From Cyanophora paradoxa CCMP329 (Eukaryota > Plantae > Glaucophyta): a stretch of DNA of 64,000 nt. The DNA is taken from positions 124,001 through 188,000 of the forward strand of contig QPMI01000400.1 in NCBI GenBank assembly GCA_004431415.1. The letters are read 5' to 3'. Both the position numbers and the translations under genes were made by a program. A model generated the notes under the pieces. That model saw nothing but the letters and a program-made list of their open reading frames with translations. It made no database searches and was not told the origin of the DNA. Each line of letters starts with the position of its first letter. The first letter of the stretch is position 1. Shown here piece by piece: positions 1 to 64,000 of this stretch.

Positions 1-3000
1 CGCCGCCGCCAGCGCGGGGAGCAGGCGGTCGCGGAGCTGCGGGTGGTGTAGCGGCCCTCGCGCGCCGTGCCGCCGACGTGCTCGTACTCGGGCGGGGGCC
101 CCCCGGCGCGCTTGGCGGCGGCGGCGTCGAGGGCGAGCAGGTAGCGCGCGCCGGCGACGTGGGCGTAGCGGAGGGCCGCCGCGGGGAGCTTCAGCCGCGC
201 CCGCTGCTCCCCGAGGTACGCCTCCAGCGCCGCCTCCGCCTCCCGCGCCGCCGCCGCCGCCTCCCCGTGCTCCCCGCCCGCCCCTCCCGCGGCACGCACC
301 GGCCCTCCGCGCCCCTGCGCCCCCCGCGCGCCCGTCAGCGCGGGAGAGTGGCAAGGTGGCGGCGGGGCGGGGCGCGCCGGGCGGCGGGGAGGTCGAAGAG
401 GGCCTCGACCTCTGCCGCGCCGCAGTCGGCGGCGGCGGCGGCGAGCAGCGCGCGCAGCCGCCGCGAGCGGAGGCGCGGGGCGGCGGCGGCGGCGGCGCGG
501 AGGGCGGCCTGGGCGGCGCGGGAGCCGTCGAGGAGGGCCACGAGGTCCGCCACCCGCCGCCGCTCCGCCCGCCCCGAGACCGCCGCCCCGGGGGCGCTGC
601 GCACGCGGCCCCGCCCCCGCCCCCGCCGCCTCGTCCCGCTCGTGCGCGGCGCGCCTGCGGGGCGGGGCGGTCACGCGGGGCTGGCCTGCGAGGGGCAAGG
701 GGCCGGACAGGCGGGCGAGGAGGCGCTCGAGGTCGGGGAGCCTGCGAAGGGCCGCCTCCAGTGCCCCTCGCGCCTCCGGCTCCAGCCTGCCCGCCCCGCC
801 CCTCAGAGGGGCCCCTGAGGGGGGGGCGGCGGGGCGGGCCGCTCGTTGAGGTCCTCGAGGGCGTCGAGGCGGTCCTCGATCTCCTCCACGCGCCGCAGCG
901 GCGCCAGCAGCGCGCGGCGCAGCAGCCGCCGCCCGAACGGCGTCCCCGTGCGGTCCAGCAGCTCCAGCAGCGTCCCTGCGCGGCCGTCGCGCCCCGCCGC
1001 AGCGGGGCCGGGGGGCCGCGGGGGCGGGCACCCTCGGGGCCGGCGTCGGGGTTGGAGACGACCTCGAGGGCGCGCAGCGCGGGGCGTCCAGCGCCAGCGT
1101 CGCCCCCGCCGTCCCCGGCCCCGGCCCGCCCCGGCCCCGGTCCCGTCCTCAGCGCGGTAGAGCTCGAAGCTGCCCTGCGCCGCCAGCTCCTCCTCGACGC
1201 GGCAGCGGCGCAGGTACGCGAGGCAGGCGGCGAGGGCCCCGCGGCGGCCGGCGGCAGGCCGCGCAGCGCCGCCGGCCAGGCCGCCTCGTCGGGCCCGAAG
1301 AGGCGCCGGAGGGCGTCGGCCGCCGCCGCCGGCTCCCCCTCGGCCGCCGGCAGCTCGTGCAGCGGCACCGCCCGCCCGCCGCGCCGCAGCGCCTGCCGCC
1401 CCGTCGCCCGCGCGAGGAGCAGCGAGGGGCGCTCGGGAAAGGGCGGACGGCGCGGGAGGGCGGGGAGAGGGGCCCGGCGCAGACGATCTCGGCGGGGTTG
1501 AGGCCCGTGACGAGCCCGTCGAGGCCCGTGCGGTGCTGCCGGCGGGGCCGCCTCGGCGGGCTGGGGCGCGGGGGAGGGCGGGGCGCACGGGGTCGTCGTC
1601 GAGGGGCCCGAGGGCCCACTGGGCGGTGGCGGGGTCCAGGAAGCAGACGCCGAGGGCGGCGCAGCGGGGCGCGGGGTGCGGGAGCTCGACGAGGGCGAGC
1701 AGGTGCGCCGCGTCCACCCCGAGCGCGTCCGTCAGCGTCCCGCTCGTGTACACCCGGCTCAGCTCCCGCCGCCTGCCGCGCGCTCAGCCGGGCCGAGAGG
1801 AGGGGGGCGGGGCGGGCGGGGCGGGGCGGACACGATTGCGCCGCGGGGGCAGCGGGCCTTGGCGTCGGCGGCGCGCTCGCGCTCCTCGACCTTGCCCACG
1901 CGGTAGCCCAGCGCCACCAGCTTCGTGATCGCCTCCTCCTCGCACCCCTCCATCACCCCTGCGCCCCGGGGCCCGTAGGAGGAGGGCGCGCCGTGCCGCT
2001 CGCCGGGGCGCACCGACGCAGCGCATGCGGCCGCCGCCGGTGGAGTTGCGCGTGTAATTGAGGCCCAGCTCCCGGTGGCCCACGTCGGCGTCCTGCGGCC
2101 CTCTGAGGAGGGAGGCGGCGCAGCATCGGCTGCCGCGCAGCGCGCACGTGCATGTAGAGCTCGTAGAACTTGCCTGCATGCGGGGCGTCCCTGCGTCAGC
2201 CCCGAGAGCGCGCGGGGGCGGCGGCGCGGGGGGGCCGGACCTAGCCTCGTGAAGAGGACGCAGTCAAAGCACTCCGATTTGATGGCCCTGCGATCCCGGC
2301 CCCTCGAATCAGCATTCCGCTGGCCCGGCCCCGCCCCGGCCGCCCCGGCCGCGGACCAGTACTGCTGCGCGAACTGCGGCATCGCCTTCATCGCCTCCGC
2401 CGGCACTGCCGAAGGGCTCAGACGCCCCAGCTCGGCGGGGAGGCGCTGGGGGCGGGCATGGTCGGCCCCACCGTGGATGCGGGGCGGGGGGACGTAGCCC
2501 GGGTCCCCGTAGCAGCGGCCCTTCTCGTCCCGGGACGCCTCCTTCAGCCTGCGCGCGCCGCCCGTGCACGTGGGCGACGGCCGCGGGTGCGGGGAGGAGC
2601 GCGGAGCGAAGCGGGGGCGGACCAGGCGAACTTGTTGGGGGCGTCGGAGGGGCCGCCGGCGTCGTCGTCGGCGAGGCCGGCCTCGCGCATCCAGCCGCCC
2701 ACCCGCCGCCGCGCCCGCACGAACAGCGCCGCGCTCTCCTGCGCGCACCGGAACCCGCCCCGGGCGCCCTCCCCCGCGGCTGCCCCCTCCATCTCCTCCT
2801 CCTTGAGGGCACTCGGCGGGCGCTCGCATGGCGAGGGCGCCCGGGGGGACGGGGCCGACGAGGCGTCCGACGCCCGGGGCACCGCGCGAGCTCTGGCCGC
2901 GGCCGGGGAGCCGGCCGGGGGCCCGGCGCGGGGCGCAGGGGACTCGAGCTCCGCACCACCCGCTTCGTCGGGGTCCAGGTCGATCACCTCCCGCGCCGGC

Positions 3001-3497
3001 GCTGCCGCCGCGTGCGGCGAGAGGAAGTCCCGCGCCCCGCCCGCGTCCCGCTTCTGCCGCTTGCTCTCCCGCGACGGTGGGGTCGGTTGCCGCTCCGCCG
3101 TGCGCGTACGCGACTCCGATGCTGGCGCAGAGCTCAGGCTCGAGCCCGCTCGCGGCGCCGGCGTCGCGGGCTCCTCCAAATCCCCCGCGGCAGCGGCACG
3201 CCCCGCGTTCGGCGACGTGAAGGTCTGAGCCGGTCCTGGCTTCTGCGAGGCTGCGCGCTTCGCTTGCCGGTTGCGCTCCGCTATGTCGCGCTGGGCCACC
3301 GCAAGAGCGCTCGCCGAGCTCGCTGCGCTCGCCGGACGCGGCGCGCTCAATACATTCGGCGCGGGCTGCGACGCCGCAGCGCTCGCAGGCTGCTGCGACG
3401 CGCTGGAGCTCGCTGCGGTCGGGCTTTTTGAGAAGAACGAGAGCAGCGTCGGCTGCTGCTGTACAGCCTGCGGGTTTTTCGAGCTCTTACGGGACAT
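1..3497 (-). CDS. MSH6: MutS homolog, MSH6/MSH7-type mismatch repair protein (multi-exon; 3' part runs off the left edge)
   Basis: ATG at 3497, then an N-terminal PIP box QPTLLSFF. Spliced MutS domain I motifs QQYW-AIKS...GKFYELY..DADVGHRELGL, KLVALGYRVGKVEE and RRELSRVYTSGT. Connector motif LGVCFLD and core motif LLELLDRTGTPFGRRLLRRALLAPL. Confidence 0.8.
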
Positions 3498-3674
3498 GCT
3501 CGGCTTCCTGGGGCAGCATTCGTCGTCGACAAGACTGGGGGGGGGCAAGTTTGAGGGGGGCACCGCAAATCGTGGGCGAAATGCAGGGTTGGCCGTCCCA
3601 GCGATAGCTGCAGTAAAGTTATACAGCTTGATCGCCAGTCTCGCGGTTAGCGAGCGGCCTCGCTCGCCGCCGCG

Positions 3675-5668
3675 ATGGCGACACTGCTGCTCGCGGATCT
3701 CTCGGAGAGCATGAACGAGCCCGTGCTGGGCGAGGACTCTACGCGCGCGGAGCTGGCCCAGCGCGGTGCGAGTCGCCCCCCGCCCGCCGCGGCGGCGCGC
3801 TGATGCCCGTGAAGGCCTGCTGCACTTCCTGCAGTCGAGCGCGCTGCAGCAGGAGCCGGTCGCGTTGATGACGTTTGCGAGCGACACGGAGGTGGCGGTG
3901 CCGTTCTCGCGAGACCTGCGGACGACGAAGGCGAAGCTCTTTGATCTGACGGTCGTGGCGGCCGAGCGGCGCTTCGAGCGCTCCCTCGCGGAGGCCGCCG
4001 CGTACGCGGCCTCCGCGTGGGGCAGCGATGTCGCCGTGCAGGTCGTCGTCATCACCGACTCCCCCGCCGCCCCCGGTGGGCCCCTCCCCGCCCCGCCCCG
4101 CCCCGCCCCCCCGCGGCGCCGGCCGCCGCCGACGCCGCCGGGGTTCAGGGGTGGACGAGACGCTGGCGGGCCTGGCGGGGGCGGACGCGCGGCTGCACTT
4201 CGTGGTGCTGGCGCCGGAGCCGCGGGCGCTGGACGCGCGGGGGTACGCGGAGGTGGCGCAGCGGAGCGGGGCAGCGGGCCGCACGTGGTGGACCTCTCGC
4301 GGGAGGGGCGCGCCCGCGGCGAGCCCGGCCGCCTCGTCAAGCTCGCCTTCGACGCCCTCGCCCGGCCCCTCTGTGCCCTCCCCCGCCCTCCCGCCCCGCC
4401 CCCCGCCCGCCCGACGCGCCCCGCAGACGCCCCTACCGCGGCGAGCTCCGCTTCGGCGACCTCGCAGCCGCCGTCTCCCTCTACCCCGACCCTCCCGCTC
4501 CTTCCCCCGCGCCGCCGTCGCTGAGCTCGTCGGTCCGCGCCCCCCGCACGCCCCGCCCGCCCGCCCCCCGGCGGGCGACGAGCGGGGCGGCGGGCAGGGT
4601 CGCTGGAGGCGCCGACGGAGCTGCCGCGGCGGCTGCGGGTGGCGGGCTTCGTGCCGGCGGCGGAGGCGGCGCTCTGCCCGTGCGTCTCGCGGCACCTCCT
4701 CGGGGAGGCGGCGGGGGCGCCCCCTCGGCGCTCCCCGCGCTGCTGCTCGCGCACCTGCGGGCCGAGCGCGTGGCCGGCCTCGTCGCCCTCCACGCGCCCG
4801 GCCCCCCGCGCCGGACCCCGCCTGGTTCGCCCTCCTCCTGCCTCTCGCCCCCGACAACCCCTCGGGCCCAGCCCGCCCCTGCCCCGGCCCCGTCCAGGCC
4901 GCCCCCGCCACAGGTCCCCGCCCCGCCCCGCTCTCCACGCCCGGCGCTCACGCTCTTGCAGCGCTCGGGTGGTCGTGCTGCCGCCCGGGCTGCGGCCGGT
5001 CTGGTCGCCGGCGCTCGCCCGCGCCATGACGCTCGCCGCCGCGCCGCCCCCTCCGGCCCCGCCCCGCCGTCCCCCACGACCCCGACCTCATCTCCCCTGG
5101 GGGCCCCGCCCGGGGCCCGGGCCCGCCCCCTCCCCCTTCCGCCCCGCATCCCCGCCCCCGGCGCCCCGGGCGGCGGCGCCCCCGCCGCGGCTGGAGCTGG
5201 CGCGGCCGGCGCTGAGCTACGGGGCCAGCGGGGGTACACGTACCCCTCGGCGGCGGCGGAGGCGGTGGCGGCGGACGTGGGGAAGGTCCTCCGCCTCGCC
5301 CGCGGCCTCCCCGGCAAGCGCGACGCCCTCCTCCAGGAGTCCGCCCCGGCCCCCGCCCCGCCCCGCGCCTTCTGCCGCGCCGGCCCCGACGCGCGGCAGG
5401 CTGAAGCGGCTGCGGGAGACGGCGCTCGCGTTCTGCTTCCCCGCGCTGCTCGCGGAGACGGCGCGCCTCCTCGCCGACGAGGCCGCGTGCGCCAGCCGCC
5501 CCCGCCCCGCCCGCCCCGCCGCTCGCCCCCTCAAGGGCCGGCAGGGCGCTGGAGGGGGCGGGGAACCGGGACGGGGCGAAGGTGGCGCGGGAGCACGCGG
5601 AGAGCCTCGCCAACTCGGTCGTCTCCGGCGCCCTCCGCCCCTCCGCCCCCGCCCCGCCCGCCCCCTAG
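3675..5668 (+). CDS. INTS14: Integrator complex subunit 14 (VWA domain), multi-exon
   Basis: MATLLLADLSESM, ALMTFASDTEVAVPFSRD and WGSDVAVQVVVITD match the INTS14 VWA N-terminus. ADVGKVLRLARGLPGK..LKRLRETALAFCF matches its C-terminal block. Stop TAG at 5666-5668. At least one homopolymer indel near 4430. Confidence 0.85.
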
Positions 5669-5723
5669 CCCCGCTGCACTCCACGCTGCTCCGAGGCTTC
5701 CTTTCGGGGGCACAGGGCTGGGG

Positions 5724-7320
5724 CTAGGGGTCGGGGCTGCCGGTGCGGCGGGGGACGAGGCCGAAGCCGATGAGGGAGCGCCCCATCTCGAGGAGGGTGA
5801 CCTCCAGGGGCGTGTACTCGATCCCCAGCACCCGCTTCGAGCGCTCCGCGTTCTGCACCGGCGCCGTTCGCGCGCTGGGCGCCGGCGGGGCGGCGCGCGC
5901 GCGGCGCACGATCTCGGGCTTCTTGTGGACGACGGTCTTGGCGCCCTCCCAGGTGAGGCCCGGCACGAAGGGCGAGGCGAGCTGCATGAGCCAGCCGGGG
6001 AGCTCCCAGGCCCAGACGCCGTGCCCCGGGAAGATCTGCTTGAGGGAGCGCGCCACCTCCACCGCCATCACGCTCCGCCCGCTCACGATGTGCCGCCCCC
6101 CCGCCGCCTCCGCCCTCTCCAGCGCGTTCACGTGCGCCTGCGCTCGCCCCGCCCGCCGCTATCGGCCGGCGGCGGCCCGGGGCGCGGGGGCGGAGGCGGC
6201 GTGGCGCGCCTTGGCGACGTCGCGGACGTCCACCACGCCGAACCCGATGGGGGGCAGCAGCGGCAGGCGCCCCGAGAGCACGCTCCGCACCTGCGCGCCG
6301 GCCCCGTCACGGCGGGCTCGAGGGCGCCGGGGGCGGCGGCTGCGGGGCGCGCCAGGGAGACCGAGGTCCCGTCGGCGCGGTCGCTCAGCAGCGGGCCCAG
6401 CACCAGCGCTGCCCGGCCCTCTCGCTCGGCAGGGGACGGAGGGGGCGTGTCGGGGCCCGGGGGCGGGCGCGCGGCGCACTGGGGTTGATGGTGCAGAGCT
6501 CGAAGCGGCGGTCGGGGGGCAGCTCGCGGTGGAAGCGCCACGCCTCCTCCTCGGCGAGCTTCTTGCTCAGCGAGTACGGGTTGTTCGCCTTCGTCGACGT
6601 CAGGTTCCAGTCCTCCTCGCTGTACCGGTGGCCCTCCCCCCGCTCCCCGGGGCCCCCGCACACGGCCGCGCTGCGCCGGCCCCGTCAGCGCCCGCCAGGC
6701 CCTGCGCGGCGCGGGGCCGCGTGCACAAGGAGGAGGTGACGACGACTGCGCGAGGGGGGCGCCGGCGTCAGGCGCGCGGGTGACGCTTCGGGGCGGGCGG
6801 GCCGGGGCGGACCGCGCTTGACGGAGCGGGACTTGGAGGCGGCGGAGAGGACGTTGCGGGTGCCGTCCACGGCCGGCTGCAGCAGCAACCGGTCCGCGTC
6901 CTTCTCGCCGACGGTCGTCACGAAGGGCGAGGCGCAGTGGACCACGAACTTGACGTCCTCGGCGGCCGCGTCGAAGCTGTACGGCTTCAGCAGGTCTGCC
7001 TCCACCAGCTCCACCGGCTCCGCCCGGTGCCTCTCGTGCATAGCCCTGCGCCCCCCGGTGCCCGCGGCCGTCAGCGCCCCGCGCCCACGCTGCCGCGCAC
7101 CGCGGCGAACACGTGCACGTGCGCCAGGAATCGCACAGCTACGCGCAGCCCAGGCCTAGCTACGATCGAAGCGTCCTCACCTCAGGAACTGCACCTTCTT
7201 GTCGGACGCGCGCCGGACAGTGCCCCTCACGCGATAGCCTCGCCGCAACAACTCGTCTACGACATGCGCAGCGACGTAGCCGGCCGCACCAGTTACGAGA
7301 ACCCGATCTCCTTTCGCCAT
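5724..7320 (-). CDS. NAD(P)-dependent epimerase/dehydratase, dihydroflavonol-reductase/aldehyde-reductase-like (extended SDR)
   Basis: VLVTGAAGYVAAHVV Rossmann motif; VVHCASP; PAVDGTRNVL; catalytic YSLSK; VDVRDVAKAH across a GC-AG intron (6138-6209). Confidence 0.88.
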
Positions 7321-7466
7321 ATCTCTCTTGCAGCACCGCGCGCACTTGCGTTTTTCCTCGGCCCGAGACCTAGTTGGTGAGACTGTACCCCCAGCAGCCC
7401 GGGGTACAGCCGGACAGCGCCGGCCTCTGAGCCTCAAGCGACGGCCTCTGTGCGCCCTGGAAGAGG

Positions 7467-9553
7467 ATGGAAGAGGGCGCGGGGGCGTACGCTCGGCTGG
7501 AGGAGGAGGAGGAAGCCGCAGAACCACCAGCACATCTCCTCGCGGAGTTACCGCCAGAGTTGAGAGAAGGGCCTACGTCACAGCGCCGTGCGCGCCAGTG
7601 GCCGCTCCGCGCGCATCCGCCCCTTGACGGCGACAGCGGTCGCAGGCAAGCGGCACCACAGAGGGCCCGGCCACCTGGGCGATCGCTTCTCTAGTAGTCC
7701 AGGATACAAAGATCCGTTCTTTGCGATACTCTTCCTCGCACACCTCGCCCTCGTTCTCTTTTTGAGCGTACGCCCGCGCACCCTCTAGATCTGCGCTTGC
7801 CCCGCCGCACCCGCCGCACGCTGACCGCGCGGAGCAGGTGTACAATGGCACAAAGTTTTTATGGCTACCATCAACGCCGCTGCTGAAGACGGGTTCATAC
7901 TCGCAGGTCAGACGAACTATGTCGCGGTTACGGCGCCGCGCGCCCGGGCGAGCTGTCGCGCAGGTGGTGGGGGCGCTGACGGCGTGCGTGTTCGTGGCGG
8001 GAGCGGTGAGCGCGGGCCTGCTGCTGGTGCTGCGGCTCTTCGCGCGCGGCATCGTTCTCCTCTCGATGGGGGGCACGCTGGTCGCCCTCCTCGTCCTCTG
8101 GATCTCCCTCCTCTCCTCCGGGCACTGGCTCCTTTCGTTCGGTGTCCTCAGCGGGCTGGTGGCGAACGGCTGGTACTTCTACTGGGCCCGCCAGCGCGTC
8201 GAGTTCGCGACGGCGACCCTCACCATCGTTGTCGGGGCCGTCCGCCTGTACCCCGCCACCATCGCCGTCGCCTGCGCCTCCCTCCTCGTGACGGTGCGCA
8301 GCCCTCGGCCCCCTGCCGCCGCCGCCGCCGTGCGGGCGCGGGGCGACGCGTGGGGGGCAGATGGGGTGGGCGTCGGTGTGGGCGATGAGCGCGCTGTACA
8401 GCGTGCAGCTCGCCTCCGCCGCCTCCTACCACACCGTCGCCTTCCTCTACCTCCTCTCCCTCTACTGGACCTCCCAGGGCGAGCGCCGCCTCCCCTCGGG
8501 CGCCCGCCGCCCCCGCCGGCGCCCGCGCCTGACGGGCGGCGCAGTGTTCAGCAACGTGGTGCATGTGACGGTGGCGGGGACGGTGGCGAGCTGGTACTTC
8601 CACGTGGGGGCGGCCGGGGAGGGGGACCGGCCGCGGGCGGCGGCGTGGGGCAGCCTGCGGCGGGCGTGTACGTGGAGCCTCGGCTCGATCGCCCTCGGCT
8701 CCCTCCTCGTCGCCTTCTTCCGCGCCGCCCGCGCCGCCCTCCGCGCCGCCGCCCGCCTCCGCTGGTCCCGCCCCCGCCAGGCCGCCGAGTGGGCGCTGGG
8801 GGCGCTGGAGCGGGCGGCGCTCTACTTCAACGCGTACGCCTACGCGCACGTCGCCATCTACGGCAAGCCCTACCTCGCCGCTGCCCGCGACACCTGCCGC
8901 CTCCTCCGCGACCGCGGCCTCGGTCCGCACCCGCCCCGCCCCCCTCGGCCTTGTGCGAGCGAGCGAGCGGGGCGGGGCCGGCGGCAGACGCGGTGGTGAA
9001 CGACAACATCGTCGCGGGGGTGGCGGTGTGGGGCTCGGTGCTCGGCGGCACGCTCACGGCGACGCTGGTGGGGCCGTGGGCGCGCCGCGCCGCCGACCAG
9101 TGGCTCCCCGTCACCACCACCGCCTTTCTCGTGCGCCCCGCCGCCCCGCTCCCCCCGCCGCCCCGCCTCACCGCCGCGGGGGCCCGGGGGCAGCTGGGGT
9201 ACGTGATCGTGCAGCAGGCGATGGCGGTGCTCGAGTCGGGCGTCGTCGCCCTCTTCGTCTGCTTCGCCGAGGCGCGGCCCCCGCCCGGCCCCCCGCCCTC
9301 GGCCCCCCGCCCCCCGCTGAAGGCCCCGCAGGACCCGAAGGCCCTGCAGCGGACCAAGCCGGCCGTCTACCGCCACCTGACCGAGGCCTGGATCGCCCGC
9401 TGGGGTTACCTCCCCGCCTCCGCCTCCCCCGCCCCCGACGAGGAGGCCCCCGCCCCGTCCCCCGTCGCCGGGCCCTCGAACCTCGCCCCTACCCCCGCTC
9501 CCGCTCCCGCGCCCCGTCCCGCGGGGCCTCCTACCGGCGCCGACAAGCTTTGA
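7467..9553 (+). CDS. Choline transporter-like (CTL/SLC44, PNS1-like) membrane protein
   Basis: YKDPFFAILFL, YWTSQVFSNVVHVTVAGTVASWYF, SLGSIALGSLLVA, FNAYAYAHVAIYGKPY and FVCFAEDPKAL, all recovered after splicing. Confidence 0.88.
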
Positions 9554-9846
9554 CCGCGCCGCCGAGCGGCCTCATCCCCCTGCCGCGGCCACCTCGACCC
9601 GGCCCGTGCGCGAGCCGGCGCCGCGCGCTGGCCAGGCCATGACCACCGCGACCCAGCGCCGGCGCTTGTAGAACTGTACCATGTTGTCTTATGTAGCTTG
9701 CACAGTGCGTACTTGTTTCAATTCCGATCCCGGGCTTCCCTTTGCTCTTCGCACCCGCGTCAAGCCGCCGGCTCGACGCCTGGCCGGTGGAGCTAGCGGC
9801 TTGACCTGCATCATCAGATCAGAGCCAGCGGTTTCTGGAGCGTCGA

Positions 9847-10427
9847 ATGAGCTTCCCATTTACGCGCGTCGTCGTGAAGGATGCGGGGAGCGTGAAGCAT
9901 GCGCCGTCGCTCAGGCTGTGGCGGACAATACTGCGGCGTGCGTCCCCCGCTCGCTCTGCGGCCGCGCAACACAGCTAATGCGCATTGGCGCCCGTAGACG
10001 TAAAGTTTTTGCCTCCCGACGTTCAGTGCGCCCCTTCTCCGGCACCAACGCCGCGGCCCAGGGCCGATGAAGCCTGCATCGTCTAGATCTGCGCGCCGAC
10101 GGCAGCTGCGCAGGTCGTACTACAAGGCGTACGCGAGGCAGCACTTCCTGAGGTGCGCATGCGCTCCTCCCCGGCGACCGCGGCGGCTCGCTGTCCGTGT
10201 GCGGGCTCACGGGTCGGCGCACGCGCAGCCACACGGAGGAGGCGGACGAGGAGCGGATCGAGCAGATAGTGGAGGGTGGCGAGCGCAGCTTCCGGTGGGT
10301 CCTGCAGGTCCGCCCCGTCCCGCCCCCGCCTCTCGCGCCGGCCGGCCGCCCTGGGCCTTGGCACAGGCCTTGGCCGCTCACCCGGCCGCAGAAGTACAAC
10401 GTCCAGGAGCGGCCGCCGCCCAAGTGA
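9847..10427 (+). CDS. LYRM9: LYR-motif protein, LYRM9-like
   Basis: Spliced product ...PSLRLWRTILRHVKFLPPDVQSYYKAYARQHFL..SHTEEADEERIEQIVEGGERSFRWVLQKYNV. Includes a 28-nt exon at 9998-10025. Confidence 0.75.
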
Positions 10428-10480
10428 TCCGATGTCGTGTTCAGAAATGAGCGAGTTTACTTAGCATCGTCGCGGGGCGG

Positions 10481-12887
10481 TCAGAGGGCGGCGAGGGGCC
10501 CGCCGTCGGCCATGCGGGGGCGGGGGGGAGCGCCAGGGCAGGCGTCGGAGTCGAAGATGGCCTGGGTGCCGGTGCGGGGACAGAGCCGGGTGTCGAGCGT
10601 CTCCTCCCAGCGGAGGCAGCGCCCCGCGCACCAGCCGCAGAAGTTCACCGCGCACGCGGCGCAGCTCGTGAAGGGTGCGCAGACCGTGCCCGGCGCCGGC
10701 GCCACCCCCGTCTCCGTCGGCGAGGGCGTGGCCGCCGGCGGGGCCGTGGGCGTCGGGGCCGCCGTGGTCGGGAGCGCGGTCGCCGTGGGCGTGGTGGCGG
10801 GCGTGGGCGGGGCGGTGGCGGAGGGCGTGGGGGTCGCCTCGGCCGGCGTCGGGGTCGCGGGGCCCGTCGGGAGGGCCGTCGACGTCGGGGCCGCCGTCGC
10901 CGTCGGGCTCGGGGACGGGAGGGGGAGGGCGTGGCCGAGGGCGTCGCGCTCGCCGTCGCCGAAGCCGAGGCCGTCGCCGAGGCGGTGGGCGTCCCGCTGG
11001 GGGACGGGGACGGGGCGCACGCCTCGGGGCCCGCGCCCCAGGGCGCGGGGCAGGCCGCCGCGCCCCCCGCGAGGGAGGCGCACCGGCGGGCCCCCTCCGC
11101 CCCGCACCACGCGCAGCCGCCGCCGGCCGTGCACTCCTCGCAGGCCTCGCGCCCCTCGCACTCGCTGCCCCCGCCCCCTGCCGCCCCCGCGTCAGACGGA
11201 AGGCCTGAGGGCGGGGCGGGGTGCATGCACCGGGGAGGAGGGTGACTCCGAGGAGGTCGGGGCAGTACTGCCCGTCCCGCGGGTTCTCGAACGTCGCCCG
11301 CACGGCCCGCGCCGGCAGCTGTTGCAGCCTCGTCGGCCGCTGGGCGCGGGGACCGTGGCGGGGGCGGGGGCGGGGCGGGGCGCCTCTGCGTAGGCGGAGA
11401 GGGTGCGGACGCCCGCCCAGTTGCTCAGCTCCTCCGCCGGCGCCGGCGGGAAGACCACCTGGGGCGCGATCGGGGGGGCCCGCAGGGAAAGCGGGGGCGG
11501 GGCGGGGGCGCGCCCACTGGGGCCGGGAGGCGGCGTCGGTGGCGGCGGGGTCGGGGCCGCCGGCGAGGGGCGCGAAGGAGAGGCGGCAGCGGCGGGGCCG
11601 GTCCTCGGCGTTGATGTAGAAGAGGCTGAGGCGGTTGCCCCCGACCGGCGCCCCCGTCAGGTTCAGCGCGAGCGAGCCGCCCTCGCCGATCCACCCCGCC
11701 TGCCCGGCCCCGCCCCGGTCGGAGGCGCTCGGCGCCGGCGGGGAGGGGCGGCGCGCCTTCATCCGCTGGACGCAGCCGGGGCAGGGCTCGAGGCGGGCCC
11801 CGCCGGAGAGCTCGCCCTCCGCGGCCGGCACGTCGGGCCGCGAGACGCCTGCGGCACGAGGGGAGGCTCGAGAGCGGCTGGAGGGGCGGGCGGGCTCGGG
11901 CACCGTCCTCGAGCACGAAGCGGTCGACGATGGGCGGGGGCGGCGCCGAGGGCCCCTGCGCCGGCGAGACGCGCACGGCAAGGCCCGTGGAGGGAAATGG
12001 CTGCCCGCCGTCAGCGCGCCGGCCTCGGCGCGGGCGCGGGGCGCGGGGCGGTCACGAGGGCGAGGGTGACATCGGCGAGGAGGCCCGGGGCGCCCGGCGG
12101 GGGCAGCAGCAGCTCCAGCCGCTGCGTGAGCGCCCGCGGGCCCCGGTACCGCAGCTCCAACGCCACCGCCGCCGCCGAGTCCGAGTCGTGCGCGTAGTAG
12201 ATCTGCGCCGCCGCCTCGCGACAAGCCCGCGGGCAGGCGCAGCGCTGCGTTCATCCGGCTCGCCTTCAGGCGGTGGCTCCCGAGCTCCAGGCCGGAGAAC
12301 GACGTGCCTGCCGAGCCGGAGCGCTCTCCTTCGGGCCACGCGACCTGAGTCGCAATTCAAGCGCGGCTCGCGGCGGCGGCAGCGCTCGCCAGCTCACCGC
12401 GCCGCCGCCGGAGCAGAACTCGCAATCGACAATGGTGGCCGGGGCCTCGACGTTCGCCCCCGCCTCCGATGCGCGCACGCTCGCGTCCTGCAGAATGCTG
12501 CGATGTCGGTCCCTCCCGATGCGGCCATGGCCATGGCCAGCTTGCAATTGATCTGCGCGCGGCGCGCGCGTGAACGAGGAGGCTGCCGGCGTCCCTAGCC
12601 CCTCGGAAAGCGCGGATAAGGTTCAAAGCACTTCCAGAAGGGGCTGCAGCGCTCCAGCTTGCCGCCAGGCCAAGGGCGCCGATTTCTTCCGGCCCATCGG
12701 GCACGTAGGAGGGCGAAGGCAAGCGCAGCGTGCTCAACAGCGCGAGCGCGCAGAGCGCGGAGAGGACGAGAGAGACTGCCGCGATGCGCCGCATTCGCAT
12801 TTGATCTGCTGTCACCTCTACCCCCCTCGACGACTTCGCCGCTTCGATTTGTCCCACGCGCACGGTTTCCTCATCGCGTACGTGCAT
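10481..12887 (-). CDS. Secreted or membrane-anchored protein: two CBM35/CBM6-like modules, PSI-like Cys domains and a Pro/Thr/Ser-rich stalk
   Basis: N-terminal hydrophobic helix RRIAAVSLVLSALCALALL. SEA..CEFCSGG and AAEGELSGGARLEPCPGC..GWIGEGGSL..FYIN..FENP..YCPDL resemble CBM35. CEECTAGGGCAWC and SCAACAVNFCGWCAGRC are PSI-like. Start (12887 or 12800) and last exon are uncertain. Confidence 0.6.
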
Positions 12888-13000
12888 CGCTGTGCTGTTG
12901 CGAGGAACGATCGCGGCGATGCGCGTCGCCCGACCACGGCTAGAGGGGTAGCCCGGGATTCGAACGCGGAGTAGCGACAAGCCAGCCACCTCAGATCAGC

Positions 13001-16000
13001 ATGGAATTGTCGCAGCAGAGCTTGCGGCTCGCACCGCTACGCGAGCAGGACGCGCCGGGCTCCGTGAAAGCTGGCGGGACCATAGCGCGGCAAGCGCAGA
13101 GCGCGAAGATCGCACGCAGTACGAGGCACCGCGCGAGGAGGAGGAGGTTGGAGCACCTCGAGCTCGCGCTGGCGGCGCTGGCGGTGCTAGCCGTGGCAGC
13201 GGTCTCGTGGGGCGGGGCGACGGCGGCAGCAGCGCGGCTGCCGGTGGGCGACGTGCTCGTCGTGCGCTCCGGCGAGCTGCTCGAGTGGGATTACGGCCCG
13301 TGTCCCTGCATCTGGAGGTGCGAGCGCCGCCCGCCGTGCTCCCGCCGCGCCTCGCGCGACGCGGGTGCAGCTTCTTCGTGCGGGCGGAGTACGGGCGGGT
13401 CTCGCTGCGGGTGCTGGAGCTGGAGGAGGGCCCCGGGGGCGGCGCGGAGGCGGGGCGGGAGGTGGCGGGGGTGGAGGTGGTGGAGCACGCGGCGCCCCTC
13501 GCCTCGGCCGACTTCGCCCTCGCGCCCGTCGCCCCGGGCCGCCGCATGCGCGCCCGCCTCGCCTGCCTCTCCCAGTACGCCGCCGCCGCCCGCCTCTTCA
13601 TCCACGTCGCCCCCGCCGGTGCCCCCGCGCGCCCGGCCCCCGCTCGCGCCCCGTCCAACCCACCGGCGGGCGCCGGCAGAGGTGCGGGAGGTGGAGGTGT
13701 CCCCCGGCGGCTCCCTGCTGCTCGCGCGCCTCCTGCCCCCGGCCCCGCTCCCCTCCGAGCCGCCCCCGCCGCACGCCGCCGGCCCCGCCGCGGTCGAGGC
13801 GGGGGCGGGGGCGCCTCTGCGGTGTGCCCGTGCTGGTTCGCGGCGAGCGTGGCGGCGGAGGGCGGCCCCGCCGACCTCCGCCTCTACCTCCTCCCCGAGG
13901 CCGACGCGGGGCTGCACGCCGCCCCGCGGGGGCGCCGTACCCCCCCGGGGAGCTGCACGGGGTGCGGGGCGGGGAGCTGGCGGGCCCCGCGCGCCTCGTG
14001 CTCGTGACGGGCGAGGAGCGGCCCGTGCGCGCCTCCCTCGCCCTCGCCCTCCACGCCGCCCGTGCGCCCCGCCCCGCCCCGCCCCGCCCCGCCCCGCCCC
14101 GCCCCCGCCCCGCCCCGCCCCCGCCCCGGGCGCGATGTGAGGGCGGGGCAGGGGCGCCGGTGGTGTGGGCCTCCTCGATGGGGCAGACGGGGGCGACCTG
14201 GCGGGCCTCTTCGGGCCCACCTCGGCGCCCCGGGGGACCCGCTGCGGGCCTGGGTCGCCGGCCGCGAGTGCGGCGAGGCGCGCGTCGTGCTCGCCCAGTA
14301 CGGCGCGTGGTGCAGCGTGGCGCCGGGGGCCGGCCACTCGCACCCCGTCGTGCTCGAGACCCCCGCCGGCTCCTCGGCGGCCTCCGGCGCCCGCAAGTTC
14401 ACGTGCGCCCGCCCACCCGCCCCCGCTCCGCCCCCGCCCTCACGCGCCCCGCCCCGCAGGTACCAGGGCGCGCCCACCCCCTTTCCCACGCCGCCGAGCC
14501 AGCGCCGCCCGTGACTCCCGCGGGCAGCGCCGCACATCGAGTCGGTCTCATCCGTGTCGGAGGCGGGGGGGCGGGTAACGATCCGGGGGGCCAACTTCGG
14601 CCCGCTGGGGACGCCCGTCACGGTGCTGGTGGGCGGCCAGGCGTGCCGCGCCGCCGCCGTCACCGTGCCCCACGCGGAGGCGGAGTGCGAGGCGCCGCCC
14701 GGGGAGGCCGGCAGGGCGCCCCTGCCCCTCGTCCTCACCGCCGCCGGCCTCTTCAACGCCCCCTCCGCCGCCGCCGCCCTCCGCTACGAGGCGGAGGGGG
14801 GCGAGGGGGGCGGGGGGCGGCTCCTCCCCGGGGGGCCCGGGGCCTGGGCCGTCCTCCTCGCCGAGGGCGCCCGGACTCCGCCCGCCTCCGCGTGCGCCCG
14901 CGCCTGCGCCCCCGCCCTCCCTCCCCCCCTGAGAGGGCGGGGGCGGCAGGGCGCGCTGGGCGGCTGCGGGCTGGACGCTCCTCGTGGTGGCCGCCCCCGG
15001 AGCGGCCCCGCGGGGCCTGGGAGGCGGCCCTGCGGCCCTTCCCCGGCGCCCGCTTCCTGAGCCTCGCGGCGCAGGCGGCGCTGCCCTTCGAGACGGCCCG
15101 CCAGCTGCCGCCGCGGGCGGGGCGCCCCGCCGCATGCTCGGCTACCTCGTCGCGCTGGAGGCCGGCGCCCGCCTCCTCGCCGACCTCAGCCTCGACGGGC
15201 CCTCGGCGCCGGCCCTCGCCGGCCCCTTCCTCGACCCCGCCCACCGCGCCCCGCTCCTCCTCCCCTGCGCCGCCTCGGAGGCCCTCCCCGCCCGCCCCGC
15301 CGCCTGCGCCCCGCACCCGCCGTCCGCCCTCGAGGCGCACCCCCCGCCGCCCCTCTCCGCCCTCCGCGCCGAGGCGCCCCACGGGACGAGGAGCCCGGGC
15401 CGCGGGCGGCGTGGCAGGCGGCGGCGCCTGCGGAGTGCCTGCCGCGGGGCCCGGCGTACGCCCCGCGGGGCGCCCTGGTGCTCGCGGGGCCGGACGGGCT
15501 CTTCGCGCGGGAGGCCGCCTGGGCCCTCTTCCTGCCCCTCGCCCCCGGCGCCGCCGGCGGGACCGCGCGGCCCGCTCCCTGCGGGCCCTCTGGGCGCAGC
15601 GCCTCGCCTGGCTCGCCCCCAACGCCTCCTCCCTCCTCCTCCGCCCCGCCCCCGCCGCCTCGGACCCGGAGCCGGCGGGGCGTGGCCCGAGGCGGCGCGG
15701 GCGTACGGGGCGGCGCTGGTGAAGGCGCGGGTGGAGGTGCGGGACGGGGCGGGGCTCGACGGGGCGGCGGAGGCGCTGCGGGAGGGGCTGCTGGAGTCGG
15801 GGGCCTGGGACCAGTGGGACGCCCTCCTGCTCGACGCCTGGCTCGCCGACGCCCGCGCCCTCCGCCTCCCCTTCCCCCCCGCCGCCCCGCCCCCGCCCCC
15901 CCCCCCCCCCCGCCCCCGGAGCCCGGGCCGTACGTCTCGTTCGTGGTGGTGGCGCGCAACGACGACTACGGCGGGGACCTCGCGCGGCGCTTCCAGGTCG

Positions 16001-16895
16001 CCCTCGCCGCCCTCGGGCACGCCGCCCACGCCGCCGGCATGCACGCCGAGCTGCTCGTCGTGGAGTGGAACCCGCCCGAGGGGCGGCCCCGGGTCGCCGA
16101 GGAGTTCGTCTGGCCCCTCACCCCGCGCCTCGCCGTCGCCGTTGCCGCCGTCCCGTCCGGCGTCCACGCCGCCCTCCCCAACAGCGACCGCATCCCCCTC
16201 TTCGAGTGGATCGGGAAGAACGTCGGGGCGCGGCGGGCCCGGGGCGAGTTCGTGGCGGTGACGAACCAGGACGTCCTCCTCTCCCCCGCCCTCGCCGCCT
16301 TCCTCGGCGCCCGCCGCCTCGACCCCTCCCGCTTCTACCTCTCCCGCCGCTACAACCTCGCCCCCGCCCTCCACCCCGAGCTCCCGCCCCCCGCGGCGCT
16401 CGCCGTCGCCGCCGCCTTCGCGCAGACGGCGCTCCTCTTCGACCCGCCCGAGTGGAGCCGGGGCTTCGAGCCCGGGGCGGCGGGGCCCGGGGTGAGGGAG
16501 CCGGAGGAACTGCTGCTCGACAACCCCGGGGACCTCCTCCTCATGCACCGCGACGCCTGGGCCGCCACTCGCGGCTACCCCGAGGCGCCCCCGCCCCCGC
16601 CCCGCCCCCGGGCCCTCCCCCCACCCCCGCGCTCAGGGGGCCGCTGCGGCAGGTGGCGACGTCGGGGTACGTGGACTACGTGCTGCCGCGGGCGGCGGCG
16701 GGGCGGGGCCTCCGCTTCGCCCTCTTCGACGCCCCCGCCGCCCTCTTCCACCAGCAGCACGCCAAGGAGCACGTCACCCGCCCCGGCACCCGCCCCGAGG
16801 AGCTCCCCGCCGAGAACCCCCCCGCCTGGGGCATGGCCGGCGAGCCCCGCATCGCCACCTGCACCATCCTCCCGCCCCCTCTGGGCACCCCCTAG
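13001..16895 (+). CDS. Large type-II membrane glycosyltransferase-like fusion: IPT/TIG + STELLO(DUF288)-like + GT-A domain
   Basis: TM segment LALAALAVLAVAAVSW. IPT motif GGRVTIRGANFG..VTVLVGGQAC..ECEAPPG. STELLO-like FLSLAAQAALPF..RRMLGYLVALEAGA, WAQRLAW and DALLLDAWLADARALRLPFP. GT-A motifs YVSFVVVARNDDYGG, ELLVVEWNPP and KNVGARRARGEFVAVTNQD. Several apparent homopolymer indels. Confidence 0.65.
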
Positions 16896-17824
16896 CCGGG
16901 GCCCGGCCCTCATCGTCAGCGCCCTAGCCTGTCAGCCGCGGGCTACAGCCGCTCAGTGCACGCGGCCGCACGCTTGTCACAGTGTCGTTGACGTTCATGA
17001 TCACATCGCGCGCGCACGTGCCGTTCGCAATCGATATCGCATCTTGGCATCAGCCGGTCTAGATCTCGATCAGGCCCGCCTGGCAGAGGCCCGGGCTGCC
17101 ACGAGTCTCAAAGGCTCTTGCCAAAGTTGATCGATATCTAGATCTAGCTATAGGTTCTCAAGGCTTTAAGCGGCTCAGCGGCTTGGCGCTGCACTGCGCG
17201 GCAGCCGCTGAGCCTGCGCATGCCGGCAGCGTTGTTGCAGCTGCTGCCCGGTGTCCCCAGAGTCCTGGCACCGTCAGGCCCGGCTGAGGCCCGAGGGCCC
17301 CGAAACTTGAAGCCTTGAAGCTCCGAGGCTCATTTCACGTCTTCTGAGCCTCAACTTGCCAGGCTTCATGGCATTCTCAGTTTTCTTTTCACAGCGTTTT
17401 TCGTTCATTTCGTTTGCATTCCTTTCAAGTTCATGATCACCACATGAAATGTCATGGTCACTGAATCAGTGACTCCAAATCATTGCGAAGGCTCTGCTAC
17501 TGCCGGGCTGCGACTGTCACGGATACAGATGCCATGATGCCGCGGTGTCTTCGCTGCTGACTCGGTGATCTGCGGCGTCGACGTCTAACGGCTCAGATGA
17601 TCATGATCAGCTGGAGCAGCTGCCAGGCCGTAGCCCTAGCAGCCGAAAGCCACCCCTCGGGGCCTTCGCCACTGCTGCAAAGCTGAGGGTGCCACGGTGC
17701 TCGGACTCCCGAAATTTAGCTTGAAAGAAGCGTAGCTGTTTATTGTTTTTGGTTTGGGCGCTTCCAGTGCCTTGAGGTCTTCGGAAGAGGGGGGTCGAGG
17801 AGGGTGCGGGCGCCGCGCCGGCGC

Positions 17825-20800
17825 TCAGGCGTCCTCGCTGAGGGCGTCCCAGATGGTGCGGGCCTGCTCGAGGGGCTTGGGCGGCCCGCGCGCCGCCGCC
17901 GCCGTCGCGCTCGCCGAGGGCAGGCTGTACACGTCCTGCACGTCGTCCTCGCCCCACGCCTCCGCCTCTGCCCGCCCCGTCAGCGCGCCCCGCCGAGCCG
18001 GCAGCGCGGGGGGCGGGGGCGGGGCGGGCACCGCGGCGCTTGGGCTTCGGGGGCCGGCGGACGGGGGCGAGGGCCGCCTCCGGGGGCCCCAGCCGCTGGC
18101 ACACCTCCGAGAGCAGGATCCGCGGCCTGCACCCGCCCCCGCCTCGCCTCGGCGCGGCGCGGCGCGGGCGGGGCGGGGCGGGCGGGGCGGGCGGACAGGT
18201 GGGCGGAGGGGTCCGCGACGACGGTCACGACGCGCGACGGCTCGCTGCCCTGCGAGGGGGTGCGCGTCAGCAGGGGGGTGGCGGGCCGGGGCCGGGGGCC
18301 AGGGCGCCTTGGAGGAGGTGGCCATGGCGTAGGCGCGGGCGAGCTCGTGCAGCGTCGCCCGCTCCTCGGGCCCCAGCGGGCCCAGCACGCAGCGCGCCGT
18401 CTGCCCCGGCGCCCGCTCCCGCTCGGAGAGGAGCGCGTGGAGGCGCTTCTCGAGGGCCTCGACGAGCCCCGGGCGGGCCCGCCCCGTGGCCACCAGCTCG
18501 GGGCCGAAGCCGTGCTCGTCGAAGCCCGGGGGCTTGGGGACGACCCCGAGGGCCTCCGCGAGGGCCCGGTTGCGCTCCTCCACCGCCTTCTCCGCCGCGC
18601 ACTCCTCGTCGCAGGCGATCGGCTCCCGCTCGCCGCACGTCGTCTCCCGCTTGACCCGCCCGCACTCGCACCCCGCCGTCACCGGCTCCCGGCACGCCTC
18701 CTCCGCTGCGCCGGCGTGGGCGAGGGCGCGGGGCCGGTGCGCGAGGGCGGGGCGGCGGCGCACGGCACTTCTCGCAGGGGTGGCACGCCGCCCTGCACTT
18801 GTGCCCGCACTCGCGGACCGTGCCGCACGGCAGCCCGCACGAGTTCAGCGTCAGCTTGCCGTCCGCCGCCCCCGCCACGCCTGCGCGTTCGTGAGCCGCG
18901 CTCCGGACGGACGCGGGCGGGGGCGAGCACATGGCGGCGGGTGGCAGGGTCCTGCGCGGCGGAGGGCGGAGGCTTAGAGGAGGCGGCGCTGACGCGGGGG
19001 CGGGTGGGCGCACGGGGGCACTCGTGCTCGCCGCAGCACAGGGGCCGGCCGCAGGGCGCCCCGCACGAGACGACGGCGAGGCTGCAGGCGACGCGGCGGC
19101 GCTGCCCGTGGCCCCCGCGCACGCCCGCTCCACGAACTGCACGCACGGCGGGCACGGCCCCTCGTCTGCCGCCCCCCGGCGTCACCGGCGGGGCGGCGCG
19201 GGGCGGGGCGGGGCCGGGCGGACGGCAAGTGCGCATGCACGGGTGGCCGCACTCGCGCTGGCGGCGGCAGGGCTCCGGGCAGTCGGGGAGCTGCGTGCCG
19301 CACCGCACCGGCGGCCGCAGCGACACCCGCCCGCACGGGCACGAGACCGGCTCCCGAGACACAATGCCGCACTGCGCCGCGTGAGGGGCGGCCGGCGGGC
19401 GCCCCGAGGCCGGCGCGGGCGCGCGGGCGCACCGGGGGACAGTGGCCCGAGTGGCAGAGGAGGTCGCACGAGTGGACGCCGCACTTGAGCTTCTTGCCGC
19501 ACGGCAGCTGGCAGATGTGCAGGCCGTCCCGGTCCCCGCCCTCCCGCACTGGCCCCGCCGCCCCGTCAGCCGCGCGCGCGTCGAGGGCCTCAGGGGCGGT
19601 GCGGGTGGGCGCACGGGCGGGGCAGCACTTGAGGGGGCAGCGGTGCCGCCCGCAGCTCTTCTTCGCCCCGCACGGCTCCTCGCAGAGGGGCACCGCCTCC
19701 CCGCACCGCACCGAGCGCGCCGTCGCCCCGCACCGGCACGCCGTCGGCACGCTCTCCTCGCACGGCGCTGCGTGGGGTCAGAAGGGGGCGGGCGGGCGGG
19801 CGGGCGGGGCGCGCACGGCAGGGCCCGTGGTGGCACGGGGCGGAGCAGGCGTGGCCGCACGGCCTGAGCACCCCGCACGGCTGCCGGCGGCTCAGAGGCG
19901 GGGGGGATCCCGGGCGGGGCGCGCGTCGGAGCGGACCTTGCCGCAGGTGGGGACGGGGTCGAGGCAGGAGGCGCGCGGGGCGGCGAGGAGGGCGGCGAGG
20001 GGCGTCTTCCCGCAGGGGCACGCGGTGATGCGGGCGGGGGCGGCGGGGCAGGGCGCGCAGGGCCCGTCGTGGCACGGGCGCTCGCAGGCGTGGTTCTTGC
20101 AGTCGAGCGCCTGCGCGCGGCGTCCCGTGCTCAGCGCTCGGCTTCTCTCAAGCGTCGGCGTCCAGCGGCACCTTCCCGCACACGGCGCCGCAAGAGAACA
20201 TCGCCGAGCCGGGGGGCCGCCCGGGGTCCATCTCGCTGCACGCCTGCTCGCCCCGCTGCCGCCCGCAGTAGCACGCCGCCGGGACCCGCTCCGGGCACGT
20301 GCCGCAGGGTGCCGGGTGGCAGCTCGCGGTGCAGCGGTGCCGCCGGCACGCGAGCTCGGCCCCGCACGCCTCCCCGCACGACCGCCCGACGTCGACGTCC
20401 GAGCACCTGCCGGCCCCCGCTGCCCTCAGCCGCCCCGCCGCCCGAGGGGAGGGCGCCGGCGGCGGGCGCGCTTGAGGCGGTAGGTGGTGCGGCCGCAGTG
20501 GCAGCTCTTGGCCTTGCCCAGCGCCGCGCACGGCGCGCACGGCCCCGGGTGGCACAGCGCGCTGCACGGGTGCGGGCACTCCGTCCCGGCGCGAAGACGG
20601 CCGCAGAGCTCCCCTGCCGCCCCGGCGGGTGAGCGAGGCGGGGGGGAGGGGCCGGGCCGGGGCGGACCGCAGCTGTGGGGGGCGAGGTAGGGGTTGGGGG
20701 CCGGCTCCAGCGTCTTCCCGCAGAAGCACCTGCCGCCCCGCCGGCCTCCTCGGCGCGGGGCGGGGGGGCGGTGGGCGGGGGCGGGGCCGGGGGCACCGGT

Positions 20801-22151
20801 ACTCGCGGGGCTGGGCGAGGTTGACGAACTGGCACCCGGGGCAGCGCCACGAGTTCTCTGCCCCCGCGCCCCCGCGCCCGTCAGCGGCGCCGAGGCCCCT
20901 CTCGGGGGCGGGGCGCGGGGGCGGACCCTCGTTGGAGGCGCGGGCCCACTTGCGGACGCAGGGGAGGTGGAAGACCTGCCCGCCGCCCCCGTCTCCGCCC
21001 CGCGCTCCAGAGGGCGGGGCCGGCGGGGCGCGCGCACGGCGTAGCAGCACTCGCAGGACCAGGTCGGCGCCGCCCGCCGGATCCCGTCCGTGCACACCAT
21101 GCCTGCCGCCGCCGGAGTGGGTGGGGGCGGGGACAGCAAGGCGGCGGCGGGGGCGCTCACACTCGTACTCGTTGGAACGGAGGAGGTCGACGATCTCGTT
21201 CACGCGGTCGCTGTACTTCTCCAGCTGCACGCCCCGCCACCCCTGCCGCGCCTGGATCTCCGCCGCCGTGTGCGGCCCCCGCCGCCGCCCCGCAGCAGCC
21301 GCCGGGCCCGGCTCCTGCCCCCGCCCGCCCTGCTGCTCGTGCTGCTCCTGCTGCTGTGACTGCGGGCGAGGGGGGCGCCGTTGCTGCTGCTGCTGACGTG
21401 GCCCGCCGCCCTGCTGCTGCTCCTGGCCGTGGCTGAGGCCGCCCCGCCCGCGCCCGCGCCCGCGGCCCCGCCCGCGCCCGCCGTCCGCGAGGCCCGTGTC
21501 CGCCGGCGCCTCTGCGGAGGCGGCGGGCGCTGCGCCGTCGCCGATCGCCTCCGCGGCTGCGAACTGGTGTTGCTGCTGGGGCGGCCGCCGCGGCTGGGCC
21601 ATCCCCCGGCCCCTTCCGCGACCGCGGCCCCCGAGCTGCGCCTCCGATGGGGCGGAGGCGTCGACGGGCGCGACCTGCTCGCTCGGGCCCGCCGCAGAGT
21701 GCTCTGCGCCGGCGGCATGCGGCTGCGGCGGGCGCCGCGGGCCGCGGTGTCCCCTTCCGCGGCCTCGGAGACCGTCTTCAGAGCGCTGCTGCATATCGCT
21801 GCCAGCGCCCGCCTCGTGCTGCGCGCCTGGGTGCGGCTCGTGCGAAGGAACGCCCGCATGCTGCCGATCGCCGTGGCTGCGCTGTCCGCCGCGACCGCGC
21901 CCTCGCCCTCGCCCGCGGCCACCGCGCGATCCGTCGTCGCTCGCGCCAAAGCCGACGTACGCATCGTTCTGAGCGGCCGCGGGTGTCGCGAGAGGCACTA
22001 GTCCGCGTGGCTGCCACTGCTGATATGGTTGTTGCGAGCGCCTGTCATTTGCTCGCGCGCGAGAGCTCTGTGAGGGATCTCCATGCGTCTGCGGGCCTGC
22101 CGAGCCCGCCGATCCTTCCATGCCTTCGTCGATCGGATCTGGGCGCGCCAT
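17825..22151 (-). CDS. NFX1: NF-X1-type zinc finger protein with RING/PHD, repeated NF-X1 fingers and an R3H domain
   Basis: YECMVC..WSC..CYAVFHLPCVRKWA..WRCPGCQ, many CGxHxCxxxCHxGPC repeats, R3H-like EERATLHELARAY, and an RGG-rich N-terminus. Confidence 0.88.
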
Positions 22152-22491
22152 CAGGGACGAGGGGAAACTACAAGTGTGCAGGGATGCGCGATCGGGCGCA
22201 AGCAAAGGGCTCGCACTTCGTAAACCTCAGACTTCACACGAGCCCTGCAGACGTCACGCTCTACCCCCCAACGAAAAAAAGCGTTTCTCCCCCCCTCTGC
22301 TGTGTGTGTCGTGTGGCGTGCTCCCCTCGCAAGCGCTAGCGCATTGGACACGAGATTCCGCGTCTACGATGCCCGCACACGCGGCGAACAAGCATGCGCA
22401 CAGGCGAGAGGCGAGGTGGGAGGGACTCCCGGGGAAGGGGTCGAGGCTATAGCTACGAAGACGACAGTCTCGGTCCGGGGGCTGGTGCGGC

Positions 22492-22569
22492 CTACATGCC
22501 GGGGGGACGGTACTGGGCGGCCTGCTGCTGGGCCTGGGCCTGCTGCTGGGCGGCCGCTGCGGCTTGTTG

Positions 22570-22626
<57 letters not shown>

Positions 22627-25600
22627 TTGTTGCTGCTGCTGCTGCAGCTGTTGCTGCTGGAGCTGTGCATGCTGTTGTTGTTGCTGCTGATGCTGGAGCT
22701 GCATGTGTTGCTGTTGTTGTTGTTGCTGCTGCTGGAGCTGCGGCTGCTGGACATACGCCTGCGGCTGCTGCTGGCCCGGGGCGGCGCCGGGGACGCCCAT
22801 GGGCATGGGGACTCCGGCGGCGTTGCGGGCCACCTGGACGTACTGGGCCTGCATCTGGCCGGCCATCGGGCCCGACCCCTGCCGCATCAGCGCCGCCTGC
22901 TGCCCCCCCGCCGCCTGCTGCTGCTGCTGCTGTATGTAGCCCTGCTGGGGCATCGGTTGCGGGTGGAAGCCCGTGACGTGCGGAGGCGCCTGCTGCTGCG
23001 GCACGCCCGGCTGCGCCTGCGCGTACTGCGGCCGCTGCACCTGCGCGGGCGTGGGCGGGGGCCGGCCGCGGGGCGGGCAGAGCGGGGGCGGGAGGGGAAG
23101 GGAGGGGTGGGGGGGTGGGGTGGATGGGCGGACCTGCTGCGGGGGCCCTGCCATGGGGCGGTACTGCATGGCGCCGATCTGCTGCTGCACCATCTGGCCC
23201 GGCTGGCCCTGCACGGGCCCGCCGGGGCCCACGGGGCCGGCGCCCGGGGGGGCCCCCATCATCATCGGCCGCTGCGGCGGCAGCACGGGCGGCTGCTGCC
23301 CCGGCGGCCCCGGCTGGTAGCCCATCATGGTCGGGGCCGGGGCGTGGGCGAGGGGCGCGGCGGGGACGTGGGCGGGGCCGTAGGGGCCTGGGGCTGGGGC
23401 ATGGGCCCGCCGACGCCGACGAGGCCGACGCGGGGAGGCCGGGCACGCCCTGCGCCCCCGCCTGCAGCCGCTGCTGCGCCTGCATCGCCGCCATCGCCGG
23501 GCTCGTCTGCGCCCCGCGTCACGCGCGCCCCTCCGCCGGGGAGGCGCGGAGGGCGGCGGGCGCGCACGATGTGCGTGGCGCGGGCGACCTGGTACTGCGC
23601 GACCGGGCCGCGGGAGACGGGCGGGAGGAGGCCTGGGGCGCCCCCGGGGGCGCCCCCGGGGAGGGGGCCGGAGATGACGGGGAGGGTCCCCCGATGCGGA
23701 CGGGCACGGTGGCCATCTCGGGGGCGAGCCGAGGGCGCCCATCGGGTTGAGGCCCGCCCCCATCGCCGTTCCCCCGGGCATGCCCTGCCCCGCCTGCCCC
23801 GCCATCGCCGGCTGCGGCGCGAAGGGGCGCGGCTGCGCCACGGGGGGCCCCGGCGCCTGCTGGGGCGGCGGCGAGGCGTCGGCGGGGGCGCCCGAGCCGT
23901 CCGCCCCCGCGCCCCGCCGCTGCCGCTTGACGGCGCTCGCGATGCTGCTCATCTGCCCCCCGGAGTCGTACCCGGTGTCCTCTCCCCGGGTCTGCCGCGG
24001 CCGCTTCTGCGGGGCGGGGGCTCGGGGGTGAGGGGAAAGAGGGCGAGGGGGCCGGGGCGGGGCGGACGAGGGTGACGGAGCCGGAGGTGGCGAAGTGCTC
24101 GTCGCTGTAGTAGTCGGCCATCTCCCGCGGCACCCGCTGCTGCCGCCCGCTGCTGCTCACGCCCCCGATCTTGCCCCCGTGCGCCCCGCCCCGCCCCTCG
24201 TACGCCGCGCCGGCCGCAGCCGGCGCCTCCGAGCCCGAGCGCCGCATCTGCTGCACCTCCGTCTCCTTCTTCTTGTACTGCCGCCTGCCGGCCCGGGCTC
24301 GGCCCTCGACGCGGCGCGCCGCGGGGCTGGGGGCGGGGGGCGGGGCGGTGGGTGGGCGCACTGGGCCTCGACGAGGTTGATGATGTCGGTGCGGAGCAGC
24401 TGCACCTCGTGCGTCACCCGCCGCGTCGCCATGAGGCCCTGCTTGGCTGCTCCCACGCCCCGTCACGCCCCCGCCGGCCCCGCCCGCCGGCGCGCGGCGC
24501 GCGGGGGCGGGGGCGGGCGCACCGAGGCCGAAGATGTAGCCGGCGAGCATCTCGCGCATGCGGACCTCGCCGTCCTGCTTGCCCTGCCCCGCCATTTGGG
24601 GTGCTGCATCAGCGCCGACCGCACCACCGGCTGCTGCGGCGGCGTCGGCGCTGGCCCCGCAGCCGGCGGCGCCCTCGGCACTGGCGGCGCCGTCGCTGCC
24701 GCCCCGACGGCTGGAACCGCCCCGACGGGCACGGCGCCCACCGGGGTGGCCCCCGCCGCCGCTGCCACGGGCCTCGCTGCCGGCCCCGCGGGGCGGCGGC
24801 CGGCGCGCTCGCGCCTGCCGGAGCGGCGGGCACGGGGGGCCCGGGGAGGCAGCGCCGGCGCCGCGGGAGGCGCCGGAGCAGCCGCTGAGGACGGGGCCGG
24901 CGGCGAGGGCGCCGGAGCGGCCGGTGCGCTGCCGCCCGCTGGTGCAGGGGCGGCGGCGGCGGCCGGCGCGTCGGCCGAGGTATCGGCGTCGGCGGGCGCG
25001 GGGGCCGCGGCGGGTGTGGCGCCGGTGGCGGGTGCTGCAGCAGCAGGCGGTGCTGCGCCGTCGGCGGGCGCGGGGGCGGCCGCGGGCGTGGCGGCTCCAG
25101 GGCGGGCGGGGCGGGGGCGGAGGGCTCAGCCGCGGGCGGTGCGGCGGCGGCTGGTGCGGAAGGTGGGAGGGGGACGGGGATGGCGGGGCGGGGGCGTCGG
25201 GGGTCGGGGCGGGGGCGACGGGGGCGGGGCGGCCGGCGCGCGGTCGAAGTACTCGGCGTCGTAGTCGGGGATCGGCAGCGCGGCGGCGGCCGCCAGGCTC
25301 GCCGCCTGGCCCTCGAAGTCGAATATGGGCGCCTGCGGCTCCCGCCTGCGCCGCGGCGGCAGCAGGCTGAGTGCCGCCGGGGCCGCCGGCGACTGCGGGG
25401 TCGGCCCGTCCGGCATCGGCGCCTCGTCCCCCGAAACCCCCTCCATCGACTCGCTCCCATCCGGCTGCGGGCCGCGTCAGACGCTGCGGGGCGGCGCGAG
25501 CGGGTCCGGGGGCACCGAGGCGCGGGGCGGGCGCTTCCTGTGGTGGATGTGCTGCTGGAGCTGCTGCTGCTGCTGCTGCTGCTGCTGCGCCTGGAACTGC

Positions 25601-26831
25601 TTGACGACGTCCTTCTTGACCGTCGGGTTCGGCTGCGGCTGCAGCAGCTGCCGGCCCCACGACGCGTCAGGGGCGGCGGCAGGGGGCGTGGCGGGGGCAG
25701 CGGGGACGCACCCGCTTCTCCTCCTTGATGCGCTGCTCGCGGATCTTCTTCGCCTCGGCGAGGAGCTGCGGGGGTGCGTCAGGGCGGGCCGGCGGGACGC
25801 CGGGGGCGGGGGCGCGGGGCGGGGCGGCGGGGCGGGCCTCGTCCTCGGCCTTCTCAAGGTCCTTGGGGCGCGAGAGCGACTTCTCCATCAGCTCCTTCCG
25901 CTTCGCCTCCGCCTCTGCCGCCCCGGGGCTCGCCACGCCTCCCGGGCGGCGGCGGCGGGGCGGGGCGAGGGCGGGCACCGGCGTTGTAGGGGTACTTGCG
26001 GAGGACGGCGATGTTGTACGGGTCCTCCGAGTTGAGCATGCGCCGGGCCTCGGCGAGGCGCATCGCGGTCTCGTAGTAGCGCTGCTTGATCTCCTCGATG
26101 CGGCGCGGCTTCGGGCGCTCCCACCGGTCGCACACCACCAGGAAGCGCAGGTCGAAGCGGCGGCACAGCTCCCACAGGTAGTCCGTATCCTCCCGGCTCC
26201 ACTCCCGGTCTAAGGCCCGCGTCGGCGGCCGGAGGCGCGCTGCCCCCCCGGGCCGCCGCACCTTGGAGGTACCGCTTGTACTCGTCGTCAGTGTACGGCT
26301 CGGGCATCTTGATCTTCTTGTTGAACCGCGTGAACTGGTACTCTGAGCGCGTAGGAGCGTAAGAGCGGTGCCAGCGGCCCGCCGGGTGCGCCCGCGGCGC
26401 ACCCTTGTGCTCCTCTTCCTCGCGCGCCCAGTGCGAGAGCTGCAGCCCGTCCGTCCTCGCGCCGTTGTTGAACTTGAGCCACCGCCTGCGCGGCACATCA
26501 ACACAGAATGCGCATCCACATGGCGATAAGCCGCTCCGCGTACCAGGCGACGCGTTTCGTCTGCCGCTTCTCCTTCAGGGCGGCAGTGTTGACGGCAGTG
26601 GGCAACGCCGGGGCCAGATCGACGCCCTTGCCGCCTGTAAGTGCCCACGCCTCACGGCTGATTCCATCTGCGCGCTTTCGGATCGGGCGGTGGCGAGGTG
26701 CGCCGCGACGAAGCCAGCGAGCGGCGCTGGGTGGACGAACCGGGGCGCTTGATGGGCGCCTTCGAAGTCTTTTCCTTCTTTTCCTTCGGCGCCTTGGTGA
26801 GACCGACGAGGATGTCCCCGAGTTCGGCCAT
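22492..26831 (-). CDS. DMAP1: DMAP1/SWC4/EAF2 (NuA4-SWR1 subunit) with a long low-complexity insert and a Q/P/M-rich C-terminal tail
   Basis: DGISREAWAL, WLKFNNGARTDGLQLSHW, YQFTRFNK, SANT domain WSREDTDYLWELCRRFDLRFLVVCDRW..IEEIKQRYY, and C-terminal block MATRRVTHEVQLLRTDIINLVEAQRQYKKKE. Confidence 0.88.
22564..22734 (-). repeat. Mixed CAG/CAA trinucleotide repeat encoding polyglutamine at the DMAP1 C-terminus
   Basis: (ctg)/(ttg) runs on the + strand, in frame with the 22492 stop on the - strand. Confidence 0.95.
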
Positions 26832-27055
26832 GCGCCCTCAGGACGCCTAGAGGCGCCCACGGCAGCGTCTCGATTGCAAGCCGAGACCAAGGAGACGAGC
26901 GCTTGCCGCGTAGTGCGTGGGACTTCGATCGGTTTCAGTGTTGCGAATGAAGTGAGGCTGTACTCCCCCCACTAGCCTGGTAGCTAGGCCCAAATCCTCC
27001 TGTACATGTCAAGCTTTTCGAATTCCTCTTGAATTGGTCACAACTACAGCTAGCG

Positions 27056-29281
27056 CTACGGCCCGAGGCTGCCGGCGACGCGGGGCTTGCCGCAGGAGCG
27101 GGGGGAGGAGGGCCCTGCCTGGAAGTTCGGGTTGATCCACGTCTGCACGCCCCGCCGGAAGTCCACGGGGCCCCAAGGGGTCTCGATCCCCGACCCCGCA
27201 GGAAAGTAGTGCAGCTGCACCCAGCTGGCGCGCGGGCCGGCGTCGGCGTCTGCGGCCGGCGCGGGGAGGCCTGGTGCGGGCGGGTGCGGACCCGTGGCCG
27301 GCGAAGGCGTCGCGGATGTGCCCCTCGCCGCGGCCCGGGGCCGTGCGGATGTGCACCTTGCGCGTCCTGCGTGGACCGGCCCGCCTCGGGGCGGGAGGGG
27401 CGGGCGGGGCGGGGCGGGGGCGCGGGGACGGACGTCTCGGTGAGGGCGCGGGAGCCGAGGACGCCGCGGAGGGCGGCGAGCTCGGCCCCGGGCGGGTCGT
27501 CCCGCCGCAGGTCCAGCAGGAGCAGGTCGACCTGCCTGCGGTGAGGGCGCGGGGGGGCGGGGGGCGGGGCAGCCGGCGGCAGGCGACCTGCTCGAGGTCG
27601 GCGTAGATCTCCTCCAGCGTCGTCACCGCCATCGGCAGCCGCCCGCTCCCCAGGCCCTTCAGCTTCTCGGGGGGCACGGCCGGCCTGGGCACGCGGGCGC
27701 GGCGGCGGACGACGGGCGTGGCCTCGGGGTCGTCGTCGGGCCCGGGCCTGATGCGCACCGCCTCGTCCAGCACCACGATCTGCGCACGCCGTCTCGGAGG
27801 GGGGTGGGGGCGGCCCGAGGCGGGTGCCCCGGCGCCTGCGCGTCGTAGTCGCCGGCCCCCGAGGGCGCCGCGATCGTCGCGTTCCCCTCCGACTGCCCCG
27901 CCCCCCCGTCAGCGGCCAGCGGGGCCGATGGATGGCGTGGGGCGGGCGGGGGCGCACGATGGAGATGATGGCGTGGTACGGCACGCACTCGACGCCCGCC
28001 GAGCAGACCTGCCCGCCCCCGTCGCGCCCGCCGTGAGCCCAGCCCAGCCGCGCGCCCCCCGCGCCCCACGCGCCCGGTTCTCGTAGAGGGTCTCCCTCGC
28101 GAACTGCGCGGCGTCAGGCGGGCCGGCGCGGGGCGGAAGAGGCGGAGGGCGGGCCTGCAGGTGGACAGGGAAGGGCTCGACGATGCTGAAGTGCATCGGG
28201 TGGCCCGGCCGCAGCCGCCGCACCGCGTTCGCCGCCGCCACCTGGCGCCCCGTCAGCCGAGCTCGCCTGCCGGCTGCGCGGGCGGCGCGGGCGTGCCGTC
28301 CAGTGGCCGTAGCCGGCGTAGGCGTCGATCATGGTGAAGCGGGAGGCGTTGCTCCGCACGTGGAAGGCGGCGCTCTCCAGCACGTCCAGCCACGTCCTGC
28401 GCCCCGCCCCCTCGCTCCCCGCCCCGCCGCGCAGAGGGGCGGCAGCCGCGCCAGTACTCGTCGTCGATGAGGGGGTAGAAGGTGTCCACCGAGGCGCCCT
28501 CCCCGGGGGCCTCCGTGCGGTTCGCCTTGGCGGCGGCGGCGCGGGCGGCGGCGCGGGCGGCCTCGCAGCGCGCCGGGAGGCCGCACGTGTGGTTCCGCGC
28601 CGGGTGCACCGCCGCGTACTCCTTGCTGCAAGCCACGTGCGCGCTCGCCCGCGTCCCCAGGAACGTCTGCGCCGCCCTCGGCGCCGGCCCCGGCCGGCGG
28701 CGCGGGCAGGGCGCACGGAGATCTTGCCGGAGGCGCAGGAGGCCGGCACGGGCGGGAAGGAGAAAAAGAGGGTGTGGTGCAGGAGGTGCAGGTGCGTCTT
28801 GTTCGGGTTGATCCCCAGCAGGTGCTCCCGCTCCACGCACGCCGCCAGGTTCCCCTCCGGGTCCTCTCTGGAAGCATCGGCAGCCGGCTCAGCGCGTGCG
28901 CACGATAGCGCTCGTAGAGCATCACCTCCTGATCGCGTTGCAGGCGTCGAAGAGGCCGCGCTTGGCCTTCGCGTGGTCGGGGTCGACGCGCAGCGCCGCG
29001 CGAAAGTCGCGGATCGCCCTCTCCCAGCGCTCGCTGGCCATATGGGCTCGTGCCGTGCGCATCAGCGCGTCGAATCGAGACTCGTTCTGAGCTGCAGCTA
29101 CCTCTTCGACAGCGAGCGTGCTGGCGAACTGCTGGGAGCTCGCAGCCTCGGCCTGGTCCCGCGGGGGTCCAGGGGCGCCGTGCGAGTCACCGCCGTGCGC
29201 GTGCTCGTACTCGTGCTCGGCTGCCGCTACAGCCACGCAGAGAACCAGCGCAGCGAGGAGCGCGGCCGCCGCCCGCGCCAT
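27056..29281 (-). CDS. Signal peptide + TPR + FkbM-family SAM-dependent methyltransferase-like protein
   Basis: Signal MARAAAALLAALVLCVAVAA. TPR WERAIRDFRAALRVDPDHAKA. DDEYWTWLDVLESA..RFTMIDAYAGYGHW, VDLLLLD..GAE, KVHIRT and ETPWGPVDFRRGVQTWINP resemble a bacterial FkbM subfamily. Confidence 0.65.
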
Positions 29282-29562
29282 CGTGCTGGTCTACCTACAG
29301 GCGACCGTCGTCCGCGCTTACACGATGTTTTACGCGAACGCGAATCAGATGGCTGCAGACGCGGGTCACGCAGCGGGTGCCTCAAATCGATTTCAGTAAC
29401 CCCCTCATTCCCCCCCCCCCCTTCGCTCGGCTACGGCTACGGGCTACCGACAGTGGGCGGGCTACTTGCTTGAAAAGCGCACGGTTGGGAGTGAGCCACC
29501 AGAGCGCTTGACGCGTACGACGTGCACGCTGCTGATAGGGCAGCCGCTGGTCCCCACGCGCC

Positions 29563-32500
29563 ATGTCGGCCCCCGCCGGTCCTGGGCCTCCCGCGCGGGC
29601 GCTTAAGCGCCCGCCGGCCGCCGGAGTGCCGTCGGGGCCGAACGAGGCGCTCCTCCTGCAGGTGCGCATGGTCAGCGCCGGAACGCAGCGATCGCTGAAT
29701 GTCCGCGGCAGGCCGTTGTAACCAGCGTGCTGACCGGCCACTTCGATGAGCGCGCGGCGCTCGCCGTCGAGCGGCTGCCGCCAGAACAAGCGGCCGCCTT
29801 CCTGGACAAGTGCGCGCCTCTTCTGCACGGCGGCCCGCTTTTTTTTGCGTACGCCAACGAGCGCCCACGCGTCTAGGCTCTTCAGCTCGAAGTTCTTCAG
29901 CCAGCTCTCTTCGGGCAAGGCCAGCAACGCCGAGCTGGTCGCTTTCTTCGAGCACTGCACCCGCTTCGTCGTCGCCTTCGGGCACGACCGGATGCAGCAA
30001 TGGAAGAGCCTGGCCCTGCGCCTGCTGGACACGACGTGCGGGCCCCCCTCCTCCTGTCCAGCGCACGGGCGCACCGCGCGAGCCGCCGCCTCTTGCAGGG
30101 AAGTCGCGCTGGGCGACAAGGTCGCGGCCTTCGTGAAGGAGGTGCGTGCGGGGGGCGCGGGGGCGGCCGGCCGGCGCGGGGCGAGGGGGCGCGGGGGCGA
30201 GGCGGGGCGCGGGGCGGCAGGTGGCGCTGCGGGACGCGGCCTTCATCGACGCGCTCGTCGAGCACGCCGCCGCAGCGCAGCGCCGCGAAGCCGGCGGCCG
30301 CCCCTTCCCCGCCGCCCCTCCGTGCCCGTCGCGGCCCTGGTGGCCCTCGGGGAGGCGCAGGCGCGCCCCCTCTTCCTCCACCTCGCCCGCTTCCTGCAGG
30401 ACCGCCGCCCCTCCACCGCCGCGCCGCCATCGACACCCTCCGCGCCGCCCTCGCCCGCCCCGTGCGCCCCTTCCCCTCCGCCCGCCGGCGCCGCGCGGGG
30501 CGGCGTGCGAGGCGGCGCAGGGGGTGGCGGTGCGGGAGATGGAGGGGACGCCGCTGCTCGGCTGCCTGCTCGCCCTCGTCAAGACCAGCGCCGAGGGCGA
30601 GGAGCTCGCCGCCGCCCTCTGGGCCCTCGCCGCCCTCCTCGCCCACCCGTCGGCGTCGCCGCGGCCGCCCCTCCTGCGCCGACCTCTGCGCCGTCTTCTG
30701 CCACATCGCCACCGGCCGCGTCCCCATCGCCGAGCGCCTCGTCCGCCCGCCCCGCCCGCCCCGCCCCTGCCCCGCCGCGTTCCGAGGGCCCCGCAGGAGC
30801 CGCCCTCGCCGAACAGCCCCGCCGCCGTCTCGCACCCCCGCCCCCGCGTCCCCTCCTTCGGCGCGCCCCGGCCCGCCCTGCCCGTCGGCCTGCCGGCTCC
30901 TGACGGCGGGAGCGCAGGGGCCTTCTCGTTCAGCGGGAACCTCGCGGTGACCCACTACCTCCGCTCCCCGGGGCCCCGCCACGGCTCCCCGGCCCCCGAC
31001 GCCGCCGCCACGCCCTCCTCCCCGCGTACCGCTCACCACGCCTCCTCTCTCCCCGCCCGTGCGCGCGCCGCGCCGACCCCGCCGCTCGCCGCTGACGGGC
31101 CGCAGCGTCGAGCATCCCTCCAATCAAGCCGGGTCTCCTCTCCCTTGAGCTGCCGCCCGCGCGGCCGGCGGCGGGCCCCCCGGCGCGGGCGTGGGAGGGC
31201 GCGCCCCCGGCCGGTCTGCAGCGGCCGCTCGCCCTCCTCTTCGCGCGCCTGTACGCCCTCTTCCCCATCCGTCTGCTCGCCGCCCTCCGCGAGTTCCCCG
31301 AGGGGCCCTCCCCCGCCCCCTCCCCCTCGGGCGCGCCCCGCCCCGCCCCGGAGGCTCCCACGCTGGCCGCAATCGTAGCGCCCCTGCTCGAGGCGCTGCC
31401 GGTGAACGAGCGGCTCGTGAGCGGCTCGGCGGAGCGCGAGGAGAGCGCCGACGAGTGGCGTGCCATGGACCCCGCCCGCCTCGCCGCCCTCTGCCGCCGC
31501 TTCGAGCAGCCCCTCCTCCACCCGTCCCCCGCCGCCTCGCCCCGCCTGCCCGGAGGCCTCTCGCCCTTCTCGCAGTCGCCGGCGGCCCTCGCCTCGCCTG
31601 GCCCCCTCCGGAGCCCGCCGCCGGCGTCGACCGCGGGGCCGGGGCCGGAGGGAGCGGCGGCGGCGCCGCGGGGGGCGCCGGACGTCGTGTACGTCGCTGA
31701 GCTCCTCGAGGCCGCCCCCGAGACGCCCGAGGCGCCCCCTGACCCCCGCGCCCCTTCCTACTCCGCCGAGGACCCCGTACCCGTCCCTGTCCCCGGCCCC
31801 GCCTCCTCCACCCCCGCCGAGCCGCCCGCGCTGGAGCCCCCACCGGGTCCCGCCCGGCCCAACGCCCCTCCGGCCCTGAAGGTGCGCGCGCTGAGGGGCG
31901 GGGCGGGGCGTGGCGAGGGCGGGTGTGAGGCGGGGGCAGCTGGCGCTGCGGCTGGAGCCGCTGGCGGGGGAGTCGGAGAGCGAAGGGGAGGGGAGCCCGC
32001 GGCCCGACGCCATCTTCCTCGAGGCCGCCGAGGCCGGCGGCAGCGTCCACGGCGCCTGGCAGGCCCCCGCCCGCCCCGCCGCCCCGCACCGCCCCCCTGG
32101 GAGATGCTCCGCCCCGCCCCGCCCCCGCCCCCGCCCCGCCTCCGAGCGAGCCGCCCGGCGAGGGGCCGGCCGCGGAAGGGGAGGCGGCGTGCGGGCGGTG
32201 CGGGGCGGGGCTCGCCGCGGAGGGAGACGCGGAGGCGGGCCCCGGGTCGCTCCTCGAGCGCGCCGCCCGCCTCGCCGCCTCCATCTCCGCCCTCCAGGGT
32301 GCGCCACCGCCTCCCCCGCCTCGCCTCGGCCTGCTCCGCGTGACGCCGTGGGCAGGGGAGCTGCACGGGCTGCTGCTGGCATCGGGGCGGCGGGGCGGGG
32401 GCGGGCCGGAGGAGGCGCCGGCGCACCCGAGCTTCCTGGCGGAGCGCCTGACGAAGCTCGAGCTCGCCTCGGAGCTGCTCTTCGAGCGCTTCACGCGCCT

Positions 32501-33555
32501 CCAGCTGCAGCGCGAGCTCCAGGCCGCCGCCGCCGCCGCCGCCGAGCTCCGCGCCCAGGCCGCCCACCGCGAGGGCCTCGTGCGCCCCCCGCGCCCCGCC
32601 CCGGCCTCGGGGCACCGACGGGGGGCGGGCAGGAGGCGGAGGTGGAGGGGGCGCGGGGGAGGTGGCGGCGCTGAAGGAGGCGGTGGCGCGCATGCGGCGG
32701 GAGCTGGCGGAGGCGGCGGCGCGGCACCGCTCGCGCTACGACTCGCTGCACGGGGCCCTCACGCGGCGCACGGAGGAGCGGGCGCGGCTGGCGCAGCACA
32801 CCGTCGAGCTCCAGGAGCTGCGCGCCGAGGCCGAGGCCGAGCTCGCCCGCGCCCGCGAGGAGCACGCCCGCACCGCCGCCGCCCTCGCCGCCCTCGAGGA
32901 CCGCCACGCCGCCCTCGCCGCCCGCCTCCCCGCCCTCCTCGCCCCGGCCCCCGGCCCGCCGGTGGCCGCCGAGGCGGGGGCGGGGGCGGGGGCGGGGCGG
33001 GGGCGGGGGCGGAGGAGTGCGCGGGGCGGCACCGGGAGGCGGCCCTGGAGCACCTGCAGGGCCTCCTCAAGCAGACCAGCGCCGCCCTCGCGTCCGCCCC
33101 CGCCCCCGCCCCGCACGCCGCCTGCGCAACGGGCCCACGGGCGGGGCGGGGGCCCGGGGCAGGGCGGAGAGGGAGCGGGCGCGGGAGGCGGAGCGGCGGG
33201 CGGCGTGGCTGGAGGCGCGCCTCGAGGAGAAGACGCAGGCGCTCGCCACGCTCAAGAACCTCTCCGAGGAGGCCAAGCGCTCCGCCGCCGTGCCCCGCCC
33301 CGCCCCGCCCCGCCCCGCCCGCCGTGACGCCGGCGGGGCCGTAGGCGCGGCTGGCGGCGGCGAGCGAGCGGTGCGAGGAGCTGCGCGAGTCGGGCCTCGC
33401 CCTTCAGGCGCGCCGCCCCGCCCCGCTGCGCCCCGGCGCCGGCCCAGGGCGACGCGGCGGGGCGGCAGGTGCGGGTGGCGGAGCTCGAGCAGGAGCTGCT
33501 GCAGCACGCGCCGGCCTCCGCCCTCCTCCCCAAGGCCACCCCCGCCGCCGGCTGA
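29563..33555 (+). CDS. TSC1: Hamartin (TSC1) homolog
   Basis: TPLLGCLLALVK, ALLFARLYALFPIRLLAALR and IVAPLLEALPVNERLVSGSAEREESADEWRAMDP..LCRRF parallel hamartin LFHRLYGMYPCNFVSFLR and [29 protein letters not shown] (recalled from memory). SELLFERFTR matches QLLYERFKR and is followed by a long coiled coil. Confidence 0.78.
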
Positions 33556-33742
33556 CGTCGACCCGCCCCGACCGCCCCGGCCGGCCCCGGCCCGTGCCCC
33601 CGCAAGCGCGCCGGCGCCGCAGGACCGATTCGTACTAGGGGCACGTTTCAAAAACACGCAGATAAAAAGCGAAGGGGGGTGGGGGACGTCGGGGGAGTGC
33701 GGGCGGAGGCCTCGCGAGGGACGGGGGCGCGCGGGGCCGGGG

Positions 33743-35368
33743 CTAGGGACGGCGAGCGGAGCGTGCCTGCTTGGCGCGTCGCTGGGTCTCCTTGCGGACG
33801 GAGGAGAGGCCCCAATCGACGATGGGCCAGGCGCGCTCGCGGGCGATCTTGCGGAGGCGGTGGTCGGGGTTGACGACGACGGGCGAGCCGACGATCTCGA
33901 GCAGGTCGAGGTCGGTGACGCTGTCCGTGTAGAAGACGCAGTCGGCGAGGTCGACGGCCTCGCGGGCCGCCCACTCGCGGACGCGCTCCGCCTTGGCGTC
34001 GCCGTAGGCGAAGGAGGCGATGCGGCCCGTGAAGCGGCGCTCCTCGTCCAGCTCGAAGGTCGTGCAGATCGCCTCGTCCAGCCCGAAGTGCTCCAGCGCC
34101 GCCTCCGCCGCGTACAGCGTCGAGCTCGTCGCCTGCACCCGCCCGCCCCGCCCCGCGTCGGCCCGGCCCCGAGGCCACCCGACCGGCAGCGCCGGCAGCG
34201 CCGCCGCCCGCTCACCAGCACGAGCCGGTCCCCGTTGGCGCGGTGCTGCCGGATCGCCTCCACGGCGCCTGCGGGGCGGGCGGGCTCGGCGCCGGCGACG
34301 CGGCCGGCACGCGCTCGCTCGCGCGGCGCACCCGGCCTCAAGCGTGGCCGCACGCGGTGGTCGAACCAGACCTGGGGCGGGGCGGGGCGGCGGACGTGAG
34401 CCGGCGCGAGGTCGGCTTCCACGGCGGCAGCACCTTGGCGCGGAGGGAGAGATCGGCCTCCTTCTGCCCCGCGATCTTGGCGACCGCCTCGGCGTACGGC
34501 TTCTCAGCCTGCCGGCCGATGCTTGTTAGAAGAAGAGTGGAAGAGAGAAAGGAAAGGAAGAGAAGCGGACCCCGCCGTGGCCGAGTCGGTACTTAATGAG
34601 CCAGTATGCTCCCCGCACTGCGTCCCTGACCTTCACGTTGCCCTCCTTGATTTCGTGCATGAGCCAGAGATTCGCAGAGTTGCAGTCGATGAGAGTCCTG
34701 TCCAGATCGAAGAGTGCTACGCGCAACTTCTTCTCAGCCTCGGCGCCGTTGCTAGAGGCGCCATCCACGCTCGCTGTGTCCGCGCTCGAGGTCGAGGACT
34801 CCGCTGTCCCGCCGGGCGACTCTGCCCGCGGGGCTGGGAAAACGGGCGAGCTAGATCCTGAGCCTGAGCCGCAAAATCAGCTCTTGAACAACCCAGGAGC
34901 GAGCCCGGGAGTGCGCACCAGCCGCAACGACGAATCTTTGCGGCGAAGCGCACTCGGCCGGCTGGAACCGCCGGGCCACGAACTCTACCGCAGCCCCGGC
35001 TCTCCACGATGCACGCGATTGAGAGATTTCGTTCGCCGTGGCGCCCCGCGCAGACGTTTGGGCGCACACGGAGCTCGGGCCCGCGTGCGGCGACAGGGAG
35101 GAGCCGATCCATCGCCGTGTGGCCGAACCGGCCGCTACTGCCACATACAGCGTTGGCCGCACGGTGAGGCCGCCTGCGCCCGGAGCGCCTGGCGCTTCTG
35201 GCCACATCGGAACGCCTGCGCCGCGGGTGGGCAATCAGATAACGCAGAAGGGTGCGCAGAAGGTAACGCAGGCAGCACTGCGCACACAGGAGCCCCCTGC
35301 CGAGAATCCTTAGATTCCGCTGCGCCGAGTCCAGTCGTACCCTGGTCCCGACTGACAAAGTCTGACAT
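33743..35368 (-). CDS. HAD-superfamily subfamily IB (SerB/PSP-like) hydrolase with an N-terminal extension
   Basis: Motif I ALFDLDRTL, motif II LVL-ATSS, motif III GDAKA, and motif IV FYTDSVTDLDLLEIVGSPVVVNPD. The start at 35368 (MSDFV) is tentative. Confidence 0.85.
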
Positions 35369-35516
35369 TGTCTGACAAAGTCGCTTGAGCGTCTCGCCGC
35401 TAAAAGAATCGAGACCGAACGCCTTGTTTACAACCCAAGCCAGCGCACGAACCTTCAGGGCGCGAGGCGCCTCGGGCGCCGCGCGCCAGCCTTGAGGAGC
35501 GCTCGCATCCGATCGA

Positions 35517-38500
35517 ATGCAGCCGCCTGGACAGCCGCCAGGGCTGCCACCACAGCAGCATTTCAGCGCTGTGGTGGCGCCCATGAATCAGCGTGCCCAG
35601 GTCTCGCCGGTCGGAATGCCGCCACTTCCGATGCCGCCCGGCGCTGGGCTGGCGCCGCCCGTCATGCCGTACAACCCCGCGGGAGGAGTTCCGTTCAACC
35701 CCGCGTTAGCACAGATAAATCAGCCCCCGCGACCACAACAACTTGGCATGCCTCCAGTTCCCATGCCGCCCGGCGTCGCACCGATGGCAGGTATGCACAT
35801 TTGCGTTCGCTTGCACGCTCAAAGGAAGATCGGTTCGAATCGCCCCGTCGTCTCGCCAGGTCCACCAGGGATGCCGCCGCAGCGCCCGCCGGGCCCGCCG
35901 GGAGTGCCGCAGCAACCGCAATCACAGAGCGGCAGAGCTGTTAGCTTCTCGGCTATCATCGAATCAGCGAAGAACCACTGCCAACCGGACAAGCACCAGC
36001 TCCTCAACTCGCTCTCCGAGCGCTTTCGAGTGCGCTCTTTCCGCTTGCCCGCAGCGAATAGATCCCAAAGAAGCCGGATCTCGTTATTTCTTCTGTGCCT
36101 CACGCGGCCTTTCTTCCTCGCAGCGGAATGAAGTGAAGAAGGAACAAGTCGTCAAGGAGCTGCAGGGAATCGTTGGCGTGGACCTGCTAAAGAAGATCGC
36201 CGCAGAAGTACAACATCAGCAGCAGCCTGTCCAGCAAGCGCCGCCACCGGGCATGCCTCCCCAGCAAACAGCGCAGTTGATGCCCCCAGTCCACGTGAGC
36301 ACGTCACCGCTGTTCCTTCCTTTACGATGCTCATTCCTTCTTGTTTCCTTTTCCCTCGCAGGCGATGCCAAACGTCGCCGTCTCGAGGCCGGGTTCAGCG
36401 CCAGTCCAGACATCAGCAGCGGTTGCCGCCGCAATTGCGGCAATCTCGCCGTCAGCACAAGGGCATGCAGGCGTTGCACAGCTGCCACAGGGGGCGCCCC
36501 CGCCGCCGCCTCCGCCCGTGGTAGGCATGATGCAGCCTCCGCCGGCGGGGAACGTGCAGCTGTCGATGTTGGAGGAGCTCGTCGCGAAGTTCCTGAACCC
36601 GCAGCAGAAGACCACGTTCATGGCCCTCACTCCGAAGCAGCGGCAGGACTACTGCAACCGGCTCATGGAGAACAACCCGCAGCTGCGGCAGATGTACCAG
36701 CAGAGGATCGCCCCACCGGGGCAGCCGCTCCCGACGCTGCCGGGCCCGCCCCCGGCAGCGAACACGGCTGCTGGACACCTGCTGGGAGGCGGGCAGCCCC
36801 CTCAAAAGATGACCCACATCCAGCAAGCCCAAGCAACCAGCATGCATCTCGCGCAGGCCAAGACGGAAGCACACCGAGCCATCTCCCCTCCCCCCGGGGC
36901 CGGTCCCAACGCCCACCCCGGCATGCCCATGCCTCACGGTGCGCGGGACCCGCTCGAAGATCCGCCCTCGCAGCTCGCGCGCGCTGATTCCCACCCCCAG
37001 CCCCCCCTCCGATCATCGCCAACCCAACCGCCCACCGACCCGTCGTGAATCTTCCTCAGCCCGTTCCGCAGGGAGGCTTCCAAGTGCCCCCCCTGGCGGG
37101 GCAGCCCGCCTTCCAAACGCCCCCGTTGCCTGGCCCCCCCACCGGGCAGAGCACGTCTTTAAAGAGGGAAGCGTCGACGCCGCCCGACGGGAGGTGCTCA
37201 GCACGCGCACGTGCGGGGCGCTGCCCAGCGTGACGCTCGCGCAGCATGGCGAAGAAGCCGCGGGCGGTGAAGGAGCCGCCGAACGCGCCGCGCGGCTCGG
37301 GCGGCTCCTCGGCGCTCTCCGCGGCCGGCTTCTCGCCGATCACGACGCAGCTGGCGCAGCCGGCCGCGAAGCCGGCGGTGGCGCGCGGCGTGGCCCTCGA
37401 GGCGGTGAAGAACGCCGCGTCGAAGGCGCAGAGCGAGGGGGCGCGGGACGGGCCGATGGCGGCGCCGCGGGCCGGGGGCGCGTGGAAGGCCGGCGGGGCG
37501 AAGGAGCCGAAGGCGCCGCGGGAGGCGAAGGAGAAGGACCCGCTGCGGGAGATCGACATCATCGACAGCACGGGCTTCAACGAGCAGGCGGAGGCGGAGC
37601 AGCTGCACGCCGACCTCGCCACCGCCGACGGCGTCCCCGTCAACGACCAGGACCTCTTCTTCTGCGACCTCCCCGCCCTCACCGACCACATGCGCCGCAC
37701 CGGTCCGCCCCCCCGCTGCCCCCCGCCCCGCGCTCCCGCGCGCGCCGACGCGGCGGGCGGGGGCAGTGGGGCGGATCGAGGGCGGGCCGGGGAGCATCAC
37801 GTCGGAGGCGATCCAGCTGATGTCGCACGCGCTGGAGATCTTCTGCTCGAACCTCGTCGGGCAGCTCCACGACGCCGCCCGCCAGCGCGTCGACGCCGAG
37901 AAGGACGCCGCCGCCAAGGACGCCCGCGACGCCCCCGCCGCCAAGGACGCGCCCCTCGCCCCCGGCATCCGGTGCGACCGCCCGCCGCCTCGCCGCCCCG
38001 CCGCCCCGCGCCGCGGCTGCGGGGGCCGACGGGCGGGGCGGGCAGGGTGACGAGCGACGTGAAGAAGAAGGTGGACGCGTACCGCCGGAAGAAGGCCGAG
38101 GAGCAGCAGCGCAGGGAGCGCGAGGAGAAGGAGCGCCTCGCCGCCGAGGCCGCCGCCAAGGCGCGCCCCCGCCCGCCCCCGCCCCCGCCCCGCCCCGCCC
38201 CCGCCCCGCCCCGCGCGCCTGCGGCCGGCCCGGCGAGCCTCGGCGCAGGAGGCGGATGGGAAGAAGAAAGAGAAGCTGCCGGAGGACGAGCGGTTGCGGG
38301 AGCAGCTGAAGAAGAAGAAGGAGGAGGAGGAGCTGAAGAACCGCGCCGAGTCCGCCAACAAGACCGCCCTCGCCGCCGTCGGAGGCGTCAAGATCAAGAA
38401 GCCTCGCCCGCCGGGCGCCCCCTCCACCGCCGCCAACCTCCTCAGCGCCCTCCGCGCCCGCATCGCCGCCGCCGCCAACGCCCCGGGCGGCTCTCCCCCC

Positions 38501-38875
38501 TCCATCCCCAACGCGCCCCCCGGCGTCCCCGACGGCGGCCCCTCCTCCTCCTCCCCTGTGCCTCAGCTGGTGCGTTCGCCCCGCCGCACCGACCCCCGCC
38601 CCGAGCGATCGGCCTCGCAGGGCGGCCCGGAAGCGCCGGAGGGAGCGGCGGGCGGGCCGAGCGGGGCGGGGGCGCCCGGGCAGCTGGTGGCGCTGGCGCT
38701 GGCGGGGGCGCCGGCCGGCTTCCGGCGGCAGGTGGCGACGACGACGGCGATCACGCTGAGGGACCTGCTGCGCACGATGGAGAGGCACCCCGTCCTCCGC
38801 AAGTCCCGCGTCCTCTACCGCGCCTACGCTCGCCTCGGCGAGCCCAAGCCCGGCCTCTCCGCCCCCTCCCCCTAG
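35517..38875 (+). CDS. TAF4: TFIID subunit TAF4 with RST domain
   Basis: RST-like FSAIIESAK..PDKHQLLNSLSERFRRNEVKKEQVVKELQGIVGVDLL. Histone fold EAIQLMSHALEIFCSNLV. Also VTSDVKK, SANKTALAAVG and C-terminal ITLRDLLRTMERHP..KSRVLYRAY. Confidence 0.88.
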
Positions 38876-39224
38876 CCCTCCCCTAATCGCCTCCTCCCCC
38901 TTCCCTCCCTCCGGATCCGAATCCGTTTTCCCCTCTCGTCCACCTCTCGTCCCAATTTATTCTCCTCTTGCAATTGGCGGCGAATTAAGCGCGATGTGGG
39001 GATCTGGAGAGGGGGGAATTCGAAGGGAGAGGAGAAAAAATGATCTAGGGAGAGGGGAAAAAGGACGGGGATATAGCGGTGCACGTGGATCGAGGGGTCC
39101 GACGGTCTGGATTGAGGAACTTTGGAATTCGAAAAGAATGGTGTGCGCTTCCGGCCTTCCAGCGCGCAAGAAAGCTCATTTCGCGCAGAATACGGCAGTG
39201 GGAGAGGAGCTGCAGCGTGCGGGG

Positions 39225-40313
39225 ATGAAGCGGCGGCAATCGGAGCCCATCGCGCCCCAGTCGCAGGTTCCCGACTCGCAGCTCGACAGGACGACTTCTT
39301 TCTCTTCATCCGTTGCCGTGGTGGTTGATGACGTCGGCCCGGAGCTTGGAGGCCCCGCGGGCGCCTCGTGCGATGATCATGAGCTGGACATCGATGAGGA
39401 GCTGCGGCGGCGCGGCATCAGCGGCGAGGATCTTGGCAACAATCAGGAGGCCGACAACCTTCGCAAGCTTCGGAGGGTGACGGAGGCGGGCGTGCACGAG
39501 GCCGCGGTGTGCTTTTCCAGTTTCCTGAAATTTGATCGGCGTTTGAATTTCTCAATGCTCGGATATTCGCGCGCCTATCTCCGCCCGCGACGCGTCCTGA
39601 ATACGTCTGAGCCTCTCTTTGCCCTCGCAGGAGGATGGCCACGGAGAGCGCTGTGATCAAGGCGGCGAGGCAGAGGGCGAAATGAGCGAGGCGCAGCTTC
39701 GCGTCCTGGACGCTCGCAGGCGCATCGCGGAGCTGCAGGTGATCTAAGCTTTCACTTTCTGTGGCACTGCGGCACCCACATGTGATCGATAGCCCTGATT
39801 TTCCTGCATCAGGACCGCAGCGAGACCGTGATGACGAATTTCTTTAAGCAGCTCCAAGATCTGGTGCGCTCGTGCCAGTGCTTTGCCCTAGGGCTTTTTT
39901 TTGCTTGCTCGCAGCGTAGCTTAATCCGAGAACCGTTGATGCAGACTTCGGAGTTCTACACAAACGGTGCCCTGCGCTCCGGGGCCCGTGGCTGCAGTTA
40001 TTTCGCAACGTGGCTGACTTGCAATTGGTGACCTGGCCCTCTCCGGTCCTCGCTTGCAGTGTCCACTTGCATGGCGAACCACATCATTCGCGAGGAGGAG
40101 CTCATTCAGCACATCTTGGAGGTCCGCTCAAACCTGTCAGTCCGGCTTCGCTTCCGGCCGCCGCGCGGCTCAACGCGCGGCCCCCCGGCCCCCTCCCCCC
40201 CTCCCCCCTCTCCCCCGCCGCAGGTGGACGAGGAGACCAAGACGCTGTACCAGGAGCTCAGCACCGTGAAGGAGGGCACCGCGCACCTCAACATGTCCAT
40301 CAACGCCGGCTGA
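39225..40313 (+). CDS. Small 6-exon coiled-coil protein, tentatively SYCE2-like
   Basis: Exons 39225-39506, 39631-39738, 39813-39863, 39945-39966, 40060-40121 and 40224-40313 join in frame with GT-AG introns. The gene model is solid; the family call is weak. Confidence 0.6.
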
Positions 40314-40506
40314 GCGCGACTCGGCGCCCCCGACTCCGCCCCGAGCCAGCTTTCAGGATCACGTGCAAGCGCCGGCGGAGCCTGTCCCGAATCCGAATCC
40401 GAACCCACGCGGATGTAAACCATTTAGGACTGTATTGTTTACGCTTAGACAGAATGCAGAGTAACCGCACTGAGGGGGCGAGAGCCCAAGCGGGGCGCCG
40501 GGGGGC

Positions 40507-43148
40507 TCAGGCGGGGGCGTCGGGGTCGGCGTCCTCCTCCGGGGGGAGGGCCCTGTAGGGGGCCTTGCCGGGGGAGCCCGAGGAGAAGAAGGCGCGGAGC
40601 TTGGAGAAGGAGCCGTTGGCGGCGCGCGCCGACTCCGCGAGGCGGGGCCGGTGCGCGTGCTTCCCGTGCACGGCGTGCACCGCCGTCGCGAAGGGCTCCG
40701 CGGGGCCCCGCGCCACCTCGCCCTCCCCGCCCGGCCCCTCCCCGCCCTCGGGCTCCGGCGTGAGGCGCCCGTGGGCGTGGGCGTGGGCGGCGCGGGCGGG
40801 CGGCCGCTCGGCGGCCTCGAGGGCGGCCTCCTCGTCGGCGTCGAGGAGGGGCGAGTGCATCTCCTCGCCCGGCGCCTCGGAGCGCTCGCGGGCGAGGAGC
40901 GCCTCCCGCTGCCAGTCGATCCGCAGGAGGAAGAGGCTCTGCACGAGCGCCACGACGACCGTGCCGCACGCCAGCCCGATCCAGATGCCGCGCAGGCCCC
41001 AGCCGACCTTGAAGGCGAAGGTGTAGGCGCACGTGAGGCCCACGCCGGAGAAGCCGATGAGGTTCGCCACGGCCCCGACCGTCGGCCGCCCGATGCCCCG
41101 CAGCACGCCCCCTTGGCTGCACTGCATCCCGTCTGCGCCGCCCACCGACGTCATGCACCCGGCGATGCGGGCGCGCAGGGCGGGGGCGGGGGCGGGGGCG
41201 GGGGCGGGGGCGGGGGCGGGGGCGGAGGCGGGGCGCACCGAAGATCTGGAAGGCCGCCATGATGGGGAGCATCGCCGCCACTGCCGCGCCGCAGCGTCAG
41301 CGGGGCGCGCGAGCGCGGGGCGCGGGGCGGGGGACGGGCAAGGCGGCGCTCACCGCGGTCGACGACCTCGTGCTCGCGGGTGTACGCGTAGGCGAGGTAG
41401 TGGCGGGTGGAGAGCACGAAGAGCGCCTCGACCGCCATCCCCGCTGACGCACGGTGAGGGGCGGAGGGCGGCGCCGGGCGGCGGCCGGGCGGCACCGCAG
41501 GCGACGGTGACGCAGACGCGGGCGGAGCGGCGGGCGCGGGCGGCGTCCCCCGCGCCGAGGAAGTTGCCGATGCGCGTGCTGCCGGCCCCGGAGACCCCGA
41601 GGCAGTACATGAAGAAGAGCGCCGCCAGCTGCGCCCCACCGCGTCGAAAAGGGCGGGGCAGGGCCAGGCCGGCGGGGCAACTCGCGCGGGCCTGAAGTGT
41701 TATGGCGTGCGCATCGAGAGAGATTTGCCCGAGCAAGCCGGCCATCAGAGACGCCGTCTCGAAGCCCCACGCCTGCCGAGCGGAGGCGCGGTGGGCCGAA
41801 AGGGGAGGGGCGGGGCAAGGGGGCGGGGCGGGGGCGCCTCGAGGCAGATCATGGCCGAGGCGGGGAGGGCGAGCTTGAAGGCCGTCCAGAGGCCGGCGGC
41901 GCTGAGGGCGGCCCGCGGCTGCCAGCCGGGCCACGTGCTCCTGTGCAGGCCCATCACCAGAATGTACCCCAGGAGGAGCCCGAACTGCAGCCAGCGCTGC
42001 GCACGCCCCCGCCCGCGTCGGCGCCGGCGCCCCTGCTGGGGCGCGCGGGGGCGGCGGGGCGGACGGAGATGGTGGTGGCGAGGGAGGAGCCGGTGAAGCC
42101 GAGGCCGGGCCAGGAGCCGAGGCCGCGGACGAGGAGGAAGTTGAGGGCGAGGTTGAGCAGGTTGGCGATGATGCCCACGACCATCGCCGGCCGCACGTTC
42201 CCCTGCGCCTGCAGGTACTTCTACGCCGGCGTCAGCTGCTGGCACGGGGCGCCCGGGGAGGAGAGGCCCGGGGCGGGACGGGGCGGGGCGGCGCCTGCAT
42301 GAGGAAGAAGTACATGAAAGGGAGCAGGCTGAACAGCTGCGCGTACACGAACTGGCCCGCCAGCTGCCGCGCCGCCGTCGGCCCCGGCGGCGCAGGGCGG
42401 GGCGGGGCGGGGCGGGGCGGGGCGGGGCGGGGCGGGGCCGACCTTGGCGGTGGCGGGATCCTGGCCGATGGCGATAAGGGCGCGCTCCGTGAGTAGCCAG
42501 CAGACGTACACGGGGATCGAGAAGGCGGTCCCCACAACCAGGCCCCGCTGCAGCCAGATCCCCACCAGCATGTACTGCTCTGCGCGCCGGCGGTGATAGT
42601 GAGCGCCGCGAGCGCGCGCGGCTGCGCGGCCCGGCGCACTGGCTCCGTAGGCCTGCGAGCAGAGCGTCTCGAGGGCGGAGGTGGCGCCCTGGCTGCTAAG
42701 GAACGTGGCCCACTGCCACGTATTTGCCAACGCGGCTGCCGCAAGCTTGTCAGGCCCCTGAGGCCCTACGAACATGAGGTCCACAACGCCCATGCTCATC
42801 CCTGCCGTCCGTGTGAGGGCGCGCTGAGCGCTCTCCCGGACGGCTAGAGCGGACACCGCCCGCAACCGCGGGCACGTCTAATGCTCAGCAGCACTGCCTT
42901 CCGCACCCAGGAAATTGGTCATGACGATCGGCCACGCGAGTTTGTACAGCTCGAGCACCTCCTGCCGGTATGATAAGCACGCGGAAGCCGGGCGCGCGCA
43001 CACACAGGACCACTGCCGCGCAGTCTACAACCGCACATATAACCAGAAGCCTTAGAGCGCGTATCCGGCAAGCCCCGCGCACCGTCTTTATCGGCCCAGC
43101 CGTGCTCCGCCTCGCAGCGCTCACACCGCGTTCGAGAGCGGCGGTCAT
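40507..43148 (-). CDS. MATE family multidrug/toxin efflux transporter
   Basis: LYKLAWPIV, LAAAALAN..ALETLCSQAYGA, KYLQAQG, KLALPASAMICLEAWGFE, STRIGNFLGAGD and DGMQCSQGGVLRGIGRP. Confidence 0.92.
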
Positions 43149-43424
43149 AGCGCCCCGTTTCTCGCACTAGATCGCGACGAAAAACGCTAGCTATTGAAGA
43201 CGCGCTGTCGTCGCTTCCCGATGCAGTCGGTCGCACGCTCGCGCTTCTCCCTTGCACTGCCGTCTACGTCTCGCGTCCTCAATTGATGGAGTCCGGCCGC
43301 GCCCGTGGGAATGCTTCAGCGCGCACGCGGATCGGCTCGAAGGCTGCGCGTGCCGGTCGAGCTTCGTTCGCAGGGGGATCGACTTTAGAGGGGCTACAAT
43401 CACGTCGCAGACAAGGCCGGCAAG

Positions 43425-45205
43425 ATGAAGGAGAAGGAGAAGGAGAAAGAGAAGCTGACGTCTTCGAGCGTCGAGATGACGCCGGCGATTCTGAAGAAGC
43501 TCTGTCGGGAGAAGTCGGTGAGTGGGCGGCGCACAGCCGCGCACTTAGCTGCGGGACCCGGGACGCGTTCCGCCGGTGCTAGATCTGCATGAGAGCTCGC
43601 GTAGAGAGCGCTTAGCGCGTTTGATGTCCCCCCGCCGCCGGGGCGGCTTGGGCCGGCTTATTGGGTCAAGTGCCGCGGTCGGTCTGCCGCGCCCGGCGCC
43701 CTTGCATGCCGACGCGGCGTGCTGACGATGTGCATCATTTCCGGGGGCGGTGGATATGCAGGGATTTCAGACGCGTGCGTGGCCCGCCATCAGCCGCCTG
43801 CCACTCGCATCCCCGACGCGCGTGCAGCGCACTTGAACGATAAGTTGTATGGACACTATATGGGCTTCCGCAAGATCCAGAACCTGGAGCAGTACACGGG
43901 GCTCAAGGCCCTGTGGTTGGAGTCGAACGCCCTGTCGAAGATTGAGGGTGCGCGCCTCGCGCGCCGGCCCCCTTCCTTCGAGTGCGAGCCTCACTCCCGG
44001 CAGGCCTGGAGTCGCAGCGGAACCTGCGCTGCCTCTTCCTCCACATGAACTGCATCGAGCGCATCGAGAAGCGCGCCGGCGCCCCGCCCCGTGCCCTCCG
44101 CCACCCGCTGCGGGGCGCTGATGATGCAGCGGGCAGCATCTCGCACATGGGGAGCCTGGACACGCTGAACCTGAGCCACAACCAGATCACGCGGATCGAG
44201 GGGCTCGAGCACCTCCGCTCCCTCCACACCCTGCAGGCCCGCCCCCGCCCCGCCCCGCCCCTGCGCCGCAGAGGCGCTGGGGCGCGCCTGACCGGGCGGG
44301 GCGGGCGCGCAGCTGGCGAAGAACCGGCTGACGGGGCTGGAGGACCTGCGAGCGCTGACGGCGTGCCCCTCCATCAACGTCCTCGACCTCAGCGGCAACC
44401 GCATCGAGGACCACCGCTTCCTCAGTCCGCCCCACGCCCCTCCCCGCGCCTCCCCCGGGGAGGCGAGGCGCGGGGCGCAGTGCTGCTGGAGCAGATGCCG
44501 AACCTGCGCGTGCTCTACCTCAAGGGCAACCCCGTGTGCGAGACGCTGCCGAGCTACCGCCGCTCCCTCATCGCCCGCCTCCCGCTCCTCTCCTACCTCG
44601 ACGACCGTGCGCGGGGCCCCCCCGGCGGGCGCCCGGGCGTCTCCAGCCTGACGGGCGCATGCGGGGCCAGGGCCGGTGTTCGAGCTGGAGCGGCGGTGCG
44701 CGGAGGCGTGGGCGGGGGGCGGCCCCGACGCCGAGGCCTTCGAGCGCCGCAAGTACCGACAGGAGCAGCGCATGCGGTGCCCGCCCCGCCCCGGCGCCGA
44801 CCCCTGCCCCCTGCGCCCCGCTCACCACTCCTCTCGCAGGGAAAAGCGGTGCGCGGGGAGGGGCGGGGCGCGGGGGCGGGGTCCGAGGGCGGAGGGGCGG
44901 CAGGAACTTCGACGCGCTGCGGCGAATGCGGGAGGAGGCGCTCGCCCGCCGCGCCCTCGCCGAGGCCGGCCCCGGCGGCGGCGTCTGGGGGCCCAGCCCG
45001 CCCCCTTCCCCGGCCCCGCAGCCGCCCGAGCGTGCGCGCGCCCCGGGCGAGCGCCGGGGCGAGAGCCGAGGGGGTGGGGGCGCAGAGCCGGAGACGCCGG
45101 CGGGGTACGCGGAGGACGGGGAGCTGGGGAGGGCGAGGAGCGCCTCCGCTTCGACGTCATCGCGGGCAAGCCCGTGCCCCACGCCTACCTCCTCGGCCGC
45201 GCCGC

Positions 45206-45249
<44 letters not shown>

Positions 45250-45859
45250 GGCCCGAGGGCGAGCCGGGCGGGGCGCGGGGGCGCGGGGCCCGTTCCTGGG
45301 CCCGCCGGTGGAGGTCGGGGAGGGGTGCGCGCCGCTGGCGCTGGAGGCGGGGCGGCGGGGCGGGGCGGTGGTGGTGGAGGGGCGGCGCGAGGCGAGCGAG
45401 GTGGTGACGCTGGAGCGGGCGCTGGACGCGAGCGGCTCCCGCGGCACCTGGGTCGAGTACGTCGCCTTCGACGTCGCCGCCCGCCCCGAGGGCCCCGCCC
45501 GGGCCCCAGCCCGGGCCCCGCCCCGGGCCCCGCCGCCCCGGCCCCACGCCCTCGCCGACGCCGGACGAGGCGGAGGCGGAGGCGGAGGCGGCGGAGGAGG
45601 CGATGCTGCGGCGAGTGCTGGCGGAGGAGGCGGAGGAGGCGGCGCGCTGGGCCCGCGTCGCCGCCCGCCGCGCCGCCGCCGAGGCCGCCTGGCGCCGCCC
45701 CGGGAGGAGATCGAGGAGCTCGACCTGCGCCCCGGGGCGGAGGCCGGGGAGGAGGCCGAGGCGGGGCCGAGTGGGAGGAGGAGGAGAAGGGGCCCGAGGA
45801 CGAGTCCCTGCTCGCCTCCCTCCGCGCCGCCGCCGCCGCCCGCCTCGCCGCCCGCCGCT

Positions 45860-45929
<70 letters not shown>

Positions 45930-47077
45930 TGCCGCGTCGGCCGCGGCCGCCGACGAGCCGCCGCCCCTCGAGGAGGTCCCGGAGGCCGCCCCCGCGACCC
46001 CCACTGCCGCCGCCCCGCCTCCCGCCGAAGCCGCGCGGCCCCGCCCGCAGCGCCGGCCGCCTTCCCCCCGCCTCGCCCCGACTCCGCCGGCCCCTCAGCC
46101 CCCACTTCCGCTCCCGCCACCGATCGCACCGACTCCGCTGCCCCTGCCGCCGCCTCGCGGCCCGCCACCGAAGAGAGTCCCGCCGCGGCCAACGCGCCGG
46201 CGCCGCCTCCCGCGGAGCCGGCGGTAGAGGCCCCCGCCGCACGGAAGCGGGACCTCGACGTCGCTGACATCATCCGCGCCGCCCTCTCCCGCCCCGCCCG
46301 CCCCGCGCCGGCCCCCGAAGCCGCGGCCCTGGCCCCGGCCCCATCTATGCCTTTCGACCCGCCCGCCCGACCCGTCTCGCCCCCTCCTGCGCCCTCCTCT
46401 CCAGCACCGCCCCCTCCTGTCCCGCCCGGTGCGGCGTCGTCCGACGCCTCTCCGGCCCCGCCACCGCCACCCCCCGCCGAGCCAGCTCCGCCCTCAGCTC
46501 CAGCACCAGCATCCGACGCGAGAGGCGCATCAAAGCCCCGCCTCGCCCCCGCATCGCCAAGCGCGCCCTCTCCCGAGACATCTCGAGGACAGGCGAGCAT
46601 CCCGCGAGCAGGAAGAAGGTCGGCCTGTGCTCCGGCCCGGCGTCTCGCTCCCGTCCGTCGGCACAACGGCTCAGGCGGCGCCGTGGAAGGACTGCTGCTG
46701 GGCCCGCCCCCGCCGCTGCCCGAGGGGGCGCGGGAGGCCCTTGGAGAGGAGGCGGGGCCGTCCGAGTACGAGCGGCACGTCGCGCGCAGCCTCGCCGTCG
46801 AAACCGCGGGGGCGCGGCCGGCGCCTGCCGCTCCCTGGACCGCCGCAGAGGACAGCATCTTGCAGGAGGCCGTCCGCAGGTCGGCGCGGCCCGCCTTCTT
46901 CCAGGGGGCTCGCAGTCAATTTGACTCGACCGGCGGCGCAGGCTGCGGTTCGACTTCGAGCGTGCGGCGCGCGCCCTGGGGGGGTCCCGCTGCGCGGCGG
47001 CGTGCCGCCTGCGCTGGGCCGCCCTCGAGGCCGCTGCAGCTGCAGCTGCGGACGCCGGCCCCTGGTTCCTCTACTAG
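43425..47077 (+). CDS. DNAAF1: Dynein axonemal assembly factor 1 (LRRC50/ODA7) with a long low-complexity region and a C-terminal SANT/Myb-like segment
   Basis: [48 protein letters not shown]22-type LRRs, LRRcap [21 protein letters not shown] and RRCAEAW. The 3' end (WFLY-stop at 47077) is less certain. Confidence 0.85.
45862..45927 (+). repeat. (GCC)22 microsatellite encoding polyalanine in DNAAF1
   Basis: Uninterrupted GCC run. Confidence 0.9.
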
Positions 47078-47216
47078 CTTCGAGCGCTTGCCATAGCGCG
47101 CGATCGCAAAATTAACGACCCCAGAAACATTTCAGAAGGCCTCTAGCTATAGGGCGGAAGAGCCGTACGCGTGCCACGGTGCTTTCTTCAGTGGGCGGCC
47201 GCGGTGTGCGGTATTC

Positions 47217-47264
47217 AGTCGGAAGTACGTACCCAGCGTAGGCCGAAGTCGGAAGTACGTACCC
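47217..47264. promoter_or_regulatory. 18-bp direct repeat AGTCGGAAGTACGTACCC x2 upstream of PMT
   Basis: Identical copies at 47217-47234 and 47247-47264. The regulatory role is inferred from position only. Confidence 0.4.
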
Positions 47265-47487
47265 GGCCTAATCCGTTCGCACCAATTTGCAAACACCACG
47301 CGGGCGCACGAGCGCAGCGCACGACAGTGTGCGATCTCCTGCCTGCTCTATAACTACGCCAGCGGCCTAGGCCTCCCTGCAGCGCTCAATCGCCGCGCGC
47401 TCTCCCTCCTCTCGTTAGCAGACCCGCGCTCCGATCACAGCGCGCAATCGTCAGCTCGTCCGTTGATGCGCTAGCGATGCAGGCCCA

Positions 47488-49994
47488 ATGGAGTCGCTGA
47501 GGCGGCGCCACCCGAACGCGTCGCCGGCCGCGGCCGAGAAGCGCGACTCGCCGGCCGCGCAGGCTCCCGCGAGCGACTTCGTGCACATCAGCGCAAGCGA
47601 GGACAAGCCATCAGCCGTCGGCAGGCGCTCGGCCTCCCCGATGACCCCGCGAAAGCGCTCGCCGTCGCCGTCTCGCGACATCTCGCTGCTGCGCGCTCTG
47701 CGCACCGCTCCTCCGCCGCAATCGGTGTTCCACAACAGCACGTTCGGGCTTCTTCTCATCGTTCTGACCGCTGCGGCGGTCACCCGGTTCCTCCTCATCG
47801 ACTATCCTGACGTATTTCACTCCTCGCACGCGTTCCAGAGAACCGCCACTCACGCTGCTGTCGCAGTCCGTGGTCTTTGACGAGGTTCACTTCGGCGGCT
47901 TTGCGAACAGGTCCGGCGCCCGCGCGCGCGTGCTGCGTCCCGCGGCCCGCCTCCCTCCGGCCCTGCCACCTTGATGCGCGCGCCCGAGCTCGGCAGGTAC
48001 TGCGAGGGGCGCAACTTCTTCGACATACACCGCGCGCCCCGGCCTCGTCCCCCGCCGCGCCCCCGCCCTCCCCGCACCGGCGTCGACGGCGCCGCGCGCG
48101 CGCAGCGCCGCTGGGGAAGCTGATCCTGGCGGCGGCGGCGCGCATGCGGCCCGAGTACAAGTGCGACTTCAACTTCGGGGCGATCGGGAACAGGTACTCC
48201 GAGAACAGCACGGGGGTCCCCTACGCCCTCCTCCGCTCCTTCCCCGCCGCGTCCGCACCGCACCCGCGCCCGCCTCCCCGCCCGTCGCTGAGGCGCCGGG
48301 CAGGGCGAGCGTGGCGAGCGCCGGGGTGGTGTTCGCGCTGGGGCGGCGGCTCGGGATGTCCCCCGCGACTTCGACGCTGGCCGGCCTCCTCTTCGTCCTC
48401 GAGCCGGCGATCCTCCTGCAGTCGCGCCTCGTCCTCATCGACTCCTTCCTGCTCCTCTTCGCCCTCGTCTGCCTCCTCGCCTCGTTCTCGTCCGCCCCCC
48501 GCCCCGGCGCCCGCCCGCGCCCCGCCGCCCACGCGCGCCGGCCGCAGCCTCGCGGAGCACCTGCCGGGGGCGGGGAAGGGCCGGGAGCCCTTCACGAGGC
48601 GCTACTGGGCGTGCCTCCTGGCGACGGGCGCGGCGGCGGGCCTCGCGGTCAGCGTCAAGTGGACGGCGCTCGCCTCGCTCGCAGCTGTCGGCCTCCACCA
48701 CGCCGCCCTCGTCCGCCCCCGGCTCCTTCAAGGGCCCGATCGGTCAAGGGCTGACCCAGCGGCCCCCGGGTCCGCAGGCCGTGCTGACCATCCGCGCCTC
48801 CGCCCCGGGGCGCCCCGCCCGCCTCGCCTGGGCCGACGCCCTCACGGTGCCATGCGCGCCCCCCTCTCCCTCCCCTCCCAGCCCTGACGGCGGCGGCAGC
48901 GGGGCGCGGCCCTCATCGTCGTCCCATGCGCCGTCTACCTCTGCTTCCAGCGCGCCGCGCCGCCCCCCCGCGCCCCGCGCCGGCCCCGCGCGAGCTGCCG
49001 GCCCGCCCTCGCAGGTGGCTCCACTTCGCGGCGCTCCCGCGGAGCGGCCCCGGGGACGCCTTCTACACGCCGGCCTTCCGGGCGGCGCTGGAGGGGGGCC
49101 TGCGGGAGGGGGAGACGCTGGAGGGGACGCCCCTCCCCTTCCTCGCCCGCGTCCGCGAGATGAACCGCGTCATGTTCAAGTCCAACAGCGGCCTCCGCGC
49201 CACACAGTGACCCCTCTCCCGCCCGCACCCTCGCCCGCCCGCCTCACCCGCCTCGCGCAGCCCGTACCAGTCCGTGTGGCACGAGTGGCCCCTGGGGCGC
49301 GGCTCCATGTTCTACTGGAGCGGCGCCGCCCAGCCCGAGACCTGGCCCAACGGGCCCGCCCCGCCCCGCCCCGCCCCGCCCCGCGTCGCTCCGCCCCGCC
49401 CGAGCGGGCCGCGCAGGCAGCCGAAGGAGCGGCGGATCTTCCTGCTGCTGAACCCCGCCGTGGCGTACCCGGCCGCCGCCGCCCTCCTCGCCTTCTGCGT
49501 TTTCGCCGCCTATAAGGTCCGCCGGCGCCTTGCCCCGCCCGGCGCCCAAGTCGAGGCCTAGGGCGGGCGGGCGGCAGGTGCTCTTCGAGGTACCGTTCGC
49601 GCCGGGGACGCTGCGGCTGCTGTGGACGGGGGCGCTGCTGCTCGCCTCCTTCGCCCTCAACCTCCTCCCCTACGCCCTCGTCCAGCGCTCCACCTTCCTC
49701 TACCACTACTTCCCCGCCCTCCTCCCCGCCCTCCTCCTCGCCTGCGCCCTCCTCGAGCACGCCCTCCGCGCCCGCCCCGCCCTCCGCGCCGCCGCCTGCG
49801 CTGCCGCCGCCGCCGTCGCCGCCGCCTTCTTCGTGCGCCCGCCGCTCGCCGGCGGCCTCTAGATCTACCTCCCCGCTGACGGGGGGCCGGGGCAGGTGTA
49901 TCTGGCGCCGTTCGTGTACGCCCTGCCGCTGACCCCGGAGGGCCTCGCCGCCCGCATGCGCTTCTACCACATGACGGGGCCCCCGCCCGCCTGA
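47488..49994 (+). CDS. Dolichyl-phosphate-mannose:protein O-mannosyltransferase (GT39), lacking MIR domains
   Basis: VVFDEVHFGGFA..Y..G..FFDIHPPLGKL, QSRLVLIDSFL, SVKWTAL, HPYQSVWHEWP, IFLLLNP and TFLYHYFPAL. Confidence 0.9.
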
Positions 49995-50203
49995 GCGCCC
50001 CGAGACGAGCTTCGAACTTCATGCTCAGACGTCGGCGTCACGGCGCGCTTGGAATGGTCAAAGCAGAGTATCCCAGACTGCAGCGCCTTTTGGCTCAACT
50101 GCAGCGCCTGCCTTATTTTTGAGCTGGCCGCAACCTGTCTCTGGTTAGCTCCAATCTGACTCATCGCAATTGTCCGCAAAGTCTCGAGCGGCACGGGGGC
50201 CAG

Positions 50204-53200
50204 CTAGTGGCGGGGGGCGGGGTTGCCGAAGTAGGGGGCGAGGGCGCGCTGGACGGCCTCGTGGACGGCGGCGCGGAGGGCGGCGGGGAGCGCCTCGACG
50301 CGCTCGACGAGGGGCCCGAGGGCGGCCTCCTTGCCGGCGGCCGAGCCGGCCCCCGAGGGCAGCTCCGCCGCGAAGAAGGGCGCCTCCTCCCCCAGCAGCT
50401 CCCCGTCCTCCCCCTCCTCCTCCCCCTCCTCCTCCCCGAAGCGCGCGTAGGCCCCGGGGCGGCCCCCGCCCGCCTCCTTCCGCGCCCGCGCCGCCTTCAC
50501 CTGCGCCGCCGCCGCCGCTCGGGCGCGTGCGGGGGCGGCGGGCGGGCGGGCGGACCGCGGAGAAGGCGGCGAGGGCGGGGCCGGGGCGGAGGAGGAAGTA
50601 GAGGAGGGAGAAGGGGGCGAGGAGGAGCAGGACGAGGAGCGTGGTGATCGCCAGCCCGGGCGTCGAGCTCGGGTAGCTCCGCCTCGAGTCCGCTGCCGCC
50701 GCGTCGCCGAGGCGGGGCGGGCGGGGGCGCGGCGGGCGGGCGGGCGGGCGCACCGAGGCGCCAGCAGAGGAAGGGGGTGTCGATGAGGGCGCGGAGGAGG
50801 TTGAGGGGCGGCGGCACGAAGAGGGTGTCCTTGTTGAAGGCGAGGACCGTGTGCGCGAAGCGCGCCCGGTACGCCTCCTGCGAGCGCGACGCCACCGCCT
50901 CGTACGTCCCCGTGAAGATCGCTGCGGCGCGGGGCCGGCGGCGCTCAGCCTCGCGCGGCGTGGGGCGGAGGCGGCGCACCGATGAGGAGGTTGAGGAGGA
51001 GGATGACGCTGACGAGGGCCCAGAGGGCGAGGAGGAGCTGCCCGGCGACGGGCGCCGCCGCGTCGAAGGCCCCGAAGTCGACGTCGCCGAGGGCGGCGCG
51101 CAGGACGACGCCGGCGGTGCCCGAGATGGGCGTCGGCGCCCCGTCGACGACGGTCCCCGCGACGCCGTGCAGCGTCACGACGAAGCCGCAGGCGACCACC
51201 GCGAAGAGCACCGCGAAGGTCGCCACGTCTGCCGGCCCCGCGCGGTGAGCGCCGGCGGGGCGAGGCGGAGGCGGGCGCGGGGAAGGCGCGCCGGAGAACA
51301 TGCCACCGACGATCTGGACGAGGGGCCCGAGGCGCGAATGCAGCTCAAAAACCCGAACGAGGCGTACGTACAGCAGCACGCCGTCTGCCGCGCATCGGGC
51401 CGGGCGGGGAGCGGGGAGCGGGGCGGGGCGGGGCGGGGCGGACTGCAGGCGAGGATGTCGAAAGCGAGCATGGCCTGGTCGTGGTCGCCGCGGGTGGCGG
51501 CGAGGAAGCGGAGGGCGAAGGAGAGGAGGAAGGTGGCGGCGAGGGCGCAGTCGAGGAGGTTCCAGGGGGACCTGAAGTAGGCGCGGCCCTCGTCCAGGAG
51601 CTGCCCCGCCTCGTACTGCACGAAGGCGAGGAACCAGAGGAGGAGGAGGAACTCGCGGGGGCGGAGGTCGACGGTCGGGAGCATGAGGACGCGGGTGTAG
51701 ATGGCCACGAAGGCGAGGTAGAAGAGGAGCTCGAGGCAGAACTTGCCGCGCGGCGCCGCGAAGAAGCTCCCCGCCGACCCGTCGCACAGGTTCAGCGGCG
51801 TCCCGTACGGCCGCACCACCAGCGACGAGAGCGTCGCCGTCCCTGCGCCCCGGCGGCCGGCTCGGGCAGAGGGAGGGCGGAGGGGCGGGGCGGGGCGGGG
51901 CGGACAGGAGGAGCAGCCGCGGTCCCAGAGGCGGTCGACGAGGCGGCGGACGGCGTCGTGGGCGAGCAGCTTCGAGGCGTCCAGCTCCCGCGCCAGGTCG
52001 ATCGGGCACGGCGAGACCGCCGGCGCCCCCCGCCCGTCCACCCCCAGCTGCTTCGCCACCGCCGCCTGCACCTGCCCCCACCCGCCTCGGCGGCCGCCCT
52101 GGGCGGGGCGGGGCGGGGCGGGCGGGGCGGACGCGGTCGGGGTGGGCGGACTCGGCGACGCCCTCGATGATGGCGTGCGAGAGGGCGAGGCACTCGTCGG
52201 CGCACTGCTCGAGCTTCGCGGGGTCCTCCGCCCGCCCGGGGCCCGCCCCGCGCCCCGCCGCCCGCTCCGCCTTCTCGCGGAAGGCGCGGGCGAAGAGGAG
52301 GGCGGCGAGGACGCCCTCCTCCGAGCCGCCGGCGAGGGCGGCGAAGGGCGCGCGGGCGCCGAAGGGCTCCTTGGGGCGCGCCTCGCCGGCCACGAAGTAC
52401 TCGACCATGCGCTCGAGGTGGGCGCCCGAGCCGGCGGCGCGCGTCTCCCGCCCCGACGCCGGCGCCAGCGCCAGCAGCGCCGCGTCCGCCTCGCCCTCGT
52501 CGCTCGCCGCCTCGGCGCAGTCCCAGTGCCCCCGCCAGGCCGCCCACTGCACGGCGCTGAGGTTGTTCCTGTCCTTGACGTGCGGGTCGGCGGCGGCGGC
52601 GCGGAGGGCGCGGGCGACGTCTGTGCGGCCCTTGAAGCAGGCGTAGTGGAGCGCGGTCCAGCCGCCGGCGTCCTGCACGCCCGTTTCCGCCCGCGCCTCG
52701 TCCACCAGCTGCTCCACCACCCCCTCCGCCCCGGGGTACAGCGACGCCCACATCAGCGCCGTCATCCCCCGCCGGTCCTGCTGCAGAGGTCACCGGGCGG
52801 GCGGGGGGTGTCCGGCGCGGGGCGGCCCGGCGGGGCGACGTCGACGCGCCTGGGCGTTGACATCGGCGGAGCGGGAGGCGAGGAGGGCGGCGAGGCGGCG
52901 GTTGCCGTTGCGGGCGCAGTACATGAGCGCCGTGCGGCCCTCCGCGTCCCGCGCGTTCACCTCCGCCCCGGCCCCCACCAGCTCCCTGCCCGCCGTCAGC
53001 CCGCTCCCCGCGGCCGAGGCGGGGCGGGGCGGCGGACGCGGCGAGGGGCTCGAGGACGGGGTCGTCCGCCTGGGCGATCGCCATGAGGAGCGTGCGCCCC
53101 GTCTTCGCCTCCCGCGCCTCCCGCGCCCGCCGCACGCCGGCCACCGGCGCGCCCCGCGAGAGCAGCAGCGCGCAGGCGGCCGTGTCGAGGCGGGCGGCGG

Positions 53201-54534
53201 CGGCGGCGAGGGGCGGGACGGCGGAGGCCTCGGGGCGGCGGCGGCGGGGAGGCGCCGCGTTCGAGGAGGAGGCGGGCGGCCTCGAGCTCGCCGCGCTCGA
53301 GCGCGTGCACGAGGGCCGAGCGGTGGGCCCCGTCCCGGTCGTTGATGTTCCCGTTGTACGCTGCGGCGGCGATCAGGCTCGGGCGGCCACGGGGCGCGCG
53401 GGCGGGCGGGGCGCGCGCCGGCGAGGAGGGCCTCGAGGCAGCGGGCGCTGCCGGAGCCGGCGCCGAGCATGAGGCGGTCGTGCCGTCCGCGTCGGTGAGC
53501 GTCGGGTCGGCCCCCGCCTGCAGGAGGACGCCGAGGGTGGAGACGGCCCCCGCGGAGGCAGCGAGGTGCAGCGGGCTCCGCCGCTGGTTCGAGATAGCGT
53601 TCACCGCCGCCCCCGCCCCAGCAGCGCCTGCGCCGCCTCCGCCGCGTCCACGCGCGCTGCCGGCCCCGTCAGCGGCGCGGCGGCGGCAGGAGGGGGGCGG
53701 CGGGCGGGCGGCGCTCACCGGCGGCGTGGAGGGCCGACTCGCCGCTGGCGTCGCGGGCCTCCGGGTTGGCCCGCGCCGCGAGCAATGCCTTGACCGCCTC
53801 CGCGCGCCCCGCGTACGCCGCCAGCATCTGCCCCGCCCCGTCGGCCTCGGATGCGGCGCGGGGGCGGGGGGCGGGGGTGGGGGCGAGTGGCGGCGCACGA
53901 GGGGCGTCTCGCCGCTGGCGTCGGCAGCGTTGGCCATGGCGGGGGCCTGCTGGCAGCAGCGCCGCACGAGCTCCAGCATCTCGGCGTCCTCCGCCGCGTA
54001 GTGAAGGACCGTGCGCCGCGTCGCCTCGTCTGCAGGAGCCGACCGCACGTCTACGCCCCGCTCCAGCAGCTCCGCCACCTCCTCAGCGTCCCCCCGCCGC
54101 GCCGCCTCCAACAGCAGACCCGCGTTTGGCGGCGGTGAGGGCGCCCCCCGCCCCACCGGCGGCGGGCCTGGCGGCGGCGGCGGCCGGAATGAGCCCGTGG
54201 CTCCGGCGGGGGGAGGGCCTGCGGGCGGCGCCGGCTTGAAGCGCGACGCGGTCCCGCCGGATTGGAACTGCGCGCGGAGCGCCTGCACCGAAGTGGCCGA
54301 CGAGTTGAGCGAGTCGAGCTCGCCCCCGCCGACGGGCGCGTAGCCGACGTGCGCCCTCGGCGACAGCGGATCAATGTACGCCTCGCCCTGCGGTTGCATC
54401 GCTGTTCCGATCCCGAAGCTCCTCCGCGGCCCCAGGCCGAAGTCCTGCACGGGCACTCGCGTAGCCCGTTCCGGCGAGGCGTACTGTTGCGTGCCGCCGT
54501 AGCCCGACGAGGCGGACGCGTAGCTCCCCAGCAT
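50204..54534 (-). CDS. Ankyrin-repeat TRP-family cation channel
   Basis: About 12 ankyrin repeats. Pre-S1 LLAHDAVRRLVDRLW; FFAAPRGKF; YFRSPWNLLD; LGPLVQIVGGMFSDVATF; S6 VILLLNLLIAIFTGTY; TRP-box region ending VPPPLNLL. Confidence 0.85.
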
Positions 54535-54817
54535 CTTAGCCCTCAGTCTGAAATTAGTCAGCCGCTAAGCTGGTTGCGCCCTGCAAGGCTGCTAATCAGC
54601 CAGAGCGAGTGAGTGCTCCGCGGTCGCCTTGCCAGGCGCTTGATGTCGTTACCCGAGCTTTAGCTAAGCTGAAGAAACCTCGTCGTGGGGCTGGCGGATG
54701 CCAGGCGGCCGAGAGGCCGTTGCTTTCAAGAAGCCCGGGTAGGGGTTTATTTGAGCCCCAATGGTTTTCCACCTTGTGGCTCGCGTGTGCCGGTCGAGGC
54801 TCCGCTGTTGCAGCTGC

Positions 54818-55269
54818 TAGCATGATCCTGCCGTCGCGGGCCGCGCTGCCTTCGCCGTCGCGTCAACTTTCGGGGTTGAGCCAAGTCGCAGCAGATGCAG
54901 AGCGAGAAAGCACACTGCAGCGCAGTGCGCATCCATTACACGACGCCCGTTCTCTTAAGGTACGCTGCAGATCCCGACTCCATTGAGCTCCCTTCGGCAA
55001 GTCGCCGACAACCTAAGCTTCTCGGCGCGTGAGCCGCCCTGGCATGCAGCCCTGAAGGCACGTCATAAGCTCTCATGTTTGGCGCAGGGAGCTCATTCAG
55101 CCTCGCAAACTGCTCTCGAGCTCCCATATCCTGCCCGAGTCATAGACTCATAGCATGATTTTACCGTGGCAGGCCGGCGCTGCCTTCGCCGTCGCGTCAA
55201 CATTCAGGGTTGAGCCAAGCCACATCAGATGCAGAGCAAGAAAGCACACTGCAGCGCAGTGCACACCCA
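54818..55269 (+). repeat. Diverged ~118-bp direct repeat (54818-54935 and 55151-55269)
   Basis: Shared core gcgctgccttcgccgtcgcgtcaac...aaagcacactgcagcgcagtgc. Confidence 0.9.
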
Positions 55270-55889
55270 CTCCGCAGTGCGCGTCACTCCTCGTTGCCCC
55301 GATCTGAGACTGTCACATGCATGGTTCTGCTTCCGGCAAGGCCAACTTTTGGCAACGCCCAACACTGTCCAGTGACACAATGCTGTTGTGCTCGCCCCAT
55401 ATGTTGAGCTTGACTGCCTGATGTTGCTTGTAACTTGAGAGGCCCAGATCTTGTCACTTTGCAAGGTGCACACCCAGCATTGTGCCTCTTGGCCACTCAC
55501 AAGGGGGAGCAGTTATAGGATACCTCACACCTCGCAGAACAGCCCCTAATGCAAGGGGACTCTCCTGACAAGGGGCGTGCATGGCACGCCAGGACTCCGG
55601 ATCCGAGAACTGATGTGTATATGCACCGCTAGGAGTCCTGGCATGCCATGCACCGCTAGGGACGGGCCACAGTCCCTGTGCCCAGCTGCAGAGAGCAAGA
55701 AGAGAGTATCTATGCAGAGACCCACAGGACCCCTACCATGGAGAACCCCGAATCCTGGATCGACCTGCTCCCTATCAAGCCGCCCCAGATAACACAAGCA
55801 GAAGCAATAGCATGTGCAGTCGCTGTACAGGACAGTGCCCTCGTCATCCATACCATCATGGACGCCATATATCATGCTTCGCTCACCGT

Positions 55890-56012
55890 GGCACATGTAC
55901 ACCAGAGAAGAAGAAGAAGAAGAAGAGTATGTATAAGACACTCCCAAGCCAGCCAAACAGTTATTACGAAAGGCGAAGGACCCAAAGGCCCAAGGCACAT
56001 GTACACCAGAGA
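55890..56012 (-). mobile_element. 85-bp insert with a (TCT)n tail flanked by a 19-bp direct repeat; probable 5'-truncated non-LTR retroposon
   Basis: GGCACATGTACACCAGAGA at 55890-55908 and 55994-56012, with an (AGA)n run abutting the left copy. Confidence 0.5.
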
Positions 56013-56270
56013 GAGAGAGAAGAGTGACCATTCTTTTCAATTATTATAAGAATTATAAGAGAGAGAGATCACGATCAGAAGCAGAAATTATGCAGATGTC
56101 TGCAGTCTTCCCCATATAGGGTTCAACGACCAAGACTTCAGTTTTTCAATTTCCACCTGTACCATTTCCACCGCTATCCCCTTTTTATTTCTTCAGCTCT
56201 ACTAGTCATGAGGAGATCATTCGTTTTTATTCAATCCGTATACCGTAAAACACAATATTATGACAGGCAG

Positions 56271-56462
56271 ATTTATGTCGTTATAAAATCCAAGCCTTCT
56301 CTATGCGAAATATGACGTCCCAAAATTATGTCGGCATGAAATTTTCAGGCTTATATGGGACGGTAAATTTGATTGGGTACCACTGAGCGTCCCCTACTAT
56401 GACGGTCCCAAATTATGTCGTTATCTCACGTCCAAGGTGACATAATCTGGGGATGACATAAT
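56271..56462. repeat. Cluster of (A/T)TTATGTC motifs in both orientations
   Basis: Direct copies near 56272, 56325 and 56412, two of them within gac(g)gtcccaaa(a)ttatgtcg. Inverted GACATAAT copies at 56439 and 56455. Confidence 0.6.
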
Positions 56463-56546
56463 AAAGTACAGAGCCCTTGCTGTAACTCAGCAGATTACTC
56501 ATGAGTCTGCCACACAGGCTCAAGCCCAGTCTTGTGAACCTGCAAA

Positions 56547-57153
56547 TAAGCGCTCTCGTCTTTCGGGTCCCGAGTTTAATGGTTCTTCTGTTGGTATGAC
56601 TGATGCTGCTTTGATGGTTAATACCAGGGTCCAGGGTCCTGTGTGCGGTTCCGCTCACTCCCCACGCTAGTGGGTCCCTGACGGGCCTTGCTCGTTCCAT
56701 TTGGGGCCTCTGCGGCTGTGTCATACCCAGTCTTTTGCTTCATCTCTCTCTCCAGTCTTGCTGGCGTGGATGTGTCTACTGCATTTCTCTCTCTTTCAAA
56801 AGACTGGGTATGACAAAGCCGCAGAGGCCCCGAATGGGACGTGCAAGGCCCGTCAGGGACCCACTAGCGTGGGGAGTGAGTGGAAGCCACGTACAGGACC
56901 CTGGGCCACCACCCCCAGGGCGCCAGCAGAATGAAAAGGCAACCTATGTGGACACCCGACGGCGCCACAGAGGAAGAGCCTGAATCCCCGTGACGGCCCG
57001 CTCCCTGTCGGGCGGCCCGAGGGTATCAGGGTTTGCCCCGGGCAAAGGAAGGACACAAGCTCAAGTGTCACTCAGGATTACTCATTAAAAGCAGCATCGG
57101 CCATACCAACAGAAGAAAAATAAGACTTAGGATCAGAAAGACGAAAACGCTTA
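56547..57153. repeat. Diverged large inverted repeat (arms 56547-56737 and 56797-57153, 59-bp spacer), probably two copies of one element
   Basis: Inner ends TGTCATACCCAGTCTTTTG / CAAAAGACTGGGTATGACA. Shared caaggcccgtcagggacccactagcgtggggagtgag. The left arm lacks ~170 bp present in the right arm. Confidence 0.8.
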
Positions 57154-57689
57154 CTGGGCCTAGGCCTGAGGTCAGTCGAGGGAGGTATGCGGCAGCGTCC
57201 GACAGCGGCATGCGGAGCAAGCGAGGTGAGTCGAGGAAGGAAAACAGCCTCTGATGGCGGCAATGCGGAGCAAGCACACAATACTATGCCGAAGCGCAGG
57301 CAGCAGTTAGCAACGGTGATGGAAAGATCGGCTTGTTAGCGATACAATAGGCTACCGGACGACACAAAGATGCAGAAATGCAATGCGCACTGAAGGAGAG
57401 CAAGCAATGAGCAGCCACGTCTAACACCGACGAAGCGGTTAGCGGGAAAAGGCGCCAGGCGACGGAGTGACGTAGGCATGTCAGAGGGCGCATTTCAGAG
57501 GTGTTGCATCGAAGATGAAGTATACAGCCGCAACGGGCATGCGCAGAGAATGGGCACAACGGCCAGGAGAATGGGCGCGAACGCCGGCGGGACACAGAGC
57601 GCAGCCAGACGACGGGAAATAGAGCACAGAGAACACGAACCGACCGTGAGAAGTTGCGCAGAGCTGCTGGAGGGCGCGGAGGCAGATGC

Positions 57690-57960
57690 ACCCGCGTGGG
57701 GGGGTACTAGTTGAAATCCCTCTCCCCAGGCGCAATCGACAGTGAACCAGCCAGACAAGGGTAGTGGCAGCGCAAATGCCTTAAGGTCCACCATGTATGT
57801 CCCGGTCGTCCAGCGCTCATACATATACATGCAGATACGGGAAGCATCCACAGATATACCAATGCGGGCCTTTTCCTAATCCTGGCCTGGGGGAGTCCTG
57901 GTCACGAAGCACACCACCAACTGATTGAATGTCATGATTACACAAGGAAAATATCGCCTG
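57690..57960 (-). mobile_element. Possible decayed Copia-type RNase H 3' end plus polypurine tract
   Basis: Broken frame GDIFLV*..TFNQLV..F.TRT.PGQD*EKARIGI resembles the Copia GDIxLxYxxTxxQLADxFTKxLP end. GGGGAGAGGGA lies about 130 nt downstream. Needs a frameshift and stops, so the call is weak. Confidence 0.25.
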
Positions 57961-58554
57961 TCCTATATTTTCTGTTTTTTAATTGAATGAGATTTGGTTG
58001 GAAAAGAGTACAAGATATGAAAAGGGAATTGATCACTATTGTCTGTTAGTTGTAAAGGAATATTCTCATCTATTTCTAAATCAATGTCGTTTCTGTAGTC
58101 TTCTTGTAGTTGGTTTTCAATACAAATGCTGCCAGAAAAATGAGTCGTGCTTGAAGCGGATACTGCACTTGAGTCTGACTGTGTTGAAAATGTGAGCAAA
58201 GCACTACAAAGAAATTGCATATGAAAATCGAAGATGTACCATTTCCTCAAAGGCTGGTAAACGTGTCTTGAAGTCATTTATACGAATTACGATTGCTGTT
58301 AGAAGCATTTTCGTTTGAGGTTGACAAGTGAATTTAATCTCGAGAATATTCTTGCAATGTAACACAGTTGATCTGATCCAGACAGAATGAAGCACCTACG
58401 TCAGATAAATATTTGTCAAATGCAAACAAATGTATGAAACAATATTACATACTGGATTTGAGGGGAAGAGAATGCTGTTTTTCTCAAGCTGTACATCATA
58501 ATCAATGAACATTGAATCTGTAGAAAATTAATCAGATTGTTTTTGGATATGTAT

Positions 58555-58863
58555 TGTTGCGTGCAGTGTGAGGACCCGGGATGATTCGGGGAATCACTAG
58601 CCTCTCGCGAGATGGCCTATTGGTAGAACTGCCGCCTTGACACCCCTTAGTCGTTGGTTCGACTCTGGCTGGGTCCGGGTCGCAACGCGTCCATAACATG
58701 GGGGCTGCTGCGGCCCCCATGTTATGGACGCGTTGCGACCCGGACCCAGCCGGAGTCGAACCAACGACTAAGGGGTGTCAAGGCGGCAGTTCTACCAATA
58801 GGCCATCTCGCGAGAGGCTAGTGATTCCCCGAATCATCCCGGGTCCTCACACTGCACGCAACA
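58555..58863. mobile_element. 309-bp palindromic element: two inverted 144-bp LTR-like units with TGTTG...CAACA ends and a 4-bp TSD (GTAT)
   Basis: Arms pair around a single central base at 58709 with only 2 mismatches. GTAT at 58551-58554 and 58864-58867. Removing the element plus one TSD leaves a normal 58-nt intron. Confidence 0.9.
58613..58666 (+). promoter_or_regulatory. tRNA-derived Pol III internal promoter (A box + B box); mirror copy at 58752-58805 on the - strand
   Basis: A box TGGCCTATTGG at 58613-58623 and B box GGTTCGACTC(T/C) at 58656-58666, at tRNA-like spacing. T-arm intact, anticodon stem broken. Confidence 0.65.
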
Positions 58864-59674
58864 GTATTTAAAAAATAACGATCATTACCAATAAAATTAT
58901 CTGTTTCGAAAATTGTGTCTTGATCATGATGACTGACTGTTTTGACAGTAGATATTGCCCTGTTGCGCTGTTGTTGTTTTAGTAAACTAACAGATGCTCA
59001 ATCGGTTTTATTTTGCAATTACTGAAGAAATAATTTTTACACTTACATACAACATTGGCCAGAGGGCTGCTGCATGTTGATAATGCTCTTGTGCAAATTG
59101 CTTTTCAACCTGGGCGGCATCCTTTGGAATAATAACTGCATCTGCAAAAGGTAATGAGGTATGTAATTCCATTGAAAATCTTGAATCGAATTTATTTGTT
59201 TATAATCACCTTTCTTTGATGGTAGCTGCTGAGATTTACCGGGTTTGGCTTGAATATGACAGATAAAAGGATCAAATGCGCAAAGGTACACTGCATTGTC
59301 CTTTTTAACAATTTCGTTTTTTCCGTTCATAATAACAAGGGCCAGTCTGCATAAAGTAAATTAGTTTAATTAAGACTGGACATGATCCATGCAAACCAAT
59401 ACCTGTGTAACCCTTCCTTTTCAGGAACTCTTAGTCGTACAGGAACGGGTGGGATAGGTTTTCTCTGCAGCAGCTGTTGGAGAGTAGTTCTCTCAAGCCT
59501 TGCGAAAATTTTCTTGTTAGAAATAACCGCAGGTCGATTTTTGTAGTTGGTCACTAAATCACCTTCCCAAATAATCAGAACAAAAATCATTGGAAAACTA
59601 TAATACGTACTGCCATCGAAAGAAGGACCCTCCACACTATTATGGTTGATGTAGTGAAAATCCTGGTGGCGCTT

Positions 59675-59869
59675 GAATGTGTTGATGTAGTATATTCAAT
59701 GAATTCGCACACACCGAGACAATACGGCTAATGATAGAACTGAGGTGTCCGTAAAGTGTCAAGTCGAAAGATGAGCCTACTGGTTACGCCGGGTAGGGAA
59801 CCTAACAGCCATCGGACAGGGTGGAGCTAGTCAAGGAGACGTAAACTAAAGCAAGAATGTGTTGATGTA
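59675..59869. mobile_element. 165-bp insertion (59690-59854) flanked by a 15-bp target-site duplication; probable SINE or truncated LINE
   Basis: GAATGTGTTGATGTA at 59675-59689 and 59855-59869. Removal restores the frame AKQYINTF-KRHQDF of the host exon. Confidence 0.8.
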
Positions 59870-61228
59870 TTGTTTTGCTTGCTGGGGTTCGATTGTGACC
59901 CGTTGCAGCACAAAGACCACATTTAATTCAGGGTTGTCAATTGTCAGCTGAATTAATTGTTGGAGTGCTATGTCGTCTCCGGGGGTGATCTGAGATGGAG
60001 TACAAATCATGATGAATCGGTGCTTTATGACTGAAACAACCTCACCAATACTGAATTCAGTTTGTTCGCAAAGAGACTAGTAATGCATAATCCACGATTT
60101 TTTAGGAAATCTATTTTATATTTGGCCCTTGGAAGATTCCGATCTTGTACGTCTGGATCTGCTTCTTCGAAAAAGATGTGAAGTGGTAAATTTGTTGAGT
60201 GCTGCTTGGCTTGGCTCATTTGTGCGTCCAGCTGTAGAATAAACGAGTAGTAAATCAGCCAATATCATCAGACAAGCAGTAAGTGGTACTGACGGAAAGA
60301 AGCTCATGAACAGATGCATGATGGCATGATTCAACTTGAATCTGATTGTTTGGTGTTGGATGCACAATAATTTATCACAAACCACACATTTGACTCACGC
60401 GTTCCAACGACATATTCAGCAGCTACTGGATTCTAGGCCTACTCGGCAATATGCTGCAGAATGGGCTGTCAGGTGTGTGTGGAGATCTGTCTAGAAAGCA
60501 CGCACAGGGTGTGCACTTTTATAAAGCTAACGATGCCGTGCAAGTTGCCAAGTTGCAGAACGCTCTTGAAGAGTGTCCTGAAGGGCCCACAAGGTGCTTT
60601 TTTGATGCAGTTTGCCACAGGCCTGCTGTGAGTAAGAGAGATAAGAGATAGAGCGATTTCGTTCAGTCAGGAGCAAGGAGATGCCAGCAGATAAAGCACC
60701 TGCACAGTTCTAAATACAGTTGCCACTTGCCTGCACGTTCACAGTCCACAGTGCAATGTTACCACACTGCAGAACGTGTGCTAGCAGAGAGACACAAACG
60801 AAATCATTCAATTAGCAACATGAAGATGCCAGGAGAAGTGCACCTGTCGAATGTCACAGCGTTTGCCTCGTCAACGTCGGATGCAGTCGACGTTGGCACA
60901 CACGTCAGCCTGGAATCACTGTTCTGGCGATCGTCGGTGCGCAGAATCGATGATATTATGATTGAATACCTTCGATTGCGATGTCGCTGATGTTGCAGCA
61001 CACACCTGAGGCGAGCTGGGGAAGTTGGCGTCCTCGCCCTGGACAACGCGCGGATTGCTGATAAACGTCGTGCACGATGGATGCTGATGCTGCGTAGCTG
61101 TGCGGAAGAAGCGGGGGAGCGGCGGGTGGCGACTGTGCTTTCTTGGCTCGTCTGGGGTACAACGAACCAAAACACCGGGGTACGCAAAGCCCAAAGAAAG
61201 GAGCCCGCCGGCGCATGGGCTGCTGCAA

Positions 61229-64000
61229 ATGAAGCGCGGAATACGAGATGCGGCGAGACTGCCGCTCGCGATGCTGGTGCTCGCGGCGGCGGGTCTCGTC
61301 GCGGCGGCGCCGGGACCCGCGCCGGAGAGCCCCTGCCCCGCCGGCTTTGGCGGCCGCTCCTGCAACGTGTGCATGAAAGATACCGCGTGCCCCAGCAGCA
61401 CTGTGTGCGCTCACGGCATCTACTTCTTCAACGAGATGTGCGTCCATCGCCCGCTGCCGCCCATCTGCTCTGACACCGAGTTTCTCATAACGCGCAGGCA
61501 CGTCGGCTGCGATGCCGGTGTGGCCCTTTCGCGCCCTGGCGTTCAACGGCGCCGTTTGAAAGGCGCACGCTGATCCTTCGGCGCAGGGAGGGACCTGCGC
61601 GTCATCGGCGGTACGGATCTGACGCTCTCTTGCGACCGCTCCACTCGCACCTGCGGGTATCAGGGCGCGCTGCTTGCTGGTGTAGCGCTCCCGCCATCTT
61701 TGCGCTGACGCCGGGCGCCAGTGTTCAGCGCTTCCGAGCGGATCTATCACTGCGGACTCTCAGGATGCAACTTCACCTCTGTTGCCGACCAGCGCACGTC
61801 GACGGTCGTCGAAGCGGAGTGCGCGAACACCATGTGCACCTGCGACGGCAACTGCGGCTTTCTCCGCGTCTTCAGTGCGTCCTTGCGACCAGCCGCGCTG
61901 CTCGGCTAATGCTTATCGTGCTGCGCAGTGAAGTATGCGTCCGACCCGACTCACATCTCCTGCGACCGATCAACCTCCGTCTGCCGCATTCAACGTGCGC
62001 CAAACAAGCTTTCCTTGCGAGGCTTTCGCTTACTGATCCGCATGCAGAAAGCCAAATGTGTGACCGTGCCCGTTTGTGTTTGTGTGTCCGGCGCGTTGCT
62101 GACTTGCGCGCAGGCCCTTCAAGCCCGTCGTGACGTGTACGTTGGCGGGCACCTGCGTCGACCCGGTCGCAGCCATGGGCATCGTCGATCTCGTGCAGGT
62201 ACTCGTGTCCGCCGCCCGATCGGTGGCAGCCCTCCGCCTCACGCGCTGTGCAGGAAGAGCAGCAGGGCTCCGGAGGCATGACGAGCAAGACGCGCTCCAT
62301 CATCGTAGTCTGCTGCGTCGTCGGCGGCGCCATCACGGCCACCGCCGCTGCCTACTTTTGCACCAGCCGCGGCGTCCTGGAGCAGCGCGGTGCGCTGCCT
62401 GCCCTGCCCCGCCCCGCCCGTCGCGCGCGCCTCACACTTGACTCAGACGGCCTCACCCCGCGGCGACCTCCCGGCGTATCGCTTCAGTTTCAGGCCATTT
62501 CCGTCTCGGACTACGTGGAGCCCCAAACGCTCTGGACGCGCGCCTCGAACTGGGTCCGCCCCTCCGCCAGCCTCTCGTCCCCCTGCGCGAGGCGAGGGGC
62601 CGGCCAGGTGTCAGGTCGCGAGCCGGCGATGCGCGAGGTGCTGGACGGCGTCTTCGGCGAGTGCCCCAAGGGCTTCCTCATGGCCATCATGGGCGACGCG
62701 GGTGCGGCCCGTCCCCCGCGCGCGCCGCTGCCCCGCCCGACGGGCGAGGGGCGCAGGCGCGGAGGCGTCTCGGGCGCGGGTGCTGATGGACGTGCTGAGC
62801 GGGCGGAAGAGCACGGGGCGGGTGGAGGGCCAGGTCCTCGTCGACGGCGAGCCGGCCAACGGCGAACTCCTCTCCGCCATCTCGGGGTCCGTTCCCGTCC
62901 CGTCCCGCCCCGCCCCGCCCCGCCCCCGCGCGGCCGGCCTGACTCCCCGCTGCAGATACGTGACGCAGGCGCAGGAGGACCTCAACCCGCTGCTGACCGT
63001 CCGCGAGACGCTCACCTTCTCCGCCATGCTCAAGCTGCCTCGCGACATGGACAAGGGTGCGCGCCGCCGCCGCCACGCGTATGCACGCGCTGACGGGACG
63101 GCGGGGGCAGTGCTGAAGGTGAACCGGGTGGAGGACACGCTGAAGGAGCTGCAGCTGGTGTCGGTGGCGGAGAGCCGGGTGGGGCGGGGCCACGAGGACG
63201 GGGGCATCGGGGGCGCCGACCGCCGCCGCCTCTCCATCGGCAACGAGCTCGTCACGCAGCCGGCGATCCTCTTCCTCGAGGAGGCACGCCCGCCTGCCCG
63301 CCCACCCGTCGCCCGCCGCCGCGCTGGGCGACCGATGCTGAGCCGCGGGGCGCAGCCGACGGCGGGGCTGGACTCGCAGAGCGCGCACAGCGTCGTGCGG
63401 ACGCTGCAGTCGCTGTGCAAGCGGCACTCGACGACGATCCTCTTCACGATGCAGCAGCCGCGGACGAACATGCTGCGGGCGCTGGACCGGCTCCTCCTCC
63501 TCTGCCGCGGGCGCTCGATCTACAGCGGCCCGACGACGGAGCTGGCGCGGCACTTCGAGCTGCTGGGGCGCCCCCTGCCGCCGGGCCAGGAGCTCCCCGA
63601 GTACCTCCTCGACATGGTCGGCAACCTCACCAACGAGGAGCTCCGCAAGCTCGTCGCCTCCGCCATGCCCTTCCCCGTCCGCATCGACACCGCCGGGCCC
63701 GCCCCGGCCCCGGCCCCCGGCGCCCCCGCCCCCGCCGGCGCCTCCTCCCCCGCCGGTGCAGCGGTGGCGCTCCCGGCGGGGCCGGTGCCCTCGCCGGCGG
63801 CGGCGAGCCTGCGGGGGGACCGGACGCTGCTGCTGGAGCCCGAGCAGCGGCGCTCCAAGCTGACCTCCTCGGGGGTCTTCTACACCACCGACGGCTCCAT
63901 CAAGAAGCCCGCGCGCTCCCTCCCCGGTGCGCCGCCCCGCCCGCCCGCCCGACGCCGGCGGCCGGGAGCGAGCGAGCGGGCGGGGGCGGGGGCGGCAGGG
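61229..64000 (+). CDS. ADP1-like ABCG protein: signal peptide, EGF/Cys-rich ectodomain, TM helix and degenerate NBD (runs off the right edge)
   Basis: CPAGFGGRSCNVCMKDTAC; TM IIVVCCVVGGAITATAAAYF; LMDVLSGRKSTGRVEGQVLVDG; LTVRETLTFSAMLKLP; RRRLSIGNELV; PTAGLDS. Confidence 0.85.

What the first reader, a model, noticed from the sequence alone, without database searches (positions are those of the whole stretch)
8360..54000. G-block/C-block alternation phased to exons and introns flips synonymous codon choice
SEEN: gene bodies alternate G-rich and C-rich blocks of ~60-200 nt. Typically the intron 3' end and exon 5' half are G-rich (GCG, CTG, GGG, GTG codons), while the exon 3' half and intron 5' part are C-rich (GCC, CTC, GGC, GTC; CCCCG runs). 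Examples: PMT G 49561-49640 then C 49641-49850; CTL exon 8545-8922 runs G-C-G-C; the GT region 15660-16900 switches about ten times, mostly with no intron at the switch. The pattern is its own reverse complement and appears in genes on both strands. INFERENCE: a second code over the coding sequence, either a dyad-symmetric nucleosome-phased signal (exons at G-to-C switches, introns at C-to-G switches) or pre-mRNA hairpins that define exons or introns by base pairing.
Basis: partly seen in the sequence, partly recalled or inferred. Interest (0 to 1): 0.75.

Follow-up and report, generated by a model that had tools for sequence, protein, structure and literature searches.

The report
Exons start G, end C
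In this very GC-rich, intron-dense alga (likely Cyanophora paradoxa), silent codon positions are about 80% G at the start of an exon and about 90% C at its end, and they also flip every ~120 bases inside long exons, which likely reflects selection on how the unspliced RNA folds and would amount to a second message written over the protein code.

Summary
The pattern is real and strong. Across 105 gene-body exons, four-fold sites are 490 G:127 C in the first 30 nt and 70 G:562 C in the last 30 nt. All 8 codon families flip, on both strands, and the flip holds at 8 RNA-joined introns. The G-to-C switch sits near mid-exon and scales with exon length. Fixed-period models fit far worse, and 50 of 149 exon+intron cycles are under 147 bp, so one nucleosome per cycle is unlikely. 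Last exons also end in C with no donor, and long exons oscillate internally at about 240 nt. Folding shows no sequence-specific hairpins. The blocks do reduce short hairpins and exon-intron pairing and modestly favour pairing between an exon's two ends. Best reading (0.4): selection on pre-mRNA folding, pinned at exon edges; a protein-read splicing code or a mutational bias remain open. The same polarity is published, as a looser trend, for Ectocarpus exon ends (PMC3787667). Two unnamed metagenomic eukaryote contigs share it. This scan noted opposite-polarity versions on other DNA. Verdict: an extreme new variant of a known kind.

The parts
8360..54000 (.). Gene bodies with alternating G-rich and C-rich blocks; the pattern also covers 1-5700 and 62300-64000
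8545..8922 (+). Choline-transporter-like (CTL) exon with two G-to-C cycles and an internal C-to-G switch near 8786-8795, no intron
   Evidence: RNA contig X20 covers 8544-8921 unbroken; P0001 carries PF04515
14950..16584 (+). Long exon (about 1635 nt) of the glycosyltransferase-like gene with several internal G/C cycles; the label is from recalled motifs, no Pfam hit
   Evidence: RNA pieces 15318-15842 and 15933-16578; the rest is predicted
16585..16652 (+). Predicted GC-AG intron at the one C-to-G switch in 15660-16900 that coincides with an intron
17826..21300 (-). NFX1-like gene (label recalled), 18 curated introns, 8 of them joined in RNA contigs; at those 8, four-fold sites are 33 G:14 C after acceptors and 9 G:33 C before donors
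31106..31881 (+). 776-nt predicted exon with internal oscillation (autocorrelation trough at 120-144 nt, peak at 216-264 nt)
33743..34132 (-). 390-nt last exon of the HAD hydrolase gene: one G-to-C cycle that ends in C although no donor follows
38621..38875 (+). Last exon of the TAF4-like gene (label recalled): G start, and all 14 four-fold sites in the last 60 nt are C
40507..41132 (-). 626-nt last exon of the MATE-like gene (label recalled) with internal cycles and a C-rich end
49517..49577 (+). PMT intron (predicted, GT-AG), C-rich 5' part and G-rich last ~15 nt
49578..49832 (+).
52133..52780 (-). 648-nt predicted exon of the ankyrin/TRP-like channel gene (label recalled) with three G-to-C cycles
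63356..63926 (+). 571-nt predicted ABC-transporter exon with two cycles; the internal switch near 63760 follows an intron-like C-rich stretch that may be an unrecognised intron

Best explanation
Silent codon positions are G-rich where an exon begins and C-rich where it ends, likely because selection shapes how an ~80% GC pre-mRNA folds: matching each exon edge to the adjoining intron edge would keep exon and intron from pairing, and would let the exon's G half pair loosely with its own C half. Shown: the polarity, its scaling with exon length, the C-rich ends of last exons, the ~240-nt oscillation inside long exons, and the computed folding shifts. Inferred: that these shifts are what selection acts on, that they help the spliceosome and 3'-end machinery see exon edges, and that long exons break into several such folding units of at most ~300 nt. 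The pairing would be compositional (G block with C block), not a defined hairpin.
For: (1) The signal is mainly synonymous and does not depend on the next base: 9-17% G before donors when the next base is A, C or G and 7% before T; 79-83% G after acceptors, 57% before T. (2) The switch lies at about 0.44 of exon length. (3) Exon edges track the adjoining intron edge (rho +0.21, p 0.018; rho +0.22, p 0.011) but not the far edge (0.09, -0.02). At the 18 of 147 introns without a C-rich start, the exon end is only -0.32 against -0.73. (4) Last exons end 28 G:154 C with no donor. (5) In 77 exons, against gene-wide synonymous shuffles: 3'-third self-pairing falls (0.142 vs 0.210, p 2e-4), exon-intron pairing falls (0.071 vs 0.101; 0.104 vs 0.139; p 0.003, 0.001), and 5'-third/3'-third pairing rises (0.202 vs 0.138 nascent, p 0.025; 0.129 vs 0.081 in context, p 0.14). 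Inverting the polarity roughly doubles exon-intron pairing (0.144, 0.185). (6) Short-range folding is weaker than shuffled: -76.4 vs -80.5 kcal/mol around 127 introns, -150 vs -165 in 17 long-exon windows, where pairs shift from <=40 nt to >100 nt span. (7) The signal appears where GC at four-fold sites rises from 0.80 to about 0.97; gene-body introns are 87% GC and 7% U, so they offer no U-rich contrast to exons.
Against: The folding shifts are modest, are computed only, and follow from any G/C block layout, so they may be a by-product. There is no sequence-specific pairing: real and locally shuffled sequences are about equal. Accessibility of the donor, branch point and acceptor cores barely changes (donor 0.373 vs 0.350, p 0.1). 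In the first folding test exon self-pairing did not rise, and it fell for the 40 nt after acceptors (0.314 vs 0.398; windows cut exons at 130 nt). Four-fold skews of the two exon halves are not negatively correlated (rho 0.08, n=86; all positions +0.32), which a strict balance would predict. Many folding comparisons were made with 1-5 shuffles each and no multiple-test correction. No polymorphism or divergence data show selection. Opposite polarity in fungal genes (PMC3315797) suggests such skews can arise by other routes.
Confidence: 0.4

Rival explanations
1. A protein-read splicing code: G/purine-rich exon starts would bind SR-type enhancer proteins and C-rich tracts around donors would bind poly(C)-binding proteins (recalled families), telling true splice sites from abundant decoys.
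For: Donors are degenerate (140 GT, 36 GC of 176) and decoys outnumber real sites (244 vs 114 at a threshold that keeps about 75% of real donors). Adding flanking skew to the motif cuts false donors at 80% sensitivity from 207 to 70 in leave-one-gene-out tests. Additive decay from both splice sites (about 50-70 nt) fits as well as a relative-position model (AIC 2729 vs 2723). The same polarity is reported in a study of splice-related exon-end skews in Ectocarpus.
Against: Weak donors get no compensation (rho 0.03; GT -0.70 vs GC -0.69). The gain for acceptors is small (72 to 60-64 false). It does not by itself explain C-rich last-exon ends or regular cycles inside long exons.
Confidence: 0.25
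2. A neutral strand-biased mutation or repair regime that changes with the state of RNA polymerase II at exon edges, the exon-by-exon analogue of the gene-level fungal skew.
For: It is strongest at four-fold sites, independent of context and continuous across exon-intron borders. It extends about 30 nt past stop codons. McLean and Tirosh propose such regimes for fungal genes.
Against: The G:C odds change about 30-fold between the ends of an exon (490:127 vs 70:562), over as little as 60-90 nt; I know of no mutational process of that size or grain (own judgement). Amino-acid use shifts in the same direction (Pro 59 vs 90, Val 94 vs 57, Glu 82 vs 54), though mutation can also do this. It does not explain a preferred ~240-nt internal period.
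Confidence: 0.18
3. A dyad-symmetric nucleosome signature, with exons on cores and introns in linkers.
For: Palindromic base asymmetries around dyads are described in yeasts and affect codons. Long-exon interiors oscillate more regularly than random blocks (contrast 0.247 vs 0.00+-0.055; 0 of 400 simulations), and this survives dropping the two longest exons. The pattern is roughly its own reverse complement.
Against: 50 of 149 donor-to-donor cycles are under 147 bp, yet cycles of 100-150 bp keep +0.4/-0.65. The switch scales with exon length and fixed periods fit poorly. The raw autocorrelation has no second peak. The internal period (~240, range ~200-340) differs from the intron cycle (median 173). 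The intron profile follows transcription direction.
Confidence: 0.12
4. Internal switches in long exons are relics of lost introns or unrecognised introns; this would be an add-on to any edge-anchored cause.
For: 45 of 127 gene-body C-to-G switches lie more than 15 nt from a curated junction; some sit at a CAG or after intron-like stretches (8777-8780, 63697-63761). Most of the annotation is predicted.
Against: RNA contigs are unbroken across internal switches in CTL and the GT-like exon. The internal period (~240) is longer than the median exon (112). Interior amplitude is close to edge amplitude, which would need recent mass loss. No sawtooth asymmetry was found (skewness 0.03), though that test is weak.
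Confidence: 0.05

Closest known systems
Antisymmetric C/G use at exon ends in Ectocarpus siliculosus (Wu et al. 2013, PMC3787667; passages and section 16 read, figures not seen)
   Same: [quoted passage not shown]
   Different: [quoted passage not shown] Here all 8 four-fold families flip, including CCN (48:10 to 16:65). It is visible exon by exon (100 of 108), continues into introns, marks last exons and oscillates inside long exons. The effect size in Ectocarpus is in a figure I could not see.
Opposite GC skews at 5' and 3' gene ends in unicellular fungi (McLean and Tirosh 2011, PMC3315797; abstract and passages read)
   Same: A strand skew that changes sign along a transcript, affects four-fold sites and amino-acid use, and extends into UTRs; cause open.
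   Different: Opposite polarity (C at 5', G at 3'), once per gene, and of similar size at non-degenerate positions; the main text has no occurrence of 'exon'. Here it restarts at nearly every exon and is mainly synonymous.
Nucleosomal signatures of yeasts (Quintales et al. 2015, PMC4422121, parts 1-2 of 4 read; Gonzalez et al. 2016, PMC5088595, abstract and outline read)
   Same: Palindromic base asymmetry laid over coding DNA, affecting codons and amino acids, and writable through synonymous codons.
   Different: Tied to 150-bp mononucleosomal DNA, present in all three codon positions and in intergenic DNA, and stronger for A/T in S. pombe. Here the length scale follows exon size, and it is G/C and mainly third-position.
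Splice-enhancer-driven exon-end biases in animals, with nematode asymmetry (Warnecke et al. 2008, PMC2374712; Wu and Hurst 2015, PMC4476162; passages read)
   Same: Codon and amino-acid trends that depend on distance to the splice site.
   Different: Mostly symmetric and purine-rich at both ends; the word Cyanophora does not occur in Wu and Hurst 2015.

Membership tests
Splice-related exon-end codon skew (Ectocarpus type) | Synonymous choice depends on distance to the exon boundary | tested here: met
Splice-related exon-end codon skew (Ectocarpus type) | G preferred at 5' ends and C at 3' ends of exons at four-fold sites | tested here: met
   490:127 vs 70:562
Splice-related exon-end codon skew (Ectocarpus type) | Overall 5'/3' symmetry with purine-rich enhancer motifs at both ends | tested here: not met
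   All 8 four-fold families are antisymmetric; enhancer hexamers were not derived
Splice-related exon-end codon skew (Ectocarpus type) | Stronger signal beside weak splice sites | tested here: not met
   rho 0.03 with donor score; GT and GC donors equal
Nucleosomal signature | Fixed ~150-bp scale and regular repeat | tested here: not met
   long-exon interiors show ~240 nt
Nucleosomal signature | Palindromic on the two strands | tested here: inconclusive
   Exon ends are nearly mirror images; introns are lopsided
Nucleosomal signature | Phase locked to mapped dyads | not testable with these tools
   no MNase data available
Fungal gene-level GC skew | C-biased 5' end and G-biased 3' end, once per gene | tested here: not met
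   Opposite sign, restarting per exon
Defined pre-mRNA hairpins that set splice sites | Sequence-specific complementarity beyond local composition | tested here: not met
   real about equal to local shuffles
Defined pre-mRNA hairpins that set splice sites | Compensatory changes between relatives | not testable with these tools
   no orthologous DNA was available

The most novel reading that the evidence does not exclude
Several ultra-GC-rich, intron-dense protists define exons by folding rather than by motifs. Almost every synonymous site in the gene body is spent on a G-arm/C-arm layout that turns each exon, or each ~240-nt piece of a long exon, into one loosely paired unit with both edges freed from the flanking introns. 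It replaces the U-rich intron and polypyrimidine-tract cues, and it makes exon definition directly testable by silent recoding.
Probability: 0.25. Interest if true: 0.85.

Novelty: new variant of a known kind. Interest (0 to 1): 0.6.

Why it matters
Synonymous sites in this genome carry little room for ordinary codon bias: position in the exon predicts the third base. That matters for gene prediction (flanking skew cut false donors threefold), for transgene design in glaucophytes, and for evolutionary analyses that treat four-fold sites as neutral. Exon-end codon skews are usually faint statistical trends with disputed causes. Here the effect is visible in single exons, so folding, protein-binding, chromatin and mutation explanations can be told apart with a few recoded minigenes or one nucleosome map.

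Tried and rejected
No whole genome was held, so all statistics rest on one 64-kb window. No run on record as RNA holds the stretch; four guessed-RNA contig sets were used. They listed 15 joints, of which 8 are NFX1 introns and 7 are long joints between look-alike GC repeats that I ignored; 376 were not shown. PMT, TRP and most other introns have no RNA check here. The first homology search, on window:37243-37701, was out of frame and found nothing. Assembly artefact rejected: 16 DNA runs hold 0.95 of the sampled words of 44001-53900 (these may not be independent of the window's source), and RNA contigs match exons apart from single-base insertions. Amino-acid composition as sole cause rejected; neighbouring position-1/2 skew adds a smaller independent effect. 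Decoy avoidance as main cause rejected because the bias holds for every following base, although G before T is under-used and decoy donors in the last 40 nt are fewer than in shuffles (13 vs 23+-4). Curation bias rejected: the uncurated gene finder, whose codon and intron-body scores do not favour G or C, gives 760:303 and 182:839 over 182 introns. CpG periodicity was not seen. A metagenome motif scan gave 29 loci; 27 show no clear block signal and serve as rough GC-rich controls. The lineage of L027 could not be named (best of 120 listed hits 71%). Pfam named 3 of 8 exons. Literature searches for this pattern in Cyanophora or glaucophytes returned 0 papers, as did a search on C-rich/G-rich GC-donor introns; searches listed nothing closer than the papers cited. 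The library lacks most subscription papers, and I opened no supplements; figures or supplements of PMC3787667 and PMC12695648 may bear on effect size and on nucleosome spacing.
Full report
Source. One exon (8547-8921) is 100% identical to a EukProt protein named tig00020537_g10261.t1. Names of that form occur in a Cyanophora paper (search listing only) and in Price et al. 2019 (PMC6704402, abstract and passages). That paper gives 67.6% GC and 9.2 introns per gene of mean length 86 bp. The species is therefore likely Cyanophora paradoxa; this is an inference. No whole genome was held, so everything rests on this window.

Annotation. I wrote a gene finder whose codon scores treat G- and C-ending codons alike and whose intron body has no composition term. 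It rebuilt P0001 exactly and placed frame breaks near several of the single-base insertions seen in RNA contigs. I curated 176 introns in 19 genes (140 GT, 36 GC, all AG; median 61 nt). I kept 10,196 of 12,133 codons, dropping ambiguous low-complexity stretches and 15 nt around frame breaks. 'Gene-body' sets also drop the first 500 nt of genes with a known start. Eight introns are joined in RNA contigs; the rest are predicted. Gene labels other than CTL, HAD, PMT and ABC are recalled from motifs.

The observation. Raw skew is blocky beyond chance, and the three cited examples check out. At four-fold sites the skew is +0.65 just after acceptors and -0.68 to -0.77 before donors; positions 1 and 2 move far less. 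In 105 exons of 60 nt or more, the first 30 nt hold 490 G:127 C and the last 30 nt hold 70 G:562 C. All 8 families flip, both strands agree (+0.62/-0.75 and +0.56/-0.80), 100 of 108 exons follow the rule, and none of 500 shuffles comes near. At the 8 RNA-joined introns the counts are 33:14 and 9:33, and the uncurated annotation gives the same picture.

What sets the scale. In exons of 60-280 nt there is one G-to-C switch at about 0.44 of the exon length. Its median position moves from 35 nt to 97 nt as exons lengthen. A relative-position model (AIC 2723) and a two-edge decay model (2729) both beat fixed periods of 150-250 nt (3081-3288); some of the fixed-period fits may have stopped at local optima. 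Fifty of 149 donor-to-donor cycles are shorter than a nucleosome core, and cycles of 100-150 bp keep most of the amplitude. Last exons end in C without a donor (28 G:154 C). Inside 17 exons of 300 nt or more, at least 60 nt from either end, the choice still comes in blocks and oscillates at about 240 nt. That is more regular than random-length blocks (0 of 400 simulations) and survives removal of the two longest exons. Of 127 gene-body C-to-G switches, 82 are at exon junctions and 45 are internal; 138 of 139 G-to-C switches are inside exons.

Mechanism tests. The bias does not depend on the next base, so avoiding decoy sites is not its main cause. It does not compensate for weak donors, but it does track the skew of the adjoining intron edge. 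Flanking skew is informative for donors (false) and only slightly for acceptors. Folding shows no specific hairpins: real and locally shuffled sequences behave alike. Against gene-wide shuffles, the real layout weakens short-range structure, lowers exon-intron pairing and modestly raises pairing between the two ends of an exon; inverted polarity does the opposite. Splice-site cores are not clearly more open, the first test showed no gain in exon self-pairing, and the exon halves are not balanced against each other. These folding effects follow from composition and do not prove selection. I favour the folding explanation (0.4) because it is the one account that covers edge matching, scaling, last exons and internal cycles. 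A protein-read code (0.25), a mutational bias (0.18), nucleosomes (0.12) and intron relics (0.05) remain.

Other organisms. A motif scan of metagenomes returned 29 loci; 27 show no clear block signal. Two look eukaryotic, with similar introns. In hand-set exons, L027 (a PIF1 helicase gene; best listed hit 71%) has 40 G:15 C in 5' halves and 17:36 in 3' halves (6 exons, p 4e-5). L008 has 24:5 and 9:17 (2 exons, p 4e-4). They were picked by an intron motif, so their intron skew is circular, but the exon skew is not part of the motif. Their lineages are unknown.

What is known. Wu et al. 2013 (PMC3787667, passages and section 16) report the same polarity in Ectocarpus as a nuance on symmetric trends. 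McLean and Tirosh 2011 (PMC3315797, abstract and passages) describe the opposite polarity once per gene in fungi. Passages of PMC2374712, PMC4476162 and PMC10030826 cover exon-end and splice-linked asymmetries. The passages of PMC12695648 that I read list C. paradoxa among the species sampled for 6mA but give no nucleosome spacing. Searches for this pattern in Cyanophora or glaucophytes found no paper. Earlier notes of this scan describe opposite-polarity exon skews in other genomes; I did not test them.

Verdict. A real, unusually strong, exon-anchored G-to-C polarity at silent sites. The kind is known; the strength, the scaling, the last-exon ends and the internal ~240-nt cycle appear undescribed in the library searched. 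The cause is not shown. Interest 0.6.

Noticed in passing
window, all genes (examples 8479, 16585, 18307): 36 of 176 curated introns start with GC; the donor consensus is G-Y-S-C-G-C, the acceptor is GCAG in about 94% of gene-body introns, and those introns lack a U-rich tract.
   Followed up: partly
window 40, 589, 1080, 1236, 4267, 4489, 4801, 14188, 14212, 15382, 15676, 19111: RNA contigs carry one extra G or C at these places (4 more not shown), so the window has single-base deletions that mimic frameshifts.
   Followed up: yes
first 250-500 nt of genes, e.g. 2623-3497 (-) and 35584-36400 (+): Lower GC (0.80 at four-fold sites) and ApT-richer introns (about 20 per kb vs 2-9); some 5' introns (36030-36123, 36295-36361) have ordinary U-rich tracts. 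This may correspond to the post-start 6mA zone described for other eukaryotes in PMC12695648; untested.
   Followed up: partly
window 14460-14467, 44840-44848, 62048-62057: Predicted micro-exons of 8, 9 and 10 nt; no RNA check.
   Followed up: no
window 58535-58883 and 56649-56885: Long near-perfect inverted repeats (174-nt arms, 94%, 1-nt gap; 89-nt arms, 94%) inside an AT-rich stretch at about 55.5-61 kb. Rfam hits are hairpin families below their thresholds, and no tRNA was called. Possibly a fold-back element or hairpin-RNA locus.
   Followed up: partly
window 30142-30220, 31882-31939, 44849-44903: Introns that are G-rich from their start, exceptions to the C-rich 5' rule; as a group, the 18 of 147 introns without a C-rich start follow less C-rich exon ends.
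   Followed up: partly
L027 1-1490 (-) and L008 60-900 (-): Unnamed metagenomic eukaryote contigs with the same intron motifs and the same exon polarity.
   Followed up: partly

Follow-up and report, generated by a model that had tools for sequence, protein, structure and literature searches.

TRIMs that carry tRNA-type A and B boxes in their LTRs have been described as Helenus (TRIMp3) and, according to the available text of that study, occur in fungi, animals, and Selaginella (Kojima 2024, PMC10886601). Animal Helenus families show 4-bp duplications, are tied to Gypsy, and have primer sites in common with Gypsy; one bivalve family uses tRNA-Pro, with a primer site beginning TGGGGGCT, and many families match their tRNA over only ~10–11 letters (PMC10886601). 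Pol III transcription is unproven for Helenus itself (PMC10886601). Several other systems are also relevant to the locus described here. In Ty1 and Ty3, the first plus-strand strong-stop DNA carries a copy of the primer tRNA, which amounts to 12 letters in Ty3; this DNA is displaced and is a dead end that accumulates in Ty3 particles, while the tRNA does not supply the primer-binding site of the genomic copy (PMC5371799). Pairs of inverted retroelements that share a single target duplication are known from maize, where the Zma-SMART inverted dimer consists of two TRIMs (Gao 2016, PMC4717578), and from Drosophila, where inverted LTR-element tandems arise by double insertion (PMC5932611). Finally, Ginger1 and Ginger2 have TGTNR ends, inverted repeats of 40–270 bp, and 4-bp duplications, and the inverted repeats of Ginger1 have been proposed to derive from two LTRs in opposite orientation (Bao 2010, PMC2836005).

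The palindrome analysed here lies in a window of 64,000 nucleotides (the whole stretch of DNA examined) from the glaucophyte Cyanophora paradoxa, whose genome is described in the consulted part of the literature as haploid and ~100 Mb in size, with short introns, 1.77% LTRs, and 11.5% unknown repeats (PMC6704402). Each of its arms resembles the strong-stop DNA of Ty1 and Ty3 in joining a putative LTR to a putatively copied tRNA tail. In contrast to that DNA, which is unintegrated and carries 12 tRNA letters, the palindrome consists of two joined inverted copies with a target duplication, and 14–15 letters are read as tRNA (PMC5371799). It likewise holds two inverted retroelement copies within one target duplication, as in maize and Drosophila; however, two whole elements are present there, whereas here each side has only an LTR and a tail, and no target motif is found at the junction (PMC4717578, PMC5932611). 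The terminal sequences, repeat length, and duplication are shared with Ginger, but the palindrome has no transposase, and its unit is also a one-way module with a putative primer-binding site. Its single insertion site, T-GTAT-T, matches neither CCGG/CCGT, the target of Ginger1, nor RTATAY, that of Ginger2 (PMC2836005). The Cassandra and Ajax TRIMs also have a Pol III promoter inside the LTR, but it is of 5S origin and their LTRs are direct (PMC10886601).

Among open-licence papers, we found no prior description of a layout with inverted LTRs and a tRNA tail, or of a glaucophyte TRIM. The available portions of Kojima 2024 contain neither "inverted" nor "palindrom" in the text, and no mention of "Cyanophora" in the supplement (PMC10886601). 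An earlier note on this DNA knew of no described element with this exact layout; within this literature, that holds for the inverted layout, to which the host lineage can be added as new, but not for the tRNA-derived LTRs, a type of unit already described as Helenus.

Layout of the palindrome and its insertion site

By sequence inspection, the near-perfect palindrome is 309 bp long and consists of a 144-bp unit (58555–58698, plus strand), a 21-bp centre (58699–58719), and an inverted copy of the unit (58720–58863, minus strand). Both units have TGTTG..TAACA ends and turn their 5' (U3) ends outward. The palindrome exceeds every other inverted repeat in the window in length, is predicted by RNA folding to form one stem, and has no Pfam match. 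It is bordered by GTAT on the left (58551–58554) and on the right (58864–58867), a target site duplication whose four letters would match by chance with a frequency of ~0.006 at the local composition; the empty insertion site would read T-GTAT-T. This is the layout given in the earlier note. The arms are near-identical, and the count of two mismatches between them was also correct, although their placement can be refined: one lies in the units (58666 T / 58752 G), and the centre contains the other (58706 T / 58712 G) together with an unpaired T at 58709. At 58666, the left unit has T, whereas the right arm and the contigs of two sequencing runs (X15 and X16) have C. This position is in a CpG, and the mismatch is likely a later mutation.

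We aligned short-read contigs from four runs with the window (X1 and X11, DNA; X15 and X16, RNA by guess only). At least half of the words of 57900–60900 are present in 20 of the 24 sequencing runs listed. In both DNA runs, the outer junctions between flank and unit are found on both sides inside contigs of single-copy depth (X1: 84 and 87; X11: 70 and 76), with no break at the insertion point. Because the junctions and the GTAT duplication recur in these contigs, the inverted arrangement and the duplication are independent of the assembly of the window. The 21-bp centre, in contrast, is spanned by none of the contig pieces listed in any of the four runs, and its sequence rests on the window's own assembly. 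The earlier concern that the palindrome could be a fold-back artefact of assembly is thus answered for the outer junctions and the duplication but not for the centre. No contig of X15 or X16 covers the centre, an absence that has no bearing on expression.

The palindrome is inserted in an intron on the minus strand (58518–58888), as the earlier note had recognized. The intron measures 371 nt, or 58 nt without the insert, has GT-AG ends, and separates an upstream exon (58889–58967, minus strand) from a downstream exon (58451–58517, minus strand); contigs of X15 and X16 join 58517 to 58889. The distance from the insert to the 5' splice site is 21 nt, and that to the 3' splice site is 33 nt. The same contigs also join two adjacent introns with CT..AC ends on the forward strand. 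Whether the 371-nt form is removed by splicing cannot be read from them, because an empty 58-nt intron yields the same product and the cultures may lack the insert.

The host transcript, which occupies 58204–59172 on the minus strand, is AT-rich and spliced, with an open frame of ~150 codons and at least three short introns, whereas the surrounding genes are GC-rich. A search with its first coding exon gave no homologue, and no significant Pfam match was obtained; a homologue search with a DMAP1-like stretch also gave no match. The region is part of a low-GC island (54001–62000, 41–62% vs 68–83% elsewhere) located between a gene that we take to be ankyrin-like and an ABC-transporter gene (61229–63931), which matches EukProt tig00020537_g10275.t1 at 100% over the exon searched; this identifier has the style of published Cyanophora paradoxa gene names (PMC6704402). 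A Pfam scan of 38 nearby ORFs, out of 122 listed, returned three weak matches (E 0.04–0.05, below the cut-off) and no retroelement or transposase domain. Two further repeats were observed in the island. A second, nested inverted repeat at 56547–57153 has inner arms at 56649–56737 and 56797–56885 (89 nt, 94% alike, 59-nt loop) and outer arms at 56547–56612 and 57088–57153 (66 nt, 82%), and it may be an older fold-back element or a hairpin RNA locus. A direct repeat of 113 nt is found at 54838–54950 and 55172–55284, with copies 85% alike and 334 nt apart.

The repeated unit and its parent family

Following the box definitions used for Helenus (A box TRGCY..YGG, B box GGTTC; PMC10886601), the left unit carries an A box at 58613–58623 and a B box at 58656–58666, both on the plus strand and 43 nt apart; the last base of this B box is the arm mismatch described above. 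The right unit carries the corresponding B box at 58752–58762 and A box at 58795–58805 on the minus strand. The boxes of both units point inward, as had been stated earlier. Among 20,000 dinucleotide shuffles of the unit, one contained such a pair, and the whole window has two, one in each arm. The palindrome contains no run of four T or four A, again as claimed; the nearest T4 is at 58940 on the plus strand and at 58527 on the minus strand. A functional tRNA in the unit was considered and rejected, with 0 ARAGORN calls at the default threshold and only implausible ones when the threshold was relaxed. A single 144-bp unit folds no better than its shuffles. The Rfam matches were dismissed as shape matches, being limited to a generic hairpin (miRNA) below the curated scores, with no tRNA family among them.

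The unit is repeated elsewhere in the genome. In X1, two short contigs inside the unit have depths of 4,414–4,624, compared with 84–87 in the flanks, a ratio of ~52–54-fold; this ~50-fold excess is a rough figure and not a copy number. The 5' end of the unit (58555/58863) meets other flanks in other copies in all four runs. At the opposite end, four long contigs of single-copy depth in X1 and X11 begin exactly at 58720, the inner end of the unit, and loose contig ends at the same position are found in X11 and X16. Because contigs start and stop there, the inner TAACA marks a genuine end of the unit, as it does in 3' or solo LTRs, and the 3' ends of the unit in other copies indeed meet unique flanks. 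Other contigs, in X1 and X15, follow TAACA and the next 11 letters and diverge after 58709 into one common other sequence. AACGG are the first letters of this continuation, which also contains a second B-box-like motif. The unit, the tail, and this internal sequence together give the anatomy of a 5' LTR, a primer-binding site, and an internal part. From depth in X1, the copies bearing the tail number at most ~32 against ~54 unit ends, a rough bound in which the centre and the internal sequence are not separable.

The internal sequence just past the primer-binding site starts with a motif, seen in X1 and X15, that resembles a B box and the 3' half of a tRNA, perhaps of the tRNA-Asp/Glu type. 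Variant units were also observed, some with a different 5' start (X1, X11, X15), some with an 11-letter insertion (X1, X11), and one in an X15 contig with 173 letters replacing 58; these variants suggest subfamilies. A 19-letter pattern of the unit end had 0 matches in either viral or metagenome contigs.

These properties agree with those of Helenus in several respects. The unit is a short TG..CA sequence of LTR type that contains tRNA-type A and B boxes but no functional tRNA, a putative primer-binding site follows it directly (here compared with tRNA-Pro genes of other organisms), and the GTAT duplication seen at this copy is within the 4- or 5-bp size of Helenus duplications (PMC10886601). 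The TG..CA ends act as element boundaries in other copies of the unit. Several fungal Helenus LTRs likewise begin with TGTTG and end with AACA, and some have an internal B-box-like motif (PMC10886601). We consider it likely that the 144-bp unit is the LTR of a Helenus-like, tRNA-Pro-primed mini-retrotransposon. Judged from sequence, the parent family is likely to work in the way of Helenus, as a putative two-LTR TRIM with a predicted Pol III promoter. The earlier reading of LTR, primer-binding site, and Pol III promoter is thereby supported at the level of sequence: the unit is multi-copy, its inner end is a terminus, and its tail matches tRNA-Pro 3' ends. In the contigs seen, the parent family shows neither a polypurine tract nor a second direct LTR, and no autonomous partner was observed. 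One X16 contig extends 330 letters beyond 58709 with no joint back to the LTR start in that distance, and no contig joins the internal sequence to a second LTR. There is no polypurine tract beside the palindromic copy. In a Helenus element, two direct LTRs enclose an internal part and a polypurine tract, whereas the LTR units of the palindrome are inverted and enclose neither (PMC10886601). Since its units are inverted rather than direct, we do not file the palindromic copy as a Helenus element.

The centre and its match to tRNA-Pro

The first 15 letters of the centre (58699–58713, plus strand) form a tail complementary to tRNA-Pro 3' ends of other organisms, and letters 1–11 are the putative primer-binding site of the family. 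After letter 11, the tail diverges from the family's own sequence. We scanned a metagenome collection for genes whose acceptor stem matches the first 11 tail letters, with the next four letters left free. At least 126 loci were found, 120 of which carry a tRNA-Pro call among the matches listed. The comparison with tRNA 3' ends proposed earlier thus had a positive outcome, shown against the tRNA-Pro genes of other organisms and not those of the host. The collection holds many tRNA-Pro genes that have this acceptor stem; their anticodons are AGG, CGG, and TGG, and their T stems occur in several variants.

The four letters left free are informative to different degrees. All first 15 centre letters are matched exactly by 14 of 128 matches, or 6 of 59 distinct genes, among those listed, and these 14 come from low-GC loci unlike this host. 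The commonest variant (89 of the 125 tRNA-length matches listed) differs from the centre at letter 12. The family's genomic continuation, on the other hand, is given by 0 of the 125 tRNA-length matches listed. Three of the four free letters are also predicted by symmetry alone. Perfect symmetry would require A at letter 14, whereas the centre has G, as do 54 of the 55 distinct tRNA-length genes among the matches listed; the base that breaks the symmetry is therefore the one that a copy of tRNA-Pro would carry. The preference for a tRNA copy over a perfect palindrome consequently rests on this one base. We regard it as likely that the tail was copied from the primer tRNA.

The pairing of a 15-letter tail with itself was also considered. 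Among the registers with a Watson–Crick-paired 3' end, the one that gives the 21-bp centre is the most stable (−6.6 kcal/mol; nine positions with six standard and two G–T pairs). The best self-dimer of the tail (−7.8) is, however, in another register, and the hairpin needed for self-priming is not favoured by single-strand folding. The argument from registers is partly circular, because three of the four free letters also follow from symmetry.

Origin of the palindrome and its significance

We propose that the palindrome is dead-end plus-strand strong-stop DNA that primed itself through its tRNA-copied tail and was inserted by a Gypsy-type integrase, and we consider this somewhat more probable than all the other origins taken together. 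The parent family would be a TRIM with two LTRs that relies on Pol III for transcription and on a Gypsy element for mobilisation. Plus-strand strong-stop DNA, consisting of the LTR and the tRNA copy, would be displaced as in Ty1 and Ty3, and its 3' tail would pair with a second tail or with itself, letter 15 on letter 7. Extension from the paired tail would copy the LTR again, leave the 21-bp centre as the fold-back junction, and produce a linear duplex with two U3 ends, which integrase could take by both TG..CA ends and insert in one piece with a 4-bp duplication. Some observations fit this proposal less well, namely the 15 letters compared with 12 in Ty3, the weak pairing, and the low-GC origin of the exact tRNA matches. 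The earlier note had left two options, a fold-back family and a snap-back product of a TRIM. The second fits better, because beyond the tail the other copies lead into internal sequence and do not turn back.

A different and rather unlikely origin is an ordinary TRIM insertion that was rearranged later, either by a double insertion in opposite orientations followed by loss of the middle or by a replication template switch that copied the 5' LTR back over the remainder of the element, with a later point mutation making the centre asymmetric. The pairs of inverted elements in maize and Drosophila are precedents for such events, the TGTT/AACA common to both unit ends offers four letters of microhomology, and the CpG mismatch between the arms, which looks like a later mutation, indicates that mutations do occur here. 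However, the break would have to coincide with the end of the primer-binding site, where the family's genomic sequence gives no pairing, and the extra mutation would have to strike the exact base that makes the centre a natural tRNA-Pro complement.

It is still less probable that the palindrome belongs to a mobile MITE-like family, with LTRs recruited as its inverted ends and a Gypsy integrase or a Ginger-type transposase as the mover. Its TGTNR ends, its repeat length of 144–154 bp, and its 4-bp duplication are within the Ginger ranges (PMC2836005); the near-identical arms imply that the copy is young, and the unit is multi-copy. Short-read sequencing has been suggested to under-read hairpin centres (PMC5932611, in the part consulted), so that absence from contigs proves little. 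The listed longest pieces of X1 and X11 include no centre-spanning piece of ~63 letters, a weak hint against such a family. The behaviour of the other copies, which stop at the inner TAACA or run into internal sequence, is not needed by terminal inverted repeats. The target sequence also fits neither Ginger pattern, and no transposase-like ORF is found among the 38 nearby ORFs scanned.

Long palindromes are hard to assemble. With the centre unspanned in the four runs, a longer inverted structure between real outer junctions, for instance a tail-to-tail pair of whole TRIMs, could have collapsed during assembly, but we regard this as very improbable, since a tRNA-Pro-complementary centre that is absent from the family's own sequence is not expected from a collapse and both junctions and the duplication match the window in X1 and X11.

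If the palindrome is integrated strong-stop DNA, as we prefer, it would be at the end of its own retrotransposition, because it has no polypurine tract and no internal region. It could still act as a source of RNA. Cyanophora paradoxa encodes homologues of Dicer, Argonaute, and RdRP, according to the consulted part of the source (PMC3700990). Transcribed as part of the intron, the palindrome would fold into a stem of ~150 bp and bring the splice sites approximately as close together as in the empty intron, while Pol III transcription of either arm would yield an RNA with a stem of ~100 bp. The hairpin of ~150 bp predicted in the earlier note would therefore be expected from the intron transcript and not from convergent Pol III transcription. 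Either RNA could feed small RNAs matching all copies of the family. A more far-reaching possibility is that strong-stop dimers are made and integrated repeatedly, so that inverted-repeat elements form in one step from the ends of an LTR retroelement and hairpin RNA silences the parent family in a glaucophyte. We consider this unlikely; if true, it would be a live transition from LTR to TIR of the kind proposed for Ginger.

The palindrome is likely a single copy, and it is a candidate with a putative function only, which limits the weight that it can carry. Within that limit, the locus would extend TRIMs with tRNA-type promoters to the glaucophytes. It would also be a genomic fossil of a dead-end by-product of reverse transcription, with sequence of the primer tRNA kept in its junction. 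The combination of an LTR, a tRNA complement, and an inverted LTR within one duplication gives a signature that can be searched for in any genome. The proposed origin would show concretely how LTRs can become inverted-repeat ends, and it predicts a way in which a retroelement family may seed hairpin small RNAs of its own.
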